Part shown: positions 1 through 64,000 of the stretch, piece after piece
How the letters are laid out: every line of letters begins with the position of its first letter
How positions within the stretch are numbered: the first letter of the stretch is position 1
NCBI GenBank assembly: GCA_963803975.1
Contig: CAWDOY010000012.1
Location: 8,486-72,485 of the forward strand
Length of the DNA stretch: 64,000 bases
Source of the DNA: an uncultured delta proteobacterium
GTDB lineage: Bacteria; Desulfobacterota; WTBG01; CAIYCZ01
Direction of reading: 5' to 3'
The notes under the pieces: model-generated
What the model was told of the DNA's origin: nothing
What the model saw: the letters and a program-made list of their open reading frames with translations, nothing else
The model's database searches: none
Program-made: the position numbers and the translations under genes

Positions 1-1452
1 AGCACTGGAAACACAGTCTCCACCGGCAAAAACATCTGCCATGCCTGTCTGCATGGTATGCCTATCCGCCTTGATCATGGGCTGCATTCCCTGTTTCATA
101 TCAACACCTAGCAGGACATCCGCTCCCCGGGAGCCTTCAAGGCAGCTGAGGTCAGGACTTTGACCGGCTGCAACAATCAGGGTCTCGCAGTCATCCGAGA
201 CCGTGCCAGATTCGTCATAGCAGGGGTTAAAATTGCCGTTGCTGTCAAAAACAGTGATGCATCGCTTCAGCTCAACTCCTGCAACCCGGCCGCTCCTGGC
301 AATAATGTGCTTGATACCCCACTCATTCAGGATGGTAATGCCTTCTGCCTCGGCTGCATCTACTGCCCGTTGATGGGCGGGCATTTCATGCTTTTTCTCA
401 AGGCAATAAATTCGTACATCTGCAGCCCCTTTCCTGCGAGCAACCCGCGCTGCGTCCATGGCTGCACCGCCTCCACCGATTATGATTACCTTCTTCCCGA
501 TGGTATAATCCTTCCCGCGACTCTGATTGTTGAGAACACTGAGCGCAGTGGTTACTCCCTCAATCCCTTCGTTTTCAAGGTGCATTCTCAGCGGCTCCTG
601 GGCTCCCAGTGCCAAAAAAACCGCATCGAACTCACGCCGCAGATAGTCAAGTGAGATGTCCCTGCCCAACAGGGTATTTGGATGGGTCCTGGCTCCCAGT
701 TTTTGTATTGTCTCCACCTCAGCGTCAACCAGGCTGCGCGGCAAATTGAAGCAGGGAATAGCATATTGGAGCATGCCCCCCGGTTTTTCGTTTGCGTCAA
801 ATAGGCTGCACATATGTCCCATAAGCAACAGGTAATAGGCGGCAGTAAGGCCTGCAGGGCCTGCGCCGACAATGGCTATCTTTTTCCCTGTGGCGGAAGC
901 TTTTTCTGGAATAAACTCTTCTTCTGTATCTGCAACATACCGCTTCAGGTCACAGATCGCAACCGGCGCTTCTGCCAGCTGCCTGCGGCAGGCATCCTCG
1001 CAGGGACGCTGACATATGCGTCCTAAAACGCCTGCAAATGGTATCTTCTGCTTGATCAGTTCGAGAGCCCTGCGGTTATCATTGCAGCTCAGCTGAAATA
1101 TAAATCCAGGTATATCGATCCCGGCAGGACATGCAGTTACGCAGGGGGCAAGGCAGTCACCCAGGTGATCCGATAACAGCAGCTCGATACATGTCCGGCG
1201 CGCTTTGTGCACGCTCCTAGTTGTTGTCTGAATCTTCATGCCGCCAGTAATCTCGGTGGCGCATGATGGTACGAGATCAGTCTGCCCTTCGACCTCAACC
1301 ATGCACAAACCGCATGATGCGCGGGGTTCCAGATCACGGCAGTAACATAACGTCGGGATAAATATTCCTGCCTGCTCTGCAGCTGCGAGAATCGTGCTCC
1401 CCGCAGCAGCCTCGACTTTCGTGCCGTCAATCGTCACCGTTACTGTTTTCAC
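1..1452 (-). CDS. 2Fe-2S (NuoG N-terminal-like) plus GltD-like FAD/NAD(P)-dependent oxidoreductase, 3' end runs off the window
   Basis: Manual translation from GTG at 1452: VKTVTVTIDG...IPTLCY...SCGLCMVEV...SCAT; CLAPCVTACPAGIDIPG; GRICQRPCEDACRR; IAIVGAGPAGL; VIIIGGGGAAMDAAR; ends ...VFAGGDCVSSA at the window edge in the same frame. Absent from the ORF track because it has no stop inside the window. Confidence 0.85.
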   Translation of the reverse strand, partial: MKTVTVTIDGTKVEAAAGSTILAAAEQAGIFIPTLCYCRDLEPRASCGLCMVEVEGQTDLVPSCATEITGGMKIQTTTRSVHKARRTCIELLLSDHLGDCLAPCVTACPAGIDIPGFIFQLSCNDNRRALELIKQKIPFAGVLGRICQRPCEDACRRQLAEAPVAICDLKRYVADTEEEFIPEKASATGKKIAIVGAGPAGLTAAYYLLLMGHMCSLFDANEKPGGMLQYAIPCFNLPRSLVDAEVETIQKLGARTHPNTLLGRDISLDYLRREFDAVFLALGAQEPLRMHLENEGIEGVTTALSVLNNQSRGKDYTIGKKVIIIGGGGAAMDAARVARRKGAADVRIYCLEKKHEMPAHQRAVDAAEAEGITILNEWGIKHIIARSGRVAGVELKRCITVFDSNGNFNPCYDESGTVSDDCETLIVAAGQSPDLSCLEGSRGADVLLGVDMKQGMQPMIKADRHTMQTGMADVFAGGDCVSSA

Positions 1453-1494
1453 TTTTTCTCTAACACGCCATTTCAGGTATTGCAGGTTAAATGC

Positions 1495-1574
1495 CTAGCA
1501 ATAATTGCTAGACCCATTAAAAAATTAAAGGATAGAGAAAATTTTCTCTATCCTGCCTCTGGGGGGGGGAGGCA
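1495..1574. repeat. Cluster of intergenic inverted repeats
   Basis: CTAGCAAT-A-ATTGCTAG (1495-1511); perfect 26-bp palindrome AGGATAGAGAAAATTTTCTCTATCCT (1529-1554); TGCCTC..G-run..GAGGCA (1554-1574). Confidence 0.8.
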
Positions 1575-1645
1575 TCTGGATGGATATGGTTAAAACAAAC
1601 TCATAAAAAACAGGGTTTAATTTTTTCATCAGAACTGACTGATCA

Positions 1646-2275
1646 TCAATGTTGGCCGTTTTTCGCACTTGGTATATTACACGTGTTTGATGGGCACCTA
1701 CGCTCTAAAACATGTTCTGCATACTGGGATCGAAACAAACGAAGCGAGTCGTCCACCACAGCACCAGCGGATTTTCCGACCTGGCACATGCTTGCGCTCG
1801 CGGCCTGTACCGCCAGATCCTCCAGCACATCGATGTCCCTTGAGGTGCCGGCACCTGCACAGATGCGGTTGAGTATCTCGAGCATCCGCAGGGTGCCAAT
1901 GCGACATGCGGAGCATTCTCCGCATGATTCCTTATACAGGGCATCAAGAAAAAAACGGGCGACATCAACCATGCAGCAGGTCTCTGCCCAGACGACGCTG
2001 CCACTTCGACCGCTCATAAAGACCCTATTGGTGATATCATCATGCTGGATGCGAAAGTCAAACAGATTGTGGGGAAGCTGCTCAGCCACAGGTACGGCAT
2101 CGCGCCCTGCATATAAAAAATCAGCCGGGTAGACACCGCTGGAAATAACCCTGCTGTTGATTCTCATACAGGTACTCATTTCAACCTGATGGGGAAGCTG
2201 CGACCTTCTTTTTAGCTTATATCGCTTTAGTCGCTGCTCAAAAATTTCCTCGGGATAGCTTTTGCTTTTACTCAT
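1646..2275 (-). CDS. NuoF/HydB C-terminal 4Fe-4S-binding domain protein (stand-alone, lacks the FMN/NADH domain)
   Basis: CMVDVARFFL...ESCGECSACRIGT...ASMCQVGK...CPSNTC matches the NuoF C-terminal motif; only 209 aa. Confidence 0.8.
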   Translation of the reverse strand: MSKSKSYPEEIFEQRLKRYKLKRRSQLPHQVEMSTCMRINSRVISSGVYPADFLYAGRDAVPVAEQLPHNLFDFRIQHDDITNRVFMSGRSGSVVWAETCCMVDVARFFLDALYKESCGECSACRIGTLRMLEILNRICAGAGTSRDIDVLEDLAVQAASASMCQVGKSAGAVVDDSLRLFRSQYAEHVLERRCPSNTCNIPSAKNGQH

Positions 2276-3434
2276 CGTAGGAAAGATATTTTTTAGGATT
2301 TTCTATTAACATCGTATCTATTGCTTTTTGAGAAACTCCGTACGCATTTTTTAAAACAGGTATTATTGTTTCTAAAAGGTGGGTATATCCATAACCCCCA
2401 TACTTTTTGTAATGAATCTTCATGTAGCACTCACAGGAAGGCAGGAGCTGCTCCGCATAACCTTCTTCAACCAGCTTTGCAAGCACCTCCATCCTTTGCC
2501 GGTTGTCATAGTTGATGCCGTAGCCAAGCCCTATGAGATAGGTTTCATCATTAAACCCGTCAAAGCTAAGACCTATGCCTCTGTCAAGAAGGGATCTCAG
2601 CAAATCAATATTGCAGGTATAGCAGTCACTGTGATTCATATAAAACTTATCAAAATTAACCCCCTCTTGCTTTAGAATATCCAGGTATTGATGGAGGCTG
2701 CTCTCCTTTAACGGCTTGTCTTTGATGTATGAGGTAAGCTTGGAATTATAGAGCAGCTGTTCGTGCCCGTTGGGATGAACACAGAACGGCCTTCCCGTTT
2801 TTACCTGAGCCCTGCAGCAAGCCAGGAAGCACTTTTTCTCGTCTTCATTGTTAAAAGCCTTGAACCCTCCTCCTACCCCAACCTTGATGATGCCGGCTTT
2901 AATCCCGCCTGTGTCTATTGGGTAGCCGTACCCGGTGCCCCAGTTGTACCTGCACCCTTCGGTTATTTCTTGAACAAGAATGTCACACAGCTCATCTGCG
3001 GTTTTATCCTTTATATAGGGCGGGTGAGTCGGGGCTAAGTACCATCCGCTTGCACAGATAATGTTCACACCGCTGGCAATTGCCATTTTTTTCTGGCCGA
3101 TCGGATCACGTGTCGGCAGCAGGGTCGTGGGACAGGTGTCAACAATGGTACAACACCCCGCCATTTTCAGTTCGCGCAGCTCCTGGATCACCATGTCCAG
3201 GTCGTCAATCACCAGATTGTCAAGGCAGGAAAGGGGATCGATGCGCAGCCTGCCCAGAATTTCGATACAAACCCTGGCATCTTTTATAAAGGCTCCTGAA
3301 GATGCTTTGTATTCAGTATACCAGTTTGAGATATTGGTCGTCGTGTGCATGTGGCACAAGGTGACCCCAAGTTCAGCGGGCGAGATCGGGCCGCGAACAG
3401 TCATCACCCTCTTTTCAGCCATGCCTCTCTCCAA
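2268..3434 (-). CDS. Phosphotriesterase-related metallohydrolase (PTE/lactonase family)
   Basis: MTVRGPISPAELGVTLCHMH (HxH), GIKAGIIKVG, CVHP, MNHSD, YGGYGYTHL, MLIENPKKY. Confidence 0.85.
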   Translation of the reverse strand: MERGMAEKRVMTVRGPISPAELGVTLCHMHTTTNISNWYTEYKASSGAFIKDARVCIEILGRLRIDPLSCLDNLVIDDLDMVIQELRELKMAGCCTIVDTCPTTLLPTRDPIGQKKMAIASGVNIICASGWYLAPTHPPYIKDKTADELCDILVQEITEGCRYNWGTGYGYPIDTGGIKAGIIKVGVGGGFKAFNNEDEKKCFLACCRAQVKTGRPFCVHPNGHEQLLYNSKLTSYIKDKPLKESSLHQYLDILKQEGVNFDKFYMNHSDCYTCNIDLLRSLLDRGIGLSFDGFNDETYLIGLGYGINYDNRQRMEVLAKLVEEGYAEQLLPSCECYMKIHYKKYGGYGYTHLLETIIPVLKNAYGVSQKAIDTMLIENPKKYLSYDE

Positions 3435-3523
3435 TGGAAGGGATTCTTAATCCAAAAAATATACGGCAGACTTAGTTTAAAATATGCACAAACAGCTTTG
3501 AACAATGACTGTATCGGGAATTC

Positions 3524-4801
3524 TTAGTACCCGTACTCCAGTAAAGCCTTGGGTGAAAAATAATCATACTGCAATCCTAATCCCTTTTCTCCGGCTGCCC
3601 ATTCTGTAAAATATGCTTTTGTCCCATGGAGCCGCTGTACATCAATAACGGTTTGATTCGCAATTGCCAAAACCATCTGGCCATCATATGCCGATTTAAC
3701 TGTTCTATAGGATACTTCAAAAAGTTTCCACAATTTGCCCAGCTTGTCATATTTATCAGCATACAGAATAACCCAATTCTCCGGGTCAAGATACCAGATC
3801 TCCTTGCTGTAAATATAATTCGGGTCCTTGTTCTTACACTCTACTACATACATATTGATTCTCTCGCGCTGGTACCCGCTCACATAGCACTGTCCCTCTA
3901 TATCGTTTGCTTTCAGCTTCATCGGGTCCTGATGCCGGGGCATGAGCAGTTCTTTTCTTCCTATTGTTTTATACACATTATCTCTAATTACCCAGTTGTA
4001 CCCGCCCTGGTCATTATAGGTAATGTCCGAAGGACCGATATGGGTCTGCCGCTGGGCTGTAGATCTGCGGACAACCCGTCTGGTCGAGCTTGAAAACTCC
4101 CACGAACCGTAATCCTTCCCCCTGTCGTTCCACTTCACCGTCATGGCCCGCATACCCTTGAACGCAGGGGGTTCATAATATTGCATATGGTATGCTTGGT
4201 ACATGTCTTTCGGGTTAGGTACAAATGCCGGCGCCGGTGGAACATCTCTCCGCCCGGTAAACCAGGTCTGATACTCATCAACAATCATGGGGCGGTTACT
4301 TTTTTTCCTGCCGTCGACAATTTCCATATGGGTATGATCCCGAAAATTATCTCCCCTGCTAAAATTGTCGAAATTATAGGCCATTTCTAATGGGGTCTGG
4401 GGGTTAGGGAATGGAACCCCGGATACATAATTCAAAAGGTTCTCGTCAGGCCCTATTTTACACTGGCCAGCTTCGGTAAATTTTATATCACCCTTGGTCG
4501 GTATAAACTCCTGGTAGGGGACTATCTCAAACCAGTACTCTCCCCATTTTCCAGGGTCGGTTAATAAACTATACAAATTTTCAGGAAGAAGTTCCTTAAC
4601 CTTACCAATGTTAGCAGGGGTAATTTTTTGACCCACCCAGGTTTTTTCCCATTCTCTTAATTGCTCAAGCTCTTTTGCCTCATAACACAATACCGGATAT
4701 CGGATTTCTGCAGCCCGGCTGGTCGCAGGCATAAAAAGCCCTACCCATAGCATTACCGTTATTACCAGGATTAATAATGAAAACATTTTTTTGTTGTCCA
4801 T
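3524..4801 (-). CDS. DUF1329 family periplasmic protein
   Basis: Signal peptide; KITPANI, GVPFPNPQTPLEMAYNF, RRVVRRS, YIYSKEIWYLDPE..YADKYDKLGKLWK; adjacent to DUF1302/RND/YCF48. Confidence 0.8.
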   Translation of the reverse strand: MDNKKMFSLLILVITVMLWVGLFMPATSRAAEIRYPVLCYEAKELEQLREWEKTWVGQKITPANIGKVKELLPENLYSLLTDPGKWGEYWFEIVPYQEFIPTKGDIKFTEAGQCKIGPDENLLNYVSGVPFPNPQTPLEMAYNFDNFSRGDNFRDHTHMEIVDGRKKSNRPMIVDEYQTWFTGRRDVPPAPAFVPNPKDMYQAYHMQYYEPPAFKGMRAMTVKWNDRGKDYGSWEFSSSTRRVVRRSTAQRQTHIGPSDITYNDQGGYNWVIRDNVYKTIGRKELLMPRHQDPMKLKANDIEGQCYVSGYQRERINMYVVECKNKDPNYIYSKEIWYLDPENWVILYADKYDKLGKLWKLFEVSYRTVKSAYDGQMVLAIANQTVIDVQRLHGTKAYFTEWAAGEKGLGLQYDYFSPKALLEYGY

Positions 4802-4869
4802 GTTTTTAACCTCCTTTTGTTTATCTGCATGACAGACAGCTATAGCGATGCAGCAGCAGGGGTTTTTGT

Positions 4870-6351
4870 TCAGAATTCATATTTTACTGAAAGCCCCACT
4901 TGATTGCCATATTTGTCGAGATGCTTGTTTAAATCCTGATAAAAGAGAACAAACTGCCAGTGGAAAGTGGGCATATAGACTAACTGGGGCAGCAAGGTGC
5001 GGCTGCCGTTTGTGTCATACGATATGTTAAACACGGTGGTCAGGGTGCTGAATAAAAAAGTGGTTGATGCGGTAAAGCTAAATTTGGTCTGTGATGAATC
5101 CTTGCCTGTTTCACCGATTATGTATTCGCCAGTGGCCTTATTATGTTCATGATCAAACATATAGTACTGATACCAGGTAAAGGACAAACTGAACGGCTCA
5201 TTCCGGTTCATATCGGATATCCAGGGAACCATGGTTTTTCTGTCAAACGTGAGAGCAGTAGTAAGAAGTCTTCTCTGTTTAATAGCACTGACACTGTTAG
5301 CAGCCGTGCCATAATTGTAATCCCGGCTTGTGTTAAAAGCACATTCACCCCTGATGGCCGAGCGAAGCTTTGACGAGGTGGTGGAAAAACAAAAGGCAGT
5401 AGAGTTGTAGCGCGGGTACGTCCATACTTTACGGGAAGTATCACCGAGCAGCATGAGGAGTAATAAATTAGTCTGCCCCTCTGCGCCGTTTATGAGCGGG
5501 GAGTCAAGCCTGGTATAAAAATGAGAGAGATACCAGTCCACACCTTCACCTATTGTGGAGTATCCCCGTATTCTCAACCCAACTTCACAATTGTTCCAGC
5601 TGGAACTCGGGGCATCCCTTCGCTGTGCATCAAGAACCCGCTGGAACCAATTGCTCGGCAGTATGGGGAGTGGCATTGGGGACTGCCCGACGTAAGCGCC
5701 ATGCCCTGCGGGCGGGACTCTCGTTCCAATAAAGGTAGATGGTATTACAAGAAATTCAAACGACATATCCTGCCACCAGTTTTCCGGCCGCCAGAACATC
5801 CGTGCCATCCAGAGACCCATCTTATAGTCCTCCCAGTCCGGAAAAGCGATTATATACTTCAAATTAAGAGGGTTGATAACGTCTGCCACACGTGCTTCAG
5901 CAGTCTCCCCCCAGCTTACCAGCTGCTTGCCCAAACGGAGCTGAAAGGTTTTATACTTTACATCAAAGTAAGCCTCCTTGAGATACTCTTCGCTGTCGCT
6001 CGGCCTTTGGACGTTATTATAATAACTGCGGCCAGCTTCTTGTCCGACTGAGTATCTCATATTCGAGTCTATATCAAGAACATAGTCATAATAGTAATTG
6101 GCAAGTGAATAAAATTGAATATCAAGCTCAGGGCAGCTCACTATTTTGTATAAAGCTTCACCTCGTACCGTTGTCCTGAAGCTGTTATACCGTATATTGC
6201 GTTCATCCTGATGAGTTTTTACATTCAGTGTCTGCTGAATACTCCCCTTAAAATCCAGCTTTCCATCGTACAACGATAAGGGAAATGCACTGCTCTGCAG
6301 TAAAAACAGCAATGCAATTACCATGAAAAGATTGAAAAATGTTTTTTTCAT
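4870..6351 (-). CDS. DUF1302 family outer-membrane beta-barrel protein
   Basis: Signal peptide; LKEAYFD..LRLGKQLVSWGE..VADVINP; C-terminal VGLSVKYEF (terminal Phe). Confidence 0.8.
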   Translation of the reverse strand: MKKTFFNLFMVIALLFLLQSSAFPLSLYDGKLDFKGSIQQTLNVKTHQDERNIRYNSFRTTVRGEALYKIVSCPELDIQFYSLANYYYDYVLDIDSNMRYSVGQEAGRSYYNNVQRPSDSEEYLKEAYFDVKYKTFQLRLGKQLVSWGETAEARVADVINPLNLKYIIAFPDWEDYKMGLWMARMFWRPENWWQDMSFEFLVIPSTFIGTRVPPAGHGAYVGQSPMPLPILPSNWFQRVLDAQRRDAPSSSWNNCEVGLRIRGYSTIGEGVDWYLSHFYTRLDSPLINGAEGQTNLLLLMLLGDTSRKVWTYPRYNSTAFCFSTTSSKLRSAIRGECAFNTSRDYNYGTAANSVSAIKQRRLLTTALTFDRKTMVPWISDMNRNEPFSLSFTWYQYYMFDHEHNKATGEYIIGETGKDSSQTKFSFTASTTFLFSTLTTVFNISYDTNGSRTLLPQLVYMPTFHWQFVLFYQDLNKHLDKYGNQVGLSVKYEF

Positions 6352-6442
6352 TTCTACCCCTCCTCCTCACGGAAAATTTTTTTACGTTACCGTTTTATAG
6401 AAACACCCCGTGAATATCTATGCTAAATAGCCCTTCAGGCTA

Positions 6443-8803
6443 TTAATTTGAAGTCTTATTTATAAGAAACTTTGGTTTTAATAAAAATACCAGTACCGGA
6501 ACGAGAAATATCGCTCCAAGACAGTTCAGAAAGAGTATCACCGCCAGCATCATGCCCATCTGTGCCTGGAACTTGAGGGGTGATAAAGTCCAAATCAGCA
6601 GCCCGAGCACTAGGGTGCCGGCAATATAGATTATGGATTTGCCATACGACTGTATGGTGCAAATCAGCGCCTCAGCCAGCGACCGTGAGGGGTCCCTCCT
6701 CTTTTCCTCTTCAAGACGTGCCAGAAAATATATTCCGTAATCAACCCCCATGCCGATTCCTGCAGCAGATACCGGCAGCGTGGAGATGGAAAGGCCGATC
6801 TGGAATATTGCCATGTAGGCAAATGCTATCCAGTTTGAAAGGAGAAGAGGGATGGTAAGTATCAACCCAGCTTTAATTGACTTGAACTCAAGGGTACAGA
6901 AGAAAAACACTCCAAGCAGGGCTATGAGCAAAGTTTGGAGTTGCTTCTCTGCAACAACCTCGTTTATAGCAGCTTCCACCCCGATAACACCTCCCGCAAG
7001 CTTATATGAAACCGCGTCATTTGCTTTGAGCACTGAATGCTCATTCATAAAAGCTCGTGCTGTATCAATAGCCTTTTTTATAGTGGGGCCGGTTTTATCT
7101 TTGAAAAGAACGACAATATTTGTGTACTGGTCATGATAATCCATGAACCGCTCCACAAATCCGGGATCCCCGCCGCTTGCCAGCTGTTGAAACAGGTGGA
7201 TGATATCGAACTCGGCGTCCGGAAACCCGTACCACTTGGGGTCATCAGCATGCATACCCTGATTCATGCCCAGCAAGAGCTGTACAATATTCTGTGTGCC
7301 TGCCGATCCGGAGTTCTTCTCCATATAGCGGCTGAAGTGATATATATCTTTTATCACCCTGCCCGTTTTTATTGCATACCTCTGTGAACCTGAAACAATA
7401 ATGTACAGCGGATTTATTAATGGGTGGGTCTTGTTTATGCGCTCGCTGTCCTGGTTGTAGCGGGAGGAAGGATAGAGGTAATTAGAGCCGACCTCAGCGT
7501 CTCCAACAATGAGGCGCTCTGACCAGTAATAGGAAAACACCAAAATGATCAGCACGCTGACGATGACCGTATTTCTCCCGCGGCGTGCTAAGAGCCAGGG
7601 ACCCAGCCAATCGGCAAATCTGTTTGCCAGCCCTGTCCTCTTTTTATCCTTTTCCCGCTCTTTTTCTATATGCTTTAAAAATTTTTTAGAAATGGGGCAG
7701 TAGGTTAGCAGCACCGGGGTTAGAATAAGGCCGATAAAAACTGTTATTATAGACCAGAAAGCACAGGCGATTGAAATGTTGCGAAGCATTGGTATGGGCA
7801 CAATTGCCACGATGGCAATCCCGAAGGCGTCGGTTATGACACTGGTCAGACCCGGAAGAAACATCTCTTGAATGATGGTCTTTGCAGCCTGCTGCTGGTC
7901 ACCGTGGGTTATATATTCTTCGTAGAAGCGGTTGTACAGCTGGTGGGAGTGGCGGAACGCCATGAGCCCGATGAGAAACGGCATCACAAAAATAAGCGGA
8001 TCTAAATTGTATCCCATAAGGCCCATAAATCCCAGGCCCCAAATCCCTGAGATAATCCCTGCTGAAGGAACAAGAAACGTTGGCCAGAGAGACCTGTAGG
8101 CAAAAAACAGCAATACCGGAATCACCAGGGCTGTGCAGATAAGAATATAATTAATCGTATCGACCATGTTCCCGATTATTCCGATGTGCATGGGATAACC
8201 CACAATGCAGAGCCTGTGCTGATCATCCTCCACCGTATCGCGTATCCTGGTGAGGCCCTGGTAGATCAGATTATAGTCAAGTTTTTCCTCGTAAAAATCG
8301 GCCGTGATCAGGGAGTTCTTGCAGTCATTCGACACATAAGTTCCGTAGTACATCATGTTAGAAAAAATCGAATCCTTCAGCTTCTTCATTTCCTGTTCTG
8401 TTTTAGGGATTTCAGGCCACATGAGATAATTGGTCTCGATGCCCCATGAGGTGAATTTGAACGTGCTGAATTTCTGGTGGGCAATGGAGAGGATTTTGTG
8501 CCGGTCAATGCCCGGAATGGTGAGCAGCTCATCGGTCACATATTTTATCTTCCCAAGAGTTACCTGATTAAAAATGTCCCCGCTTTTGACCTGAAGCAGC
8601 ATGATTAGCTGATTTGCCCCGCCGAAATTCTCCTGAAACTCCTTGTGTATCTTAATGTAGGGATGGCTTTGCGGCAAAAGATCACCAAAGCTGGTCATAA
8701 CGTTTAATTTGGGTATCTGCGTGGCCCACAGCACGGTAACAATTGCGGTGAGTATAAGGATGACTGCGCGAAACCGTACAGTCACTTCAGCAAACTTCTT
8801 CAT
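6443..8803 (-). CDS. RND/MMPL family transporter
   Basis: 786 aa, duplicated TM architecture; DLLPQSHPY, FGGAN, GIGMGVDYGIY. Confidence 0.9.
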   Translation of the reverse strand: MKKFAEVTVRFRAVILILTAIVTVLWATQIPKLNVMTSFGDLLPQSHPYIKIHKEFQENFGGANQLIMLLQVKSGDIFNQVTLGKIKYVTDELLTIPGIDRHKILSIAHQKFSTFKFTSWGIETNYLMWPEIPKTEQEMKKLKDSIFSNMMYYGTYVSNDCKNSLITADFYEEKLDYNLIYQGLTRIRDTVEDDQHRLCIVGYPMHIGIIGNMVDTINYILICTALVIPVLLFFAYRSLWPTFLVPSAGIISGIWGLGFMGLMGYNLDPLIFVMPFLIGLMAFRHSHQLYNRFYEEYITHGDQQQAAKTIIQEMFLPGLTSVITDAFGIAIVAIVPIPMLRNISIACAFWSIITVFIGLILTPVLLTYCPISKKFLKHIEKEREKDKKRTGLANRFADWLGPWLLARRGRNTVIVSVLIILVFSYYWSERLIVGDAEVGSNYLYPSSRYNQDSERINKTHPLINPLYIIVSGSQRYAIKTGRVIKDIYHFSRYMEKNSGSAGTQNIVQLLLGMNQGMHADDPKWYGFPDAEFDIIHLFQQLASGGDPGFVERFMDYHDQYTNIVVLFKDKTGPTIKKAIDTARAFMNEHSVLKANDAVSYKLAGGVIGVEAAINEVVAEKQLQTLLIALLGVFFFCTLEFKSIKAGLILTIPLLLSNWIAFAYMAIFQIGLSISTLPVSAAGIGMGVDYGIYFLARLEEEKRRDPSRSLAEALICTIQSYGKSIIYIAGTLVLGLLIWTLSPLKFQAQMGMMLAVILFLNCLGAIFLVPVLVFLLKPKFLINKTSN

Positions 8804-8817
8804 GTGCCATGCCCCTG

Positions 8818-9861
8818 TCAGTTAAAATATATTCCGGAGCTTCTTTTCCATTCAGCACCTGCGTTGTCAGTGTAGAGTATTGTTCCCCGGGCGCCTACGA
8901 TCCAGCCGTGTTTTCCACTGCTAAAAGCCATGCCTCTCAGCCAGAATTTAGTTCCCAGCGCAGACTCAAGAAGCTTCCACGTATTACCGCCATCAGAAGA
9001 AACCATATAACTTCCATGTGCCCCTATAGCCCAGCCTTTTTCTCCCACTACGGTAACCTGGTAAAGGGTAAAATCGGTCTTGGGGGTCAGCCGCTTCCAG
9101 GTCTTGCCGCCGTCCTCGGTTTTAATAATGATCCCGTCCATGCCTGTTGCCCAGCCGACAAGAGGTGATTTGAAGTATACCCCGTAGAGATTCGGGGGAG
9201 GGGGAGGAAAATCCTTTTCAGCCTCTTCGGGCTGAATCTCATTGCATACTTGCGGACTCCAGGTCATGCCGCCATCTTCCGTATGGTAGATGACACTGTA
9301 TTCGCCAACGATCCAGCCTTTCTGGGCATCAAAGAAATAGACCCCGTTGTAATACCGGTCTTCACCGCGGCCCTGCTTTACCCAGGTCTCCCCCCCGTTG
9401 CCGGTATGCAGAATGGTGCCCATAGTACCGACAGCCCAGCCGGTCTTTATATCTATGAAATGCACATCAAACAACCGCTGATCAGTGTTTGTTTCCTGTT
9501 TTGTCCACGTTTTACCGCCGTTGCTGGTATGGAAAACCGTCCCCCGCTGCCCAACCATCCATCCGTTGTCCGTATCAACAAAACATAGGTCATACAGATC
9601 TACTGCAACCGGTGGTTTCTGGGTTTCCCAGCTTTTTCCCCCGTCTGATGTGTGAAGAACAATTCCTTCAAACCCGGCAATCCAGGCATGACTGCTTCCC
9701 TGGGACTCCACGGCAAACAGATGTTCAGTCGTAACCATGGGCCTGCGACTTCGGGCATTGCCAGTGAGTTGATTCGCTTCATTTCCCTTACTTAAGCATC
9801 CTTCAAGAATCAGAAGCAGGATTACCCATAGGAAGGCGTGCTTTTTGACTGATGTATCCAT
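8818..9861 (-). CDS. YCF48-like BNR-repeat beta-propeller lipoprotein
   Basis: Repeated Asp-box motifs (HTSDGGKSW, HTSNGGKTW, HTGNGGETW, HTEDGGMTW, KTEDGGKTW); lipobox-like LEGC. Confidence 0.9.
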   Translation of the reverse strand: MDTSVKKHAFLWVILLLILEGCLSKGNEANQLTGNARSRRPMVTTEHLFAVESQGSSHAWIAGFEGIVLHTSDGGKSWETQKPPVAVDLYDLCFVDTDNGWMVGQRGTVFHTSNGGKTWTKQETNTDQRLFDVHFIDIKTGWAVGTMGTILHTGNGGETWVKQGRGEDRYYNGVYFFDAQKGWIVGEYSVIYHTEDGGMTWSPQVCNEIQPEEAEKDFPPPPPNLYGVYFKSPLVGWATGMDGIIIKTEDGGKTWKRLTPKTDFTLYQVTVVGEKGWAIGAHGSYMVSSDGGNTWKLLESALGTKFWLRGMAFSSGKHGWIVGARGTILYTDNAGAEWKRSSGIYFN

Positions 9862-9867
9862 AGTCCC

Positions 9868-11355
9868 CTAATAACCTTCAATAAAGCCAATGTTAGGATT
9901 CATGATATTCGCCGGGTCAACAGCCTGCTTGAGCTTCTTTGCAGCTTCGTAAAAGTTACCCGTTATATTACAGGTAAGCGGGTCCCTGCCCACGGTCCAA
10001 AGCCCTCCCCCCATCAGCCAGGGAACTGCACCCATATTGTGAATAACCTCCCATACACCCTTCACATGGTCGGGACTGGTATGGTCAAAGGCAAAAATGT
10101 ACTCTGCAATGACATAGTGCCCCCACTGGTAGGTATACAACTGTGCACCGCTGGCAATCTCTCCGAAACCGGGTTCAGGATAGTCCATATAGGCCTTGAC
10201 CTTCTGCGTGCCTTCCTCACATAATCTTACATACTCGGGTACCTGGTCCACTGACAAATACCCCATGTTGCTCATAATCATCCCCAGATGCCGCATCAGG
10301 CGCGGGCTGTTAGACTGACCCCAGCCCTTGATATTCTGCTCATGGCCACGGTACACTTCCACCAGTTCTGGCGGCGCAATGCGTCCGCCGTGCTTTCTGA
10401 TGATCTTTTCTGCAAGCTTCGCCTGATAATCTACCGCTCGCACTGTCCCTTCTACCCCCATTCCCAACATGTACTTGGGTGAAGCCTTGGCAAGGCGTAT
10501 CCCCTCTGAGCGCGTCTCTGCCGAATAAGCAGCCTGTGTCCAGGCTGGCATCACAAACAATCCCCTTCCGATGTCTTTATGCAGCAGTTCAATTAAGCAA
10601 TCTGTTGGCGTGTTAAAATCCTCAAAATATGCCCAGATGCTCTTGTATGCATCAGGATATGGATGCAGGCTCCACGTGATTCGGGTGCAAACCCCCAGTG
10701 ATCCCAGAGCAAAAAACGGGAAATATGTCATTGTCGGCCCGGGGCCCTGCATCCAGTGATTGACTCCAAAGATATTGGCTCCTGAAGAAGTGTTAAAAAC
10801 CGTCCCATCCGGAAGTACCATCTCAAGTGAAAGGATATTTTGCAGCCCTACGCCATACTTCAATCCTGCAAACTTATTGATTCCCTGAAAGATATTGGTG
10901 GCATTATTGAGAGAGGGGCCAGGCGCCCCGGTAAAGTAGGGTCGCCACCGGAAGTTCTCCTCTTCCACCAGCTGTTTGAAATACCCCGTCAGCGTTGTCA
11001 CAAATACCCCGGCCTCTACCGTTACGGTCAGGTTCTCGCGGTCCAGATGGATACCCCTCATCCGCTTCATGTCGATCATGATCCCGCCGGTAACCGGGAT
11101 GGAGCCGGCAAGAACTGCGGCTCCGCCGCCAATGAGGTGCACCGGGATGTTATACTGATTGGCGATGCGCAGCACATTCTGCACATCAGGGGTTGACCCC
11201 GGCAGCACCACGATATCAGGCAGTCTTTCCGGGTATACTTTCAAACTGTCAGTAAATAAGTCCCGCGAGTAGGGAATACAGTCAATGGGTTCATTCGACA
11301 CATATTCTTTTCCCAGGATATCTTCGAGCTTCTTTTTTATTTCACTCAGCATCAC
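9868..11355 (-). CDS. FAD-binding oxidoreductase (GlcD/VAO-PCMH family)
   Basis: PDIVVLPGST, LIGGGA, IMIDMKRM, VTVEAGV, LEMVLPDG, KQAVDPANIMNP. Confidence 0.9.
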   Translation of the reverse strand: MMLSEIKKKLEDILGKEYVSNEPIDCIPYSRDLFTDSLKVYPERLPDIVVLPGSTPDVQNVLRIANQYNIPVHLIGGGAAVLAGSIPVTGGIMIDMKRMRGIHLDRENLTVTVEAGVFVTTLTGYFKQLVEEENFRWRPYFTGAPGPSLNNATNIFQGINKFAGLKYGVGLQNILSLEMVLPDGTVFNTSSGANIFGVNHWMQGPGPTMTYFPFFALGSLGVCTRITWSLHPYPDAYKSIWAYFEDFNTPTDCLIELLHKDIGRGLFVMPAWTQAAYSAETRSEGIRLAKASPKYMLGMGVEGTVRAVDYQAKLAEKIIRKHGGRIAPPELVEVYRGHEQNIKGWGQSNSPRLMRHLGMIMSNMGYLSVDQVPEYVRLCEEGTQKVKAYMDYPEPGFGEIASGAQLYTYQWGHYVIAEYIFAFDHTSPDHVKGVWEVIHNMGAVPWLMGGGLWTVGRDPLTCNITGNFYEAAKKLKQAVDPANIMNPNIGFIEGY

Positions 11356-12595
11356 GTCCGCCCCTTTTCTTTCTTTCCGTTTCGCCGAAAACCGACTGGC
11401 TCAGAAGTTTCACCACGTCCACGAGCTCAAGCTTTGATCCCGAGGTGCTGATAAAATCAAGAAAGTTCTGGGCGCAGAACGGGCATGAGGTGGCCAGATA
11501 CGAGGCGCCGCTGGCCTCGGCCTCCTTCACGCGCCGGCTGGCTGTGGCCATGGCGAATTCAAGCTTCCCGGTCCGCGCGCCGCCGCCTCCGCCGCAGCAG
11601 AAGGAGTATTCCCGGATGCGCTTCATCTCGTTCAGCTTGATGCCGGGGATCGCTTTCAGGATATTTCGCGGCGGGTCAAAAATCTTACTGTGCCTGCCGA
11701 GATGACAGGGGTCATGATAGGTAACGGTCATGTTGACCGGGTGCTTGGGCACCAGCTTTTTCTGTCCCACTAAATCTGCAAGCATGACCACCGCGTGCTT
11801 GACCTCGAAGTTGCACGCGCCCAGCTGCGGGTAGACATTTTTGATGGTATTGAAACAGCCGGAGCAGGGGGTGACGATGGTCTTGATGCCGGAGGCGTTA
11901 AATGCCTGGATGTTGTCCGAGGCGTACTTCTCCAGCACATTAACATAGCCCAGGTTAAAGGCGGTGGAGCCGCAGCACTTCTCCTCGTTGCCCAGTATGC
12001 CGAAATCAACCCCAGCCGCGTTCAGCAGCCGAGCGATGTTCTGGATATTTTCCGTGATGCGCGGGTCATAGGCATAGGTGCAACCCGGATAGAACAGGAC
12101 TTCAGCCTTTTCCTTGCCCTTGGAGAGGTCCTTGAGTTTAAAGTCAAGGCCGCGGGTCCAGGAGGTGCGGCGCGCGCGGGGCTGGCCCCAGGGGTTGTCG
12201 TAGGCTTCAAGGTTCTGGATTATGACGCGCTGCGCGGGAAGCGGTCCCACGCCTGCCTCGACCGCCTTGGAGCGCATCCAGCGGATAATGTCAGTTGGTT
12301 TCAGCACATTGGTGCGCTCGCAGGTGTACTGGCAGAAGCCGCAGGTGGTGCAGGAGTAAATGGCGTCGACCACCCGGTCAGACCACTGCAGCTGTCCGCG
12401 CTGCAGGGCAAGAGCAGCGTAGTTGCGCCCTGACGGGTAATAGGATTCAAAAAAGTAGTTGGTCCCCGACGGGCACTGCAGTCCGGTCTCATCGCCCATG
12501 ATCTGCTCCGCGTGCACGGTCCTGCAGGTGCCGCAGCGGGCGCAGAATGAAGCCTTCTTGAACATCTCTTCATCGAATTCAAATTTATATTTCAT
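11342..12595 (-). CDS. Fe-S oxidoreductase with CCG domains (GlcF/HdrD-like)
   Basis: CARCGTC, CTTCGFCQYTC, YPGC, EEKCCGS, YHDPCHLGR, FCCGGGGG, TSCPFC. Confidence 0.9.
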   Translation of the reverse strand: MKYKFEFDEEMFKKASFCARCGTCRTVHAEQIMGDETGLQCPSGTNYFFESYYPSGRNYAALALQRGQLQWSDRVVDAIYSCTTCGFCQYTCERTNVLKPTDIIRWMRSKAVEAGVGPLPAQRVIIQNLEAYDNPWGQPRARRTSWTRGLDFKLKDLSKGKEKAEVLFYPGCTYAYDPRITENIQNIARLLNAAGVDFGILGNEEKCCGSTAFNLGYVNVLEKYASDNIQAFNASGIKTIVTPCSGCFNTIKNVYPQLGACNFEVKHAVVMLADLVGQKKLVPKHPVNMTVTYHDPCHLGRHSKIFDPPRNILKAIPGIKLNEMKRIREYSFCCGGGGGARTGKLEFAMATASRRVKEAEASGASYLATSCPFCAQNFLDFISTSGSKLELVDVVKLLSQSVFGETERKKRGGRDAE

Positions 12596-12602
12596 ATTTA
12601 TT

Positions 12603-14039
12603 TTACCGTAGAGCCAGTTTCCCTGGATTCATAATGTTATTGGGATCATAGAGATCTTTCAGTAATTTTATTTTTCGGTGATATGCCCCCATCCTGGAAT
12701 ATACCGATTCGGCCCACATGGGGTACGGGCGTGGAAAGAACCCCCCGGCTCTTATCAATGTTTCGCTCATGTGCTTGAATCGCTGTTTTGCTTTTTGGGT
12801 CTGCTGTTCATCAGAGGGGTCATAATACACACTGGGCTCAAAGTAGTAACTCCCGCCAAAATTAAGCGGCATTATCATCCACCCGAGATCTTCCTCACCA
12901 CTGCCGTTGGTGCCAGCAGCCTGCATGGTAAGCTTGTAAAAAGTCCGCAGCTGGGAGTTCGATGCCATACAGGCGATGTAGGCGCATCCCCCTCGATAGC
13001 GCCGCTGGTTGAGCATACCGCGTGGACTGTCTATCTCTGCCATCATCCGGGCTTCTAAATCAGCTTTAACAGCCAAACCCTTAGCCAGGGATTTGAGGTT
13101 GAATTTCTTCAGCACATCCGCCATGTCAAGATTTTTATACGCAACCTCTTCTTCATCGTTTCCGGAGAGCCCGATCACCGCTGTCCACGCAGGGAGCGCT
13201 TTTTCAAGTTCATCAATTTCCTGTTTATCTTTTGCCAGAAGGCAGGAAAGATAGCGGCTGTTTGCGACAAAAAATTCATCGTTAGCCTCCTGCCGCATAA
13301 GGGCAGAACAAAGCTCCGGGAGAATGTCGATGCTATCAAGTTCGATAAAAAGATAGTTCCGGTTCGCAACTATATTTTTCAGCGTTACCGCTGCTTTTAC
13401 TGCAATACCCAGCGTGCCTTGCGCGCCAAAAAAAAGCCTGTTTATGACTGCAAAATTGGTCGCCCAGTGATACGGGCGATCCGAGTTTTGCATCGCCATT
13501 TGGCCTGTTCCCATCAACTCCCCTGTGGGAAGTATCATTTTAAGACTCAGCGTCTCCCAGGTCTTGTAGCGCGGCCACAGGTAGAGTGGCGTGTTCTCCA
13601 GATACGTGGTTAAAACCGATGCTTCTGCCGGTATGCCTACCGGCGTCATTGGCCTTAACCCGGCTTTTTTTGCCTCAAAAGACAACTGAGTAAAAGTTAC
13701 TCCGGGCTCGATAATTGCGTTTCGCGCAACTCTATCTATCAAGTCTATTCTATTCAATCGGCGCAAATCCACGGTTATCCCGCGCTCAGTTGGAATGTGC
13801 GCTCCCTGATAAGTCGTGCCAGAACTGAACGGAAACAATGCTACCTTTTCACGGTTTGCCAGTCGCACGACAGCCTGTATCTCTTCAGCCTCTCCGGGGC
13901 GTACTGCGCACAGCGGTCTCATGGGCTTTACGAAACTGCCGTCCTCGCTATATATCTCAAGTTCCCGCGAATCAGTTATCACATGGTCTGATCCGACTAT
14001 CTCCTGCAGTGTTTCAATAATATACTTTGCATCTGCCAT
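12603..14039 (-). CDS. FAD-binding oxidoreductase (GlcD/VAO-PCMH family)
   Basis: PLCAVRPG, PFSSG, ITVDLRRLN, IIEPGVTF, GAQGTLGI, KDLYDPNNIMNPGKL. Confidence 0.9.
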   Translation of the reverse strand: MADAKYIIETLQEIVGSDHVITDSRELEIYSEDGSFVKPMRPLCAVRPGEAEEIQAVVRLANREKVALFPFSSGTTYQGAHIPTERGITVDLRRLNRIDLIDRVARNAIIEPGVTFTQLSFEAKKAGLRPMTPVGIPAEASVLTTYLENTPLYLWPRYKTWETLSLKMILPTGELMGTGQMAMQNSDRPYHWATNFAVINRLFFGAQGTLGIAVKAAVTLKNIVANRNYLFIELDSIDILPELCSALMRQEANDEFFVANSRYLSCLLAKDKQEIDELEKALPAWTAVIGLSGNDEEEVAYKNLDMADVLKKFNLKSLAKGLAVKADLEARMMAEIDSPRGMLNQRRYRGGCAYIACMASNSQLRTFYKLTMQAAGTNGSGEEDLGWMIMPLNFGGSYYFEPSVYYDPSDEQQTQKAKQRFKHMSETLIRAGGFFPRPYPMWAESVYSRMGAYHRKIKLLKDLYDPNNIMNPGKLALR

Positions 14040-14045
14040 TAATCA

Positions 14046-14465
14046 TCACTCCATCTGCAGCACAAGTTCTTGTATGTCTGGATTTTTTGTTGTCATCTCA
14101 CTGGCCAGCAGCAGCATCTCTATGATTGTCGCGCCGTTCCAGTGGGTGAAGTGTGGCGTGTCAAAGGTCAGCTCTGCTTCAGGGTCGAGCATGCTGTACA
14201 AAAGCTGGTGCTTTCGCTGTATCACTTCCGAAAAAATCCTGTTCGGCATCTTCCAGCGAAGCAGCGGCTTCTCCGCTGCACCTGTGCTTACTTTAAATTT
14301 TCCTTCTTTCACGTCCACCTTGTATGGCGGCTGGTTGCCAACGATCAGTTCGATTGCTGTTCTTCCTTCTACAGTCGAGTAGTAACTTTTGTTGCGCTCC
14401 TGAAGTTCTTCGTCTGCATTGAGTACGTGCTCCCAATTGCGCATTATCTTGGCAAATCGGTCCAT
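14046..14465 (-). CDS. SCP2 (sterol carrier protein-2)-like lipid-binding protein
   Basis: 139 aa; YKVDVKEGKFKVSTGAAEKPLLRWKM resembles the SCP2 fold pattern; first gene of the operon. Confidence 0.6.
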   Translation of the reverse strand: MDRFAKIMRNWEHVLNADEELQERNKSYYSTVEGRTAIELIVGNQPPYKVDVKEGKFKVSTGAAEKPLLRWKMPNRIFSEVIQRKHQLLYSMLDPEAELTFDTPHFTHWNGATIIEMLLLASEMTTKNPDIQELVLQME

Positions 14466-14584
14466 TTATTTCCTGCTCCTCATCACACAATAAGCAGCTG
14501 CATTTGTTAACCCCATGCCACAGCTGATCATGAATGCTAAATCAAAATTGGGGTTTAACATATCATTATTTTAGCAATTAAAAT

Positions 14585-14799
14585 TGACTACAGTCTATAC
14601 TATTGCTGACTGCAGTCGAAATTAGTTTTGACTTATTATAGCTAACAATTTATGTCAAGCCATTTTTTAAAAATAATCGCAAAACAATAGTCACGTTTTA
14701 TAATTAGCTGATATACAATCATTTTTTATGATTTTTTCATTGCCTGTATTTAACTAAAATTACTGACTGGAGTCGATAAATTAATTGACCACAGTCGAT
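14585..14799. promoter_or_regulatory. Four putative TetR operators, TGACY-NN-AGTC, in two pairs
   Basis: GACTACAGTC (14586), GACTGCAGTC (14608), GACTGGAGTC (14765), GACCACAGTC (14787); 22-bp spacing within each pair; in the AT-rich divergent intergenic region. Confidence 0.75.
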
Positions 14800-14890
14800 A
14801 TGTTAGTCATCATAATTAAAATTTGTGCTTGACTTTAAAAAAATGCTATGCAACATTTTATTGCAAATTAACAACAGCTTGGCGTACGCA

Positions 14891-15655
14891 ATGCAGTCAG
14901 AAACAAAACAGATAACACGAAAACAAATGTTACAGAAAAGGATGGAGGACCGTAAACGACTGCTAAAGGAGAAGCAGAAAAAAATTGGTCGTATGAGGCA
15001 AGTGCAAGGGAATAAAGCGAACCAAATTCTGAAGGAAAAGGAACGGAAGAAAAGACGGATCATGAAAGCGGCGATAGATCTTTTAAATAAGCATGGTCTT
15101 AAAAATACCACTGTTGAAGATATTACGTTAAAAGCTAATGTCGGCAAAGGAACATTTTACAGCTTTTTTAATAAAAGGGAGGATGTTCTTGTCCATTATC
15201 TGAATAGTGGATTAAATGAAAGCATTGAAGAATTTGAGCTGCAGTTCTCCCCTTCAACACCCTTTTTAAGTCAAATCGAACTGCTTTCTTCCTCCTTCAT
15301 GAAACACATTTTTTCAAATAAACACCTTGCAATAATAATGTTTAGGGAAAAATTTATTGCATGGGGTAAAGAGAGTGAAAATGAAATAAAAGTGGAAAGA
15401 GCATTGGAAAGGATTATCGAGAACTCTAAAAACAGAAAGGAAATCGATATTCAAGTTGACACAAAATTCTTGGCTCGAATGCTTCATGGACTTTGCACTA
15501 TGTATATAACATTCTGGCTTAACGGCGCTATTGAATCAAAGAGCATGCTGTTCACTGAAATTAAAAAGGCAATAACGATTATTATGAATGGGGTTCGTTC
15601 GCAACATGAATGTAATTATGCAACCCCCGATACCGGCTTGCCTTCTTTCGGATAA
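14891..15655 (+). CDS. TetR/AcrR family transcriptional regulator
   Basis: IMKAAIDLLNKHGLKNTTVEDITLKANVGKGTFYSFFNKREDV HTH motif. The start is uncertain (ORF track GTG 14825; ATG 14891 or later). Confidence 0.9.
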   Translation: MQSETKQITRKQMLQKRMEDRKRLLKEKQKKIGRMRQVQGNKANQILKEKERKKRRIMKAAIDLLNKHGLKNTTVEDITLKANVGKGTFYSFFNKREDVLVHYLNSGLNESIEEFELQFSPSTPFLSQIELLSSSFMKHIFSNKHLAIIMFREKFIAWGKESENEIKVERALERIIENSKNRKEIDIQVDTKFLARMLHGLCTMYITFWLNGAIESKSMLFTEIKKAITIIMNGVRSQHECNYATPDTGLPSFG

Positions 15656-15893
15656 TTTTCCTGCGTGTTGCATCCATATCAGGGATAAAAGACTTACAAA
15701 CGGCAACAGGCATAAGCACGCATGAATACTGGCGGTGGTGGAGGGATATTTTCTGATCAGGCGGAGCGCTACAGGGCGATGTAAGAGCAGAATGTGCTGT
15801 TTAGAAAACTGGTGTTGGATTTATGGCTTGATAATGCCCCGGTGAGCAAAGGGTATCACCAATAATTCTAACCTGCTAACAGGAGGGAGCGCC

Positions 15894-16394
15894 ATGAAGA
15901 TCTCGGGAAAACTATTATTGTTGCCTGTGTTAACTGTTTTTACATTTTTCCTTACTAACCCCGTTTTTTTCTGTGCTCAAGCGAGCGGCCAGGAAGGGAA
16001 AATCCTGCCTGAAAAGAGAATCCCGGAAGTCAGAATAATTCGTTTTGATCACATTGTTGATACCGCTATTCCTGTCGAAAAAATCAAGGCAGGAACAACG
16101 GTGGTCTGGATCAATGATCTGACGGGTATTATGCTCGAAATTCAATTTACCGGGAAACAGGTCACATTGGCCTGCAAGAGTCCTGTCCATTTTATTGTCG
16201 ATGAAGATGGCATGTTTATATCAAATAAAATTCCGTTTGGCGCAGTGGCAAGTCTTTGCTTTGTTGAAAAAGGAGCATTTGATTACACAGTCAAAAGAAC
16301 AGCCAGTGTAAAAGGAGTCAGCTATGGCTTAGGCCCTAGCGGCTCACGGCAACCGTATTATAAGGATCTGATCGGGAAAATTCTTGTAGAGTAG
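15894..16394 (+). CDS. Secreted hypothetical protein, cupredoxin-like fold
   Basis: RBS AGGAGG; signal peptide; IKAGTTVVWIN and F.EKGAFDYTV resemble cupredoxin strands, but no canonical Cu-ligand set is evident. Confidence 0.5.
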   Translation: MKISGKLLLLPVLTVFTFFLTNPVFFCAQASGQEGKILPEKRIPEVRIIRFDHIVDTAIPVEKIKAGTTVVWINDLTGIMLEIQFTGKQVTLACKSPVHFIVDEDGMFISNKIPFGAVASLCFVEKGAFDYTVKRTASVKGVSYGLGPSGSRQPYYKDLIGKILVE

Positions 16395-16434
16395 CAGTGA
16401 TCAACTTGCAAAATATGGAAATGACAAAAACCAG

Positions 16435-16480
16435 ACTGACTTAATCCGTTTTTTAGACTCGTTTGAGTCAGTTCTTTTTT
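16435..16480 (+). terminator. Probable intrinsic terminator
   Basis: ACTGACTTAA...TTGAGTCAGT stem followed by a T-run. Confidence 0.5.
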
Positions 16481-16522
16481 GTGTGTCCTTTGTGTGTCCT
16501 TTTCTCTGAAATCAGGGACACA
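16479..16522. repeat. Tandem 11-bp direct repeat plus inverted partial copy (possible integrase arm-type sites)
   Basis: TTGTGTGTCCT at 16479-16489 and 16490-16500; GGACACA at 16516-16522; about 100 bp from the tRNA fragment. Confidence 0.5.
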
Positions 16523-16606
16523 GGATTACACAGCGTGCAAAATAAAGCTAAGCAATTTCAAATAATTAAAGGAAAAACAGGTGGCTAGAAAATCTCTTAA
16601 TCTCTT

Positions 16607-16651
16607 CTGTCACGCCGGAGGTCGCGAGTTCGAGCCTCGTCGTCCCCGCCA
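16607..16651 (+). pseudogene. 3' half of tRNA-Asp(GTC), att-site remnant
   Basis: CTGTCACGCCGGAGGTCGCGAGTTCGAGCCTCGTCGTCCCCGCCA: anticodon loop CTGTCAC, T-loop GTTCGAG, CCA end. No 5' acceptor strand or D-arm upstream. Confidence 0.85.
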
Positions 16652-16725
16652 TTTTCTGATAGTAGAACAGGGAGTCAGCCAGTCAGGCTGATTCCCTGTT
16701 TTGCTTCTGCCTCTCTGGAAGTCCC
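16619..16725 (+). repeat. 107-bp direct repeat, left copy (tRNA-Asp 3' end plus terminator)
   Basis: Aligns ungapped with 51503-51609 with 6 mismatches. Confidence 0.95.
16666..16702. terminator. Hairpin terminator downstream of the tRNA fragment
   Basis: AACAGGGAGTCAGCC-AGTCA-GGCTGATTCCCTGTT-TT. Confidence 0.7.
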
Positions 16726-17616
16726 TTTTTTGACGCTCCTGAGAAACTGCTCAAAATGATACCACTCAAGGGGGTGACGGCGGACCATGATTTCGAGCCT
16801 GTCGGCATACTGCTGGGCAGCCTGCTGTACGGCATCATGGCGCTGGCTGCGGGATGCGGGTTTGACTGCGCATGGCGGGAAGAGCGTGCAGTGATAGCTG
16901 TTTTTGCCACAGCGGTTTACAAAAAAGATAATCAGCGGTGCGCCTGAAAGCATGGCAAACAGAAACGGCGCCTCGGGAATGTGGACCTCATGCCCGAGAA
17001 ACCTCACCGCAACCGATCGCTGCGACTGGCTCCACAGCCGGTCACCGGTCATTGAAACAAAACCGCCGTCTTTTAAAAAATTAATTCCTTCCAGCGCATC
17101 AAAGGGCGAGGCTTCATCCTGCTTTGTCGTTATAATTTGAATACCATGCTGCGCAAGGTCCTGCTTCTGCAAGCGTTCTATCTGCTCGCCTTCCTTCTCT
17201 CCGAGATACAGAAGGAGTCGTATGGCAGGGCCATCAGCGCAACCGCCCAGATAGGCAGCGCCAAGCTCCCAGTTGCCCAGATGCGACATGAGCATGATGC
17301 CGCCGGTTCCATCACGCGCAATGTTATCAATATGCTCCCGTCCTTCAGCCGAATAGGTAATGGTTCCCGGCTTCCGCGCAACCCACCGGTCGAGAAAAAC
17401 CGTGGTAAAGTTGTGAAACTGCCGCCAGGCACACCAGAGATGATACGGAAAACCACGGGCGGGGAACAGGGCTTTATAGAAATTGACGCTTATTGCCACC
17501 CGCCGCGGAAACAGGATAAAATAACCCGTGGCCACACACCAGGCCATGGCACTAAAAAACCACGCGCCGGTGAAGGCTGAGATACACATCAGGCAGCGGT
17601 AAAAAAGTTCTTTCAT
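16675..17616 (-). CDS. LpxL-like (lipid A/lysophospholipid) acyltransferase
   Basis: GIMLMSHLGNWELG, VSMTGDR, VRFLGH, HPLEWYHF. The C-terminal tail reads into the att repeat. Confidence 0.85.
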   Translation of the reverse strand: MKELFYRCLMCISAFTGAWFFSAMAWCVATGYFILFPRRVAISVNFYKALFPARGFPYHLWCAWRQFHNFTTVFLDRWVARKPGTITYSAEGREHIDNIARDGTGGIMLMSHLGNWELGAAYLGGCADGPAIRLLLYLGEKEGEQIERLQKQDLAQHGIQIITTKQDEASPFDALEGINFLKDGGFVSMTGDRLWSQSQRSVAVRFLGHEVHIPEAPFLFAMLSGAPLIIFFVNRCGKNSYHCTLFPPCAVKPASRSQRHDAVQQAAQQYADRLEIMVRRHPLEWYHFEQFLRSVKKGTSREAEAKQGISLTG

Positions 17617-17637
17617 GATTCCTTGTGCATAATTTTT

Positions 17638-20600
17638 TTACTTCTTTTGGGCAATAAACCAGATTTCCTCCCGGCCCGGGGCGGCAGGTTCTTCACCGGT
17701 GATGGAAAAGCCTGCACCCGAGATAAGCGCCCTCACCTGCTGCGCCGTGCGAAAAAACGACACAATACCGAGCACCTTGAGCCTTGTTGTTTCAATAAAG
17801 CGCTGCACCGGAGCGCGTTCATGCGAAGGAATCGTTACCCGCACAATGAGCGCCGCACCAGGGAGAAGTTTCTCGCCCAGGCGAATAAGCGTTTCGCGTG
17901 CTTCTGCATCATCAAGGTAATGGAGCATGTCAAGCATGAGCGCGCAGTCGGCCGGCTCCGGTATGTCAGGCATATCAGGCGCGCGGCCAGCCTCTACCCG
18001 GCCCCTTTTGCCAAAAACGCGCGCGGCAGTATGCGCTCTGTCTGCGTCAGGCTCAATCCCGAATACGCGTGCTTCTGGAAACAGCTCAAGCAGCCAGGCT
18101 GCCGGCACTCCATAGCCTGTACCAATATCGATAATAATCCGTGGCGCGTACAGAAAATCTGCAAGCTTCGGGAACATGGGGTCCAGCAGTATTTTGAACC
18201 GGGCAAAGAGCCGCGGGTATGCCTCCATATGACGGTAGTGCAGAAGCACGCGCTGCAGATGCCGCCGTGAGCCGGGCTCAAGTGTTTTGTGAAGAGCCTG
18301 AACAGGTGCAAACATTTTTCTTAAAACCGGCGGCACGATGGTGACAGCGCCGATGAATGAATAGCCGATGCCCAGAGCAAGTCCCAGCCCTGCGCTTTTG
18401 AGCATGGGGTTGTCGCACACGGCAAGCACGCCGAAGCCAAGAAGCGTCGTGGCAAACGAAAGAAAGACCGACAGGCGGATAAGCCCCATTGACGAATCCT
18501 GCTCATCGCCATAGCGCTGCCAGGCCCGGATAAGGTACAGGGCATAGTCAGTGCCCATGCCGATCACGACCACGGTCACCATCAGCACCGGTATGCCCAG
18601 GGGCTGCCCCATGATATTCAGGGTGCCCAGCGTGCAGATAAGAGCAAAAACCGTGGGCGCTATTGCCAGCAGGGTAAGCTGCCAGTCGACAAAGTAAAGA
18701 AAGGCCACCATGACCGTAACCATACCCACAATGAGGCACATCCTGAGGAATGCCGATAGCAGGACCCCTGCGAAGCGGTCGCTGAAAAGCGTTGCGTCAA
18801 ACATGCGGGCACCGGCATGCGAAGCTATCTGCCTGTAAAAATTTTCGCGATCATAGTATGGGCCAGGCTTCAGCGTCAGCACCTGCTGCCAGACTTTTTT
18901 GTCAGCATACGGCACGACGCCGAAAATTTTTGAAACCTCCTCGGGCATGTCTCCGCAGACAGCGTCGCTGCTTCGCAGCATCGCGACAAAAGGCGCAAAA
19001 GCATCTGCGGAAAATCCGAGCGCGCCGGAGGCATCCGCCAGAGCTCTTTCTGTTGCAGCCGCACGGGCAGGGCTCCAGAAGCGCTGCCAGGCAGCGGCAT
19101 GCTCGCGCGCCGCTTCGCTGCCGGGCATGATTGCCGAAGGAAGAAGTCCGGCACGAAGCCCTCCGCGGATAGTTTCCTGCTGCAGAAGCGTCGAAAGCCG
19201 GTCAGCGCGCTCCCGCAGCTCTTCCCTGCTTCCCGCCTCGATTATGAGCTGGACACTGCCGGAGATATCGCCCCATACCTCTTTTATAAGCTGCTCGGCA
19301 GCAAGCGTCTCTCTGGTTACGGCATTGAGCGATGATAGATCGCTATGAAAGTCGGGACGCGCAAAAAAAAGCATGAGGCCGGCAAAGGCCAAAGCCACAG
19401 CTGCCTTCCCTGCGGGCCGCGATGAGGCCAGCTTGTTGACGGCAGCCTGGAGCGGCAGGTATGGCTCATGGGCGGCCGCGGGCATGATTTTAAAGATAAA
19501 CGGGAAAACGGCATGGACGAAGATATAGGTGAACACAACGCCAAGCGCGGAGAACTGACCGATTTCGGCAAGAGCAGGAAATCCGCTCAGAGACAGGGCT
19601 GCAAAACCCACTGCGGTTGTGAGCATGGCAAGCAGCCCCAGCGACCAGACCTGCCGTGACGCCTCCAGCCCCCTGGTCTCGCGCGGCCGGTCAAGAAAGA
19701 GCAGATAGGCAATGCCATAGTCCACGGTAAATGAGACGATGGCGCCGCCAAACCCCACGGCCAGCAGCGTAACAGAGCGGTGAAAAAGCGAGTAGACGAA
19801 AAACGCCAGCATGGTGCCAGCGCATGCCGGCAGCAGCGCGAGAAGCCCGATAAGGGGCCGTGGGAAAGCACCAAGCAGCAGAAGCGCAACGGCGACCGTT
19901 GAAAATAAAACCGCATTTTTCACATTGCGTTTGGCATTTTCTTCATTGTCAAGGGCAGCACGATACGAGCCGACGGGCGTCAGGGTGATCCTGTTTGAGC
20001 TTCCAAATTGCCGGTCAAGAGAAGCGGCAGTGGCGGCGATACAAGAGGTAATCCTGCGGGCAAACTCAGTGTCCGTGCCTGCGCTTGCTGGCTCGGCAAG
20101 CAGCAGGCAGTGCCTGCCATCGGCTGAAACAAGCAGGCCGTTTTCAAAGCGGGCATCCTGCACCGGCGCGAGAAAACGAAGCCGGGCAAGCACAAGGTTG
20201 CGCAGTCCCAGCGGGTCCCGGGCGATCAGCTCTGCCTGTCCGATCCCCTCCAGACCGCCCAGGCCGGAAAGAGTTGCCGCAAGATTTTCGCGAATTTTTT
20301 CTGCGGTAAGCAGGGGGGCGACAGCTGCTACAAGCTCAGCCTGGCTGAACAGCACGGGCAGATTGGCAACACTATAGGCGATAAGCCCGGGCATGAGGCT
20401 TTGCATCCGGTCGAGCCCCACCTGTTTGAAAAGCCGGCTTTTGACGAGTTCCGCCTCGGCACGTTTGGCGCACTCGGTCAGCAGGGCAGGATCCGGCCGC
20501 TCAAGGCCCACGTCGATCACCACCCGCTCAAGCATGGGGTGATGCTGGAGAATATAGCGGGCATCGGCTAACACCGGATCGGACTGCGGCAGCGCATCCA

Positions 20601-20709
20601 TGATATTGGTTTCAAACCGCAGGCGGCTCATGCCGATGAAAAACAGCATGGCGGTGCCCGCAATGACGAGACCTGCAATCGACCAACGGAAAATATACTT
20701 TCCTGCCAT
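17638..20709 (-). CDS. MMPL/RND exporter fused to a C-terminal class I SAM methyltransferase
   Basis: DPLGLR, FTVDYGIAY, GMGTDYALY in two TM repeats; C-terminal IIIDIGTGYGVP..VFGIEPD..LMLDMLHYL; one 1023-aa ORF. Confidence 0.85.
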   Translation of the reverse strand: MAGKYIFRWSIAGLVIAGTAMLFFIGMSRLRFETNIMDALPQSDPVLADARYILQHHPMLERVVIDVGLERPDPALLTECAKRAEAELVKSRLFKQVGLDRMQSLMPGLIAYSVANLPVLFSQAELVAAVAPLLTAEKIRENLAATLSGLGGLEGIGQAELIARDPLGLRNLVLARLRFLAPVQDARFENGLLVSADGRHCLLLAEPASAGTDTEFARRITSCIAATAASLDRQFGSSNRITLTPVGSYRAALDNEENAKRNVKNAVLFSTVAVALLLLGAFPRPLIGLLALLPACAGTMLAFFVYSLFHRSVTLLAVGFGGAIVSFTVDYGIAYLLFLDRPRETRGLEASRQVWSLGLLAMLTTAVGFAALSLSGFPALAEIGQFSALGVVFTYIFVHAVFPFIFKIMPAAAHEPYLPLQAAVNKLASSRPAGKAAVALAFAGLMLFFARPDFHSDLSSLNAVTRETLAAEQLIKEVWGDISGSVQLIIEAGSREELRERADRLSTLLQQETIRGGLRAGLLPSAIMPGSEAAREHAAAWQRFWSPARAAATERALADASGALGFSADAFAPFVAMLRSSDAVCGDMPEEVSKIFGVVPYADKKVWQQVLTLKPGPYYDRENFYRQIASHAGARMFDATLFSDRFAGVLLSAFLRMCLIVGMVTVMVAFLYFVDWQLTLLAIAPTVFALICTLGTLNIMGQPLGIPVLMVTVVVIGMGTDYALYLIRAWQRYGDEQDSSMGLIRLSVFLSFATTLLGFGVLAVCDNPMLKSAGLGLALGIGYSFIGAVTIVPPVLRKMFAPVQALHKTLEPGSRRHLQRVLLHYRHMEAYPRLFARFKILLDPMFPKLADFLYAPRIIIDIGTGYGVPAAWLLELFPEARVFGIEPDADRAHTAARVFGKRGRVEAGRAPDMPDIPEPADCALMLDMLHYLDDAEARETLIRLGEKLLPGAALIVRVTIPSHERAPVQRFIETTRLKVLGIVSFFRTAQQVRALISGAGFSITGEEPAAPGREEIWFIAQKK

Positions 20710-20715
20710 GACAGC

Positions 20716-21456
20716 CTATCTCTGCAAATGCCGACGCGGTTTCATGAAACGGATAAAGGGCGCAATAAATAATCTGCCGAAGATGAGCCGGGTAAACGTA
20801 AGTGAGTTGCGCATGAAATCGACAAACCCGCGGTAATGGGAAATGCGCTCGTTTTTCGGGGCATAGGAAACCCGTATGGGAGCCTCAAGCACCGGGATGC
20901 CGTACCAGCACGCCTTCACCAGCACCTCGACCTCGAATTGAAACCTGCGCGCCCGCACCGGCAGGTCGAGCGTTTCCGGCAGCGGGTAGAGGCGCATGCC
21001 GCTCTGCGTATCGGAAACTGCAGGGCCGCCCGCGGCGCGCACCCAGAAGTTTGAAAATTTCCTCCCGAACCTGCTTGCCCAGGGCACATGCTCGCCGTGC
21101 ATGCCCTCGCGCCTGCCCGTAACAATCGGCCGCAGCCCTTCAGGCACTGCCGCTAAGAGTCTGCGTGCGTCTTCGGGCTGGTGCTGGCCATCGGCATCAA
21201 GGGTTATGGCCCAATGAGCTGTTTGCGCTGCCGCCGCAAAGCCCGTGAGCAGTGCTGCTCCCTTGCCCCTGTTATGCGGATGCCGCAGGATGGTGATCGA
21301 TGGAATGACCTTTATCTTTTCATAGGTGCTGTCTGTCGAGCCATCGTCCACCACAAATACCGGGCAGTTCAGTTCAAGACACTGCCGCACCACAGCGGCG
21401 ACTGTTTTCTCATGATTATAGACCGGAACGATGACTGCTGCGCGCACCTGTTCCAT
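20716..21456 (-). CDS. Glycosyltransferase family 2
   Basis: VIVPVYNH, VVDDGSTD, NRGKGAAL, TLDADGQH, DTQSGMRLYP. ATG at 21456 is preferred over the ORF-track start at 21498. Confidence 0.9.
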   Translation of the reverse strand: MEQVRAAVIVPVYNHEKTVAAVVRQCLELNCPVFVVDDGSTDSTYEKIKVIPSITILRHPHNRGKGAALLTGFAAAAQTAHWAITLDADGQHQPEDARRLLAAVPEGLRPIVTGRREGMHGEHVPWASRFGRKFSNFWVRAAGGPAVSDTQSGMRLYPLPETLDLPVRARRFQFEVEVLVKACWYGIPVLEAPIRVSYAPKNERISHYRGFVDFMRNSLTFTRLIFGRLFIAPFIRFMKPRRHLQR

Positions 21457-21461
21457 GAGCT

Positions 21462-23175
21462 TCACCTCACCGCAGCGGGAGCAAAGGCCACGGCCCATGT
21501 GCCCGGCCCCGTATGCACGCCCGTCGTGAGAGACAACGGCCGCACCAGCAGTTCTGTGTTTGGAAAACGGCGCTGCACGGTTGCGGCTACTTCCTCAACA
21601 AAGCTGCGGTTGTCCGTGTACTGAAAAAGTATCAGGCCATAGGCCTCAGCCGGAAAAACTTCTGCGATGCGCTCAAGGGCAAACCGCACCTGCTCAGAGC
21701 GGTTTCTGACCATGCCGACCTTTTGCGCCCCGTCTTTTTGCGGGCTTATGACCGGTTTAAACTTCAGCATATCACCAAACAATGCCCCGGTTTTTGACAG
21801 CCTGCCGCCTGCGGCAAGATAGTGCAGCTGATCGATAAATATATACTCGCGTGCAAGCTCCAAAGCTGTTCGCGCGCATGTTTCAACCTCGCCGATGCCT
21901 AGTCGCATGCCGGGCACAGCGCGCCGCGCAGTGCACGGCAATTGCAAGCCGTCCTGATGCTGTGCCGGTGTCTATAATAGTGAAACGGTTTTCTGGATCA
22001 TGTTCCTGTTTCCAGCCAAGGGCGGTCTTAAAATTTCCCGTATAGACCGAACCAACGCACAGGTACAGCACGCTTGCATGCAGTTCGAGCGCTCCGGCGT
22101 AGTGCTGTCGCCGCTCATCCAGCGATGCCTGCGCCGTGGAGCAGGGAATGCCTGCGCGCATGGCTTTATACATGTCGGCAGGCGAGCAACAGGTTTCCGG
22201 CAGGCTCGTGTCGCCCATGGTTATATAGCTGTCAAGCAGGGCTATCCCCAGCATGGCAGCATCTTCGCGGGTGACGGAGCCTGCGGCATCCGTCATGATA
22301 TGGACGACAGAGGCTGAACCCGGTTCTGCAAACATCCCCGTCTGGGCCGCGAGATCATCATCGGCCCAGGCAACAATACGTCCGCTTGCGGCAAGCTCGC
22401 GTTGAGCCTTTTCACGGTCAGGTGCATGCAGGTGCACCTTGATATACTCACCGCTGCGCATGACAACAGTGCTTTCGCCCATATGCTGAAGCTTTGCTTC
22501 GGCGCTGCCGTCACACTTCAGCACCGCGTCGATACAGAAACCCGCGGCTGTTTCCCGGCTGAACGTGTCGGCTATGCGGAGGCATTCTTTAAAGCAGGCG
22601 CGGGCCGGAGAAAAGCACTGCTTCGTGCCGGCAAGGCAGCTGAAAAAACCGTCAAAAAAAAGATACATGCCCAGGGCTCCGGCATCGACAACATGGGCCT
22701 GCTCAAGCACCGGCTGCTGACAAACGGTGTCGGCAACCGCATGTTCAAGGGATTGAAGAAGAGCTTTCGTCCACGCGGCGTCTGCTTCGGATGGGATACA
22801 GCGGCACAGCTCAGCAAGCCGGTCAAAAAAACTCAGCATGGTGCCGGGCCGGGGCTCAGTCACCGCCCGGTATGCCGCATCTCTGCCGCGCTGCACGGTC
22901 GCGGCCCAATCCTGAAGCGATGCCATGCACGCGAACTCCTCCAGAAAGCGGGCGGCGATATTGCCTGAATTGCCGCGTGCCGCAAGCAGCAGGCTCCGGC
23001 AGAGCTCCCCGGTATCGGCATGCTCTTTTCGCAGCGGAGCAAGGCTTATAACAAGATTGCGGCCCGTGTCGCCGTCAGCCACGGGAAAGACATTGATCCG
23101 GTCCAGAAGCTGTGACCAGACCGTTACCGTTTCAGCGCCCGCGGCAAGGGCTTTGTAAAAACCGGGCCGTGTCAC
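21462..23175 (-). CDS. DAK2 (FakA-like)-DegV (FakB-like) fusion; frameshift near 21900
   Basis: LDRINVFPVADGDTGRNL, ARGNSG (DAK2); HIMTDAAGS, STAQAS, then in the next frame YLAAGGRLS..KPVIS..GVHTGPG (DegV). Confidence 0.85.
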
Positions 23176-23594
23176 GGCATCCCCAGCGCAGCGCGTATGG
23201 CTGCGGGTATCTCGAAGAGCATGTCCCCTTCGGGCATTTGCACCGCAACCTGCTCGGTCCTGCCTTTAACGCAAACTCTGCCGTCGGCCTTGAGCCTGAC
23301 TTCAAAGTCCACAACGAGCTTTTCCTTGCAGTCTGCAACGGTGGCCCTGCAGGTGAACTCGTCGCCGTATCGAAGGGGGTAGATATGCTTGGTGGCTGTT
23401 TTGATGATAGGGAAAACGCAATTGCTTTTTACATAAAATTCGTGCAGGTCTATGCCGACACTTCCCAGCAGGGCAGAGCGGGCGTCTTCAAAATATTTAA
23501 AATAGTTGCCGTGCCACACTATCTGCATGGGGTCAAGCTCGTAGAAGGCCACGGTATGCTCAATCTCAAAGCTCGGATGATGCTCGCGGCTCAT
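23172..23594 (-). CDS. Acyl-CoA/ACP thioesterase (4HBT/YbgC family)
   Basis: VAFYELDPMQIVWHGNYFKYFEDAR. Confidence 0.9.
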   Translation of the reverse strand: MSREHHPSFEIEHTVAFYELDPMQIVWHGNYFKYFEDARSALLGSVGIDLHEFYVKSNCVFPIIKTATKHIYPLRYGDEFTCRATVADCKEKLVVDFEVRLKADGRVCVKGRTEQVAVQMPEGDMLFEIPAAIRAALGMP

Positions 23595-25183
23595 GACTTT
23601 TGCACTCCTGCCAGCACTGCAAAGAGTTCGCCGCGGCCGATAGCCTGCACCATGGCTTCAATGTCGCGGTCAAGGGGGCGGTCGCACTCAAGGCGTGGTG
23701 AAACCAGGCGTATGCTTTTCACCAGAGCCTGAAGCCGTGGGCGCTTGTGCAGATTGCCCCGCAGCTGACAGGCCTGAGCAGCGGCCAGCAGATGAATGGC
23801 AAGCACACGCTCCACAAGCTCGCAGTTACGCCGGGCATCGCGGGCTGCAATGGTGCCCATGCTCACCTTGTCCTGATTATGGGATTCCGAGGAACGCGAG
23901 AATGAAGCGGCCGGCATGGTATTTTTCAGGGCCTCTGCGGCAAGGGCTGAGGCGCTGATGGACATGGCCTTGAAGCCGTGATGGAAAAAATGCTCATCTC
24001 CGGCAACACCCACCAGATCTTCGGGCAGCCCGCGGTTGAACTGAGGATGCACCAGCAGCAGTATCTGCCGGTCGGCCATGTCGGCAACCGAGGCAAGGGC
24101 AGCTTTCAGGCCGTCCATGGCAAATGCGATATGGCCGCCGTAAAAATTGCCGCTCATGAGGTGTTCGCCGGTTGCAGGGTCAAATATCGGATTGTCGTTT
24201 GAGCTGTTGGTCTCGATCTCAACCCACTGCTCAACCCATGCCAGGGCATCACACAGCACACCGGCAATCTGCGGGGTGCAGCGCACCGAATACGGGTCCT
24301 GCAGGGCATGGGGGCCGTCATCCTCCAGCGCGCGCACATCACTTTTTGCGGCAAGCAGGTGCTCGAGGCATCGGGCCACATACGCCTGCCCGCTGAATGG
24401 TTTCGCCCGGCTGATGGCAGGATGGAAATGGCACACCTTGCCCTTGAAAGCATGAACGGTAAGGGCCGTAGCGCACAGGGCTGCATGCAGTATGGAACGG
24501 GCACGCATAACAGACATAACAGCAATGCCGGTCATGGTGGAAGTGCCATTGACCATGGCAAGGGGCTCCTTCGGATCAAAGACATACGGGGCTATGCCGG
24601 CTTTTTTGAGCGCCAGACGAGCGCTCATGCGCCTGCCCTTATAAAAAGCCTCCCGCTCACCTGCCATGCATGCAGCCACATAGGACATGGGCGTGAGGTC
24701 ACCCGATGCTCCAACCGATCCTTCTCCCGGCACCACGGGCGTAACACCCTTATTGAGCATATCGGCCAGCTGCTGCAGCAGCGCCACGGATACTCCCGAA
24801 TAACCCGTTGCCAGGCAGAGCATGCGGCACAGCATGGCAGCACGGGTCTCTTCAATGCCTATGGGCTCGCCCGTACCGCAGCCGTGAAACGGCAGCGGGT
24901 TTGCGGTGGTGCGCAGGGCAGCATCTTTGGGCAGCCTTTTGCCGCAGGATTTGCCGAAGCCCGTATTCACGCCGTAAACTGCATCGCCCCTTTTGAGCGC
25001 CCGCTGCAGAAAAACCTGCGAACGCGCCATGCGAGCCCGAAACAGTTTCTGTGTGCTGAGCGCTACGTGTGCGCGGCCCTGTGCAACGAGCTGAATCTGC
25101 TCGCATGACAAAAGCCCCTGCCCGACGATAACAACATTATTTTTTGTCATATAAGAATTCCTGTTCGTAAGAGTAATCGTCAT
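23591..25183 (-). CDS. MIO-dependent aromatic amino-acid ammonia-lyase (HAL/PAL/TAL family)
   Basis: VYGVNTGFG, GSVGASGDL (ASG MIO motif), MVNGT, LQDPYSVRC, DNP, GNFYG, HNQDKVSMG. The true start may be the ATG at ~25150. Confidence 0.95.
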   Translation of the reverse strand: MTITLTNRNSYMTKNNVVIVGQGLLSCEQIQLVAQGRAHVALSTQKLFRARMARSQVFLQRALKRGDAVYGVNTGFGKSCGKRLPKDAALRTTANPLPFHGCGTGEPIGIEETRAAMLCRMLCLATGYSGVSVALLQQLADMLNKGVTPVVPGEGSVGASGDLTPMSYVAACMAGEREAFYKGRRMSARLALKKAGIAPYVFDPKEPLAMVNGTSTMTGIAVMSVMRARSILHAALCATALTVHAFKGKVCHFHPAISRAKPFSGQAYVARCLEHLLAAKSDVRALEDDGPHALQDPYSVRCTPQIAGVLCDALAWVEQWVEIETNSSNDNPIFDPATGEHLMSGNFYGGHIAFAMDGLKAALASVADMADRQILLLVHPQFNRGLPEDLVGVAGDEHFFHHGFKAMSISASALAAEALKNTMPAASFSRSSESHNQDKVSMGTIAARDARRNCELVERVLAIHLLAAAQACQLRGNLHKRPRLQALVKSIRLVSPRLECDRPLDRDIEAMVQAIGRGELFAVLAGVQKS

Positions 25184-25376
25184 TCCGGCGGAAGCAGGAA
25201 TGACGGAGCAATCGATAATTTAAACACTAAATAATCAAAACAGCAGGCCACGAATTGTTTTAGCCACAGAACTACACAGATTTTCACGGAAAGAGATTTT
25301 TACCTTCAGTGGTATTCTGTTAGTTGTTCTGTGGCCATACATAAAAAGTATTTAATTCCGGTTTGTCCGGGTTAGG
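25179..25376. repeat. Intergenic palindromic (REP/MITE-like) elements
   Basis: GTCATTCC..GGAATGAC (25179-25204); GCCACAGAAC..GTTCTGTGGC (25263-25335); TTCCGGTTTGTCCGGGTTAGG (25356-25376). Confidence 0.65.
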
Positions 25377-26634
25377 TGTTTTCCCTGCCAAACACTTTCC
25401 CCGCAAGATCGCGGCGCCGGGGAACAAAGGTGTGATCGGCTTTTTCCCGCTCCACCACTTTTTGCATGAGCTTGAACATTTTATAATTCTGCGGCTCGTC
25501 GCGGTAGAACATGTCCCAGGCATAGTAGTACAGCTCCTGCAGGCGCTCGGCCGTTATGTGCCGGGGCTGAAAGACAACCCGGTCGCAGGTGTAGTCATTC
25601 CAGTCATAGCTCGTGATGCGTCCCTGACCGTGCATATCATCAAATGCCTGCGTGTGTGGAAACGGTGTCAGCACGGTGAACTCTGCCATATCAAGCTCTA
25701 CCTCAAGCAGAAAATCGATGAGCCGCTTGACGTAGTCCTCAGTGTGATTGTCAAGGCCAAGCAGTATGGTGCCCTCAACGGCTATGCCGTAGTCGTGATA
25801 GCGCCTGATCCTGTTCCTGATATGGTCGGATGAGTCAAAGACAGCCTGATAGACATACCAGGCCCCTGCCTTTGCAGCTGCTGCAAGAACCTCGTCGTCC
25901 TCCTCGATGGGATGGCAGCACCACTTTTTTTTAAGCCCCGCCATTTCCCGGAACAGGCCCAGTTCCCACTGCTTGTCCTGCGCAAGGGAATTGTCCACGA
26001 TGAAAAGCCGGTTATTGTCGATGCCTGCCATCTCCTCTATAACCGTATCGTAGGGGCGGGGCCTGAATTGCCGGCCGCCCAGGAAATTGACGCAGCAGGG
26101 ATAGCAGTTGAAACGGCACCCGCGTGAGGCATGCACGAGATCCACCATCTGCACGCCCCGGTAATTATAGAGATCGCGGTGCAGAATGCTTCTGCGCGCC
26201 GGGCCGATGAGCTCCATTGGCGGATACTCGGTCATATAGTCATAGCAGGGGCGCAGGCGGTTGTTTTTAAAATCCTCAAACACCGCTTCCATCCGGCCTT
26301 CGGCCTCACCCAGAAACACCGCGTCAACATGCGCCATGGTTTCTTCTGCATGGAGCATGGCGGCAATGCCGCCGCACAGCACCTTGATGCCGCGGCTGCG
26401 GTAGTGATCGGCAATCTGCCAGCCGCGCCTGACCTGCGCGGTGAGCATCATGGAGACACCGACAAAATCGGGGGCATCGTCAAGCTCAAGGCGCTGCACG
26501 TTTTCATCCACAAACTCCACCTCCACATACGGCGGCAGCGTTGCGGCAAAAACCACGGGGCCATGGGGCGGCAGATAAAATTCCGTCTGCCGGTCAAGCT
26601 TTTTCCATTTCGGGTAGATGAGTTTAAATTTCAT
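25372..26634 (-). CDS. B12-binding-domain radical SAM protein
   Basis: N-terminal DENVQ..VGVSMM..VLCGGIAAM..VFLGEAEG; SRGCRFNCYPC (CxxxCxxC); LTPFPHT. Confidence 0.9.
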   Translation of the reverse strand: MKFKLIYPKWKKLDRQTEFYLPPHGPVVFAATLPPYVEVEFVDENVQRLELDDAPDFVGVSMMLTAQVRRGWQIADHYRSRGIKVLCGGIAAMLHAEETMAHVDAVFLGEAEGRMEAVFEDFKNNRLRPCYDYMTEYPPMELIGPARRSILHRDLYNYRGVQMVDLVHASRGCRFNCYPCCVNFLGGRQFRPRPYDTVIEEMAGIDNNRLFIVDNSLAQDKQWELGLFREMAGLKKKWCCHPIEEDDEVLAAAAKAGAWYVYQAVFDSSDHIRNRIRRYHDYGIAVEGTILLGLDNHTEDYVKRLIDFLLEVELDMAEFTVLTPFPHTQAFDDMHGQGRITSYDWNDYTCDRVVFQPRHITAERLQELYYYAWDMFYRDEPQNYKMFKLMQKVVEREKADHTFVPRRRDLAGKVFGRENT

Positions 26635-26642
26635 ATGAAATG

Positions 26643-27329
26643 CTACTTCGCATCACCCGCCTTTGCAGGCTCGGCACTGATGGGGCGCAGCTGCAGGCGG
26701 TACGGCTGTGGCTGCAGCCCCTGCAAAACAACAGTGCCCGGCAAGCCGCCGGCAGCTGCTGCGCCTTGTGCGGTGCGGGTAGCACCTGATCCGTTTTTAT
26801 ATTCCTGCAGCTCCCAGCTATTGTCAGGATGCACGATAACATCGATTGCCATGCCGTCGGCCAGGCCGTATCTGCAGATACTTGATCCATTATTCAATAT
26901 GCCGCATTGCTGCGGCTCACCCGCAGGAGGCAGCAGGAGAAACTGCACGTCACGCAACAATGCGCTCCTGAATTCGGGCCCGTCAAAAGGGGGGAGCGCC
27001 CGGTAGAGGGTGATCACATCATTGCGTGTGGAAGCGTCAAAGAGCAGCAGCCCTTCAATAGTCATAATGGCTGCCCTGACAGCTCGCCCTCCGGGGTCGA
27101 TGACCGTAATGCCTATGAGGGTCATTTTTTTGCCATCAGGCAGCTGCGCCTCTATGGCGTTGATAAAACGAGCCGGCGCGACGGGAAACGGCAGCCTGCA
27201 GCGCTCCCGGTGTTCAGGGCCCGCAGGATTAACAGGCATTGGCCGCTGCGATGATGCGCATGCGCACAGCAGAAGCGCTGAGACAACACAGCACCATCGC
27301 ACGTGTGCCTTTATTATAGCCGGCATCAC
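26643..27329 (-). CDS. Lipoprotein, DUF3261-like
   Basis: Lipobox LLCAC; TIEGLLLFDA, LLRDVQFLLL; next to the LolA-like gene, as in aryl-polyene clusters. Confidence 0.55.
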   Translation of the reverse strand: MMPAIIKAHVRWCCVVSALLLCACASSQRPMPVNPAGPEHRERCRLPFPVAPARFINAIEAQLPDGKKMTLIGITVIDPGGRAVRAAIMTIEGLLLFDASTRNDVITLYRALPPFDGPEFRSALLRDVQFLLLPPAGEPQQCGILNNGSSICRYGLADGMAIDVIVHPDNSWELQEYKNGSGATRTAQGAAAAGGLPGTVVLQGLQPQPYRLQLRPISAEPAKAGDAK

Positions 27330-27985
27330 GGTTTCCTGAAGAGCCCGTCTTCAAGCCGGGCATTGATCTTCACATCGGCAAAATCAAGGGTTGTGGTATT
27401 GCCCTCGCCTTCGCGTATGATGATTGATTGAATCATGCCCGGCCGGTCAGGCGCGGGGATAATCTCAATGCCTGAGATGATCTGCCCGAGGCTGCTGTCG
27501 CGGGGCCGCAGCTGAATCCGCGGCGCAGTACCCGCCAGCAGTTCGGCAGTAAAGCCCTGACTTTCGGTAAAACGGCCCGTGCTCCACAGCATTATCTCCT
27601 GCAGCATCACGCTTGTTGCCGCAGCGCCGATGCCCGCGTCTTCCGTCCAGCCGCTGTGCCCCTGCGTAAAACGCCTGCTTGTGCCCTGGTGCAGCAGAAG
27701 GACGCTTTTGACCGGCGCATCATAGGCCCAGCGTACGGAATCGGGCGCTTTGAAGCAGAAGGTGCCATGAGACACAAGCGGACTTGCCAGTATCTTCATG
27801 CGCTTTGTCTGCGTGAAGCGGGCGCTGATGGAGGAGACCTTTGCAGATTCCTTCCGTATGCTCTCCCAGGAGTCTGTCCAGCCGGCACAAAGAAAACCGG
27901 TGCAGAACAGCACCGCGATGAATCGTGCATGGTGCATTATATGGATTCCCTGCGGGCGCATGCAATCTCTCACTATGTTATTCAA
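27326..27985 (-). CDS. lolA: Outer-membrane lipoprotein carrier LolA-like protein
   Basis: SISARFTQTK..LVSHGTFCFKAPDSVRWAYDAP..EGNTTTLDF. The start is probably downstream, at ~27937. Confidence 0.85.
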   Translation of the reverse strand: MNNIVRDCMRPQGIHIMHHARFIAVLFCTGFLCAGWTDSWESIRKESAKVSSISARFTQTKRMKILASPLVSHGTFCFKAPDSVRWAYDAPVKSVLLLHQGTSRRFTQGHSGWTEDAGIGAAATSVMLQEIMLWSTGRFTESQGFTAELLAGTAPRIQLRPRDSSLGQIISGIEIIPAPDRPGMIQSIIIREGEGNTTTLDFADVKINARLEDGLFRKP

Positions 27986-28103
27986 CCTAACCCGGACTAT
28001 CCAGAACCAAATTTAAACTCAATAAAAAGAAACAAAGGAATTTATATTTGGAACTCAGGAACTCATAAAGGTAAAAACAAAAAACCTGATTTCTTGAGTT
28101 CCA
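27986..28103. repeat. Intergenic palindromic element
   Basis: CCTAACCCGGACTATCCAGAA (inverted copy of 25356-25376, 3 mismatches) followed by TGGAACTCAGGA..TCTTGAGTTCCA (28049-28103). Confidence 0.6.
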
Positions 28104-28133
28104 GATTTTTATTTTTTCCATTTTCACCATTGC

Positions 28134-28862
28134 TTAAAACATCCCGCCATTGACCGATATGACCTGGCCGGTGACATACGAGGCATCATCGGAGCAGAGA
28201 AAACGCACTACCTTTGCCACCTCCTCCGGCTTGCCAATGCGCGCCATGGGTATTATCTCCTTTATTTTCAGCACGGGAACATCCTTGATCATTTCCGTAT
28301 CGATGAGCCCGGGCGCCACGACATTGACCCTGATGCCCGTGCGTGCCACTTCGCAGGCAAGGGCTTTGCAAGCGGCAATTATGCCTGCCTTGGCAGCTGC
28401 GTAATTTGACTGGCCGCGGTTGCCCATAAGCGCCGACACAGAGGAAATCGCCACAATCGACCCGCTGTGATTCACCGCCATTTTCTTCAGCACCGGCTGC
28501 GTGACATGGTAAAACCCTTTGAGCGATGTATCGATGACCGAGTTCCACTCAGTCTCGGTCATGAGCATGAACAGGCCGTCTGCGGTAATGCCGGCATTAT
28601 TGACCAGCACCTGGATGTTTTGAAACCGCGCGCAGATGGCATTCATCTGTACGGCAGCCTCTGCAGCATCAGCCACGTCAAACTTTACCGCCTCTGCTCC
28701 GCCGCCTTTTGCCTTAATGCTGTTAACCGTCTCCTGCGCCTGCGCGTCGTTTGACTTGTAGGTGATGATGACATAATAGCCGTCAGCTGCAAGCTCACAG
28801 GCTATGGCACGGCCTATGCCGCGGCTGCCGCCGGTGACTATGGCAATTTTCTGATTGTCCAT
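28134..28862 (-). CDS. fabG: 3-oxoacyl-ACP reductase
   Basis: TGGSRGIG, NNAGI, GQSNYAAAKAG, VAPGLIDTEM, YVTGQVISVNGG. Confidence 0.95.
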   Translation of the reverse strand: MDNQKIAIVTGGSRGIGRAIACELAADGYYVIITYKSNDAQAQETVNSIKAKGGGAEAVKFDVADAAEAAVQMNAICARFQNIQVLVNNAGITADGLFMLMTETEWNSVIDTSLKGFYHVTQPVLKKMAVNHSGSIVAISSVSALMGNRGQSNYAAAKAGIIAACKALACEVARTGIRVNVVAPGLIDTEMIKDVPVLKIKEIIPMARIGKPEEVAKVVRFLCSDDASYVTGQVISVNGGMF

Positions 28863-28911
28863 AAAGTTCCCATCAGGTGAAGTCTATTAAAAAAATTCAA
28901 TCCTTTAGAAT

Positions 28912-29370
28912 CTATACATCAGGCGTTGCCCGAAGCCCGAATATCTGCAGCTGAATTATACAGAGGCACTGCTCCCCCATCATGACCGTGCCCTCCATTG
29001 CCTCATAATCCTCAAGACTGTAGCGATTGGTGACCGTGGTAATGAGCTCAGCGCCAAGGGGCACTGCATCTACAAAAAACTCTGCGCTGTTTATGCCGGT
29101 CAGCACTCCGGCCGTATAGGCTGATCTGTTCGCGCCCTTTTTCCAGCATGAAAGCACCCCTGCGGTCTGTGCCACCACTTCAATGAGCACAATAGGGCTC
29201 ATTGATTCACCATCCAGAAGCGGCCATGAGTCGGCAACGGTGGACAATGTCACGGCATGGTCGCTGTCCACCTCCACTGCCGCCGCGATGAGTTTCATTC
29301 GGCCGCGGTGCGGGATCAAATCATCAATAACTATGTCTTGCATAGAACACGGTAATTGGCAATTGGGCAA
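28912..29370 (-). CDS. Hotdog-fold 3-hydroxyacyl-ACP dehydratase (ApeP-like)
   Basis: LIPHRGRMKLI, IEVVAQTAG. Confidence 0.75.
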   Translation of the reverse strand: MPNCQLPCSMQDIVIDDLIPHRGRMKLIAAAVEVDSDHAVTLSTVADSWPLLDGESMSPIVLIEVVAQTAGVLSCWKKGANRSAYTAGVLTGINSAEFFVDAVPLGAELITTVTNRYSLEDYEAMEGTVMMGEQCLCIIQLQIFGLRATPDV

Positions 29371-29484
29371 AATCGTGCTACTTAAAAGCTTGTGCTGAAC
29401 AGCAGCATTTCAGGATGGAATCAATAGAATATAAACAGCCCGAAAAGTCAAGAAATACCCCCTCGGTACGGGCCTGTCTGAGAA

Positions 29485-30843
29485 ATGCTTTCCCAAACCA
29501 TGAAAGACGAACTGCCTGATTTCCTTAATCGTATTACCGGCAACCATCTTCGCAAATTCATCGCAGGTGGTCATACCTGCGGTGATGTGTGCCGTTTAGC
29601 CGCAGGCATATGCAGCCTTACCTCCCCCGGCGAGCCCCTCTGCCTCTGGACGCAGGACAAAACCCGTATCGCCGCTGCCCTGCTTGCCGCTGTGTGCGGC
29701 GGGCCGCGCATCATTATTCCCTATGCCTTTTCTTCGCAGGCGCTTGACGAAGCACGATCAAGTATCCCTTTTTCAAAAATACTCTCCGAAGGCAACGATG
29801 CCCCGCCCGTTGATTGCACGGTTATCATGCCCGACAGCGTGGCATCTCCTGCGCCTCTTGTTTATACTGCAGGTGATGCCGATACGCCGCGGGTCATGCT
29901 CTTCACGGGCGGCTCCACCGGCAAACCAAAGCTCTGGTCTAAAACCGCACGGAATCTTTTCGGCGAAGCGCTGCTGCTTACCGAAACATTCGGCATAGGG
30001 CCGCAGGATTGTATTCTTGCAACCGTGCCGCCACAGCACATTTACGGGCTGCTTTTCTCCGTGCTGGTGCCTCTCGTGTCGGGCTGCACCGTGCTTGAGC
30101 CCGTCTACTCATTTCCGCAGGAGATTCTTGACGCAGCCAGCGATACGGGGGCTACAATTCTGGTAAGCGTTCCCTCTCAGTATCATGTGCTGAAAACTGA
30201 GAGCCTGCAGCGCCATAACCTCAGGCTGGCTTTTTCATCTGCTGGCATGCTCCCCAGGCCTGATGCGGAGTATTTCCACGGGAAAACCGGTATTGCCGTC
30301 ATTGAGATTTACGGCTCCACTGAAACAGGCGGTGTAGCCTGGAAAGCTGCCCCGACCGACAGGCAGGGGTGTCGCACGTTTAAAGGCATTGACTGGAAGA
30401 TACACAATGGACGGCTGCAGCTGCGCTCGGATTTCCTCTCGCCCGAGCTGCCCCGCGATCAGGATGGATTCTTTACCACTGCCGACCGCGCAGAACCCTG
30501 CGGGGCTGAAGGTTTCACCCTTCATGGCCGGGCCGACGATATTGTAAAAGTTGGCGGCAGGCGGGTTGATCTTTCTGAAATTTGCGATAAATTAAAAACT
30601 CTCAGCAACGTGCGTGATGCCGTGGTCTTTGCCATGCATGCCCGCACCGGCAGGGGCAGCGATATTGCAGCTCTTATTGCAGGCACTGCTGATGCATCAG
30701 CAATACGGTCCGGGCTTGCAAAAATCTGCGAGCCCTATGCCATCCCCCGCCATATCAAAATTGTTGATTCTATCCCCGTGCTTCCTACGGGAAAATATGA
30801 CCGGGCAATGATTGAAAAGTTTTTCAGAACAGCCGAAGACTGA
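29485..30843 (+). CDS. AMP-binding (acyl/aryl-CoA or -ACP) ligase
   Basis: FTGGSTGKPK, TVPPQHIYGL, EIYGSTETGG, GRADDIVKVGG, PTGKYDR. Confidence 0.9.
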   Translation: MLSQTMKDELPDFLNRITGNHLRKFIAGGHTCGDVCRLAAGICSLTSPGEPLCLWTQDKTRIAAALLAAVCGGPRIIIPYAFSSQALDEARSSIPFSKILSEGNDAPPVDCTVIMPDSVASPAPLVYTAGDADTPRVMLFTGGSTGKPKLWSKTARNLFGEALLLTETFGIGPQDCILATVPPQHIYGLLFSVLVPLVSGCTVLEPVYSFPQEILDAASDTGATILVSVPSQYHVLKTESLQRHNLRLAFSSAGMLPRPDAEYFHGKTGIAVIEIYGSTETGGVAWKAAPTDRQGCRTFKGIDWKIHNGRLQLRSDFLSPELPRDQDGFFTTADRAEPCGAEGFTLHGRADDIVKVGGRRVDLSEICDKLKTLSNVRDAVVFAMHARTGRGSDIAALIAGTADASAIRSGLAKICEPYAIPRHIKIVDSIPVLPTGKYDRAMIEKFFRTAED

Positions 30844-31059
30844 AGCAAAAGATCAGCAGCGTGCGGAGCCAGGAGTTCAGAGTCTAGATTCAGGAGTCAG
30901 ATCCGAAGTTAAAAAGTCACCATGTCATACAGTCGCAAGGGTATCCAGATTCAATCCGCTAGGCCTGGACCGGTTTTCACCAGTGACAACTTGTTACGGA
31001 CATTCATAACCCGTAAGGTTTTACGTATTTGTTTTTCTACTGGATTCTGACTTCTGCCC

Positions 31060-32562
31060 TTGCGGAAAGGTCTTGAACTTTATGGGGTGATTGTCATGCG
31101 CATCATGCTTGTCCATCCGGCCGGATCAAACTGGGTCCCCGGGGAAAAGGATATTACCGCCACAGCAAACAGGATGGCCCCCCTGGGCCTGCTTTCGATT
31201 GCCGCATACCTGAAGCGCAGCGGGCACCAGGTATTCATTCATGACTGTCTTGGCCCTGAGGCGCCGCAGGGCATACGGGAAAACGTACAAGCCGTGCTCG
31301 CCCCTGCTCCTGACCTGGTCGGCTTTTCAACGACGACGTCCAGTTTCCTGGACGGCAACAACATGGCAACACTGATTAAAGAAGCCAGCCCGCGGGTCAA
31401 AACCGTCTTTGGCGGCGTGCATGTGTCTGCGCTGGGCGGGGCGCTGCTGCAGGACTTTCCCCGCATCGATTATTTGTCTCCCGGAGAGGGCGAGGTGACC
31501 CTTTCTGAACTGGCCTCCGGTCAGGACCCTGCCTCTATCGACGGGCTTATCTGGCGTGATGGTGAAAGGATTGTGACCAATGCGCCCCGCTCGCCGCTGC
31601 CGGATCTGGACCAGCTTCCTTTTCCTGATTATGAAAGCTTGAAGGGTTTTCCCCGGTCATACAACCTGCCCCTGTTCAGCTTCATTGGATTTCCCGGCGC
31701 AACCATGTCCACCAGCCGCGGATGCCTCTATGAGTGCTCGTACTGCGACCGGTCTGTCTTTAAGCGCTCCTACCGGTACAACTCTCCGGAATATATCTAC
31801 GAGCACATGCTGCACCTGCGGCAGCGCTTTGGCGTCCGGCATATCAATATCTATGATGATTTGTTTACCCTCAACAGGCCCCGCATTTTCGAGCTGTGCC
31901 GTCTTTTGATTGCAAAGCCCCTCGGCATACAGTTCAACTGCGCTGTCCGGGTAGGGCATGCCGACAATGATCTGCTGAAGCTGCTGAAAGATGCAGGCTG
32001 CCTCATGGTATCAATGGGTATCGAATCGGCTGATCCGGCGATGCTCGCGCGCCATAAATCAGGGGTTACCCTTGATGAGGTCAGAGACACCGTTGACCGG
32101 ATCAAAGCCTGCGGCCTCAGGGCCAAAGGGCTGTTCATGATGGGTCTCCCGGGCGAAACAGAAGCATCGATTCAGGCAACAAGCGACTTTGTGATTTCCC
32201 TTGGGCTGGATGACATGAACATGTCGAAATTTACGCCTTTTCCGGGCGCGCCCATCTGGTCAACGCTGCGCGAAGAGGGGACCTTTCAGGAGGACTGGCA
32301 GTTAATGAACTGCCTTAATTTCGTCTTCGTACCGAAGACCATCGAATCAAAAAAAAAGCTCGACTACCTGTACAACCGGCATGTAAAGCGCTTCTACTCC
32401 GACCGGACCTGGCGCCGGAAATTCGCCCGACGCTTATGGCAGCACCGGTGGAGCATTCTCCATCTCCTGCGGCACCTGCCGTCTTTCCTTGCAGCCAAAC
32501 GGCATTTTGAGCCGGATAATGCCCTGAATTCACACGATAGTGATGTTGGCTTCGTCACATAA
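31060..32562 (+). CDS. B12-binding-domain radical SAM protein (class B methyltransferase-like)
   Basis: APLGLLSIAAYL, TVFGGVHVS, GEGE, TSRGCLYECSYC, GIES, FMMGLPGET, TPFPG. Start is likely ATG 31096. Confidence 0.92.
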   Translation: MRKGLELYGVIVMRIMLVHPAGSNWVPGEKDITATANRMAPLGLLSIAAYLKRSGHQVFIHDCLGPEAPQGIRENVQAVLAPAPDLVGFSTTTSSFLDGNNMATLIKEASPRVKTVFGGVHVSALGGALLQDFPRIDYLSPGEGEVTLSELASGQDPASIDGLIWRDGERIVTNAPRSPLPDLDQLPFPDYESLKGFPRSYNLPLFSFIGFPGATMSTSRGCLYECSYCDRSVFKRSYRYNSPEYIYEHMLHLRQRFGVRHINIYDDLFTLNRPRIFELCRLLIAKPLGIQFNCAVRVGHADNDLLKLLKDAGCLMVSMGIESADPAMLARHKSGVTLDEVRDTVDRIKACGLRAKGLFMMGLPGETEASIQATSDFVISLGLDDMNMSKFTPFPGAPIWSTLREEGTFQEDWQLMNCLNFVFVPKTIESKKKLDYLYNRHVKRFYSDRTWRRKFARRLWQHRWSILHLLRHLPSFLAAKRHFEPDNALNSHDSDVGFVT

Positions 32563-32630
32563 CATTAAGATGCACGGTACGTCCATTATTGCTGCAGATA
32601 AGCAATAGCAATCTGCAGCACGTCCGGTGG

Positions 32631-34106
32631 CTAGTGTCCTGCCAGCCTGCCGGCCAGAAAATTCTGAAGATTTGCCCGGCCAACGACTTCGCCGACACCG
32701 CGCAGAACACTCAGGGTTACGCCCAGAAGCCCCGGGGCTATTGCGCTCTGGCCCACCAGGTAGAGTGACCGGACCGGAAAGCGTGTCAGCACCGCGTATT
32801 GCAGATCATTCTTTACCGAACGCAAAAGACCGTACACTGACCCCTCAGGGCTTGCGGCCCAGTCGCGCATCGTAAGGGGTGTTGAGATATCAAGAATCTT
32901 GTAATCCTCAAGAGTGCCCAGCACGCTGCGGGCGGTCTCGATCATCGATTCAGCAGCGCGCATTTTTGCCTGCCCGTATTGCGCGCCCCGGCTGCCGGTG
33001 TGCGTGTGCTGCCACTGCTTCCAGTCGGAATAGGCTGACCCGCGAATTATGGTGAGGAGATTCCACCCCGCGCGCTCACTGTGCCGCAGCTGAAAAAATG
33101 TTCCATCGACATTGACTCCGTCAACCTTGTGAATACGGAACAGGTTATAGCCGAGTGCTTCGTGCTGTTTCTGATCCACCAACAGGCGAACGCAGACCAC
33201 GCCCGACGTTTCCTCCAGCTTTAAAAGTCCCTGTCGATAATCTGCAGGAACAGCGTCATCGGGGAGCATGGGCAGCACGAGTTTGGGATGAATGCCGGCG
33301 ATAACTTTTCTGCATGCAAGGCTGCGGCCGGACTTCAGCCGGACGCCGCATGCGCGGCCATCACGAACAAGAATATGCTCCACCGGATCGCCCAGTATCA
33401 AGTCCGAGCCTGTTGCCCGGGCGCGCTCAACATAGGCCTCGACCATCTGCGTGCCGGTACATCCAAGCTCCCATGCCGACAGAAGAAGCGCTCCCAGCGT
33501 GTAGAGAAGGAGATAGGCGGGGCATTTGTCCATGGGAATCCCGGCCCAGAACCCGTGAACCGTGAGAATATCGTGGAGTTTTTTTGAGCAGCCGGAGGCC
33601 GCAAGAAAATCCTCCATGCTCTGGTTAAATCCTGCGAAGGAAAAGAGGTTGGACTGCAAACGCCCTGTGGTGTCCAGGCGCAGACCGTGCGACAGGGAAT
33701 GCACGGCGGAAACAATGGTGTCTATTGCGTCGTTCTCAGTCGGACACACGCTGCGAAGCGCCTGCTCAAAGGCCGGCAAAGTTGCCGGGAGGTCAAACGT
33801 GAGATCGTCAAAAACATATCGCTCGAGTACCCCCTGTGTGCCCAAACGCCGCAGCTGCAGCTTGTCGGTCACGCCGAGTATATCAAAAAGCTGCCGCAGG
33901 AGCTCGCCCTCGCCTGCGGGGCCGAAATAATGAAGCCCAACGGCACAGTCGACGCCCTGCCGCGTGTAACTGCGCAATAGCCCGCCGGGAAAGGGATTTT
34001 TTTCAATGATGGTCGCTTTAAGGCCGAGTTGTCCGAGCAGGATTGCGCTCGTGAGTCCACCCAGACCCGAACCGATGATGATGACATCCGTGTCGATGGT
34101 GCTCAA
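32631..34106 (-). CDS. Phytoene desaturase-like FAD-dependent oxidoreductase
   Basis: IIIGSGLGGL, IEKN..PGG, STPLTMRDW..PEGSVYG, LYLVGQSA..PGLLG. Confidence 0.85.
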   Translation of the reverse strand: MSTIDTDVIIIGSGLGGLTSAILLGQLGLKATIIEKNPFPGGLLRSYTRQGVDCAVGLHYFGPAGEGELLRQLFDILGVTDKLQLRRLGTQGVLERYVFDDLTFDLPATLPAFEQALRSVCPTENDAIDTIVSAVHSLSHGLRLDTTGRLQSNLFSFAGFNQSMEDFLAASGCSKKLHDILTVHGFWAGIPMDKCPAYLLLYTLGALLLSAWELGCTGTQMVEAYVERARATGSDLILGDPVEHILVRDGRACGVRLKSGRSLACRKVIAGIHPKLVLPMLPDDAVPADYRQGLLKLEETSGVVCVRLLVDQKQHEALGYNLFRIHKVDGVNVDGTFFQLRHSERAGWNLLTIIRGSAYSDWKQWQHTHTGSRGAQYGQAKMRAAESMIETARSVLGTLEDYKILDISTPLTMRDWAASPEGSVYGLLRSVKNDLQYAVLTRFPVRSLYLVGQSAIAPGLLGVTLSVLRGVGEVVGRANLQNFLAGRLAGH

Positions 34107-34131
34107 GGAATGCTCCTCCCGGAGGCTCTGT

Positions 34132-34990
34132 TTAAATCGCGCAGTCAGGCGCTCCGCTGCGCACCCATGCCGGAGGAGTCATACGACCGCCGGATACGTC
34201 CTTCATCGCAACCCCTTTGACCATTTCCCGAAGTCCGCCTTCCTGATCGTGCAGCCAGATATCAAACCTGATAACTCCTTCATGCAGCAGTCACCGGTAT
34301 AACAGAGCAGATGATGGTCTCACCGGGAGCAATCGGCTGCACAAGCACCCGCTCATCAAACCCGATTGGAAAGGCAACAATACCGCAGTAGCGCTGTGCC
34401 CATGCGCAGGCCGCATGCAGGCTGCCATCCAGCGGAAACGGGGAACCCAAAGGGCCGGATGCGCCGGGATGGTCGGCAGCGTATACGCGGGCAGATGCCG
34501 CGCTTTCTGTAAGCGTCACCCGGTCCTGCACGGACTGAAATGCCGGGCCGAAGGGCACCAGCTCGCCGTAGAGCCGGTGCGCGGGAATTTCAAAACCGGG
34601 GATATGAAATGCGTCAAGCGAGCCTGCAGGCGGTTCGGTGACGAGCGGGGCAGCTGCAGAAAAGCAGACGGTTGCATGCTGCTTTATTCTGGTTGCAGCG
34701 GTGCTTTTGAGTTTTGCAACAGTCGTAAGCGTTGCGCGGATAAAGCCCTTTTCTTCCATGACCAGGTTGCAACATGCTTCGATGACGGTGCATGCGGGTT
34801 CAATGCGAAGGAAACGATCAAAGGAGGCGTGCTGCATGAAGGTGACTGGTGCCCCGGGGAAATGCGACTGCGCCGCACGGGCCAGGTGCTGCAGCATTTC
34901 AACGGCGGGAAGTATGGCAGTCCCTTCAAAGTGGTGATCAAACAGCCAGGGATTGATAGGTATTGATACTGGCAGGGTCACTCGTTGCAT
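34132..34990 (-). CDS. Stand-alone PKS-type double-hotdog dehydratase; frameshift near 34282
   Basis: WLFDHHFEGTAILPAVE (HxxxGxxxxP), LYGELVPFGPAFQ, LDGSLHAAC. Removing one base continues the frame as EGVIRFDIWL..MKDVSGG..PAWV to a stop at 34132. Confidence 0.8.
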
Positions 34991-35050
34991 CTCTGTGAAC
35001 TAGGGTATTCTCCATAAATGATCCGCAGCCACATGCTAGCCGGTTCAGGG

Positions 35051-35821
35051 TTAGTGCGTGCTCGTGCCCTCAAGCAGCGCTCTGGCTTTCTGCATAACCT
35101 TTTAAAGGTGAGCCCGTGGTTGTTTCCATCATCAAATTCGATGCTGCCTGCAAGGCTTACGCTGATTTCAACGGGGTCGCCGGTGTTGAAAAGAAAGCAA
35201 TCGGGCGGATACACCCGGTGCGTGTTTTCGATGCGCAGCACGCTGAATGGGCGCGCGGCAGAGCTTTGCAATGGTAAATGCCCCTTTTTCAAAAGGGCCG
35301 ACCGCGCCTGAGCGGCTGCGGGTGCCTTCGGGGAATATGAAAAGATTGCCGCCCGAGGCAAGATAGGCGCGCATGGACTTAACCTGCTCCATGAGGTCGG
35401 GAACATCTGAGTCCTGCGCAAGTGAGGGCGAAAGATAGCCCGCAGACTTAAGTACCCAGCCAAAAATGGGCACCTTAAAGAATACGCTTTTAACAATGGT
35501 CTTATGCTGTCTGAAAAGCGAGATGAGCAGTATGGGGTCGAGAAATGACAGGTGGTTGGCAATGACGACTGATGAGCGGACGGCGTACACCTCCGGCGCG
35601 ATGCTGATCTTCACCCGCGGCATGAGCAGCTTCAGATACGCAAAGAAGCAGCGGTAGAAAATGCAGTTGAGGTTCTGGAAAGCACGCTCTTGGTCGGCGG
35701 CAAACAGGGCGGCGGCACTATAGGCAGGGAAAAAAAAGAAAACGAATGCCGCGAAGTAGTATGCCCACAGAAGCAGCGTAATGATGAGATCAACTGCCGG
35801 CCTGAAAGTTTTGGTGAACAT
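35051..35821 (-). CDS. PlsC-like lysophospholipid acyltransferase; frameshifts near 35243 and 35100
   Basis: IANHLSFLDP (HxxxxD), IFPEGTRS; the C-terminus continues VLRIENTHRV.. in another frame. Confidence 0.85.
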
Positions 35822-35834
35822 GGAAGCCGCCTGC

Positions 35835-37067
35835 TTAAGGCTTTTTGATGATTATATTTGTGTTCACGCCGCCGAAGGCGAAATTCTGAATGGAGGCGAT
35901 GCTCATTTTCTGCTCCCGAAGCTGCATAACATGATTGATCATGGCGCAGCGCTCATCAACCGTTTCAAGGTTGAGCGTGGGCGCTATACAACCTTCGGCC
36001 ATAAGGTGCAGGGTGATGATGGTTTCGATGACACCGCAGGTGGCCATGGTATGGCCCATGTATCCCTTGAAGCCCGTCACCAGCGGCCGGTTGCCGTATA
36101 CATCATAAATCGCCTGCGCTTCGATGATATCGCCCATCTTGGTGCCGGTGGCATGGGCGCTCACGAAGTCAACATCACCTGCGTTGATGGCGGCATCTTT
36201 CAGCCCGAGCTGAATGGTCTGCGTGATGCCTGCCAGGTTGGGCAGAATCAGGTCGCCGCCATTGTTGTTGCAGGCAAAGCCGATCACCTCGCCCAGAATG
36301 GTTGCCCCGCGTTTTCTCGCGCACTCGTATTCCTCAAGCAGCACAGCGCCCGCGCCTTCGCCCACCACGAGGCCGTCGCGGTCTTCGTCAAAGGGCCGCG
36401 GCGTGCGGCTGGGCGAGTCATTGAAGGCTGTGGAGCAGGCAAGCAGGTTGTCGAACACTGCCACCGTCGTGGTGTCGTATTCATCGGCGCCGCCGCAGAT
36501 CATGGCGTCCTGCATGCCGAACTTGATCGACTCATAGCCGTAGCCGATGGACTGACTGCTCGTGGTGCAGGCCGTTGACGACGAAATAACGCGGCCCGTA
36601 ATGCCGAACATCTTGGTGATATTGACCGCCGTGGTGTGCACCATGGACCGCAGATAATCAACAGCGCCGATATTGGCAAATTTATCTGTTTCTTTGCTGA
36701 AGAATATTTTGTAGATATCGCGCTGCACCGTGGGGCTGCCATGCGTGGAGCCGAATGCCACACCGAGCCTGCCCGAGGTGATGAAATCCTGCGTCAGCCC
36801 CGATGCTTCAAGCACCTCTTTTGCAACCTGGCAGGCATAATATGCCACGGGGCCCATGGTTTTGCGGAACTGGCGGGAAAAGCCGTACTCCACAGGGTAG
36901 TCGACGGTGCCGTACACCTTTGAATGAATGTATTTGGTGAGCAGGCCGTCATCGCGCAGGGGCTTGACGCCGGAGATGCCGCTGGTGAGGCTGTGCATCA
37001 GCTCTTGTTTCGTGCGGCCGATGGGCGTGATTGCCGAACAGGCGGTTATGACGACACGACGTGGCAT
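35835..37067 (-). CDS. Beta-ketoacyl-ACP synthase (FabB/FabF family)
   Basis: STACTTSS, RPFDEDRDG, AHATGT, KGYMGHT, NFAFGG. Confidence 0.95.
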   Translation of the reverse strand: MPRRVVITACSAITPIGRTKQELMHSLTSGISGVKPLRDDGLLTKYIHSKVYGTVDYPVEYGFSRQFRKTMGPVAYYACQVAKEVLEASGLTQDFITSGRLGVAFGSTHGSPTVQRDIYKIFFSKETDKFANIGAVDYLRSMVHTTAVNITKMFGITGRVISSSTACTTSSQSIGYGYESIKFGMQDAMICGGADEYDTTTVAVFDNLLACSTAFNDSPSRTPRPFDEDRDGLVVGEGAGAVLLEEYECARKRGATILGEVIGFACNNNGGDLILPNLAGITQTIQLGLKDAAINAGDVDFVSAHATGTKMGDIIEAQAIYDVYGNRPLVTGFKGYMGHTMATCGVIETIITLHLMAEGCIAPTLNLETVDERCAMINHVMQLREQKMSIASIQNFAFGGVNTNIIIKKP

Positions 37068-37181
37068 GGGCTTTCGGGCTCGCTGTCTAATGGTTTTTCA
37101 CGTATGACTTTTGGTTGTTGACCCCTCCTGAAGCAATTTGTTCCCCTTTTCAGTAAGCGTGGCCCAGGGGGTCCCCGATGT

Positions 37182-37204
37182 TCCCCTCCTTGACAAGGAG
37201 GGGA
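37182..37204. repeat. Intergenic hairpin element
   Basis: TCCCCTCCTT-GAC-AAGGAGGGGA. Confidence 0.6.
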
Positions 37205-37223
37205 TAGGGGTGGTCAAATTTTA

Positions 37224-37484
37224 TTAATTTTTTGATCGTGCTTTCATAATCGACTCGATATAATCGCACACCTGGTTGATGGTGCGAATATTGAGCGACT
37301 GCTTCTTTTCTTCCTGCGTGAGCTCCGTTTGCAGCAGCTTTTCTATCTGTATTAAAAGCTCGAGGCCGTCGATGCTGTCAAACCCGAATTTTTCACGCAG
37401 GTCATCGTCAGGATCGGGATTCTCAATCTCGAATTGGCGATTGCAGATCGCGATAATTTCAGAAAGCAGCTCTTCTCGTGTCAT
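37224..37484 (-). CDS. Acyl carrier protein
   Basis: Acidic, 86 aa, FGFDSIDGLEL phosphopantetheine motif. Confidence 0.92.
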   Translation of the reverse strand: MTREELLSEIIAICNRQFEIENPDPDDDLREKFGFDSIDGLELLIQIEKLLQTELTQEEKKQSLNIRTINQVCDYIESIMKARSKN

Positions 37485-37620
37485 CTCATCATATCCTTAT
37501 TTCACCGCCCTGCTTCGCTCAAGGCGCAAGGAGAACTTGCGGCAATGATACAAGCTTGTCCGGGTTCAGTTTACAACTCTGCGTCCGCTGCGACTCTGTA
37601 GTGAAACCGTCCTTCTGGCC

Positions 37621-38101
37621 CTATTTGGGAAACATTTCCCAGAGCCGCACGGTCCCCTCATCAACGGCAACCACGCTGCCTGCGGCATTGAGCGCGCAGT
37701 GTCGGGTAAACCCGGCACAGATCATGTTCCCGGTTTCGCCGTGGGTGATGATATAATCAAAACGCACTTTTACCCGCGCTATCTCAGCGGGCCGCGTATA
37801 AATCAGCATCAGGTCGTCATAGTAGAGGGGTTCGTAAAAGTTGATGCCGAGGTCCACGATGGGATATACATAGCCCCTGGCTTCAATCTCCTTGTACGGA
37901 TAGTCGGCCTCCCGCATGAGCGATGTTCTGCCGAACTCGAAGTAGCGCAGGTAGTTGGCATGATAGACAACACTTGAGCGGTCCGTGTCGGCATAGAGCG
38001 TGCGCTGCGTGCAGCAATGCCAGACAAGCCCGGTATCTGCGTCGCGCGATATACCGCTCGTCTTCAGCATACGGCACGGGCCTGAAAGGCTTTGGTTTCA
38101 T
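37621..38101 (-). CDS. Acyl-CoA/ACP thioesterase (YbgC family); frameshift near 38048
   Basis: RTLYADTDRSSVVYHANYLRYFEFGR; the N-terminus MKPKPFRPVPY is in another frame starting at 38101. Confidence 0.85.
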
Positions 38102-38102
38102 A

Positions 38103-39369
38103 TTACATGCCTCTGAATACGATGCAGCAGTTGGTGCCGCCGAATCCAAAGGCGTTTGAAAGCGCGATTTCATGGGACTGCCTTCGTGCCGTGTTCGGCA
38201 CAAAGTCAAGGCCGTCATACTGCGGATCATGCAGATAATTTATTGTCGGCAGCAGTATACCCTGCTGCATGGCTTCGATGGTCAGCGCCGCTTCAATGGC
38301 TGCGGTGGCGCCGAGGCTGTGGCCGAGCTGCGATTTATTTGATGATATGGGGATATTGGCAAGCCCATCCCCGAACACCGTTCGCAGGCACTCGATCTCA
38401 GCCGCATCCCCTGTTGGCGTCGATGTGCCATGGGCATTGATATAGGCAATATCGGCCGGTGTCAACCCGGCATCATCAATGGCCTCGACAATAGATCTGA
38501 TAACGGTTTTTTTATTGGGCCTGATGAAGTGGTGGGCATCCGATGTCCAGCCCACGCCCAGCACCTCTGCCTTGGACGTTAAGGCCATAGGCCGCGAGCA
38601 TTTCCTCTGCCGCAAGCACCAGCACGCCGCCGCCTTCGGAGAGCACAAAGCCCTTGCTGTCGATGCTGAAAGGCCGCGAGGCCTGGCCCGGGTCGGCAGA
38701 TGCCCGGTCGCGCTCGTTTATTTTGATGGTGGCGTTCATATTGGCAAAGCCCTGTATGATCTCGGGCATGAGCGGCATATCCACGCCGCCGGCCAGCACG
38801 AAATCGCAGTCGCCGTCGCGGATCATGCGAGCACCGATGCCGATGGCATGGTTGCCCGATGCGCAGGCACCCTGCGGTGAAAATATGGGGCCGGTGAATC
38901 CCAGCAGCATCCCCGCCTTGCCCGCAGGCACATTGGCGCAGAGGTTTGGCAGCAGGTAGGGGCTCACCCTCATGGGGCCCCGCTCTTTCAGGTTTTCAAC
39001 CGCCACGCGCATGGCGTCGGAGCCGTTGATGGCAGAGCCGATGAGGCATGCCGTGCGGGGGCCGGTCTCTTTATTCATCTCAAGGCCGGCGTTTTCCAGC
39101 GCCTCTTTGCACACAGCCATGGTGAGCATCACGAATGCGGCGTTCCAGTTGTAGACCTCCTTTTTGCTGGTAAAATCAAACCACTCGGGGTCCCAGCCCG
39201 GTATTTCACCCACCACATCGGCACTGGTCTTCACCGCGCAGCGGGTGACTTTGCAAAACCCGGCCTCGCCGTTCACCGCGCGCTGCCAGGTCCGGGCAAA
39301 GTCCAGCCCCAGCGGCGTCGCCGCTCCGTAGCCTATCACAAATACGCGTCTGTTCTTTGGTGCTTTCAT
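38103..39369 (-). CDS. fabF: Beta-ketoacyl-ACP synthase II; frameshift near 38578
   Basis: RRVFVIGYGAATPLG, QGACASG, ASRPFS; then in the second frame SDAHH, NAHGTST, KSQLGHSLGA, SNAFGFGG. Confidence 0.9.
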
Positions 39370-39409
39370 GAACCGGATTAATTTAAAGAATTTTTTTGTA
39401 AGCATCATA

Positions 39410-40673
39410 CTATGCCACGCGCCGCAGGACAATACAGGAATTGCACCCGCCGAAGCCAAAAGCATTTTTCAGCACATGCTCCTGCGCAAAGCTTCGCGCG
39501 CCTTCGGGCACGCAGTCAATCTCGATTTCCGGATCGGGCGTGTAATTGATGGTGGGCAGCAGCGTATCGCGCAGCATGCCCTCCATGGCAAATATCGTTT
39601 CAATGGCGCTTGAGGCGCCCATGGCATGGCCGGTCTGCGACTTGTTGGCGCTCACCGGCGGCACGCGATTGCCAAAGATCTCCGTAAGCGCATCGGCCTC
39701 GACCTTGTCGCCCACTTTGGTCGACGTGCCGTGGGCATTCACCGCGGCAATGTCAGCAGGCGCAAGGCCTGCATGCTCGATGCTCTGGCTGATGCAGCGC
39801 TTCACCGTGTCATAATTGGGCGCCACGAAATGATGGGCATCGGAGGTCATGGCCCAGCCTGCCATCTCGATTTTGGGCGCAAGGCCGTGGGCACGGGCAA
39901 AAGCCTTTGTGGCGATGATGACACAGCCCGCGCCTTCTGCCACCACAAATCCCCGGCGGTTTATTGAAAACGGACGGCTGGCATGTTCCGGCGGCTCATG
40001 CTCCTGCCCCTCCCGGGGATGGTAGGCGCCGTTCATGGTGGCAAATCCGCCGACAATGGGCTCGACCAGCGCAAAGTCAACCGCGCCGCAGATGACCACA
40101 TCAGCCATGCCCTGCTGCAGCATCATGGCGCCTGCTATCATGGATGTGCAGCCCGTGGCGCAGGCGGTTATGGTTGCCATGATGGGGCCGGTGGCGCCGG
40201 TCATAATGGACACTTTCCCCCCGACCATGTTGATGCAGGAGTTGGGGTTGGTGAAAGGATGGGGCAGCTTGTTCTTATCGTTCAAGAGCCTGTCGGCGCT
40301 GATGACCGCATCGAGGCCGCCCACAGCTGAGCTGAAGGTAATGCCCACGCGGGGAGCAAACTCAGGCGAGATAACGATGCCGCTTTTTTCAAGGGATCGG
40401 TGCACGGTCAAAAGACCGTATTTAAAGATGGGCGAGGTAAAGAGGGCCATATCGCGGGAGGCAAAATAGGGATAGGCCGAGAGATCAACTTCAGGCACCT
40501 GGCCTGCAATGGTCACGGGAAAGTTTTCACGAAGGGGAAAGCGCGTGAGGGGCCCGATGCCGCTTTGGCCCGCGCAGGCCCGCTGCCACTGCGCGGCAAG
40601 ATCGGTCCCGAGCGGAGAGACGGCATCGTAGCCGAGTATGACCGGGAGGCTTTCGCCTGCGGGCGGTTGACAT
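39410..40673 (-). CDS. fabF: Beta-ketoacyl-ACP synthase II; 1-nt indel just after the ATG at 40673
   Basis: The frame upstream of the ORF-track start is open (PVILGYDAVSPLG..GQSGIG); ITACATG, NAHGTST, KSQTGHAMGA, NAFGFGG. Confidence 0.9.
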
Positions 40674-40678
40674 ATGTC

Positions 40679-41677
40679 TCACCAGGGAATGAAGCGGTAG
40701 AGCTTGGCAAACATCTCGTACACCTCGATCCAGTTCTTGAGATCTTCAGCGCTCTTGAGATGCTCTTTCTTGTTGACCATGACCCAGCTCATGTGCGCCG
40801 CGCCGTCTTTGCAGGTTGAGCAGTCGCGCGTAGCTGATGTGCAGCAGCGGTGCATGGTCTTTAAGTCAGCGGCCCAGCGGATGAAGTGAATCAGGCGCTT
40901 TGGCTGCGGGTTGCGCGTGTCCACGGGTTCGGTCACCGAGGGGCATTCCATCCAGCCGAAGGGGCGGCCCATCATCATGCCCGTGGTGATGATCTGGTGA
41001 TAGTATTTGCAGGAAATGAGCGTTTCGGGATAGGTATCAAGCAGGCCATCCATCTCGGCGCGCACATCTTTGAGCTGCTGTTCATTCCACGAAAACCCGT
41101 CAACCTCCTCGTCATTTGACAGAAGCTGCAAATGCACTTTCAGCCCGACGTCTTGTATCTTTTTCACCATGCGCTCGATGCGGCCCACCTGTTTAGGGGT
41201 GATGGTGTAGAGATAGTAGGTATAGGGGTCGCCCGCATAATTGCGGCTTGAAACGGCAAAGGTATCTTTGCCGCGAAGAATTTTTTCATCCTCCTCATCG
41301 CCCCAGAGCGATATGCCCACCATCATGTCAGGAAACCGGTCGCGGGGCACCTTGATCTGGCCGTTGGTGGCGCAGTAGGTGGGCAGGCGCTGGTAGAAGG
41401 CATCGATGCGGTCCATGTAGAGCGTGGGCTCGCCGCCGATGAGAATGGCAAGGTTGACGCCGCGCTCTTTTTCCCGCTCCACGAAGGCCTCCCAGGCCGC
41501 AATGTCCATCTCCTCGGGCGCTGCCTGATCTTCATCGGATGAAAAAAAGAAGCAGCCCGTGCACCGCAGGTTGCAGCGGTTGGTCACATCGTAGATGGAG
41601 CTGCGGATATTGAGGCTTGATATGCGCTTGTAGCGTTCATACCAGGCCTTGTCGAGCATTGAGCTTATGAGTTGCAT
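40679..41677 (-). CDS. Radical SAM protein with Cys-rich C-terminus
   Basis: YDVTNRCNLRCTGCFF, LIGGEPTL, ATNG, ECPS..RCCTSATRDCSTC. ATG at 41677 is preferred over 41740. Confidence 0.9.
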   Translation of the reverse strand: MQLISSMLDKAWYERYKRISSLNIRSSIYDVTNRCNLRCTGCFFFSSDEDQAAPEEMDIAAWEAFVEREKERGVNLAILIGGEPTLYMDRIDAFYQRLPTYCATNGQIKVPRDRFPDMMVGISLWGDEEDEKILRGKDTFAVSSRNYAGDPYTYYLYTITPKQVGRIERMVKKIQDVGLKVHLQLLSNDEEVDGFSWNEQQLKDVRAEMDGLLDTYPETLISCKYYHQIITTGMMMGRPFGWMECPSVTEPVDTRNPQPKRLIHFIRWAADLKTMHRCCTSATRDCSTCKDGAAHMSWVMVNKKEHLKSAEDLKNWIEVYEMFAKLYRFIPW

Positions 41678-41727
41678 AGGTTCATAGAATGCGGGTGCGC
41701 ACAGCGCACCCGACGCCTCAAATATAT

Positions 41728-42802
41728 TTATGCCCCGCAACCTTGCGGCGGATCAACAGGCCCGCGGCAGAGGTTCTCCCCTTTTTCATACCCCGTGACC
41801 CAGACCGCCAGATAGGTGTCCACATAATCAAGCCATGCCTTGAACGTGTCCGGGTCGGTGGCATGGCGGTAAAGCTTTGAGGTCACCACGGCGCTGCCGG
41901 CAGCATAGTGCCTGCAATCAACGCAGTCCGTATCAGGCACACAGCAGGAGGCAGCGCGGTCCCAGGTGAGATCGGAGCGGTACTGCCGGAACGAGCGGCC
42001 AAGGCCGATATCGGTCGACGGGTTCATGCGCGGGTACGGGCATGCAGTAGAGCGCATGCAGCCCGAGCTTGTGCGTATGGGCTACAGCGCTGTAGGGCGA
42101 AAAGAGCACCTGCCGGGGATAGCGCTCAAGAAGTTCAAGCATTGTCTCCCGCGTCCGTGCAAGGGTTTCCTCCGTGTGCCGCAAGAGGCCATCATATGCC
42201 TCGGGTGCTGAAAACATATTAAATGTCACCTTGCAGCCATTGGCGCTCAGCTGCTCAATCACCGGGGCCGCCTCGTCGATATTGTCGCGCGTAAAGGTAT
42301 AGACAAACACGGCCCGGCTGTCGCCCCGGTAATTATCTATCTGTTTTTCAAGCATATGCTTCTGCTTGCGCACCCGCAGGCTGGTGGCGTCATTGCCCCA
42401 GACCGACACGTGAATCTTGTAACCAACGGATGCCTCGATGCGCTTTACACCATTGGTGGCGATGCAGCCAAGCGGTATCTCATCATAGCAGGCCTGCAAA
42501 AGCCCGGGCACAAGGGCAGGCTCGGCGCCGGCCAGCACCACGAAGGTGATGCCACGGGCTTTTTCCTGCCGCATCAGTTCGCGCCACACCGTCGGGTCTG
42601 CGTTGTCAATGGCAAACTGCTTGTCGCCGGCATAGTAGTAGCAGCCGTCGCAGCGTATATTGCAGCGGTTTGTCATGTCATAGGTCGATTCGCGCAGGAA
42701 GAAATAGTTGCGTACCTGCTCCCAGCGCTTGCGAACCGCAGGCTCGGCAAGCAGGTCGGCAAATCTGTATTTCGGGGTCGAGGAGGGCTGTGCAGCGCTC
42801 AT
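41728..42802 (-). CDS. Radical SAM protein, paralog of 40679-41677; frameshift near 42047
   Basis: YDMTNRCNIRCDGCYY, LAGAEPAL, IATNG; second frame CPYP..SCCVPDTDCVDC. Confidence 0.88.
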
Positions 42803-42816
42803 AATGCGATCACGTA

Positions 42817-43089
42817 TCAGGCTTTTGCCTGAAGCCGCTCCTGGATGTAGGCTGCTATCAGGCGTATGGCGCGCAGTTTGGGGTAGTCGTCCTCATCGAT
42901 TTTGATGCCGTACTCATCCTGCAGCACCAGCACGATGGTGGCAAGGTCCATGCTGTCGATGCCGATTTCATCCACAAGATCAAGATCAGGATCAAACGTT
43001 TCCGCCGTGATATCCTGCAGCTTCAGCTCGGTGATTATGATTTGCGCGACACGCAGTTGAAGCTCCTTTTCATTAATACCAGCAGACAT
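42817..43089 (-). CDS. Acyl carrier protein
   Basis: IGIDSMDLATI; RBS GGAGG. Confidence 0.92.
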   Translation of the reverse strand: MSAGINEKELQLRVAQIIITELKLQDITAETFDPDLDLVDEIGIDSMDLATIVLVLQDEYGIKIDEDDYPKLRAIRLIAAYIQERLQAKA

Positions 43090-43128
43090 TCAACCTCCTT
43101 TATTAGCAAACAGTGGTCTTATGTAACA

Positions 43129-43504
43129 TTATTCAGCAAGCCGCTCGACAGTAAGCGTGCCGGTGCAGGCCGCCTCGCCGCCCAGCAGAATCGTGAAATT
43201 GTAGGCAGATACCGCTTTCTTTCTGTTCGCGCTTTAGCGCCAGTGTAAAGGGTTCCTCAGGCCTGACAGGCTTTTTAAACCGTACCCGCTTCACAGCCTT
43301 CAGCCGTATGCGCTTTCCCTCGTGCGCTTCTTTCTGCCGCGCAGCATCAAAGGCCATGGCGATCATGGCAATGCCGGGCAGTATCGGCTGACCGGGGAAA
43401 TGCCCGTCAAACCAGGGGGAGCCCCACGGCGCAGTTGCGAGAGCCTCCAGCCGGTCAGGCTCATCGTTGGAACCACATTCAAGCGTATGCCATTTGGAAA
43501 GCAT
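43129..43504 (-). CDS. FabA/FabZ-like dehydratase (ApeI-like); frameshift near 43207
   Basis: SPWFDGHFPGQPILPGIA, VRFKKPVRP; corrected C-terminus AYNFTILLGGEAACTGTL. Confidence 0.85.
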
Positions 43505-43722
43505 ATATCTTAACAAAATCTGACCTGATAGGGCAGATCATTCAGTGACTGTGTTCTTAATTATTAATAAAATGTATATGAATCGACCGTGTAGAGCCTG
43601 TGTCATCCTTCAAAGGATCACCTGTGCTGTTGCAAAACAATCATTAGGTGTGCGCAAGTATATGAAAAAACATGCGCACAGTCAATTGAATTGCTGTCAG
43701 ACGCTCGATTTACGAAGCTTTT

Positions 43723-44543
43723 TCAGCCAGCCGGCTGCATGACGGGCCTGCCGATCAGTTGTTCAAGCGACACCGGCGCAAGATTTTTTTCTGCAAGCCC
43801 TGCAAGAAGCGCTTCGATCTCCTGCAGCCACATATCGACGGAGGCAGTCTCCATTTGGCATACAGTCATGCAGCAGGATAATATCATCAGGCCGGACTTT
43901 TTTCAGTATCCTTTCAGCCAAGCCCTCGAAGCGGCGATTGCCGGCGTCAAAGCCGCGGCAGCTGAAGGTGACACAATGCAAGCCCTGTTGTTTTAAAATG
44001 CCTCCCAGCTTCGGATTGGTGATTCCTGCGGGCGGCCGGAAAACAAGCGGCCGTATTCCAAAGGCGCTTATGGCCTCCTGGGCCATGCGGATTTCCGACG
44101 CAATGTGTCTGCCGGGACCGCAGCATTAACAGCACGTCATGGCAATAGGAATGATTGCCCACATCATGGCCTCTGGCGATAATCTCCCGCATAAGATCCG
44201 GATGGCCCTGCGCTTTTTCCCCGATGACGAAAAAGGTCGCTTTCGCCTTGTTTTTCTCCAGCAGTTCCAGAATCCGGGGGGTTGCGGCAGGATCAGGACC
44301 GTCATCAAATGTCAGGGCAACCATAGTGCCGCCCGTACATCCGCGGCTGATGACCGGCAAAAAGAATCCAGCCTGCGGGAAAAACGGCGCGGCCAGATAG
44401 CACGCAACAAAGATACCCAGCGGCAGCACCCAGAGCCACTCATTGACCATTGCCAGAACTATTGCCGCACCGGCGCACAGCAGGGCGATTTTCACGACCG
44501 GCAGCAGTGAAGATGAAGAAGGGGCTGATTTTTGCATATCCAT
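43723..44543 (-). CDS. Membrane-anchored polysaccharide deacetylase (CE4/NodB); frameshifts near 44100 and 43846
   Basis: ALTFDDGP, ATFFVIG, GNHSYCH; then FRPPAG, IILLHD; then WLQEIEALL..PVSLEQL. Confidence 0.88.
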
Positions 44544-46717
44544 TAACCCAGGATCTCCACAGCGGTTATGCACTGGCCCAGCCCCAGCAGCAAAATTCCC
44601 CGGCCGTGCAGGGATCCCGGCGCTGCACGGCACAGCCCTGCGGGCAACTCTCCCGCCCTGACACAGTCAACTGCTATGACGGCTGCCACAGCCGATGCGG
44701 AGGCGAACTCGCCGGTAATTTCCCGGTAATCGATAACCGGGCAGTCGCAGCCCGCGGCGTTTATAAAAAGCGCAAGCTGCTCCCTGCCCTTGTCGCGCGA
44801 GGCAGCCGGAATGCCTGCAAAGACAGCCCCGTACTTTTTGCTGATATTTTCAGACCCGCCCAGCACCAGCATGAGGTGTTGCATCGTCCGGTCACTGCAG
44901 GGATCATTGGAAATAAAAAGCGGCGCGATGCGAACTCCCCTTGCCGCATCAATTGGCTGAAGCAGCAGGCCGCAACCGCCGTCGGAGGCAATCGAGGCGC
45001 AGGCCGCGGAGGCGTCAAACAGCGGGGTCAATTTTTCATGGTATTCATCGGCGCCGATGACCATGGTCGTACCCGGGGCCTCATGGGCGATTAATCCTGC
45101 GCTGAAAAGCGCCTGTTCAAATGAATAATCGCCATCGGTCAGGGTAATGTTCGGGCCCTTTGCCTGAAAGTGGATTGCCACCTGCCCTGCGGGGGCATTA
45201 TGCACGGAGCCGATAAAATCAATGGGGCTGGTGAAACGCTCTTCCGTTGAAAAAAGCCGCGAAAGAAAATCATGTGTTTCAGACAGCCCTCCCCAGCCGG
45301 TGCCAAAAAAAACTGAAGCTGGCGGTTCTGCACAGCCTGAGCTGCCGTGGGCGGCAATAGCCAGAGATAAAGCCATGCGCGGCAGCCGCTTGAGCCGCCG
45401 CACGGCACTTTCATTGAGACCCGCCATAATAGCCTTCGCCGGGGCCATGCCGCTGATGCCTGCCCCCTCACGCAGACCTGCAAGCGTCTGCGCAAAATTG
45501 CCTGCGCCGGTGAGGCAGGAGCTGCCCAGAACGGCAAAGGCGGTGCTGCGGCTTTTGGTTTGCACGGGTACGCCGGTTGCGGCGGGTTTGCTGAGCACGA
45601 TTGATGCATTGTTGCCGCCAAAGCCGAAAGCATTGGAAAGCACTGTCGATACAGGCCTGCGAAGCGGCGAGCTGAGCGGGATCAGCTGCAGCGCAGGATC
45701 AGGCAGGCAGCATCCGGTGTTTGCCGGCAGTATGCCATGGACAATACTTAAAACGGAAATGGCCGCATTGATCGCGCCTGCTGCGCCCAGTGTATGCCCC
45801 ACCGCGCCCTTGATGGATGATGCGGGCGGAAGCGGCATAGTACGGAAAAGGGCCTGCAGCGCCCGGGCCTCAGCCGCATCATTGTCAGGTGTTCCCGTGC
45901 CGTGCAGATTTATATAATCAATATCTGAGGCTGCGCAGCCTGCACCGGCAAGAGCCTCGCGCATGGCTTGCACTGCCCCTGCACCGTCAGGATGGGGCGC
46001 GGCCGGGTGATAGGCATCACAGGTCAGTCCGACAGCCAGCACCTCGGCCAGTGCCCCTGCAGGGGGATCAGTCGCAGCCTCTAAAAGAAGCATGGCAGCC
46101 CCCTCCCCGACCGACATGCCGCGTCGATCCTTGTCAAAGGGGCGGGCGCCTGCCGGATCGACAAGCTGCAGAGAGTTGAATCCGTAGTAGGTTAAGCGGC
46201 ACAGGCCGTCCACGCCTCCGGCAAGCACGCGCCGGGCTTTGCCGCTTTTCAAAAGCTCCAAAGCTATTTTTAAGGCCACCATGCCGGATGAGCAGGCAGT
46301 CGATACGGTCAGCACCGGGCCGTGGCACCCAAGAGCGCCAGCCAGGTAGTGGGCCACGGTGCCAGTGCCATGATAGCGAAACTTCTCTGGATCAGGAGCA
46401 TTGTTTTTTAAAAAAAGTTCGCTTGCAGGCATGCCGCCGGTGGTGACCCCTATGACCATGGCATCCGGAGGGCCATGGGAAACGGCCATCGCCTCACGCG
46501 CTGCAATAAGCGCAAGGCCGTGGGTTCGCGGAACAGTGCCGGGGATGAAGGATGTGACTTCACCTGATGGCAGAGGGGGCTCGACTGATGAGGGAAAAAG
46601 AGCAAGCGGCGCAAGTCCGCATGCCGCTGTTTCAAGAGCTGCAATGGTTTGAGAAGCGTTTTCGCCGATGGGGCTTATGATCCCCAGCGAGGTAACAAAA
46701 ACCCGCATGCTGCTCAA
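44543..46717 (-). CDS. Ketosynthase fused to a chain-length-factor-like KS domain
   Basis: N-half: STACSSG, NLHGTGT, KGAVGHTLGAAG, SNAFGFGG. C-half: RRLKRLPRMAL, GTGWG, SPIDFIGSVHNAPAG, with no catalytic Cys (TDGDYSFEQAL). Confidence 0.9.
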   Translation of the reverse strand: MSSMRVFVTSLGIISPIGENASQTIAALETAACGLAPLALFPSSVEPPLPSGEVTSFIPGTVPRTHGLALIAAREAMAVSHGPPDAMVIGVTTGGMPASELFLKNNAPDPEKFRYHGTGTVAHYLAGALGCHGPVLTVSTACSSGMVALKIALELLKSGKARRVLAGGVDGLCRLTYYGFNSLQLVDPAGARPFDKDRRGMSVGEGAAMLLLEAATDPPAGALAEVLAVGLTCDAYHPAAPHPDGAGAVQAMREALAGAGCAASDIDYINLHGTGTPDNDAAEARALQALFRTMPLPPASSIKGAVGHTLGAAGAINAAISVLSIVHGILPANTGCCLPDPALQLIPLSSPLRRPVSTVLSNAFGFGGNNASIVLSKPAATGVPVQTKSRSTAFAVLGSSCLTGAGNFAQTLAGLREGAGISGMAPAKAIMAGLNESAVRRLKRLPRMALSLAIAAHGSSGCAEPPASVFFGTGWGGLSETHDFLSRLFSTEERFTSPIDFIGSVHNAPAGQVAIHFQAKGPNITLTDGDYSFEQALFSAGLIAHEAPGTTMVIGADEYHEKLTPLFDASAACASIASDGGCGLLLQPIDAARGVRIAPLFISNDPCSDRTMQHLMLVLGGSENISKKYGAVFAGIPAASRDKGREQLALFINAAGCDCPVIDYREITGEFASASAVAAVIAVDCVRAGELPAGLCRAAPGSLHGRGILLLGLGQCITAVEILG

Positions 46718-46995
46718 GGGCTCGTCTCCGGCCGGTTCTGGTGTATATATTCCGCCAGGGCTTTCAGTGAGGCAAAGACCCTGATGCCAAGCTCCTTGTT
46801 GTCGATCCGAAGTCCATAATCCTTTTCGATCATCATCACCAGCTCAAGCACATCTATGGAGTCAAGCCCCAGCTCGCCGCCCACAAGCCGGGCTTCGGCA
46901 TCGATACTGTCGGGGGCGACGCTTATGAGATTGAGCGTAGCGACTATTTTGACTTTGAGTTCGCCTATGAGTTCTTCCATTGCGCCTTCCATCAT
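46714..46995 (-). CDS. Acyl carrier protein
   Basis: LGLDSIDVLEL. Confidence 0.93.
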   Translation of the reverse strand: MMEGAMEELIGELKVKIVATLNLISVAPDSIDAEARLVGGELGLDSIDVLELVMMIEKDYGLRIDNKELGIRVFASLKALAEYIHQNRPETSP

Positions 46996-46999
46996 CGCA

Positions 47000-47395
47000 T
47001 CACTCGACTTTCACAACATCTGCCGGCCGCTGCGGTCCTCCGGCAGATAGCTTTTCACATGCTTTTTTAATCGACCATTTCATGAATATCGTGGCGTAAT
47101 CCTTTCCTACAATATACATCCCCACCAGAAAAACCACATGTGCAGTTCCATACGTAAGCGGCCCGCCGATGATAAGGACCAGGGGCTGCTTGAGATACAG
47201 GGAGAGAAAGCCGAAGAAGGCAACCGCCGGCCAGCCGATGACATAGCTGAACAGCACCAGTACAATACCGAACTGCTCACGGGCCGTGGGCTTCCGCTTC
47301 AGACAGCGCAGGTCAAGCTCCTCCTGCAGAATGCGCTGAAAAAACTGCTTCTGTACAAGATTTTTCCGGCAATTTTGAACCAGCTTTTTAATCAC
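47000..47395 (-). CDS. Small membrane protein of unknown function
   Basis: Two hydrophobic segments; co-oriented first gene of the operon. Confidence 0.6.
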   Translation of the reverse strand: MIKKLVQNCRKNLVQKQFFQRILQEELDLRCLKRKPTAREQFGIVLVLFSYVIGWPAVAFFGFLSLYLKQPLVLIIGGPLTYGTAHVVFLVGMYIVGKDYATIFMKWSIKKACEKLSAGGPQRPADVVKVE

Positions 47396-47602
47396 GCCTT
47401 ACAACGCCCTGCGTTCATGTTTCCGCTTGTCGTCACACTATAGACAAAAAGATCGCCACTGTCAACACGGCAGCGTCTTCAGGACTTTCCCCAAAATTTA
47501 TAGTGCTGTCATTACGAGAGCGGACGCAAAATCGGATGTACGACAAAAGAAAAATGCGTGGGGTATGCGGGGAAGCAAAAGAATAAAACAGGGAGCCGGG
47601 AG

Positions 47603-48796
47603 TTACCCCTTTGCGGTCATGAAAGCGTCGACTATCACGTCGATTTCCGCCACCAGGCGCGCCGCTTCGTCGCGATCGTAGCGCACAGCGCGCTCGGCAT
47701 AGCGATGGCAGTAGCGACAGTCATCGCAGAAGGTCTCCGCGCATTGGATTTCCCGGAAACCCTCTAAAAAATCCGCAAGCATTGCGTTGTCGATGAAGAC
47801 GTTGAGTGCCAGCAGGCGCTGCCGCAACCTGAACATTCGCAGTGTCAGGCGCCGCTCTTCCGTGTCGAGCTGGAACAGGCTTTTGCGGCTCTGCTCCTCG
47901 ATGCTTGGGTGGAATCCGTTAGGATCTCCCAGCAGCTCGAGGGAGAGAATATCAAGCAGGTTTCCGTCGTAACGCCGGGAAGCGTATGCCTTTGTGGCAC
48001 GCAAGAGCCATGCTGTCGAGCGCGATCGATCAATGATCTTAAACTCCTCGACACCCAGGGCCTCGTACAGGTGTAAGTCCTCTGGACGGATCCACCGGCT
48101 CGCGAGGAAGAGCTCTGGCTGCACCAATCGCCGGCGGGTACACTGCCATAGGTAAGAATCAAGCAGGGCGTGCGTTTGTTTGCCGCCCTGATTCTCCTGG
48201 GAGGCGTGCCCCACGCTGCATGCGTGCTCGGCGAGGTAATGGCAATGATAGATGCATGATATGTTCGCGAAGAGCACGATGCCGCACGAGAGGTTTGCGC
48301 GGATGCGCTCAAGCGCTGGGAAGTCACGGTTAAACTCACTGTATGGCAGGATCAGCGGATCGACGCCAAGGGATTCCTGGTACTTCAGTCTGGGCAGATT
48401 GGTGGGCCAACTGAGCACACTTCCCCGGATGCTCAATTCCGGGTAGTTGCGCCGAACCAGCGCCACAAGCGCTAAGTTCGAGATCGACACGTTGTCAACC
48501 CCAAGTTCAACTAACCGCCCGATAAACGCGAGCAGGCGCTCTTTGCCCTCCTGCGTCTGCTCAAGATTTCCCAGGCACGGTGCATTGAGCAGGTAACTGA
48601 ACGACAAGCCACGCTTGTGGGCTGCCTGGATGTAAGCGGCGGCGGCATCAAGGTCCACTGAAGGCAGCACGGAGCCCGCCCTGCCTCCACCCACGAGGTC
48701 ATAGGGCAGCTTTGCATAGACCGAAGTCACCTCGGGAATTTGCGCGAGTCCGTCAAGAAGTTCGATGTCCCAATTCGCAGCAACGCTCAATTTCAT
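47603..48796 (-). CDS. Peptidase U32 family protein (Fe-S, UbiU/V/RlhA-like superfamily)
   Basis: GGGR, SYLLNAPCLGN, FNRDF, ANISCIYHC, WQC, WIRPEDL, FKIIDR; C-terminal CAETFCDDCRYC. Confidence 0.85.
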   Translation of the reverse strand: MKLSVAANWDIELLDGLAQIPEVTSVYAKLPYDLVGGGRAGSVLPSVDLDAAAAYIQAAHKRGLSFSYLLNAPCLGNLEQTQEGKERLLAFIGRLVELGVDNVSISNLALVALVRRNYPELSIRGSVLSWPTNLPRLKYQESLGVDPLILPYSEFNRDFPALERIRANLSCGIVLFANISCIYHCHYLAEHACSVGHASQENQGGKQTHALLDSYLWQCTRRRLVQPELFLASRWIRPEDLHLYEALGVEEFKIIDRSRSTAWLLRATKAYASRRYDGNLLDILSLELLGDPNGFHPSIEEQSRKSLFQLDTEERRLTLRMFRLRQRLLALNVFIDNAMLADFLEGFREIQCAETFCDDCRYCHRYAERAVRYDRDEAARLVAEIDVIVDAFMTAKG

Positions 48797-48818
48797 GGCC
48801 GTTCTCCAGAAGCGCGGA

Positions 48819-49481
48819 TCATACCGGCTTAATTCCCGTCACTCGCAAACCGAGTGCTGTTTCGACAACCTCGCATCCGGCGAGTTCCGTCATGTTGAGT
48901 AAAGCCTTTACCTCTGCCATGGTGTAGGCAGCGCCGATTGAGGCTCGGAGACTTTCCAGGATCAGTTCGGACTTCACCCTTTGCTCGAGGAAGTTGCAGG
49001 CCGAGCGTGACAGGTCCCGGCGAAGATCGGACACGTATAATCTTCCGCCGGGCTTCAGGACCCTCCAAAGCTCGGTGAAGATCGTACCTGGATTGAGCCA
49101 CTCATGCAGCGAGCGGCTGGTAAAGACCGCGTCGAAGGCATTGTCCTCAAAGGGTATTGCCGCCGCGGAGCCAAGGAGTTGTTCAACGCGGTCGGCGAGT
49201 CCCAGTTCCCGCGCGTGATTCCTGGCTATCGCGACCATGTCCGGGCTTATGTCAAGACCGACGAGGCGGGTATCCCTTGTTTGCAGCAACCATTCCAGCC
49301 CGAGATAACCGGGTCCCGATCCGACCTCCAGCGCAAATCCACTCACAATGCCATTGAGCAGGAGATCCCCGGTCTCAAGCCATCCCTGCTCTCGGAGAGA
49401 TGCCTGCATCCGGTCATAGTTTTCGGCATAGGCACGACCTGAAATCGTATGGTTTGTCTCCGGAACCCTTGGTTTTGTCAT
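48819..49481 (-). CDS. Class I SAM-dependent methyltransferase
   Basis: ALEVGSGPG, GLDISPDM, IPFEDNAFDAV, SLHEW, RVLKPGG. Confidence 0.92.
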   Translation of the reverse strand: MTKPRVPETNHTISGRAYAENYDRMQASLREQGWLETGDLLLNGIVSGFALEVGSGPGYLGLEWLLQTRDTRLVGLDISPDMVAIARNHARELGLADRVEQLLGSAAAIPFEDNAFDAVFTSRSLHEWLNPGTIFTELWRVLKPGGRLYVSDLRRDLSRSACNFLEQRVKSELILESLRASIGAAYTMAEVKALLNMTELAGCEVVETALGLRVTGIKPV

Positions 49482-49744
49482 TGGTCTCGACTGAGAGGAA
49501 ACTCGCTTTGGGATGAGGCGAATATAGGACGAGGGCTGTTGTGTGTCAATAAAAAGTTCGCCGCAAGATATGGGCAGGGGTTATTCAGACCAAAAACAGC
49601 GGGGCGATTAAAACACACATCGTTCTTGCAAATTGAATTCCGCTGGCATACAACAAACGTATGATTCAGGAAGGCGCCGGTAGGTGCGCAGGAGCGCGAC
49701 ATAATCTAAGCAGTGAAACCGTGCGAACGGATCACAGGGTATTT

Positions 49745-51223
49745 ATGAAGTTGTTTTCAACAATCCTTTTACTCATCGTATGCAGCTGCACTATGGGCTG
49801 TTCGGCCTCAAAAACCCTGTTTTTCCCCGATGTCGCGCTTTCCCGCACGCCACAGGAAATCCGCTATGACGTGAACGGCAATGGCAGGGCCGACTTTGCG
49901 CTGCAGGCCGATGCAGACAACCGGGCGACCACGCTTGCCTATGCCCATGAACAAGACGGACGATATGCCCGAATCTACCGCATAAATGACTATGCACCAG
50001 ACAGTGTGCCGCACCTGATTATTCTGCTGGATTCAATCCCCTATCAGTGCGTGCTTGATGTTTATAATGCCGGCCGTTTCAGCTGGTTCCCGCCGCCCCA
50101 GAAGGTGATCGCTCCCTTCCCGACGATGAGCGCCGTTATTTTCAACCAGATTCTTCAGGCCCCTCCGCTTGCGGGAACAAACAATTATTTCTACGATCAG
50201 CGCACCAATCGGATCTGTAATCGCTTCTGGGATGCTGCCACGGGCGGCAAGACCACCTGGCAGCGCTACCTGCACTATAACGCTGACTATATGAGGGAAG
50301 GGCTGGGGTTTATAAACACGCGGAAGACATTCCGCCGCGAATTGGAAAGCATCAAGCAGGCGTTCGACCAAAGCCCCGATCGAGTAACAATTGTTTATGT
50401 CGTCAGCTCCGCAGCCATGGCCTGCAAATATGGCAGGCAGGGCATCGATGACTGCCTGCGCGAAGTAGAGCGTCTGTGCCTTCAGCTTTTATGGGAGCGT
50501 CAGGGCGCCCTTAAAATTTCCATACTGGCTGACCACGGCCACAACCTCACGCCGTCACAGTTTGTATCTATAAAAAATATTTTAAGCGAGGCAGGATTTG
50601 CCGTGAGGGACAAAATCCAGTCGGATACCGATATCGTTATCGACACGGAGGGGCTGGTCACCTATGCGGGCATACATACGCGACGACCGGCGGCTGTTGC
50701 CGACGTGCTGCTGCAGAAGCCGCAAACGCAGCTTGCCCTGTATATGGACGGCGAACGGGTTATCGTGCGTGACAACAGGGGCTCGGCAGCAATAGAAAAA
50801 AAGGGCGGCAAAATACGCTATGTCGCCATAGACCGGGATGTGCTGAACTACCAGCCGGTAGTTACTTTGCTGACCATGTCCGGAAAGGCGGATGCGGAAG
50901 GCTTTGCATCATCAGACGACTGGTTTATTGCAACGGTTGACCATGAATGGCCGAATGCCCCCCCCCGGATATGGGATGCCTTTCACGGCATTGTCGTTTG
51001 CCCGTCCGACCTGATGATAACCCTCAAGGATGGATACGTGAGCGGGTATCCCCTCTTTAAAGCCTTTATCGACATGGCCTCTTCACATGGAGGGCTCAAC
51101 CAGATGAGCAGCGCGACATTTCTGCTGAGCATGACCGGACGGGCAACCCGGCCGTTGCGAAGCGGGGAAGTCCTGCAGACGATCGAGCCTGGTTATATGC
51201 CCGCCATCCGCCCGGGAAAATAA
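49745..51223 (+). CDS. Lipoprotein of the alkaline-phosphatase/nucleotide-pyrophosphatase superfamily
   Basis: Signal/lipobox ..TMGC from ATG 49745; LIILLDS, PFPTMS, ILADHGH, SSHGGL. Confidence 0.65.
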   Translation: MKLFSTILLLIVCSCTMGCSASKTLFFPDVALSRTPQEIRYDVNGNGRADFALQADADNRATTLAYAHEQDGRYARIYRINDYAPDSVPHLIILLDSIPYQCVLDVYNAGRFSWFPPPQKVIAPFPTMSAVIFNQILQAPPLAGTNNYFYDQRTNRICNRFWDAATGGKTTWQRYLHYNADYMREGLGFINTRKTFRRELESIKQAFDQSPDRVTIVYVVSSAAMACKYGRQGIDDCLREVERLCLQLLWERQGALKISILADHGHNLTPSQFVSIKNILSEAGFAVRDKIQSDTDIVIDTEGLVTYAGIHTRRPAAVADVLLQKPQTQLALYMDGERVIVRDNRGSAAIEKKGGKIRYVAIDRDVLNYQPVVTLLTMSGKADAEGFASSDDWFIATVDHEWPNAPPRIWDAFHGIVVCPSDLMITLKDGYVSGYPLFKAFIDMASSHGGLNQMSSATFLLSMTGRATRPLRSGEVLQTIEPGYMPAIRPGK

Positions 51224-51502
51224 CCCGAAATTCTCATTCAATATCCTGCATAAAAAAATTCAAAACTAACTGGACCGGTAGATTTACGGAATAAGGAAAT
51301 AGATAGCATATAGAGACGGGTTTGATCTTTTTTTTATTTTCTTTTAAAGGTCCAAGCATGCGATAGAGAGAGATACTTTGACACCCCTCTTGTATACACC
51401 CCTCACCCGGTTGACGAAGAAGAATAACCGATCCTGTGAATGCCCCAGTATAAACCAGGGGCAGCACCATTAACAGTGTTACCCCTGGTTCTGGTTGCGT
51501 AT

Positions 51503-51609
51503 AGGTCGCGAGTTCGAGCCTCGTCGTCCCCGCCAGTTTCTGATAGTAGAACAGGGAGTTAGCTAATCAGGCTGACTCCTTGTTTTGCTTCTGCCTCTCT
51601 GGAAGTCCC
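51503..51609 (+). repeat. 107-bp direct repeat, right copy (tRNA-Asp 3' 33 nt plus terminator)
   Basis: AGGTCGCGAGTTCGAGCCTCGTCGTCCCCGCCA...GGAAGTCCC; matches 16619-16725. Confidence 0.95.
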
Positions 51610-51798
51610 GGTTATGGGCTGCCCGCAAACCGTGAAACACAAAAACCGCTATTGGCCATTTTGTTATTTTCATTGACAATCAGGCCAGTCATTCCCGGCC
51701 TTCCCTGATGGTTATCGCGCTATTTTATTCGGGCCAAAAAAGCAGTTAGTGTTTTTGTGGCAAATCAAGAGTATGCCTTTTATTCCTTTTTTATTCCT

Positions 51799-51826
51799 TT
51801 GATATTTTTAAAACTTTAGATATAAT
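51799..51826 (+). promoter_or_regulatory. Putative sigma70 promoter of the helicase gene
   Basis: TTGATA-N16-TATAAT. Confidence 0.45.
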
Positions 51827-51981
51827 TGTGGCGGTTTTTCACTCACGGTGAACGGAAGGGGATCATGATAGAACCTGTTGCCACGGGAAATGCGTAAAGC
51901 AGTTTTTCCATGCGCCGGTGTTCTCCCCTCTATTTTTCGCATGGCATAGGGCGATGGTACTGCACAGGAGAAAAAAGCAAA

Positions 51982-53649
51982 ATGAATTTTTCAGAACTTA
52001 ACCTTAATGAAAACCTGATGAGGGGCATCGAGGATGCCGGCTTTACGGAGTGCCTGCCGGTGCAGGAGCGCACCTACGTGCACACGCTCAAAGGCCGGGA
52101 CGTCATGGTGCAATCGCAGACCGGCTCAGGAAAAACAGCAGCGTTCCTGGTATCGATATTCCAGCTCTTCAGCCAGGACAGCTACAAAAACCCGAAGCGG
52201 GCACTCATCATCGCGCCAACCAGGGAGCTCGCCATACAGATCGAGGATGAGGCAAAAATCCTCGGTGCGCACCTGCCCTACCGGACCGGCTGTTTCTACG
52301 GCGGGGTGGGATACGACCGGCAGGAGCATCTCCTGCAGAAGGGGGTTGACATCATCGTCGGCACACCAGGGCGGCTCATCGACTTTAACCAGTCGCGAAA
52401 ACTCAAGTTCGACGATATCGGCTTGCTCATCATTGACGAGGCCGACCGGCTCTTCGACATGGGGTTTCTCCCCGACATCCGGCGGATGGTAAAAAAGATG
52501 CCTGACGTCAGTCACCGCCAGACCATGCTTTTCAGCGCAACGCTCACCGGCCGGGTGCGGGAACTGGCGATGGAGTATATGAACGACCCGGTCGAGATCG
52601 AGGTTGCGCCGGAGCAGGTAACCGTCGATTCCGTCACGCAGGAGCTCTACCACGTCGGCAGGGACGAGAAGCTGAGCCTGCTCCTCGGCCTGCTGAGGAA
52701 GGAGAGCCCGTCCAGCGCGCTTATCTTCACCAACATGAAGAGCACGGCCATCAGGGTGGCCCAGCGGCTGGCGCACAACGGCTTCGGTTGCGAGTACATC
52801 ATCGGCGACCTCCCCCAGCAGAAGCGGCTGACGATCATCAACGCGATGAAATCCGGAAAAATACGCTTTCTCGTCGCCACCGATGTCGCTGCGCGCGGCT
52901 TGCACATCAATGACCTCGATCTCGTTGTGAACTACGACCTTCCGGCAGACCCGGAGGCGTACGTCCACCGGATCGGCCGCACCGCCCGTGTCGGTAAGAA
53001 AGGAAAAGCCATAACCCTGGTCTGTGAGCGCTACGTGTACGGCCTGGAAGCTATCGAGTCGCTTATCAATATCAAAATCCCGGTTGCGTTTGCTGAAGAG
53101 GCAGAGTATGCCGATGATAAATCACGAGGCATGCGCTTCCACGAGGAGAAACGGGGACGAGGCCCGGAGAAGAGAACTGATCGCGGCGGAAAACCAAGGT
53201 ATGCCGAAAGGCAGAAGCGCCCGGAAAGGCCAGGACACGCCGAGAGGCCCCAACACGCCGGGAAAACGGGGCAAACGGAGAAACCGCGTCACATCGAGCG
53301 GCCGAAACACGCTGAAAAACCGTTGGTCGGGCGGGAACACGCTGCAGCGGCCGTACCCGGAGAGGCCGATACAAGAAAGAGAAAAATGATAAAGCCCGCA
53401 GCGGAGCATAGCCGCCGTCCTGAGCGAGCAAGGCTGCCGGCGGGTGAACCCCGCCATCACGAGGAAAAAAAGCAGCAGAGAAAAGACCCGGACCGTAAAC
53501 AGCCCATTGAAAACCGGCTTGATTACTACCGGAAAAAGTACGGTGAAGACTTCAAGCCGTCCACGGTGCCGAAGAAGCGCAAGCGTACGAAGCTGCTCGA
53601 TACGCTCAAGGGAATTTTTTCCCGCAAGAAACCTGCAAAAAAATCCTGA
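51982..53649 (+). CDS. DEAD-box RNA helicase (RhlB-like) with basic C-terminal tail
   Basis: QTGSGKT, PTRELA, TPGRL, DEAD, SAT, ARGL, HRIGRTAR; RBS AGGAG before ATG 51982. Confidence 0.95.
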   Translation: MNFSELNLNENLMRGIEDAGFTECLPVQERTYVHTLKGRDVMVQSQTGSGKTAAFLVSIFQLFSQDSYKNPKRALIIAPTRELAIQIEDEAKILGAHLPYRTGCFYGGVGYDRQEHLLQKGVDIIVGTPGRLIDFNQSRKLKFDDIGLLIIDEADRLFDMGFLPDIRRMVKKMPDVSHRQTMLFSATLTGRVRELAMEYMNDPVEIEVAPEQVTVDSVTQELYHVGRDEKLSLLLGLLRKESPSSALIFTNMKSTAIRVAQRLAHNGFGCEYIIGDLPQQKRLTIINAMKSGKIRFLVATDVAARGLHINDLDLVVNYDLPADPEAYVHRIGRTARVGKKGKAITLVCERYVYGLEAIESLINIKIPVAFAEEAEYADDKSRGMRFHEEKRGRGPEKRTDRGGKPRYAERQKRPERPGHAERPQHAGKTGQTEKPRHIERPKHAEKPLVGREHAAAAVPGEADTRKRKMIKPAAEHSRRPERARLPAGEPRHHEEKKQQRKDPDRKQPIENRLDYYRKKYGEDFKPSTVPKKRKRTKLLDTLKGIFSRKKPAKKS

Positions 53650-53826
53650 AGCAGCAGGTGCAAAGACAGGTCAGGCCCTGCAAGAGAGATATGCTGGTAA
53701 TTGTTTATCGTTACCTGCTGTTTTCTCTGCCGTCACCAGCACCCCTTCCCGCTATCTTTGGCGGTAAAGCCCGCGATAATGAAATAAAGCGTGCAGTACA
53801 GAATCCATACTGGGGAGCCGGTATTT

Positions 53827-54243
53827 TCAGGGTGCGCTCAATTTTTCCCGGGCAGTCTGATATTTTTGCATCCTTTCAATATCACGCTCAGTCACATTTT
53901 CAATACGCCGGATGTCCATGTTGTCCTCCAGGTCAGCCAGCTTCACTTTGACAGCGAGCGGATTGTGTCTGAGGCGATTAATAAAGATTTCATACGCCTC
54001 ACCCTCCCTGCGCGTCAGATGGTCAACCGCCGCGATAACCTCCTCTGAGAACCCCTCGGCGCGAAGATCAGCCAGGGTCACGCTGCTGTCCTCCACGACG
54101 TCATGCAGCACCGCTGCAATCATCCCGGCTTGACTGTCCATTTTCATCATTATTCTGAGAGGATGTAAAATATACGGCGCGCCGGCTTTATCTTTTTGTC
54201 CCGCATGGGCTTTTACTGCACATTGAATCGCTTTTTCCAGCAT
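53827..54243 (-). CDS. HD-domain protein, small (p)ppGpp-hydrolase-like
   Basis: AHAGQKDKAGAPYILHP, AAVLHDVVED, VKLADLEDN. Confidence 0.85.
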   Translation of the reverse strand: MLEKAIQCAVKAHAGQKDKAGAPYILHPLRIMMKMDSQAGMIAAVLHDVVEDSSVTLADLRAEGFSEEVIAAVDHLTRREGEAYEIFINRLRHNPLAVKVKLADLEDNMDIRRIENVTERDIERMQKYQTAREKLSAP

Positions 54244-54482
54244 ACTATACTATTTCCTGCTCTTCCTTACATCCTGATAACGTTATTTTTATCAATGCTC
54301 AAAATTTGAGCAATGTGCTGAATCTCTTTTTGCTGTGCGGCTCTGAATTGTTTTGAACCGGGGTTTATAACAGGATTTCCACAAAAGCTGTGGAATTTTA
54401 TGTTACGGTAGCATATGATAATTTAAAAAGCATTGGTATAGTATCATTAAGATTCCGAATCCCCGGCTCTGGTAAAACAGGT

Positions 54483-55313
54483 ATGATGGAAAATAATAAA
54501 TATCTGCGCTTGTTCCCGCTTCTTTGTTTTGTTTTTGTTTTCCCTATCCTTTCTCTTTGTTCAGCCGGCAGCGCGGCAACCCTTTATGAGCGCTCTCTTG
54601 AAAAATTTCAGGCCAAGGCAGAAAAGGCTTCATCAAAAGAGTTTGTTTTCGTGGTCCTCGGGGACAGCAGGGATAATGATAAAATTTATAAAAAATCTCT
54701 TACTCTTGCCGCACAGTTCAACCCGCTCTTTATCCTGCACACCGGCGATATCAGCAACACAGGCAGCAAAAAAGAACTGGATCACTTTCTATCACTGTCG
54801 GAGAATACGATACCTGACATTCCCCTGTTTGTTGTTTTCGGTAACCATGAATTACATGACGGCAAAAAATTGTTTGAGCAGACGATAGGTCCGCTCAACT
54901 ATGTTTTTGAAAGTGCTAAGCTGAATATTAAAACTATTGTGCTGGACAATGCAGAGTACTCTTTGAAGCCTGACCAGTTGAACTACCTGCGCAGCCAGCT
55001 TCTTAACCGACGGGTTTTTACCTTTGTTGCCATGCACATACCTCCTAAAACCAGGCGGTGGACATGGCATTCCTTCTCAGATGGTGCAGATGATTTGATG
55101 CAGACATTATCCGCCGGCAAAGTAAGCCTCTCTTTTTTTGGACATATTCATCAGTGCGATGAGGATGAAATCAAGGGCGTGAAATGTATAGTTAGCGGCG
55201 GAGCCGGCGCTCCGCTTAACAGATTTTTCCTTCCCGGGAAACCGGTGTATCACATAATAGTGGTAAAAGTTAAAGACGGAACGGTTTCATATACTGTCGA
55301 AAACGTCCTGTAA
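54483..55313 (+). CDS. Secreted calcineurin-like metallophosphoesterase
   Basis: GDSR, HTGD, GNHE, MHIP, GHIH, SGGAG; start uncertain (54390-54486). Confidence 0.9.
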   Translation: MMENNKYLRLFPLLCFVFVFPILSLCSAGSAATLYERSLEKFQAKAEKASSKEFVFVVLGDSRDNDKIYKKSLTLAAQFNPLFILHTGDISNTGSKKELDHFLSLSENTIPDIPLFVVFGNHELHDGKKLFEQTIGPLNYVFESAKLNIKTIVLDNAEYSLKPDQLNYLRSQLLNRRVFTFVAMHIPPKTRRWTWHSFSDGADDLMQTLSAGKVSLSFFGHIHQCDEDEIKGVKCIVSGGAGAPLNRFFLPGKPVYHIIVVKVKDGTVSYTVENVL

Positions 55314-55376
55314 TGAACAGCAGGAACAGAACGTTCATAGCATCCTGCCGCAGATATATGCTGGAGGAATAGACCC

Positions 55377-55844
55377 TTGTATACTCAGGAACAGCTGGCA
55401 CGACGCAAAGCATCGCCATGGACACGGGTGGTCTCGGCTCTTGCTCCAACCCAATTTATAGCTTTTGTTATCAGCTTTTATTTCGTGCTGCAATTTATTT
55501 TAACAAACCAGGGATACCTTGCGGCAACCGTCAGCGTCTGGATTAAAATAATCCTGCTCTGGGCAATTACCATTGCCGGCATGCTCTGGGAAAAGGATGT
55601 CTATGATCATTATTTTATGGCGCGGGAATTCTTCTGGGAGGATTTCGGCAACCTGGTTGCCATGATAACGCACAATGCGTATTTTATAGTCCAGTATCTT
55701 GGCTGCAGCGAGCGGGACGTGATGCTGGTGATGCTGTTTGCCTATTGCACCTATCTCTTCAACTTCGGCCAGTTTATGGTGAAATATTTCAGATCGCTGC
55801 GGCAGCGATACGCGCTGGTAAAGGAGAAACGCAATACATTATAG
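55377..55844 (+). CDS. bchF: BchF-like 3-vinyl bacteriochlorophyllide hydratase
   Basis: YTQEQLARRKASPWT..LAPTQF..K..TIAGMLWEKDVY....AREFFWED....H..Y..AY.TYL.N..QF matches the BchF pattern (YTPEQ..RR..S.WT..Q..LAP.QF; G..WEK; FFWED; AY..Y..N..QF) over the full length; GGAGG RBS before TTG. Confidence 0.85.
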   Translation: MYTQEQLARRKASPWTRVVSALAPTQFIAFVISFYFVLQFILTNQGYLAATVSVWIKIILLWAITIAGMLWEKDVYDHYFMAREFFWEDFGNLVAMITHNAYFIVQYLGCSERDVMLVMLFAYCTYLFNFGQFMVKYFRSLRQRYALVKEKRNTL

Positions 55845-55925
55845 TACAGAACAGGAAACCAGCGGGAGCAGCGGCTAATTTTTTTTTAAAGTAGCTCCCA
55901 ACGGCCTGTCCAGCCTGGAATATTT

Positions 55926-56306
55926 TTATCTTTTTTTTCGCGGCTGTTTCTCTGCTGCTGAATCCTCAACCTGGTCCAGGTGCAGCTGGTGCAGGAAGCG
56001 GTGCATCACCGGGGCAAGCAGGGTCCCCGCAACAACTAAAAAGATAATCCCTGAGAAGAGCGCGTAACCGGAAGCGAAAATCTTTCCTCCGGTCGTCTGT
56101 AGTTCGTTCACCGGCCCCATGCCGCCAAGGATCATTGAGGCGTTCAGAAGAGAATCAACCCAGGGCAGCCCCTCCAGCACATGGTACCCGGTGATACCTG
56201 CGCCCAGTGAGACGAAAAGTGTGAGCAGCGCGATGAGCCAGTGCCGTAAGAGTCGGCGCACAAACAGGCGCCGGGAGAGAAGCGGCTGTGAGCGGTGCTC
56301 ATACAT
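55926..56306 (-). CDS. Small two-TM protein resembling a K+-channel pore module
   Basis: GYHVLEGLPWVDSLLNASMILGGMGP..TTGGKIFAS; TM-pore helix-TM layout without the TVGYG filter. Confidence 0.6.
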   Translation of the reverse strand: MYEHRSQPLLSRRLFVRRLLRHWLIALLTLFVSLGAGITGYHVLEGLPWVDSLLNASMILGGMGPVNELQTTGGKIFASGYALFSGIIFLVVAGTLLAPVMHRFLHQLHLDQVEDSAAEKQPRKKR

Positions 56307-56358
56307 AGATCCTACCCCTGCAGCAGTTAGTAATTAATAAATTTACTGAAGCAAAAAT

Positions 56359-58306
56359 TTATTCTGCAACCAGCCCCAGTTTCTGCATCCCGGGAATCAT
56401 ATCAGCAAGTTTCAGGTCTTCAAGAGTTTTTCTCTTCTGCAGCCCGGTTTTCACGTCCCAGCCCCGGATAGCGTAATATTCATCCAGCATCTTTTCAAAC
56501 CGGTCACGCTCAAGCACCGCGCCTTTTCGCGATATGAGCTCTCCGTTCGGCCCGGGGAGCATAAAATCAGGGTTAAAGACACCCAGGAAACCTGCTTCCT
56601 CTTCCATTTTGTCCGTGAAATAAAACTCGTTTACCCGGTCATCTTTTCTGCCCGCGCGGCCCTCTTTGCCCTGAATAGCGCGCTGCAGGTTAAATACCCG
56701 CTCCCCGGTTTTGTAATAGCCTGCTTCATCACATTCAATACCGGTCACGGCTGTTAGCAGGCGGCTCTCAAGCGTGGGGTCGCCGGTATGGTCCTCGGCT
56801 CCGTCAGCCATGGTAAGCGGATAGAAAAAGTCGCAGGCCACCAGGTTTTCCTTGGCGTACTGACGGTTCTGGATCAGTGCCGCGACATCGGCCTTCCCCT
56901 CATAGGTTGAGAAGTCAACCGCTTTCTCGCTGAGCCAGAATTTTTTTGCTGCCTTCAGCAGCACTTCGGTGCTGAACGGTGCCATGGCTCCGTCGGTCGC
57001 GTACCACATCACCCATTTCATTACCGGGAAGCACACTTCGTGCAGCTGGTTCATGGTGCTGGTCGATTCCGTGGCATAAAACAGAGCGTTGGTGATAAAG
57101 TAGCGCGGGTTGTATGCTTCAGCGTTAAACCCGCTCCGGGTCATCCGTTTTTCAAGAAGTTTTTCCGCGCCGTTGCCAACAATATGTCCCGCCCTCATCG
57201 TTCCTTCTGCCAGCGCCTCACCTATGCCCTTGCGTGAGATGATCATGTCGGTCAGCCGCTCTATGAATTCAAGGCTTCCCATCTGCGAAAGGGAAATGCC
57301 AGCGCTTTCATCGGTGATAATACCCTGCCTGACACATGCTTCAAGAAAATAGAGGAGGTTTCCCAGCTCCTGCGTGCACAGGCCGTACCTGTTGGCAAGG
57401 GATGTTGCAAGGAACGGGTCAGCAGTTGACTCGCCATGGTATTTCATGTCCCAGAGATAATACATGTAGACTGACTGGCAGTTTTTTCTGACCTCCTCCC
57501 GTCCTGACACATGTTTATACAGACCCCGCGGGCAGCCTGAAGGGCATCCCGGGCAGGGCGTCCGTTTAATGAGCTCCAGCCCTTCAACGTTGGGGTCCAT
57601 GAGAATCTTTCCTTCAATAAGAGACCTGATCTGGCTGTTCACTGCCTTGAGATCATCCGGTCGCGCCACAGAAACTTTCTGCGAGCCGGCTGCCACCACT
57701 GCCTTGAGATTTTTAGAGCCCATCACCGCGCCGAAGCCGCTCCCGCCGCACGCACCGTGATCGCTCATGGCAAGGGCAAGGCGCACCAGTTTTTCCCCGG
57801 CAGGGCCGATACACACAGCAGTTAGAAGCATCCCCGTGCGCTTTATGCAGACGCTCAAGCGTTGCAAAGGTATCCAGCCCCCAGAGCCCGGCCGCATCTT
57901 TCAGCTCCAGCTTTCCATCATTGAGGTAGATATAGACGGGCTTTGCGGCTTTGCCGGTAATAATAAGGCCGTCATAGCCTGCGGCCTTAAGCTTTACGCC
58001 AAAACTTCCGCCCACGCTTCCCAGGCCGAACTGCTCAGGATACAGGAGCGGTGACTTGCCGGCGATAAACCAGCGGCTGCCGGCGATGGCAGAGGTTCCC
58101 GCAAGCGGGCCGGTCATAAACATCAGGGGGCTGTCAGGATGCAGGGCAGCAGTTTTTGTATCAACCTCGTCCCAGTAGATTTTTGAGATAAAACCCCGCC
58201 CCCCGACAAATCTTTCCGCCAGCTCAGCAGTCAATACGGGCTGCGTTTCCCCGGTGGTGAGGTTTACCCTGAGCATAACCCCTGTCCAACCATACATTGT
58301 TGCCAT
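56359..58306 (-). CDS. Aldehyde:ferredoxin oxidoreductase (W/Mo AOR family); frameshift near 57825
   Basis: YGWTGVMLRVNLT, FVGGRG, TGPLAG, KSPL, LKAAGYDG; then CIGPAGE, GAVMGSKNLKAV, CPGCPSGC, YYAIRGWD. Confidence 0.9.
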
Positions 58307-58552
58307 GTTTTGACCCTCCTCCAGGTGTGCTGGTATTTTTAAAAACAGTTGTGCTTTTGCAGAGAAAATGTTTAAAGGAATTATTGTCTGTACTGTTCAT
58401 AGCATTATAAGGGCTGCGGTGCAAAGGCAGTTTTTGTCTATGCAGACTATCAGGCTCATCAGGCATATGCGCGCGCCCGGCACCTTGTTCCCTCCGTCCC
58501 CGGGGAATAATGATATTCAGTGGGGTAAGCAAAGAAAAACAGGCCTCAGCAC

Positions 58553-59146
58553 ATGTTCACAACAAAATTAAAATTATTTCTGTGGAGCGCGCTGTTAGCC
58601 GTCCTGGCAGCAGGTGCTGGTACATTTATATTTTTCAGCGCTGAAAACAGGGATGCCTTTAAAATTGCAGCTGCCTTTTACCGGCAGAATCAGTCCCTCA
58701 TAGAGAATAAAAATTATCTGGCAATCATCGATTACACCAAACCATCATGGGTGAAACGGCTGTTCATCTATGATGCAGCCGGGAATCGGGTCAGAAGCTT
58801 TCTGGTGGCGCACGGCAAAGAGTCGGGCTTTATCTTTGCCCGGGAGTTCTCTAATGAGATAAATTCCCATAAAAGCTGCAAAGGGTTTTTTCTTACCGGA
58901 GAGCCGTTTATCGGTGAGCATGGCCTCTCCCTGCGGCTGCACGGCCTGCAGCAGGGCTTAAACAATAATGCTCTGGCACGGGACATTGTTTTTCACGGTG
59001 CTGACTATGTAAGCTGGGGATCAATACTTGAGAACTTCGGCCGGCTGGGACGGAGCCTTGGCTGCCCGGCAGTAGCCCGGGATACTATAGATGAAGTTGT
59101 AAGCAGGCTTAAAGGTGGCGCTCTGTTATATATTCACGCGCCGTGA
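58553..59146 (+). CDS. Murein L,D-transpeptidase catalytic domain protein (YkuD_2)
   Basis: IIDYTKPS..KRL, VAHG, FSN, NNNA..RDIVFHGADY, GRSLGCPA. Confidence 0.88.
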   Translation: MFTTKLKLFLWSALLAVLAAGAGTFIFFSAENRDAFKIAAAFYRQNQSLIENKNYLAIIDYTKPSWVKRLFIYDAAGNRVRSFLVAHGKESGFIFAREFSNEINSHKSCKGFFLTGEPFIGEHGLSLRLHGLQQGLNNNALARDIVFHGADYVSWGSILENFGRLGRSLGCPAVARDTIDEVVSRLKGGALLYIHAP

Positions 59147-59195
59147 AAGAAATAAGCTGAAGCAGAAGTTTTCACGTGACCGGACTGGGCTTCTC

Positions 59196-60134
59196 TCAGG
59201 AAAAGAACCGCCGCGGGTTCTCCCGCAGCATGGTCTCGATCTGGTCATCCGTTGTCCCGCCATACTGAAGCATGGGAATGACGCGCTCGAAAAAGTTCGT
59301 CGGCACCCAGTTTTTATAGGCGCCGCTGCCGATTTTGGGCCCGCCCACCCAGTACCAGACTGAATCGTGGGAAACCATGAGCTGCGCAGCCCATCCTGCA
59401 TCAATCAGCTTCTGCATCGAGGCCGCGCGCACCTCATCAGGCATGCCGGTCATGCCGAAGCGGTCAAAGGCAAGATAGGACCCGCCCTGCATGATGCTCA
59501 TGTGGTAATCAAAGTTTCTCGACAGGCAGCTGTGGCCGATCACGATGCGCTGCGCCGGCACCCCGGCACTGGTCAGGATCCGCTGCTGCTCATCCCCGAG
59601 GATGCCTTCGGTGTGGGTAATGATCGCGGCGCCGGTCGCCACCGAGGCTTTGGCAGCAGCAAGCAGCAGCTCGTGCTCCTCTTCGTCAATCATTGGCGCG
59701 CCGGTGACCACCTTGATGATGCCCGCCTTTACCCCGGTATCGGCGATGCCTTCGGTAAGCTCTTTTATAAACAGTTCAGCTATTGCCTCAGGGCTGTTGC
59801 CAAGGCGCTCGCGCATGCGCACGTAGGTTGAGGTGCTGTAGATGCCGGTCGCGCAGATGATGTTGAAGCCGGTTTTCCCCGCGAGCTCAGCCAGCAGCGA
59901 TGCGTTGCGGCCAAGATCAACCGTGGTGGGATCGACCAGGGTCTCCACGCCGAAAGCCCGCAGCTGCTCAAGGTAGTCAGTGCAGACAGAGACGATCTCA
60001 TCATGCCGGCGCCCGGGCTTGAGCACCTCTGCTGACGGGCCGCCGTATTCGACGAACACGTGCTCGTGCATGAGCGTCCGGCCGAGCTGCTCAGGACTGA
60101 TGGTTCCGGTAACAGTGTTGATGCTGCTGTTCAT
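59196..60134 (-). CDS. Phosphotriesterase/PLL lactonase family protein
   Basis: LGRTLMHEH, VDPT..DLGRN, KAGIIKV, ITHT, VIGH, FDRFG, VSHD, ENPRRFF. Confidence 0.92.
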   Translation of the reverse strand: MNSSINTVTGTISPEQLGRTLMHEHVFVEYGGPSAEVLKPGRRHDEIVSVCTDYLEQLRAFGVETLVDPTTVDLGRNASLLAELAGKTGFNIICATGIYSTSTYVRMRERLGNSPEAIAELFIKELTEGIADTGVKAGIIKVVTGAPMIDEEEHELLLAAAKASVATGAAIITHTEGILGDEQQRILTSAGVPAQRIVIGHSCLSRNFDYHMSIMQGGSYLAFDRFGMTGMPDEVRAASMQKLIDAGWAAQLMVSHDSVWYWVGGPKIGSGAYKNWVPTNFFERVIPMLQYGGTTDDQIETMLRENPRRFFS

Positions 60135-60177
60135 GTTTTCTCCCTGGCGGCTGTCTTCGACAACAACTATTTCCTGC

Positions 60178-60819
60178 CTAATGTATGAATGTTACTATTT
60201 TCTTTAAATCTTCAGCAGCTTTTCGCGCATCTTTTTTCCCCAGGATCGCGGATACCACCGCTATACCGTCAATTCCCGTACCGTGAAGCAGCCCGGCATT
60301 ATTTTCATTGATGCCGCCGATCGCTATCACCGGTATGGTTACGGCCTGCTTTATTTTTTTCAGCAGCTCAAGACTTAGCGGCCGGACGTCTTTCTTGGTA
60401 TCCGTAGTAAAGACGCTGCCTGCCCCGATGTAGTCAGCCCCGTCAACCTGTGCCTGCAGAGCTTCCGCCACGGTGGCGGCAGATACGCCGAGAATTTTTC
60501 CTGTTCCGGCCAGCTGCTTGCGGGCAACGCGCGCCGGCAGATCATCCTGCCCCGCGTGGAGGCCCGCGGCGTCTATTGCCAGGGCAATGTCCAGCCGGTC
60601 ATTTATGATGAGCGGCACATTATAGCGGTCAGTGATCTCCTTTATCTCCATGGCGACAGTATAAAACTCCCGGGAAGAAGCGAGCTTTTCCCGCAGCTGC
60701 ACCATGGTCACTCCGCCCTGTATTGCCTGCTCGACAGCTTCGGCGAGCCTGATGCCGGGGAAAAGGTCCCGGTCTGTTACCAGGTAGAGCGTGTAGTCAA
60801 TGGCTTTCTTACCCTTCAC
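60178..60819 (-). CDS. thiE: Thiamine-phosphate synthase
   Basis: LYLVTD, VQLREK, IINDRLD, HAGQDD, TTDTK, AIGGI, GIAVVSAI. Confidence 0.95.
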   Translation of the reverse strand: MKGKKAIDYTLYLVTDRDLFPGIRLAEAVEQAIQGGVTMVQLREKLASSREFYTVAMEIKEITDRYNVPLIINDRLDIALAIDAAGLHAGQDDLPARVARKQLAGTGKILGVSAATVAEALQAQVDGADYIGAGSVFTTDTKKDVRPLSLELLKKIKQAVTIPVIAIGGINENNAGLLHGTGIDGIAVVSAILGKKDARKAAEDLKKIVTFIH

Positions 60820-61651
60820 GCACTTTCCCTCTTTTCAAAATGTCGTTACCGCTCAGATGAAACAGGGCATCAAAAAGCTTCACCCGGTAGCTTCCTGCCC
60901 CCCGGTCTTCAGCGGGCAGCCGTTCATACGCCAGCTCTCCTGCCAGTGCCATGGTGAGAATGCCTGCTGTTGCGGCACTGAGGTAATCCCCGGTAACAGC
61001 GCAGTACGCGCCAATAAGTGATGAGCACATACACCCGGTACCGGTTATGCCTGACAGCATTGAATGTCCGTTAGCTATTAAATATGTCTTCCCGCCTGCC
61101 GCGACAATATCAACAGCACCGGTTATGGCGACAGCACAGTTCAACCGGGAGGCCAGATTTTCTGCAATGCGTTTGCCATAGTCCGGATTTTCTGCTTCAG
61201 CTATATCCTGGGCTGAAACATCAACGCCCTTAGTTGTTGCCCCGAGTCCGCTTACGGCTTTTATCTCCGACATGTTCCCGCGGATGACGGCAAGCTGTAT
61301 CTCGCGCAGTATCCGCCCGGCAGTTGTGCTGCGCAGGGCAGTTGCTCCGGCACCTACCGGGTCAAGCACAACCGGTATACCAAGATCATTGGCTTTTACC
61401 CCGGCTTTAAGCATGGATGCAATGGTCCTGCTGTTTAAGGTTCCGATATTCAGAACCAGCGCGGCGGACAGAGAAACAATATCCGCAACTTCATCCTCAT
61501 CATCAGCCATTATCGGGGACGCGCCTATTGCGAGCACGGCGTTGGCGCAATCGTTAGCCGTAACATAGTTGGTAATATGATGGACTAATGGTTTATTAGT
61601 CTTTACCATCTTCAGAAGTTCGGATATTTTCGCGCACATGTTTTTTTCCAT
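60809..61651 (-). CDS. thiM: Hydroxyethylthiazole kinase
   Basis: PLVHHITNYVT..ANAVLAIGASPIMA, NIGTL, VLDPVG, IRGNMSEI, TGTGCM. Confidence 0.95.
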   Translation of the reverse strand: MEKNMCAKISELLKMVKTNKPLVHHITNYVTANDCANAVLAIGASPIMADDEDEVADIVSLSAALVLNIGTLNSRTIASMLKAGVKANDLGIPVVLDPVGAGATALRSTTAGRILREIQLAVIRGNMSEIKAVSGLGATTKGVDVSAQDIAEAENPDYGKRIAENLASRLNCAVAITGAVDIVAAGGKTYLIANGHSMLSGITGTGCMCSSLIGAYCAVTGDYLSAATAGILTMALAGELAYERLPAEDRGAGSYRVKLFDALFHLSGNDILKRGKVREG

Positions 61652-61717
61652 GTATCTTCTCCGTAAGCAGGAAGAGTCTTGTTACGGCTGAACAGGAGTT
61701 AAAGACCCGTAACCAAT

Positions 61718-61767
61718 AAAAAAACAAGGGATACACCCTTTAGTACCCGGCAGGGGAAGTATCCCTT
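61718..61767 (-). terminator. Intrinsic terminator between acoB and thiM
   Basis: On the minus strand AAGGGATAC...GTATCCCTT-G-T7. Confidence 0.65.
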
Positions 61768-61822
61768 ATTATGTGTCCGTCAATGCAGATCCGGCCGGGC
61801 CAACAGGTCACGGCCCGTTTGT

Positions 61823-62863
61823 TTACCGCACATTTGCCGCCCGGGGAATAAATAACGCCTGCCGCTTGCGCTTCAGGGCCTTATCCACTCCTTCCAGTAT
61901 ATCTTCGACCTGGGGCAGAACATACTGCTCCAGCACCGGGCTGAACGGCACGGGAACGTCTTTCGCGGCCACTCGCACCACCGGCCCTGCCAGATGCTCA
62001 AACAGCTCTTCCCCGATGCGGGCGGCGATCTCTGCGCCAAAGCCGCCGGTCAGGCATGCTTCGTGGACCACCACGACATGTTTGGTTTTTTTCACTGACC
62101 GCGCGATAAGATCAAAGTCCAGGGGCTTGAGCGTTCGCAGATCGAGCACTTCAGCCTGAACGCCCTTTTCCTCGAGCTTTTGTGCTGCCTCAAGACATAC
62201 ATAGGTCATGCGCGAATAGGTGATCAGGGTGATGTCGGTCCCGGCCCGCTTTACATCTGCTTTTCCCAGCGGGATCAGGTAGGGCTCATCAGGCACCGGG
62301 CCGGTCTGTTTGAACAGACGCTTGTGCTGAAAAAATATGACCGGGTCATCGTCGCGCACCGCTGCTTTCAGCAGGCCCTTCACATCAGCCGGCTCGGACG
62401 GCACCACCACTTTGAGCCCCGGCGTGTGCACCAGCCAGCTCTCCAGGCTTTGTGAATGCTGGGCAGCAGCGGAGATACCTGCTCCGTCAGGCGCCCACAG
62501 CACCATGGGCAGCTTTGCCTGGCCGCCGAACATATAGTGGATTTTTGCCATCTGGTTGACGATTTCATCCATGGCGGTGGTCACAAAATCAGCAAAGTGC
62601 ATGTCAACGATGGGCCGCATGCCGGTCAGGGCTGCTCCCACGCCGCTGCCGACAATGCTGGTTTCGGAAATGGGCGTATCAATGACCCGGCCGGGAAATC
62701 TTTCCGGCAGGCCCTTGAACTGGCAGAAGATGCCGCCGTTGCTGACCAGGTCTTCTCCCAGAATAAACACCGTGTCATCCCGCTCCATCTCTTCGGCAAG
62801 GGCTTCAGCGATTGCCTGTGAGCAGGTGATTTCTCGCACTGCCATGGTTACCCTCTCCTTCAC
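61823..62863 (-). CDS. acoB: TPP-dependent acetoin/2-oxoacid dehydrogenase E1 beta subunit
   Basis: FILGED, DTPISE, GMRPIV, DEIVNQMAK, AAQHSQ, DLRTLKPLD. Confidence 0.85.
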   Translation of the reverse strand: MKERVTMAVREITCSQAIAEALAEEMERDDTVFILGEDLVSNGGIFCQFKGLPERFPGRVIDTPISETSIVGSGVGAALTGMRPIVDMHFADFVTTAMDEIVNQMAKIHYMFGGQAKLPMVLWAPDGAGISAAAQHSQSLESWLVHTPGLKVVVPSEPADVKGLLKAAVRDDDPVIFFQHKRLFKQTGPVPDEPYLIPLGKADVKRAGTDITLITYSRMTYVCLEAAQKLEEKGVQAEVLDLRTLKPLDFDLIARSVKKTKHVVVVHEACLTGGFGAEIAARIGEELFEHLAGPVVRVAAKDVPVPFSPVLEQYVLPQVEDILEGVDKALKRKRQALFIPRAANVR

Positions 62864-63827
62864 GGATTGACGTACAAATCTTTCAAAGCATCTTCAGGCT
62901 CAGGCAATGGTGAATCAAGCCCGAACTGTACTGCTGCTTCTATACACGCGGCTGTTTCAGCGCGGATCTCCGCCACCGCCTCTATAGTCAGACACCCTTC
63001 TTCAATGAGGAGCCGCTCGAACTTATCAATAGGATCGCGGTTTTTCCGGTACATGTGGATTTCATCCATGCTGCGGTACTTCTGCCGGTCGCCTTCAAAG
63101 TGGCCTTTGTAGCGATAGGTCTCATTTTCCACAATGGCCGGGCCGTGTCCGCTGCGGGCCCACTCCACCGCCTCATGCACCACTTCCAGCACCTCCAGCA
63201 CATTGCTGCCGTCCGTGATATAACCGGGGATGCCGTAGGCCTTGGCCCGGCCGGCCACAGATCCGCCGGCAACCATTTTTTCAGCCGGCGAGGTGGAGGC
63301 ATAGCCGTTGTTCTCGCAGACAAAGATGATGGGGAGCTTAAAGACAGCCGCCATGTTGCAGGCTTCATGAAACGTGCCCCGGTTGGACGCGCCGTCGCCG
63401 AAAAAAACCATCCCCACCTGGTCGGTCTTGCGCAGTTTGATGGAAAGGCCGGCGCCCACCATGATAGGAAATCCTCCTCCCACGACGCCGTTGGCGCCGA
63501 GAATGCCCCGGGAAAAGTCAGCGATATGCATGGAGCCGCCTTTACCTTTGCAGTATCCGGTGGCCGGCCGAACAGCTCGGCGAACATGTAGCGGGGATCA
63601 GCGCCCTTGGCCAGAATGTGCGCGTGGCCGCGGTGGGTCGAGATAATATAATCATCAGGCCGCAGAGCCATGCAGCTGCCGGTGGTGGAAGCCTCCTGGC
63701 CGATGGACAGATGGACAAACCCGGGGATGAGCTTCTGCTGAAAAAGCGCCTCAGCCTTTTCTTCAAAAGCCCGGATCAGCAGCATCCTCTTTAACAGCGA
63801 CAGCTTTTTCTCTCTGTCGATCTCCAC
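62860..63827 (-). CDS. acoA: TPP-dependent acetoin/2-oxoacid dehydrogenase E1 alpha subunit; frameshift near 63565
   Basis: IRAFEE, PGFVHLSIGQEA, STHRGHAH; then GGSMHIAD, ANGVVGGG, FFGDGASN, ENNGY, TYRYKGHFEGD; GTG start at 63827. Confidence 0.85.
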
Positions 63828-64000
63828 GTCTTCCTCTCTGCGAATGAAAAGTGCGGGCTGCGCGTGTACCGCGTTTCCCTGCGCGGTCATGCAGTATATA
63901 TATATATACGTTTGACTACCGGATTTCCCCCGCGGAGTATTCAGGGGGGAGGAAAATAGAGCGCAAGTTTGTAAATATAAAGGAAGTTCAACTGGGTGTC

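Follow-up and report, generated by a model that had tools for sequence, protein, structure and literature searches.

What kind of product is made by a gene cluster that places four radical SAM enzymes among fatty-acid and polyketide genes, and do these genes form a single pathway? We addressed this question in a window of 64,000 nucleotides, the whole stretch of DNA analysed, from an uncultured delta proteobacterium. By the gene count in the window, the cluster comprises 32 genes in 35 kb at 16675-51223. The inventory given in an earlier note on this DNA was borne out, as all the classes named were present: four ketosynthases (KS) with Cys/His/His, a CLF-like domain, three ACPs, FabG, three dehydratases, two thioesterases, an MIO lyase, an AMP ligase, four radical SAM enzymes (two B12-binding, two not), a phytoene-dehydrogenase-like enzyme, a U32 protein, two methyltransferase domains, two acyltransferases, GT2, CE4, MMPL and LolA. 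In keeping with the earlier note, which knew of no assigned product for the gene combination, none was found in the literature searched, nor was a prior description of this pathway found there. The ketosynthases, carrier proteins and other chain-building enzymes were as follows.

28134-28862, minus strand: FabG ketoreductase (NF004200, 309.7, above the cut-off of 273)
28912-29370, minus strand: ApeP-like dehydratase (PF22817, weak, 7e-5)
34148-35008, minus strand: PKS-type double hot-dog dehydratase (PKS-DH), core (PF21089)
35835-37067, minus strand: ApeR-like ketosynthase (top PDB match 7F27, A. baumannii ApeR, 1.8e-92)
37224-37484, minus strand: ACP3 (PF00550), travelling with the ApeR-like KS and PlsC
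37621-38070, minus strand: hot-dog thioesterase TE2, core (TIGR00051, 81.9, above the cut-off of 68.7)
38103-39372, minus strand: FabF2 ketosynthase, core, apparently split by an assembly insertion
39410-40660, minus strand: FabF1 ketosynthase, core, sister clade to FabF2
42817-43089, minus strand: ACP2, core (PF00550), directly upstream of rSAM_A
43133-43516, minus strand: ApeI/FabZ-like dehydratase (DH_ApeI), core (PF22818)
44543-46717, minus strand: fused KS-CLF, ApeO/ApeC-like, optional (PF00109, PF02801, PF13723)
46714-46995, minus strand: ACP1 (NF006617, 74.2, above the cut-off of 70)

In translation, the active-site motifs read TACTTS/HATGT/GH in the ApeR-like KS, GACASG/HGTST/GH in FabF2, TACATG/HGTST/GH in FabF1 and TACSSG/HGTGT/GH in the fused KS. 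Nearly all orthologs of FabF1 and FabF2 retain the Cys and the two His, and a quick tree placed FabF1 and FabF2 as sister clades separate from housekeeping FabF (SH-aLRT 100). The CLF-like domain is the C-terminal part of the fused protein (PF13723), whose PDB matches were 9S5H, 6QSP and 7F28, with ApeO second and third after 9S5H. The PKS-DH translation contains HxxxGxxxxP and DxxxH; its orthologs match PF14765 and PF01648, with a PPTase fusion in many relatives. No enoyl-reductase family was matched among the 39 window proteins scanned. The genes for starter supply, anchoring, export and accessory functions are listed below.

16675-17616, minus strand: LpxL-like acyltransferase (PF03279)
17638-20709, minus strand: MMPL/RND exporter fused to a methyltransferase domain (PF03176, PF13649)
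20716-21498, minus strand: GT2 glycosyltransferase (PF00535)
21462-23175, minus strand: FakA-FakB (DAK2 + DegV) fatty acid kinase fusion (FakAB), apparently split by an assembly insertion (PF02734, PF21645, PF02645)
23172-23594, minus strand: hot-dog thioesterase TE1 (PF13279; TIGR00051 below cut-off)
23591-25183, minus strand: MIO aromatic amino-acid lyase, optional module (PF00221, 506 bits)
25372-26634, minus strand: B12-binding radical SAM 1 (PF02310, CxxxCxxC)
26643-27329, minus strand: lipoprotein-like gene adjoining LolA, 228 aa (no Pfam match; 14/37 full-length loci)
27326-27985, minus strand: LolA-like carrier (PF03548; LolA2_flexi 71 bits, cut-off 125)
29485-30843, plus strand: AMP-dependent acyl/aryl ligase (PF00501)
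31060-32562, plus strand: B12-binding radical SAM 2, optional (PF02310, PF04055; 11/37 full-length loci)
32631-34106, minus strand: phytoene-dehydrogenase-like FAD oxidoreductase, optional (PF01593; 13/37 loci)
35023-35821, minus strand: PlsC-like acyltransferase (PF01553)
43735-44633, minus strand: CE4 polysaccharide-deacetylase-like protein (PF01522; 28/37 loci)
47000-47395, minus strand: membrane protein, 131 aa (no family match; 20/37 loci)
47603-48796, minus strand: U32-family protein, accessory (PF01136, 27 bits; elsewhere only G014 among mapped regions)
48819-49481, minus strand: class I methyltransferase, accessory (PF08241; 84% in G014)
49661-51223, plus strand: protein of 520 aa, accessory, phosphodiesterase-like as a lead only (no Pfam match; 85% in G014)

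The FakA-FakB fusion and the 228-aa, 131-aa and 520-aa proteins had not been named in the earlier note. The label of the 520-aa protein comes from atlas look-alikes, 11% of whose members carry PF01663. The MIO lyase scored 285 bits against the FlxA model (cut-off 700), and motif-based substrate calls fail for FlxA itself; the phytoene-dehydrogenase-like protein fell far under the CrtD/CrtI model cut-offs. The U32 protein and the stand-alone methyltransferase, counted in the cluster by the earlier note, are indeed present in the window; together with the phosphodiesterase-like gene, they were seen otherwise only in the near relative G014, and in none of 37 full-length loci.

Frame changes relative to intact orthologs were seen in FakAB, PKS-DH, PlsC, FabF2, rSAM_A, DH_ApeI and CE4, and frame sites were checked against independent short-read contigs from four runs, with 12 of 54 indel rows listed. 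One base fewer than in the window was found at 34288 in three or four of four runs; the window's extra base was missing at 35242 (PlsC) and 38577 (FabF2) in all four, at 44106 (CE4) in three, and at 21901/21903 (FakAB) in two (X1, X20). Since these are one-base deletions relative to the window in independent runs, the frameshifts at the five sites look like assembly insertions. FakAB is one ORF of 559-584 aa in G057, G139 and G259. None of the 12 rows listed covered the rSAM_A or DH_ApeI site; rSAM_A, frameshifted near 42030 in the window assembly, is a near full-length ORF at 74/80 related loci.

The cluster is flanked on both sides by a direct repeat, a feature not named in the earlier note.

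16607-16725, plus strand: left att-like repeat, the 3' part of tRNA-Asp(GTC) and shared downstream sequence, by match to the intact tRNA-Asp on contig C17
51503-51609, plus strand: right att-like repeat, a 107-bp direct repeat

The 107-bp repeat, corresponding to the tRNA-Asp 3' end, begins at 16619 and 51503, and its left copy is 94% identical to 51503-51609 over 107 bp. The GC content is 56.3% in the island as compared with 50.5% in the genome. Flanking tRNA-end repeats and shifted GC are both expected of a tRNA-integrated island, as are a linked integrase and an intact tRNA at one end; no integrase was found on contig C12, and no intact tRNA in the window. G001 (of the same genus, 91% complete), G002 and G003 yielded no rSAM_B ortholog, but orthologs at 76-93% identity occur in four genomes from a different family. 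The region is likely a horizontally acquired island.

We then profiled 300 genomes of the phylum, defining a carrier as a genome with rSAM_B. Carriers numbered 23 (about 8%), which belong to about 12 genera and are not independent. The ApeR-like KS ortholog occurred in 21/23 carriers and none outside, and the B12-rSAM1 clade, delimited at 66% identity or higher by a cut chosen after a score gap had been seen, in 21 genomes, every one of them a carrier. Orthologs of the fused KS-CLF (11/23) and the MIO lyase (9/23) were likewise confined to carriers, but only 4/23 had both; some carriers without the fused KS-CLF hold a distant KS pair elsewhere. Relatives with the pathway include Desulfosarcina widdelii, D. 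variabilis, Syntrophales and Spirochaetota. The constant core runs DH-ACP2-rSAM_A-rSAM_B-FabF1-FabF2-TE2-DH, and the aryl parts are optional. Among 80 loci, many on short contigs, we counted rSAM_A and FabF1 in 77 each, ACP2 in 70, FabF2 and DH_ApeI in 65 each, TE2 in 61 and PKS-DH in 53. A PPTase was fused or adjacent at 25/80 loci; the window cluster lacks the PlsY found at 36/80 related loci and the TIGR04072 B12-rSAM found at 49/80. In the two Desulfosarcina species the pathway is spread over two loci, the second holding TE1-FakAB-GT2-LpxL-ACP3-ApeR-PlsC. GT2, CE4 and LpxL move freely, sometimes megabases from the core, whereas the position of the rSAM pair between ACP2 and FabF1 is fixed. 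Poor co-conservation, named beforehand in the earlier note as evidence against a single pathway, was found neither among the related loci nor in the 300-genome profiles. The genes of the cluster are co-inherited as a single pathway, which agrees with the earlier claim of a co-conserved anaerobe pathway that has aryl-polyene-like genes for the chain, its anchoring and export.

At the center of the core are twin radical SAM enzymes.

40679-41677, minus strand: rSAM_B, B12-independent radical SAM with a C..CC..CxxC auxiliary motif, core
41728-42802, minus strand: rSAM_A, paralog of rSAM_B (about 27% identical), core

Both keep CxxxCxxC and the four-Cys auxiliary motif CC-x4-5-CxxC, and no curated family fitted either in profile scans. 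Their fold falls in the SPASM/twitch group, although no solved structure is close (best match TM 0.56, identity 21% or less), the nearest solved folds including BlsE, the top match, and SpeY. With CxxxCxxC, this fold and C-terminal Cys for a predicted auxiliary cluster, they resemble SPASM/twitch enzymes such as BlsE, ChlB, anSME, SkfB and the lipid-coupling Tes, but differ from these in being tandem paralogs beside an ACP that belong to no curated family. Auxiliary clusters of such enzymes take up an electron in oxidative reactions. Distant homologs include one thioesterase fusion (P0158), others adjoining ACP-TauD-NRPS or halogenase-ACP-thioesterase genes. The wider family generally lacks an ACP link: the ACP profile matched 0/60 non-core loci (many short), where recurrent neighbours were MBOAT (9), GNAT (5), LuxI (4), TPR/hydrolase (10) and some sugar enzymes, and further neighbours of the family were GT2 and GDP-mannose dehydratase.

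The earlier note had assigned the locus an aryl-polyene/flexirubin core. The genes are present, but the aryl starter and the fused KS-CLF are optional. The ape clusters of E. coli, Xenorhabdus and Acinetobacter share with the window ApeO/C-like KS-CLF, ApeR-like KS, ACPs, FabG, ApeI/ApeP-like dehydratases, ligase, thioesterase, acyltransferases, GT2 and MMPL/LolA export; the island adds a third ACP, the FabF and rSAM pairs, a PKS-type DH, B12-rSAMs and FakAB, its KS-CLF is fused and is not retained throughout the family, and window proteins fell below the cut-offs of the PRK09185 and PRK09116 models. The flexirubin cluster of Chitinophaga and Flavobacterium matches in MIO lyase, CoA ligase, several KSs including KS-CLF, CE4, acyltransferase, LolA, GT and exporter. 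It differs in that the MIO lyase is optional here, the FlxA, FlxB and LolA2_flexi models all scored below cut-off, and DarB (NF005293) was above its cut-off in 0/5 carrier genomes (best 43.5 versus 450); a flexirubin-type identity was rejected for lack of DarB. The matches and the ApeO- and ApeR-like KSs would fit a flexirubin- or aryl-polyene-like pigment, the FabF and rSAM pairs being an anaerobic substitute for the DarA/DarB dialkylresorcinol partner, since any partner ring needs enzymes other than DarB. The patchy presence of MIO lyase and KS-CLF among carriers, the absence of both orthologs from D. widdelii and D. variabilis (though a more distant KS pair lies elsewhere), and FakAB and PlsY, which point to glycerolipid acylation, make a pigment rather improbable. 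As to the kinship with anammox and deltaproteobacterial loci claimed earlier, the FASII islands of Kuenenia (kuste3335-3352), Desulfotalea psychrophila and Geobacter (TIGR04072) share GT, phytoene-desaturase-like enzyme, ACPs, FabG, ligase, FabFs, CE4, lipoprotein and radical SAMs, Kuenenia and Desulfotalea being likened by gene content. TIGR04072 passes its cut-off of 360 in the clusters of three relatives (G041, G259, G277); window genes scored 39.8 and 92.7, and the genome's best 318.7. The kinship does not extend to the core, a non-B12 rSAM pair and a FabF pair as compared with B12-rSAM and KS/CLF in anammox, and sister clusters in G292, G233, G224 and G167 have the Kuenenia-type set and lack the rSAM_A/B-FabF1/2 core. 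Ladderanes as the product, to which TIGR04072 in relatives, the phytoene-dehydrogenase-like gene and the FabF pair might point, are very improbable: anammox cluster I relies on a B12-rSAM and has one FabF in which the triad is dead, whereas the island's core rSAMs have no B12 domain and both its FabFs keep the triad, on which ground the anammox set was rejected, and no ladderanes were found in D. psychrophila.

Two further alternatives concern the rSAM pair itself. It might act on the anchor lipid's sugar or polar head, by oxidation, decarboxylation or epimerisation, and leave the chains ordinary or polyene. BlsE and SpeY act on sugars, the wider family adjoins MBOAT and sugar genes without ACP, and the cluster contains GT2 and CE4; yet the fixed position of the pair between ACP2 and FabF1, in contrast to the mobile GT2, CE4 and LpxL, renders this doubtful. 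An O2-independent acyl-ACP desaturase, giving polyunsaturated or polyene chains without new rings, seems somewhat less remote, although still unlikely. The genomic evidence is the same as for the reading we prefer, single-copy homologs in aerobes adjoin O2-dependent oxidases (TauD, Rieske, PaaA/AurF-like), and desaturation agrees with the FASII extension suggested by Rattray et al. 2009 and with the polyunsaturated lipids proposed for such clusters (PMC2649909). On the other hand, KS/FabG/DH cycles without a reductase already yield double bonds, which would make a further two radical enzymes superfluous, and the 71-92% conservation of rSAM_B across phyla suggests a more specific step. Carbon-carbon bond formation and desaturation by the pair cannot be told apart from sequence.

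We prefer the hypothesis, to which we give a little less than an even chance, that the island encodes a type II fatty-acid/polyketide pathway with three ACPs, in which the rSAM pair reworks the ACP2 chain and the product is anchored and exported; its chemical steps and product we infer from the genes. An unsaturated chain is likely assembled on ACP2 by FabF1/FabF2 together with two dehydratases, and rSAM_A/rSAM_B are predicted to rework this chain by O2-independent oxidative radical chemistry; the most likely outcome is a new carbon-carbon bond, either by closing a ring or by coupling chains. TE2 would free the acid from ACP2, and FakA-FakB would re-activate it to the acyl-phosphate; the FakAB/PlsY acyl-phosphate route is known. 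PlsY (in relatives), PlsC, the LpxL-like acyltransferase and GT2 may then place the acid on a glycerol or glycolipid anchor, which chains from ACP3/ApeR-like KS and ACP1/KS-CLF would join, and MMPL, LolA and the lipoprotein would export the anchored lipid to the outer membrane. The B12-rSAMs may add methyl groups or further rings, and an aryl starter from the MIO lyase would be available only to the minority of carriers with that gene. More tentatively, rSAM_A/B may represent a new enzyme class, radical enzymes independent of B12 that cyclise or couple the ACP-bound acyl chains made by a dedicated FabF pair. The resulting membrane lipid, ring-bearing or chain-bridged, would then be characteristic of a large guild comprising sulfate reducers, syntrophs and sediment spirochaetes.

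Since 2009, ladderane-like clusters have been described in bacteria other than anammox with no product assigned (PMC2649909; PMC9902471); one such family is now delimited and its constant core named. The gene context suggests that rSAM_A/rSAM_B, beside two ketosynthases, likely alter a fatty chain on its carrier protein, independently of oxygen, to give a membrane lipid. The pathway is common to many sediment anaerobes, its unnamed enzyme pair extending beyond the sampled phylum to other phyla, and the lipid could serve as a sediment biomarker. Since a reduced form of the pathway is present in two Desulfosarcina species that are in culture, the product and chemistry are directly testable, and, if the ring or coupling reading is true, Desulfosarcina would be a culturable model for the radical acyl-chain cyclisation sought for ladderanes.

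When ORFs were called and 39 proteins scanned against Pfam and NCBIfam, the whole inventory of the earlier note was recovered. The 32 genes between 16675 and 51223 include four ketosynthases (each with Cys/His/His), a fused CLF-like domain, three ACPs, FabG, three dehydratases, two thioesterases, an MIO lyase, an AMP ligase, four radical SAMs, a phytoene-dehydrogenase-like enzyme, U32, two methyltransferase domains, two acyltransferases, GT2, CE4, MMPL and LolA. A FakA-FakB fusion (FakAB) was absent from that inventory and is listed here with the paired genes.

41728-42802, minus strand: radical SAM rSAM_A
40679-41677, minus strand: radical SAM rSAM_B
39410-40660: ketosynthase FabF1
38103-39372: ketosynthase FabF2
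21462-23175: FakA-FakB fusion

A 107-bp direct repeat (94%; 16619-16725 and 51503-51609), containing the 3' end of tRNA-Asp(GTC), encloses this interval closely, and the intact tRNA-Asp copy lies on contig C17. The island has a GC content of 56.3%, against 50.5% for the genome. A search of one genome from the same genus and two from the same family gave no rSAM_B ortholog; orthologs 76-93% identical are present in four genomes of a different family within the same taxonomic order, and G014 has the whole cluster with its gene order kept. Since neither an intact tRNA within the window nor an integrase on its contig was found, we read the region as a stranded island. Freshwater and sediment metagenomes from 16 studies contain near-identical DNA. 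Intergenic repeats at 25190-25375, 27985-28134 and 49481-49660 have 11, 40 and 25 blast matches in the genome, respectively. Left of the island, 15894-16394 encodes a secreted-looking 166-aa protein without a Pfam match (at least seven paralogous matches elsewhere in the genome), and a minus-strand gene run of lower GC (1646-15655; 47.6%) adjoins a TetR/FadR-like regulator and contains genes that by eye look like a second RND/MMPL exporter and FAD/Fe-S oxidoreductases.

Seven island genes showed frame changes relative to intact orthologs. At five of these sites, which do not include those in rSAM_A and the ApeI/FabZ-like dehydratase (DH_ApeI), the extra base was missing from independent short-read contigs, indicating that these five frameshifts are assembly errors. 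Split ORFs beyond the island (56359-58306 and 62860-63890) are probably the same kind of indel.

At least 565 rSAM_B relatives were confirmed among at least 589 pattern matches. The best 80 (73-92% identical) came from Syntrophales, Desulfobacterales (Desulfosarcina widdelii, D. variabilis, Desulfosudis), Spirochaetota, and single Actinomycetota and Planctomycetota MAGs. The order DH-ACP2-rSAM_A-rSAM_B-FabF1-FabF2-TE2-DH, for which we found no description in the literature searched, was repeated across these loci. Many of the loci lie on short contigs; the tallies were rSAM_A 77/80, FabF1 77/80, ACP2 70/80, FabF2 65/80, DH_ApeI 65/80, the thioesterase TE2 61/80 and PKS-type DH 53/80. Frequent extras were PlsY (36/80), PPTase (25/80) and a TIGR04072-type B12-rSAM (49/80; above cut-off in three of four full-length cases tested), none of which was seen in the window. 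Two TIGR04072-like B12-rSAMs slightly below cut-off are encoded elsewhere in its genome, outside lipid clusters (C2:40018-41271 and C29:40627-41865). Two loci have a gene inserted within the FabF1/FabF2 pair, one for a TylF-like methyltransferase (L116:11556-12248, G013) and one for a Na+/H+ antiporter (L108:14584-16596, G043).

At 29 of the 37 loci that span at least 20 kb, more than one aryl-polyene-like gene lay within 10 kb. rSAM_B was carried by 23 of 300 phylum genomes, which represent about 12 genera and are not independent draws. Outside these carriers, none of the 300 genomes had the ApeR-like KS (21 carriers), the B12-rSAM1 clade (21; the 66% cut was set after a gap had been seen), the fused KS-CLF (11) or the MIO ortholog (9). 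The pathway is divided between two loci in D. widdelii and D. variabilis, both lacking MIO and fused KS-CLF orthologs. Thus, the aryl-lipid claim of the earlier note needs narrowing: the rSAM and FabF pairs are constant, and the aryl branch (MIO 9/23, fused KS-CLF 11/23) is optional. G121, of a different family, has an almost complete gene set in rearranged order. A sister cluster type without the rSAM pair was mapped in full in 4 of 18 genomes, and in part in a fifth. Near a B12-rSAM-bearing cluster of D. widdelii, an AMP ligase ortholog carries fused 2Fe-2S and RACo corrinoid-reactivator domains (L093:13678-16884).

The two core radical SAMs, rSAM_A and rSAM_B, show about 27% identity to each other. 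Both lack a B12 domain and retain CxxxCxxC plus a C-terminal C..CC..CxxC motif. No curated family fits either protein or 15 distant homologs, and a structure model (pLDDT 91) gave no more than a loose match to SPASM/twitch enzymes (BlsE, ChlB, anSME; TM 0.53-0.56). A profile search gave 425 wider-family representatives (E up to 1e-10). Plasmid copies adjoin ACP-TauD-NRPS or halogenase-ACP-thioesterase genes; on Burkholderia plasmid CP110394 (L129:7032-17106), the family member accompanies a halogenase, two ACPs, an adenylation domain, an AHL synthase, a PaaI-like protein and a thioesterase. Two radical SAMs of the wider family are fusions, P0158 with TubC_N and a thioesterase and P0215 with an AMP-binding fragment. 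An ACP profile found no ACP in 60 non-core loci, many of them short, which we count against a general ACP link of the wider family; neighbours, scanned for 26 loci, were MBOAT, GNAT, LuxI, TPR/hydrolase and sugar enzymes. A quick tree of 71 KS rows, which left out the window's own frameshifted FabF2, placed FabF1 and FabF2 as sister clades separate from housekeeping FabF. The genome of the window has two more ketosynthase pairs, at C14:52151-54971 and C20:17456-20491.

Given a KS, a FabG and two dehydratase types, and no enoyl-reductase matched among the 39 window proteins by Pfam/NCBIfam scans, ACP2 would bear an unsaturated chain. A four-Cys auxiliary cluster suits oxidative radical steps, and FakAB-derived acyl-phosphate can enter anchor loading through PlsY/PlsC/LpxL/GT2. 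We tentatively favour C-C bond formation on acyl-ACP2 by the rSAM pair; TE2 would then free the chain, FakAB would convert it to acyl-phosphate, PlsY/PlsC/LpxL/GT2 would load it onto an anchor, and MMPL, LolA and a lipoprotein would export it, on the aryl-polyene model. Desaturation by the pair is unlikely, and sugar modification somewhat more so.

Chain building, anchoring and export resemble aryl-polyene/flexirubin pathways, as the earlier note had held, and export of this type is proposed for aryl polyenes. However, the DarB test was negative in the five carriers examined and KS-CLF is not constant in the island's family. A flexirubin-like pigment made with a DarAB substitute is as improbable as sugar modification. 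The claimed kinship to anammox and deltaproteobacterial loci holds, by gene content, for the Kuenenia/Desulfotalea islands. Anammox cluster I differs, in that both FabFs of the window are catalytically complete and its core rSAMs are B12-independent, and a ladderane product is very improbable.

Taken together, the island is a real, sharply bounded lipid pathway common to many anaerobes, centred on a radical-SAM pair that fits no curated family, within a cluster of an otherwise known type. Cultured Desulfosarcina make the pathway open to testing.

Follow-up and report, generated by a model that had tools for sequence, protein, structure and literature searches.

A BchF-family gene in a non-phototrophic Desulfobacterota genome, possibly an accessory enzyme for imported chlorophyll-type pigments

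We found that the gene at 55377-55844 of the window (the whole stretch of DNA analysed, 64,000 nucleotides, positions 8486-72485 of contig C12 of the host genome, G000) belongs to the BchF family, that it is under purifying selection yet dispensable, and that its host is non-phototrophic by the tests run, the assembly line for bacteriochlorophyll (BChl) a/c (BchC, BchXYZ, BchG, BchHID, BchM) being missing from the genome. What, then, does such an organism do with BchF? From gene content and sequence comparison we lean, if not heavily, towards a role as an accessory side-chain enzyme in the heterotrophic handling of imported chlorophyll-type pigments. The gene and its surroundings are as follows.

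54390..55313, + strand: metallophosphoesterase (PF00149), upstream of and co-directional with bchF; likely start 54486
55363..55368, + strand: Shine-Dalgarno-like GGAGGA, 8 nt 5' of the bchF TTG, read from the sequence
55377..55844, + strand: BchF-family ORF, 155 open codons, TTG start, TAG stop
55926..56306, - strand: hydrophobic ORF of 126 aa, downstream of and convergent to bchF
56359..58306, - strand: aldehyde:ferredoxin oxidoreductase (AOR), split by a one-base indel near 57824 in the host assembly

The earlier note had described an intact BchF of 155 aa with a ribosome-binding site, and this was borne out: the frame is open and the ORF matched both the Pfam BCHF profile PF07284 (154.6 bits against a cut-off of 25, profile positions 1-137 of 139) and TIGR02020 BchF (128.1 bits, cut-off 101.35). 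The predicted structure (mean pLDDT 94.7; alignment input of 127 sequences) has four long helices, at residues 14-43, 47-76, 83-107 and 112-154, and both this number and the length of the protein are within the family range (~150-170 aa, four membrane helices). G68, E72, E88, D89, Y126, N129 and Q132 are invariant in 127/127 aligned BchF rows, the window protein included, and its K57, H99 and Q26 are the state of 62/62 Chloroflexota rows. The sole departure among tested residues that are invariant in phototroph BchF is at position 19, where, as the note had remarked, Val takes the place of the Gln present in 61/61 Chloroflexota rows with a residue there. A Foldseek search with the model gave no match at E <= 0.001 and its best structural match was a designed protein (Z 11.2); because the matches were generic four-helix bundles only, we dropped any mechanism from fold searches. 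A promoter/terminator scan was uninformative (7 promoter-like sites versus 3.2 +/- 1.7).

The closest named relatives are BchF proteins of Chloroflexaceae, 3-vinyl (bacterio)chlorophyllide hydratases, at ~70% identity, which agrees with the Chloroflexi-type affinity given in the note. The likeness extends to both HMM cut-offs, the four helices and residues K57, E72, E88, D89, H99, Y126, N129 and Q132. The differences, besides the replaced Gln19, are of context: in Chloroflexales bchF sits in the order pucC-bchF-bchC-bchX-bchI-bchD, whereas the window gene is outside such a context and G000 is without BchC, BchXYZ, BchG, BchH and reaction centres. In named records, the bchF homologs not from Chloroflexota are titled Thermodesulfobacteriota or delta proteobacterium (10/72 loci). 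PF07284 was found in 11/42 genomes of the host's Desulfobacterota class (12 loci, 3 families), and among 401 genomes of the phylum in three, all within the class, with 0/387 outside it. In a 76-row maximum-likelihood tree, a single clade (98/94) unites 22 rows from the class and the environment and nests in a 100/96 group otherwise made up of Chloroflexales-titled and unlabelled rows; a 32-row tree agrees (class 98/95; class plus Chloroflexota 95/98). The outgroup was one sequence taken as Chlorobi-type from its helix 1-2 insertion. AU tests rejected neither Chloroflexota monophyly (p 0.218) nor a clade of the class with Proteobacteria (p 0.061). A single acquisition of bchF from Chloroflexota is the best reading, although it is not proven. 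On one contig (L076) of a Gracilibacteria-titled genome we also observed a Chloroflexales-type bchF, for which a binning error is likely.

Within the class clade Gln19 is missing in all but one copy, and two subtypes can be told apart. Type 1, to which the window gene belongs, has Val or Met at position 19 (11/11 rows), Lys57 (10/11) and His99 (11/11). Type 2 has Met19 in 34/35 rows and Asn57 in 35/36, and has lost His99 in 35/36, mostly to Tyr (33/36), while it retains E72, D89, Y126, N129 and Q132. Since Gln19 is lost across the clade and Lys57 and His99 are lost in type 2, the substrate may have changed, and for type 2 it probably has. The type 2 copies (L085, L091, L092, L110, L174, L175; proteins P0148 and P0418-P0451), which also carry Trp15Leu, form ~35 clusters at 90% identity and lie within tetrapyrrole-fold operons.

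Could the host be a phototroph that was overlooked, its genes scattered or its reaction centre unbinned? The earlier note had offered unrecognised phototrophy as one of two explanations, and BchF has been called exclusive to BChl a makers in the available text of Cardona (PMC4783071); crtB- and crtI-like genes are present in G000 as well, matched by probes at ~30%. We nevertheless regard hidden phototrophy as highly improbable. Neither type II (PF00124) nor type I (PF00223) reaction centres were found in any of the 42 class genomes, G000 included, 21 of them at least 90% complete (the PF00223 control was cyanobacterial, and PscA/PshA were not separately probed), BchG above cut-off was found in 0/42, and G000 has no protein of the Mg-chelatase H family PF02514. 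Of 36 annotated probes, taken from photosynthesis-cluster plasmids of Roseobacter and Thiodictyon and run against the whole genome, only that for bchF found an ortholog in G000. These probes gave no match for bchH, bchD, bchG, bchN, bchY, bchJ, pufLM, pufC, puhA, acsF or pucC; those for bchB and bchZ matched nitrogenase-like genes only, at 21-26%, and those for bchM, bchC, bchI and bchP gave short or weak generic matches only. Chloroflexales probes for bchC, bchX and bchI reached only 24-37%, and for bchD there was none. The nitrogenase-like genes of G000 score far under the BchB, BchN and BchZ cut-offs and its bchE-like genes far under that of BchE, and no BchM or ring-E cyclase ortholog was found in the genome. 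Within the 64 kb, the note's statement that no other bch gene can be recognised stands as far as orthologs go, with the nuance that a B12/radical-SAM gene at 31060-32559 has BchE as its top NCBIfam match; since the score is 176 bits where the cut-off is 481, and HpnJ scores equally, we rejected it as a bchE ortholog.

The host makes its own tetrapyrroles, as hemA, hemL, hemC and hemB are present, and has comA and comD above cut-off and acetyl-CoA synthase (ACS beta). We observed the coenzyme M genes comA, comD and comE of this bacterium on contig C37 (L281:4949-7175). A scan of G000 for motifs of DsrA, AprA, CcoN (cbb3 oxidase), HemE, AhbC/D and phytochrome found none, but it missed the real hemA too, which makes these negatives weak. 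The com genes, ACS, crtB/crtI-like genes, bciB, bchF, the lack of chlG and a reaction centre, and the genome's size and GC all fit Ca. 'Anaeropigmentia', and the host is probably a member of it. In the accessible part of their preprint, Murphy et al. (10.1101/2021.03.22.436540) describe this as a non-phototrophic Desulfobacterota class of ~4 Mb genomes with homologs of bchE, bciB, chlLNB, bchXYZ, bchF, bchC and chlP, with crtB/crtI, CoM genes and the Wood-Ljungdahl pathway, and without chlG or a reaction centre, and suggest a photosynthetic ancestor. The presence of bchF in such a class was therefore already in print, and in the literature found only this preprint bears on bchF in a host of this kind; the available portion of PMC13446030 held nothing further on the class. 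That account, as far as its accessible text goes, reads the gene set as near-complete BChl a biosynthesis and possibly a relic, without a BchF tree, a selection test or a catabolic reading. In our host, in contrast, most of the 'bch' genes are distant homologs, BchF and BciB being the only ones near to their counterparts in phototrophs. The present analysis adds the BchF clade and its division into two subtypes, a test for selection, and an expansion of tetrapyrrole-fold enzymes that is specific to the class.

G000 (4.25 Mb in 57 contigs, GC 0.50, 98.1% complete, 2.1% contaminated) does contain one-base indels and ~120 kb present twice at 88-98%, which might be cited for an artefact of assembly or binning, with Chloroflexi DNA in the bin. 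We consider this barely credible. The chimeric assembly that the note had named as a refutation is contradicted by four other metagenome contigs (L169-L172) that carry bchF in the same chromosomal region at 83-99% nucleotide identity: L169 aligns with 9.1 kb of the window at 98.7%, L170 with 4.4 kb at 93.6% and L171 with ~10 kb at 86-92%, while L172 has bchF at 87%, flanked by the same helicase and AOR genes as in the window. The GC of bchF (0.46-0.48) is like that of its flanks, the flanks are common to two further class genomes (G001 and G002), and homologs occur in 10 other class genomes. The AOR gene is intact in L169 (648 aa), so that the one-base indels of the host assembly look like assembly errors.

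A further possibility is that bchF is a functionless relic of a phototrophic ancestor, as in the scenario of Murphy et al. (2021), or a passenger of transfer. Its patchy occurrence (11/42), the long type 2 branches and the two AU results quoted above are in keeping with this, as is a deletion in G001, a genome of the host's genus, where on contig C222 (L249) the counterpart of window 54815-55690 is gone, taking the end of the phosphoesterase gene and most of bchF and leaving the bchF 3' end. It is because of this deletion, and because 21/32 genomes rich in bilin-reductase-like genes gave no bchF match, that we call the gene dispensable. We think it very unlikely, however, to be functionless. 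Its dN/dS is 0.16 versus L170, 0.25 versus L171, 0.14 versus L172 and 0.09 versus L026 (dS saturated), similar to the 0.13 and 0.21 of neighbour genes; frames are open in 11/12 genome loci (that of G015 is without the N-terminal match); the ~35 type 2 clusters have fixed new residues; and the supposed bchLNB, bchXYZ, bchE and bchC partners are distant homologs at 21-35%, far under cut-offs. Versus L171, bchF has a synonymous distance of 0.05, less than the 0.14 and 0.29 of its two neighbours, by recent strain exchange possibly, or by chance. Contigs from two sediment RNA-library runs cover bchF (X2, 54891-55756; X3, 55420-55718), and X1 is without it; these were rejected as evidence of transcription because coverage of the flanks is no different and DNA may have been carried over.

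The window bchF lies outside any tetrapyrrole operon. The note's metallophosphoesterase neighbour was confirmed, but we rejected it as a partner because it is not beside bchF in L172 or at any other class locus; the 126-aa ORF, labelled channel-like in the note and without a Pfam or NCBIfam match, was likewise rejected, since it is not between bchF and AOR in L172 or G012. AOR is the most persistent neighbour, adjoining bchF in L172 and lying directly upstream of it in G012. Across the class, a tetrapyrrole-fold gene (BciB-, HemF-, ferrochelatase- or bilin-reductase-like) lies within ~6 kb of bchF at 5/12 loci. In G010 and G015 a bciB-like gene is immediately upstream, in an operon with marR, two membrane proteins, AOR, a ferrochelatase-like and a flavodoxin-like gene; in G002 a HemF-like gene adjoins bchF; and in G030 and G036 a bilin-reductase-like gene is ~4 kb away. 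Other members of these operons adjoin bchF in G020 and G034. As G010/G015 and G030/G034/G036 share genera, there are about four independent arrangements. Another five loci (G000, both copies of G012, G007 and G013) have no tetrapyrrole-fold neighbour, and three of these have AOR within 7 kb. On L175, which is 90% identical to contig C31 of G000, a type 2 bchF follows genes shared with C31, and the G000 counterparts of these genes sit among HemF-like, ferrochelatase-like and two bilin-reductase-like genes. The ESM Atlas returned only 'SDR' for the SDR next to bciB, and nothing at 0.9 for a recurring membrane neighbour.

Nor is bchF an orphan, as the note had called it, for besides its presence in 11/42 class genomes there are BciB-like and other tetrapyrrole-fold genes elsewhere in G000. 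The BciB/HCAR-like reductase of G000 is 51-57% identical to Chlorobia-labelled proteins and matches HCAR (5DQR, E 9e-76); such genes occur in 14/42 class genomes, including 7 of the 11 with bchF, and we dropped the question of a donor because the BciB tree is unrooted. A chlorophyllase-like hydrolase (PF07224, 124.6 bits) has chlorophyllase 8FJD as its best PDB match (E 1e-25, the next being 1e-4), and was found, with the query used, in only 6/42 class genomes. At C23:37641-43401 (L268) this gene, of lipoprotein type, is followed by DUF169, two SDRs and AOR, and a similar run, AOR-bchF-DUF169-SDR, was observed in G012. Several operon proteins, the chlorophyllase-like one among them, have signal-like hydrophobic N-termini, judged by hydropathy only.

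The ferredoxin-dependent bilin-reductase-like family PF05996 gave 6-22 matches per genome in 32/42 class genomes and was present in 0/291 sampled genomes of the phylum outside the class; bchF occurs in 11/32 of these genomes versus 0/10 of the others, all being kin and so not independent. G000 itself has 23 matches (for example at C39:93300 and C1:147097 and on C24, C31, C8, C25 and C42); clustering at 90% identity reduces these to 15, and a near-duplication of ~120 kb of the bin accounts for part of the drop. The one copy compared with structures matches PebB, PebA and PcyA. G000 also has seven ferrochelatase-like matches (four above cut-off), five HemF-like proteins (two with a Pfam match) and 11 PCP_red matches, PCP_red being found in 36/42 class genomes. 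It has no heme oxygenase, and RCCR and Staygreen gave no match in searches without a positive control. On contig C50 (21882-32287, L099) we observed marR, two NifH-like genes, D-like and B-like (PCP_red) genes, two alpha/beta hydrolases and a fragmentary old-yellow-enzyme whose top NCBIfam match, bilirubin reductase, is far under cut-off (275 versus 750). At C25:52662-56880 and C36:48720-54466 bilin-reductase-like genes adjoin corrinoid proteins, a URO-D-family protein, MtrH and RACo, and it is possible that these groups carry out a demethylation that feeds the Wood-Ljungdahl pathway.

How might these parts fit together? BchF would be a working vinyl hydratase/dehydratase, its gene taken by an ancestor within the class from a green non-sulfur phototroph and kept for pigments that the organism does not itself make. 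The chlorophyll-type pigments of dead phototrophs would be de-esterified and de-metallated outside the cytoplasm by the chlorophyllase-like and ferrochelatase-like proteins, and their side chains then levelled, with the BciB/HCAR-like reductase acting at the C8-vinyl or C7-hydroxymethyl group and BchF interconverting C3-vinyl and C3-1-hydroxyethyl, most likely on a de-phytylated chlorin. Reduction of the ring, or of the products of its opening, might then fall to the nitrogenase-like and bilin-reductase-like enzymes, either to dispose of electrons or to begin the breakdown. In this scheme BchF would be an accessory entry enzyme that widens the range of pigments accepted, and the AOR beside it could, speculatively, oxidise an aldehyde that has come off a side chain or arisen on one. 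This comes close to the note's other suggestion, of a transferred gene repurposed for chlorophyll derivatives; the repurposing has become our favoured reading, and the nesting in Chloroflexota is left unproven by the AU tests. We prefer pigment consumption to a relic because of the class-specific expansion of tetrapyrrole-fold enzymes. Counted against it are the dispensability of bchF, a window locus without a tetrapyrrole operon, the presence of hem genes, the loss of Gln19, a chlorophyllase-like gene in only 6/42 genomes and the alternatives that the AU tests leave unrejected.

Also counted against pigment processing is a BchH/CobN-family protein found in 20/42 class genomes, G000 not among them: the two tested score above the TIGR02025 BchH cut-off, although they are only ~30% identical to annotated BchH, and one follows the bciB operon together with I- and D-like subunits, an arrangement that fits metal insertion. 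Could BchF, the BciB-like and nitrogenase-like reductases and the chelatases therefore tailor an undescribed metallo-tetrapyrrole cofactor or pigment of the organism's own? The hem genes of G000, the class I chelatase-like H, I and D subunits in its relatives, and class II chelatase-fold genes that adjoin nitrogenase-like genes speak for this. We consider it unlikely, because G000 has bchF and the bciB-like gene without a PF02514 protein, ~15 bilin-reductase-like paralogs and a patchy bchF would be needless for one fixed product, BchM and ring-E cyclase orthologs were not found, and several operon proteins bear those signal-like N-termini. In G008 (L148:10903-18154) we observed the BchH/CobN-family chelatase, I- and D-like subunits and feoB directly after the bciB operon; in G026 (L149) such a chelatase belongs to a single gene run that also holds nitrogenase-like, geranylgeranyl-reductase-like and class II chelatase genes.

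A related alternative is that BchF acts on heme, protoporphyrin or a bilin rather than a chlorin, hydrating vinyl groups on heme or phycobilins that the cell has scavenged. The HemF-, HemG-, HemH- and split-barrel-like genes around class bchF and bciB loci, the feoB after the chelatase-like genes of G008 and the loss of His99 in type 2 copies would suit this, but the window BchF retains every tested Chloroflexota-invariant residue except Gln19, and the BciB/HCAR-like and chlorophyllase-like genes indicate chlorins; we therefore regard it as decidedly improbable. Returning to pigment consumption, we tentatively extend it into a wider proposal, about which we have appreciable doubt: that most of the class are anaerobes specialised in consuming chlorophylls, bacteriochlorophylls and bilins, in which BchF and BciB were recruited from phototrophs and bilin-reductase, HemF, chelatase and nitrogenase-like folds expanded into a pigment-degrading or -respiring pathway; that they are agents of side-chain changes and chlorophyll loss in anoxic sediments; and that type 2 BchF, having lost its His, is a new enzyme whose substrates are metal-free or ring-opened.

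Known systems offer partial parallels. Plants break down chlorophyll with chlorophyllase, NOL/NYC1-HCAR, SGR, PAO and RCCR, of which PAO requires oxygen. Chlorophyllase-like, HCAR-like and FDBR/RCCR-fold proteins co-occur in G000; the differences are that plants make no use of BchF and that G000 gave no RCCR or SGR match in those searches. HmuS, a heme de-chelatase of Bacteroides, is described in the available text of PMC12583661 as a chelatase homolog that runs backwards in an anaerobe, and given this precedent the chelatase homolog of the host's relatives could also serve metal removal. What is alike is that an anaerobe turns a family of biosynthetic tetrapyrrole enzymes to the reverse reaction, which for the BchF of G000 is a proposal; HmuS is of another protein family, and G000 is without a CobN/BchH-family protein. 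The pre-PcyA bilin reductases are, in the part of PMC10151467 available, FDBR-family genes of heterotrophs, typically found with heme oxygenase and globins, and among the enzymes named there the fold is common only to RCCR and HemF. They resemble the genes of G000 in occurring in non-photosynthetic bacteria and differ from them in that G000 has ~15 paralogs and no heme oxygenase.

No paper on an anaerobic chlorophyll-turnover pathway of this kind came up in our search, most subscription journals being outside it. A BchF clade that is selected and diversifying in non-phototrophs limits the use of BchF as a marker of BChl a makers, and gives the unexplained bch genes of 'Anaeropigmentia' an alternative interpretation. 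Should the catabolic interpretation be true, organisms and testable enzymes can be named for anaerobic chlorophyll turnover, and BchF, at 155 aa and from a family for which an in vitro assay has been published and mutant hosts for complementation exist, is the easiest entry to them; its reaction is reviewed in PMC7242693, as far as the text available goes.

Elsewhere in the window, a pyruvate-dehydrogenase-alpha-like gene at 62860-63998 is split by a one-base indel, as are many genes on other contigs. A large cluster of fatty-acid/polyketide type occupies 16678-48796, with ketosynthase-like genes and an ACP (both labelled by eye), an MMPL-methyltransferase fusion, an aromatic amino acid lyase, B12 radical-SAM genes and a U32 peptidase-like gene. 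At 3527-14039 two FAD-linked oxidases and a CCG protein are followed by an uptake-type module of DUF1302, DUF1329 and MMPL, and modules of this type recur next to bilin-reductase-like genes on other contigs.
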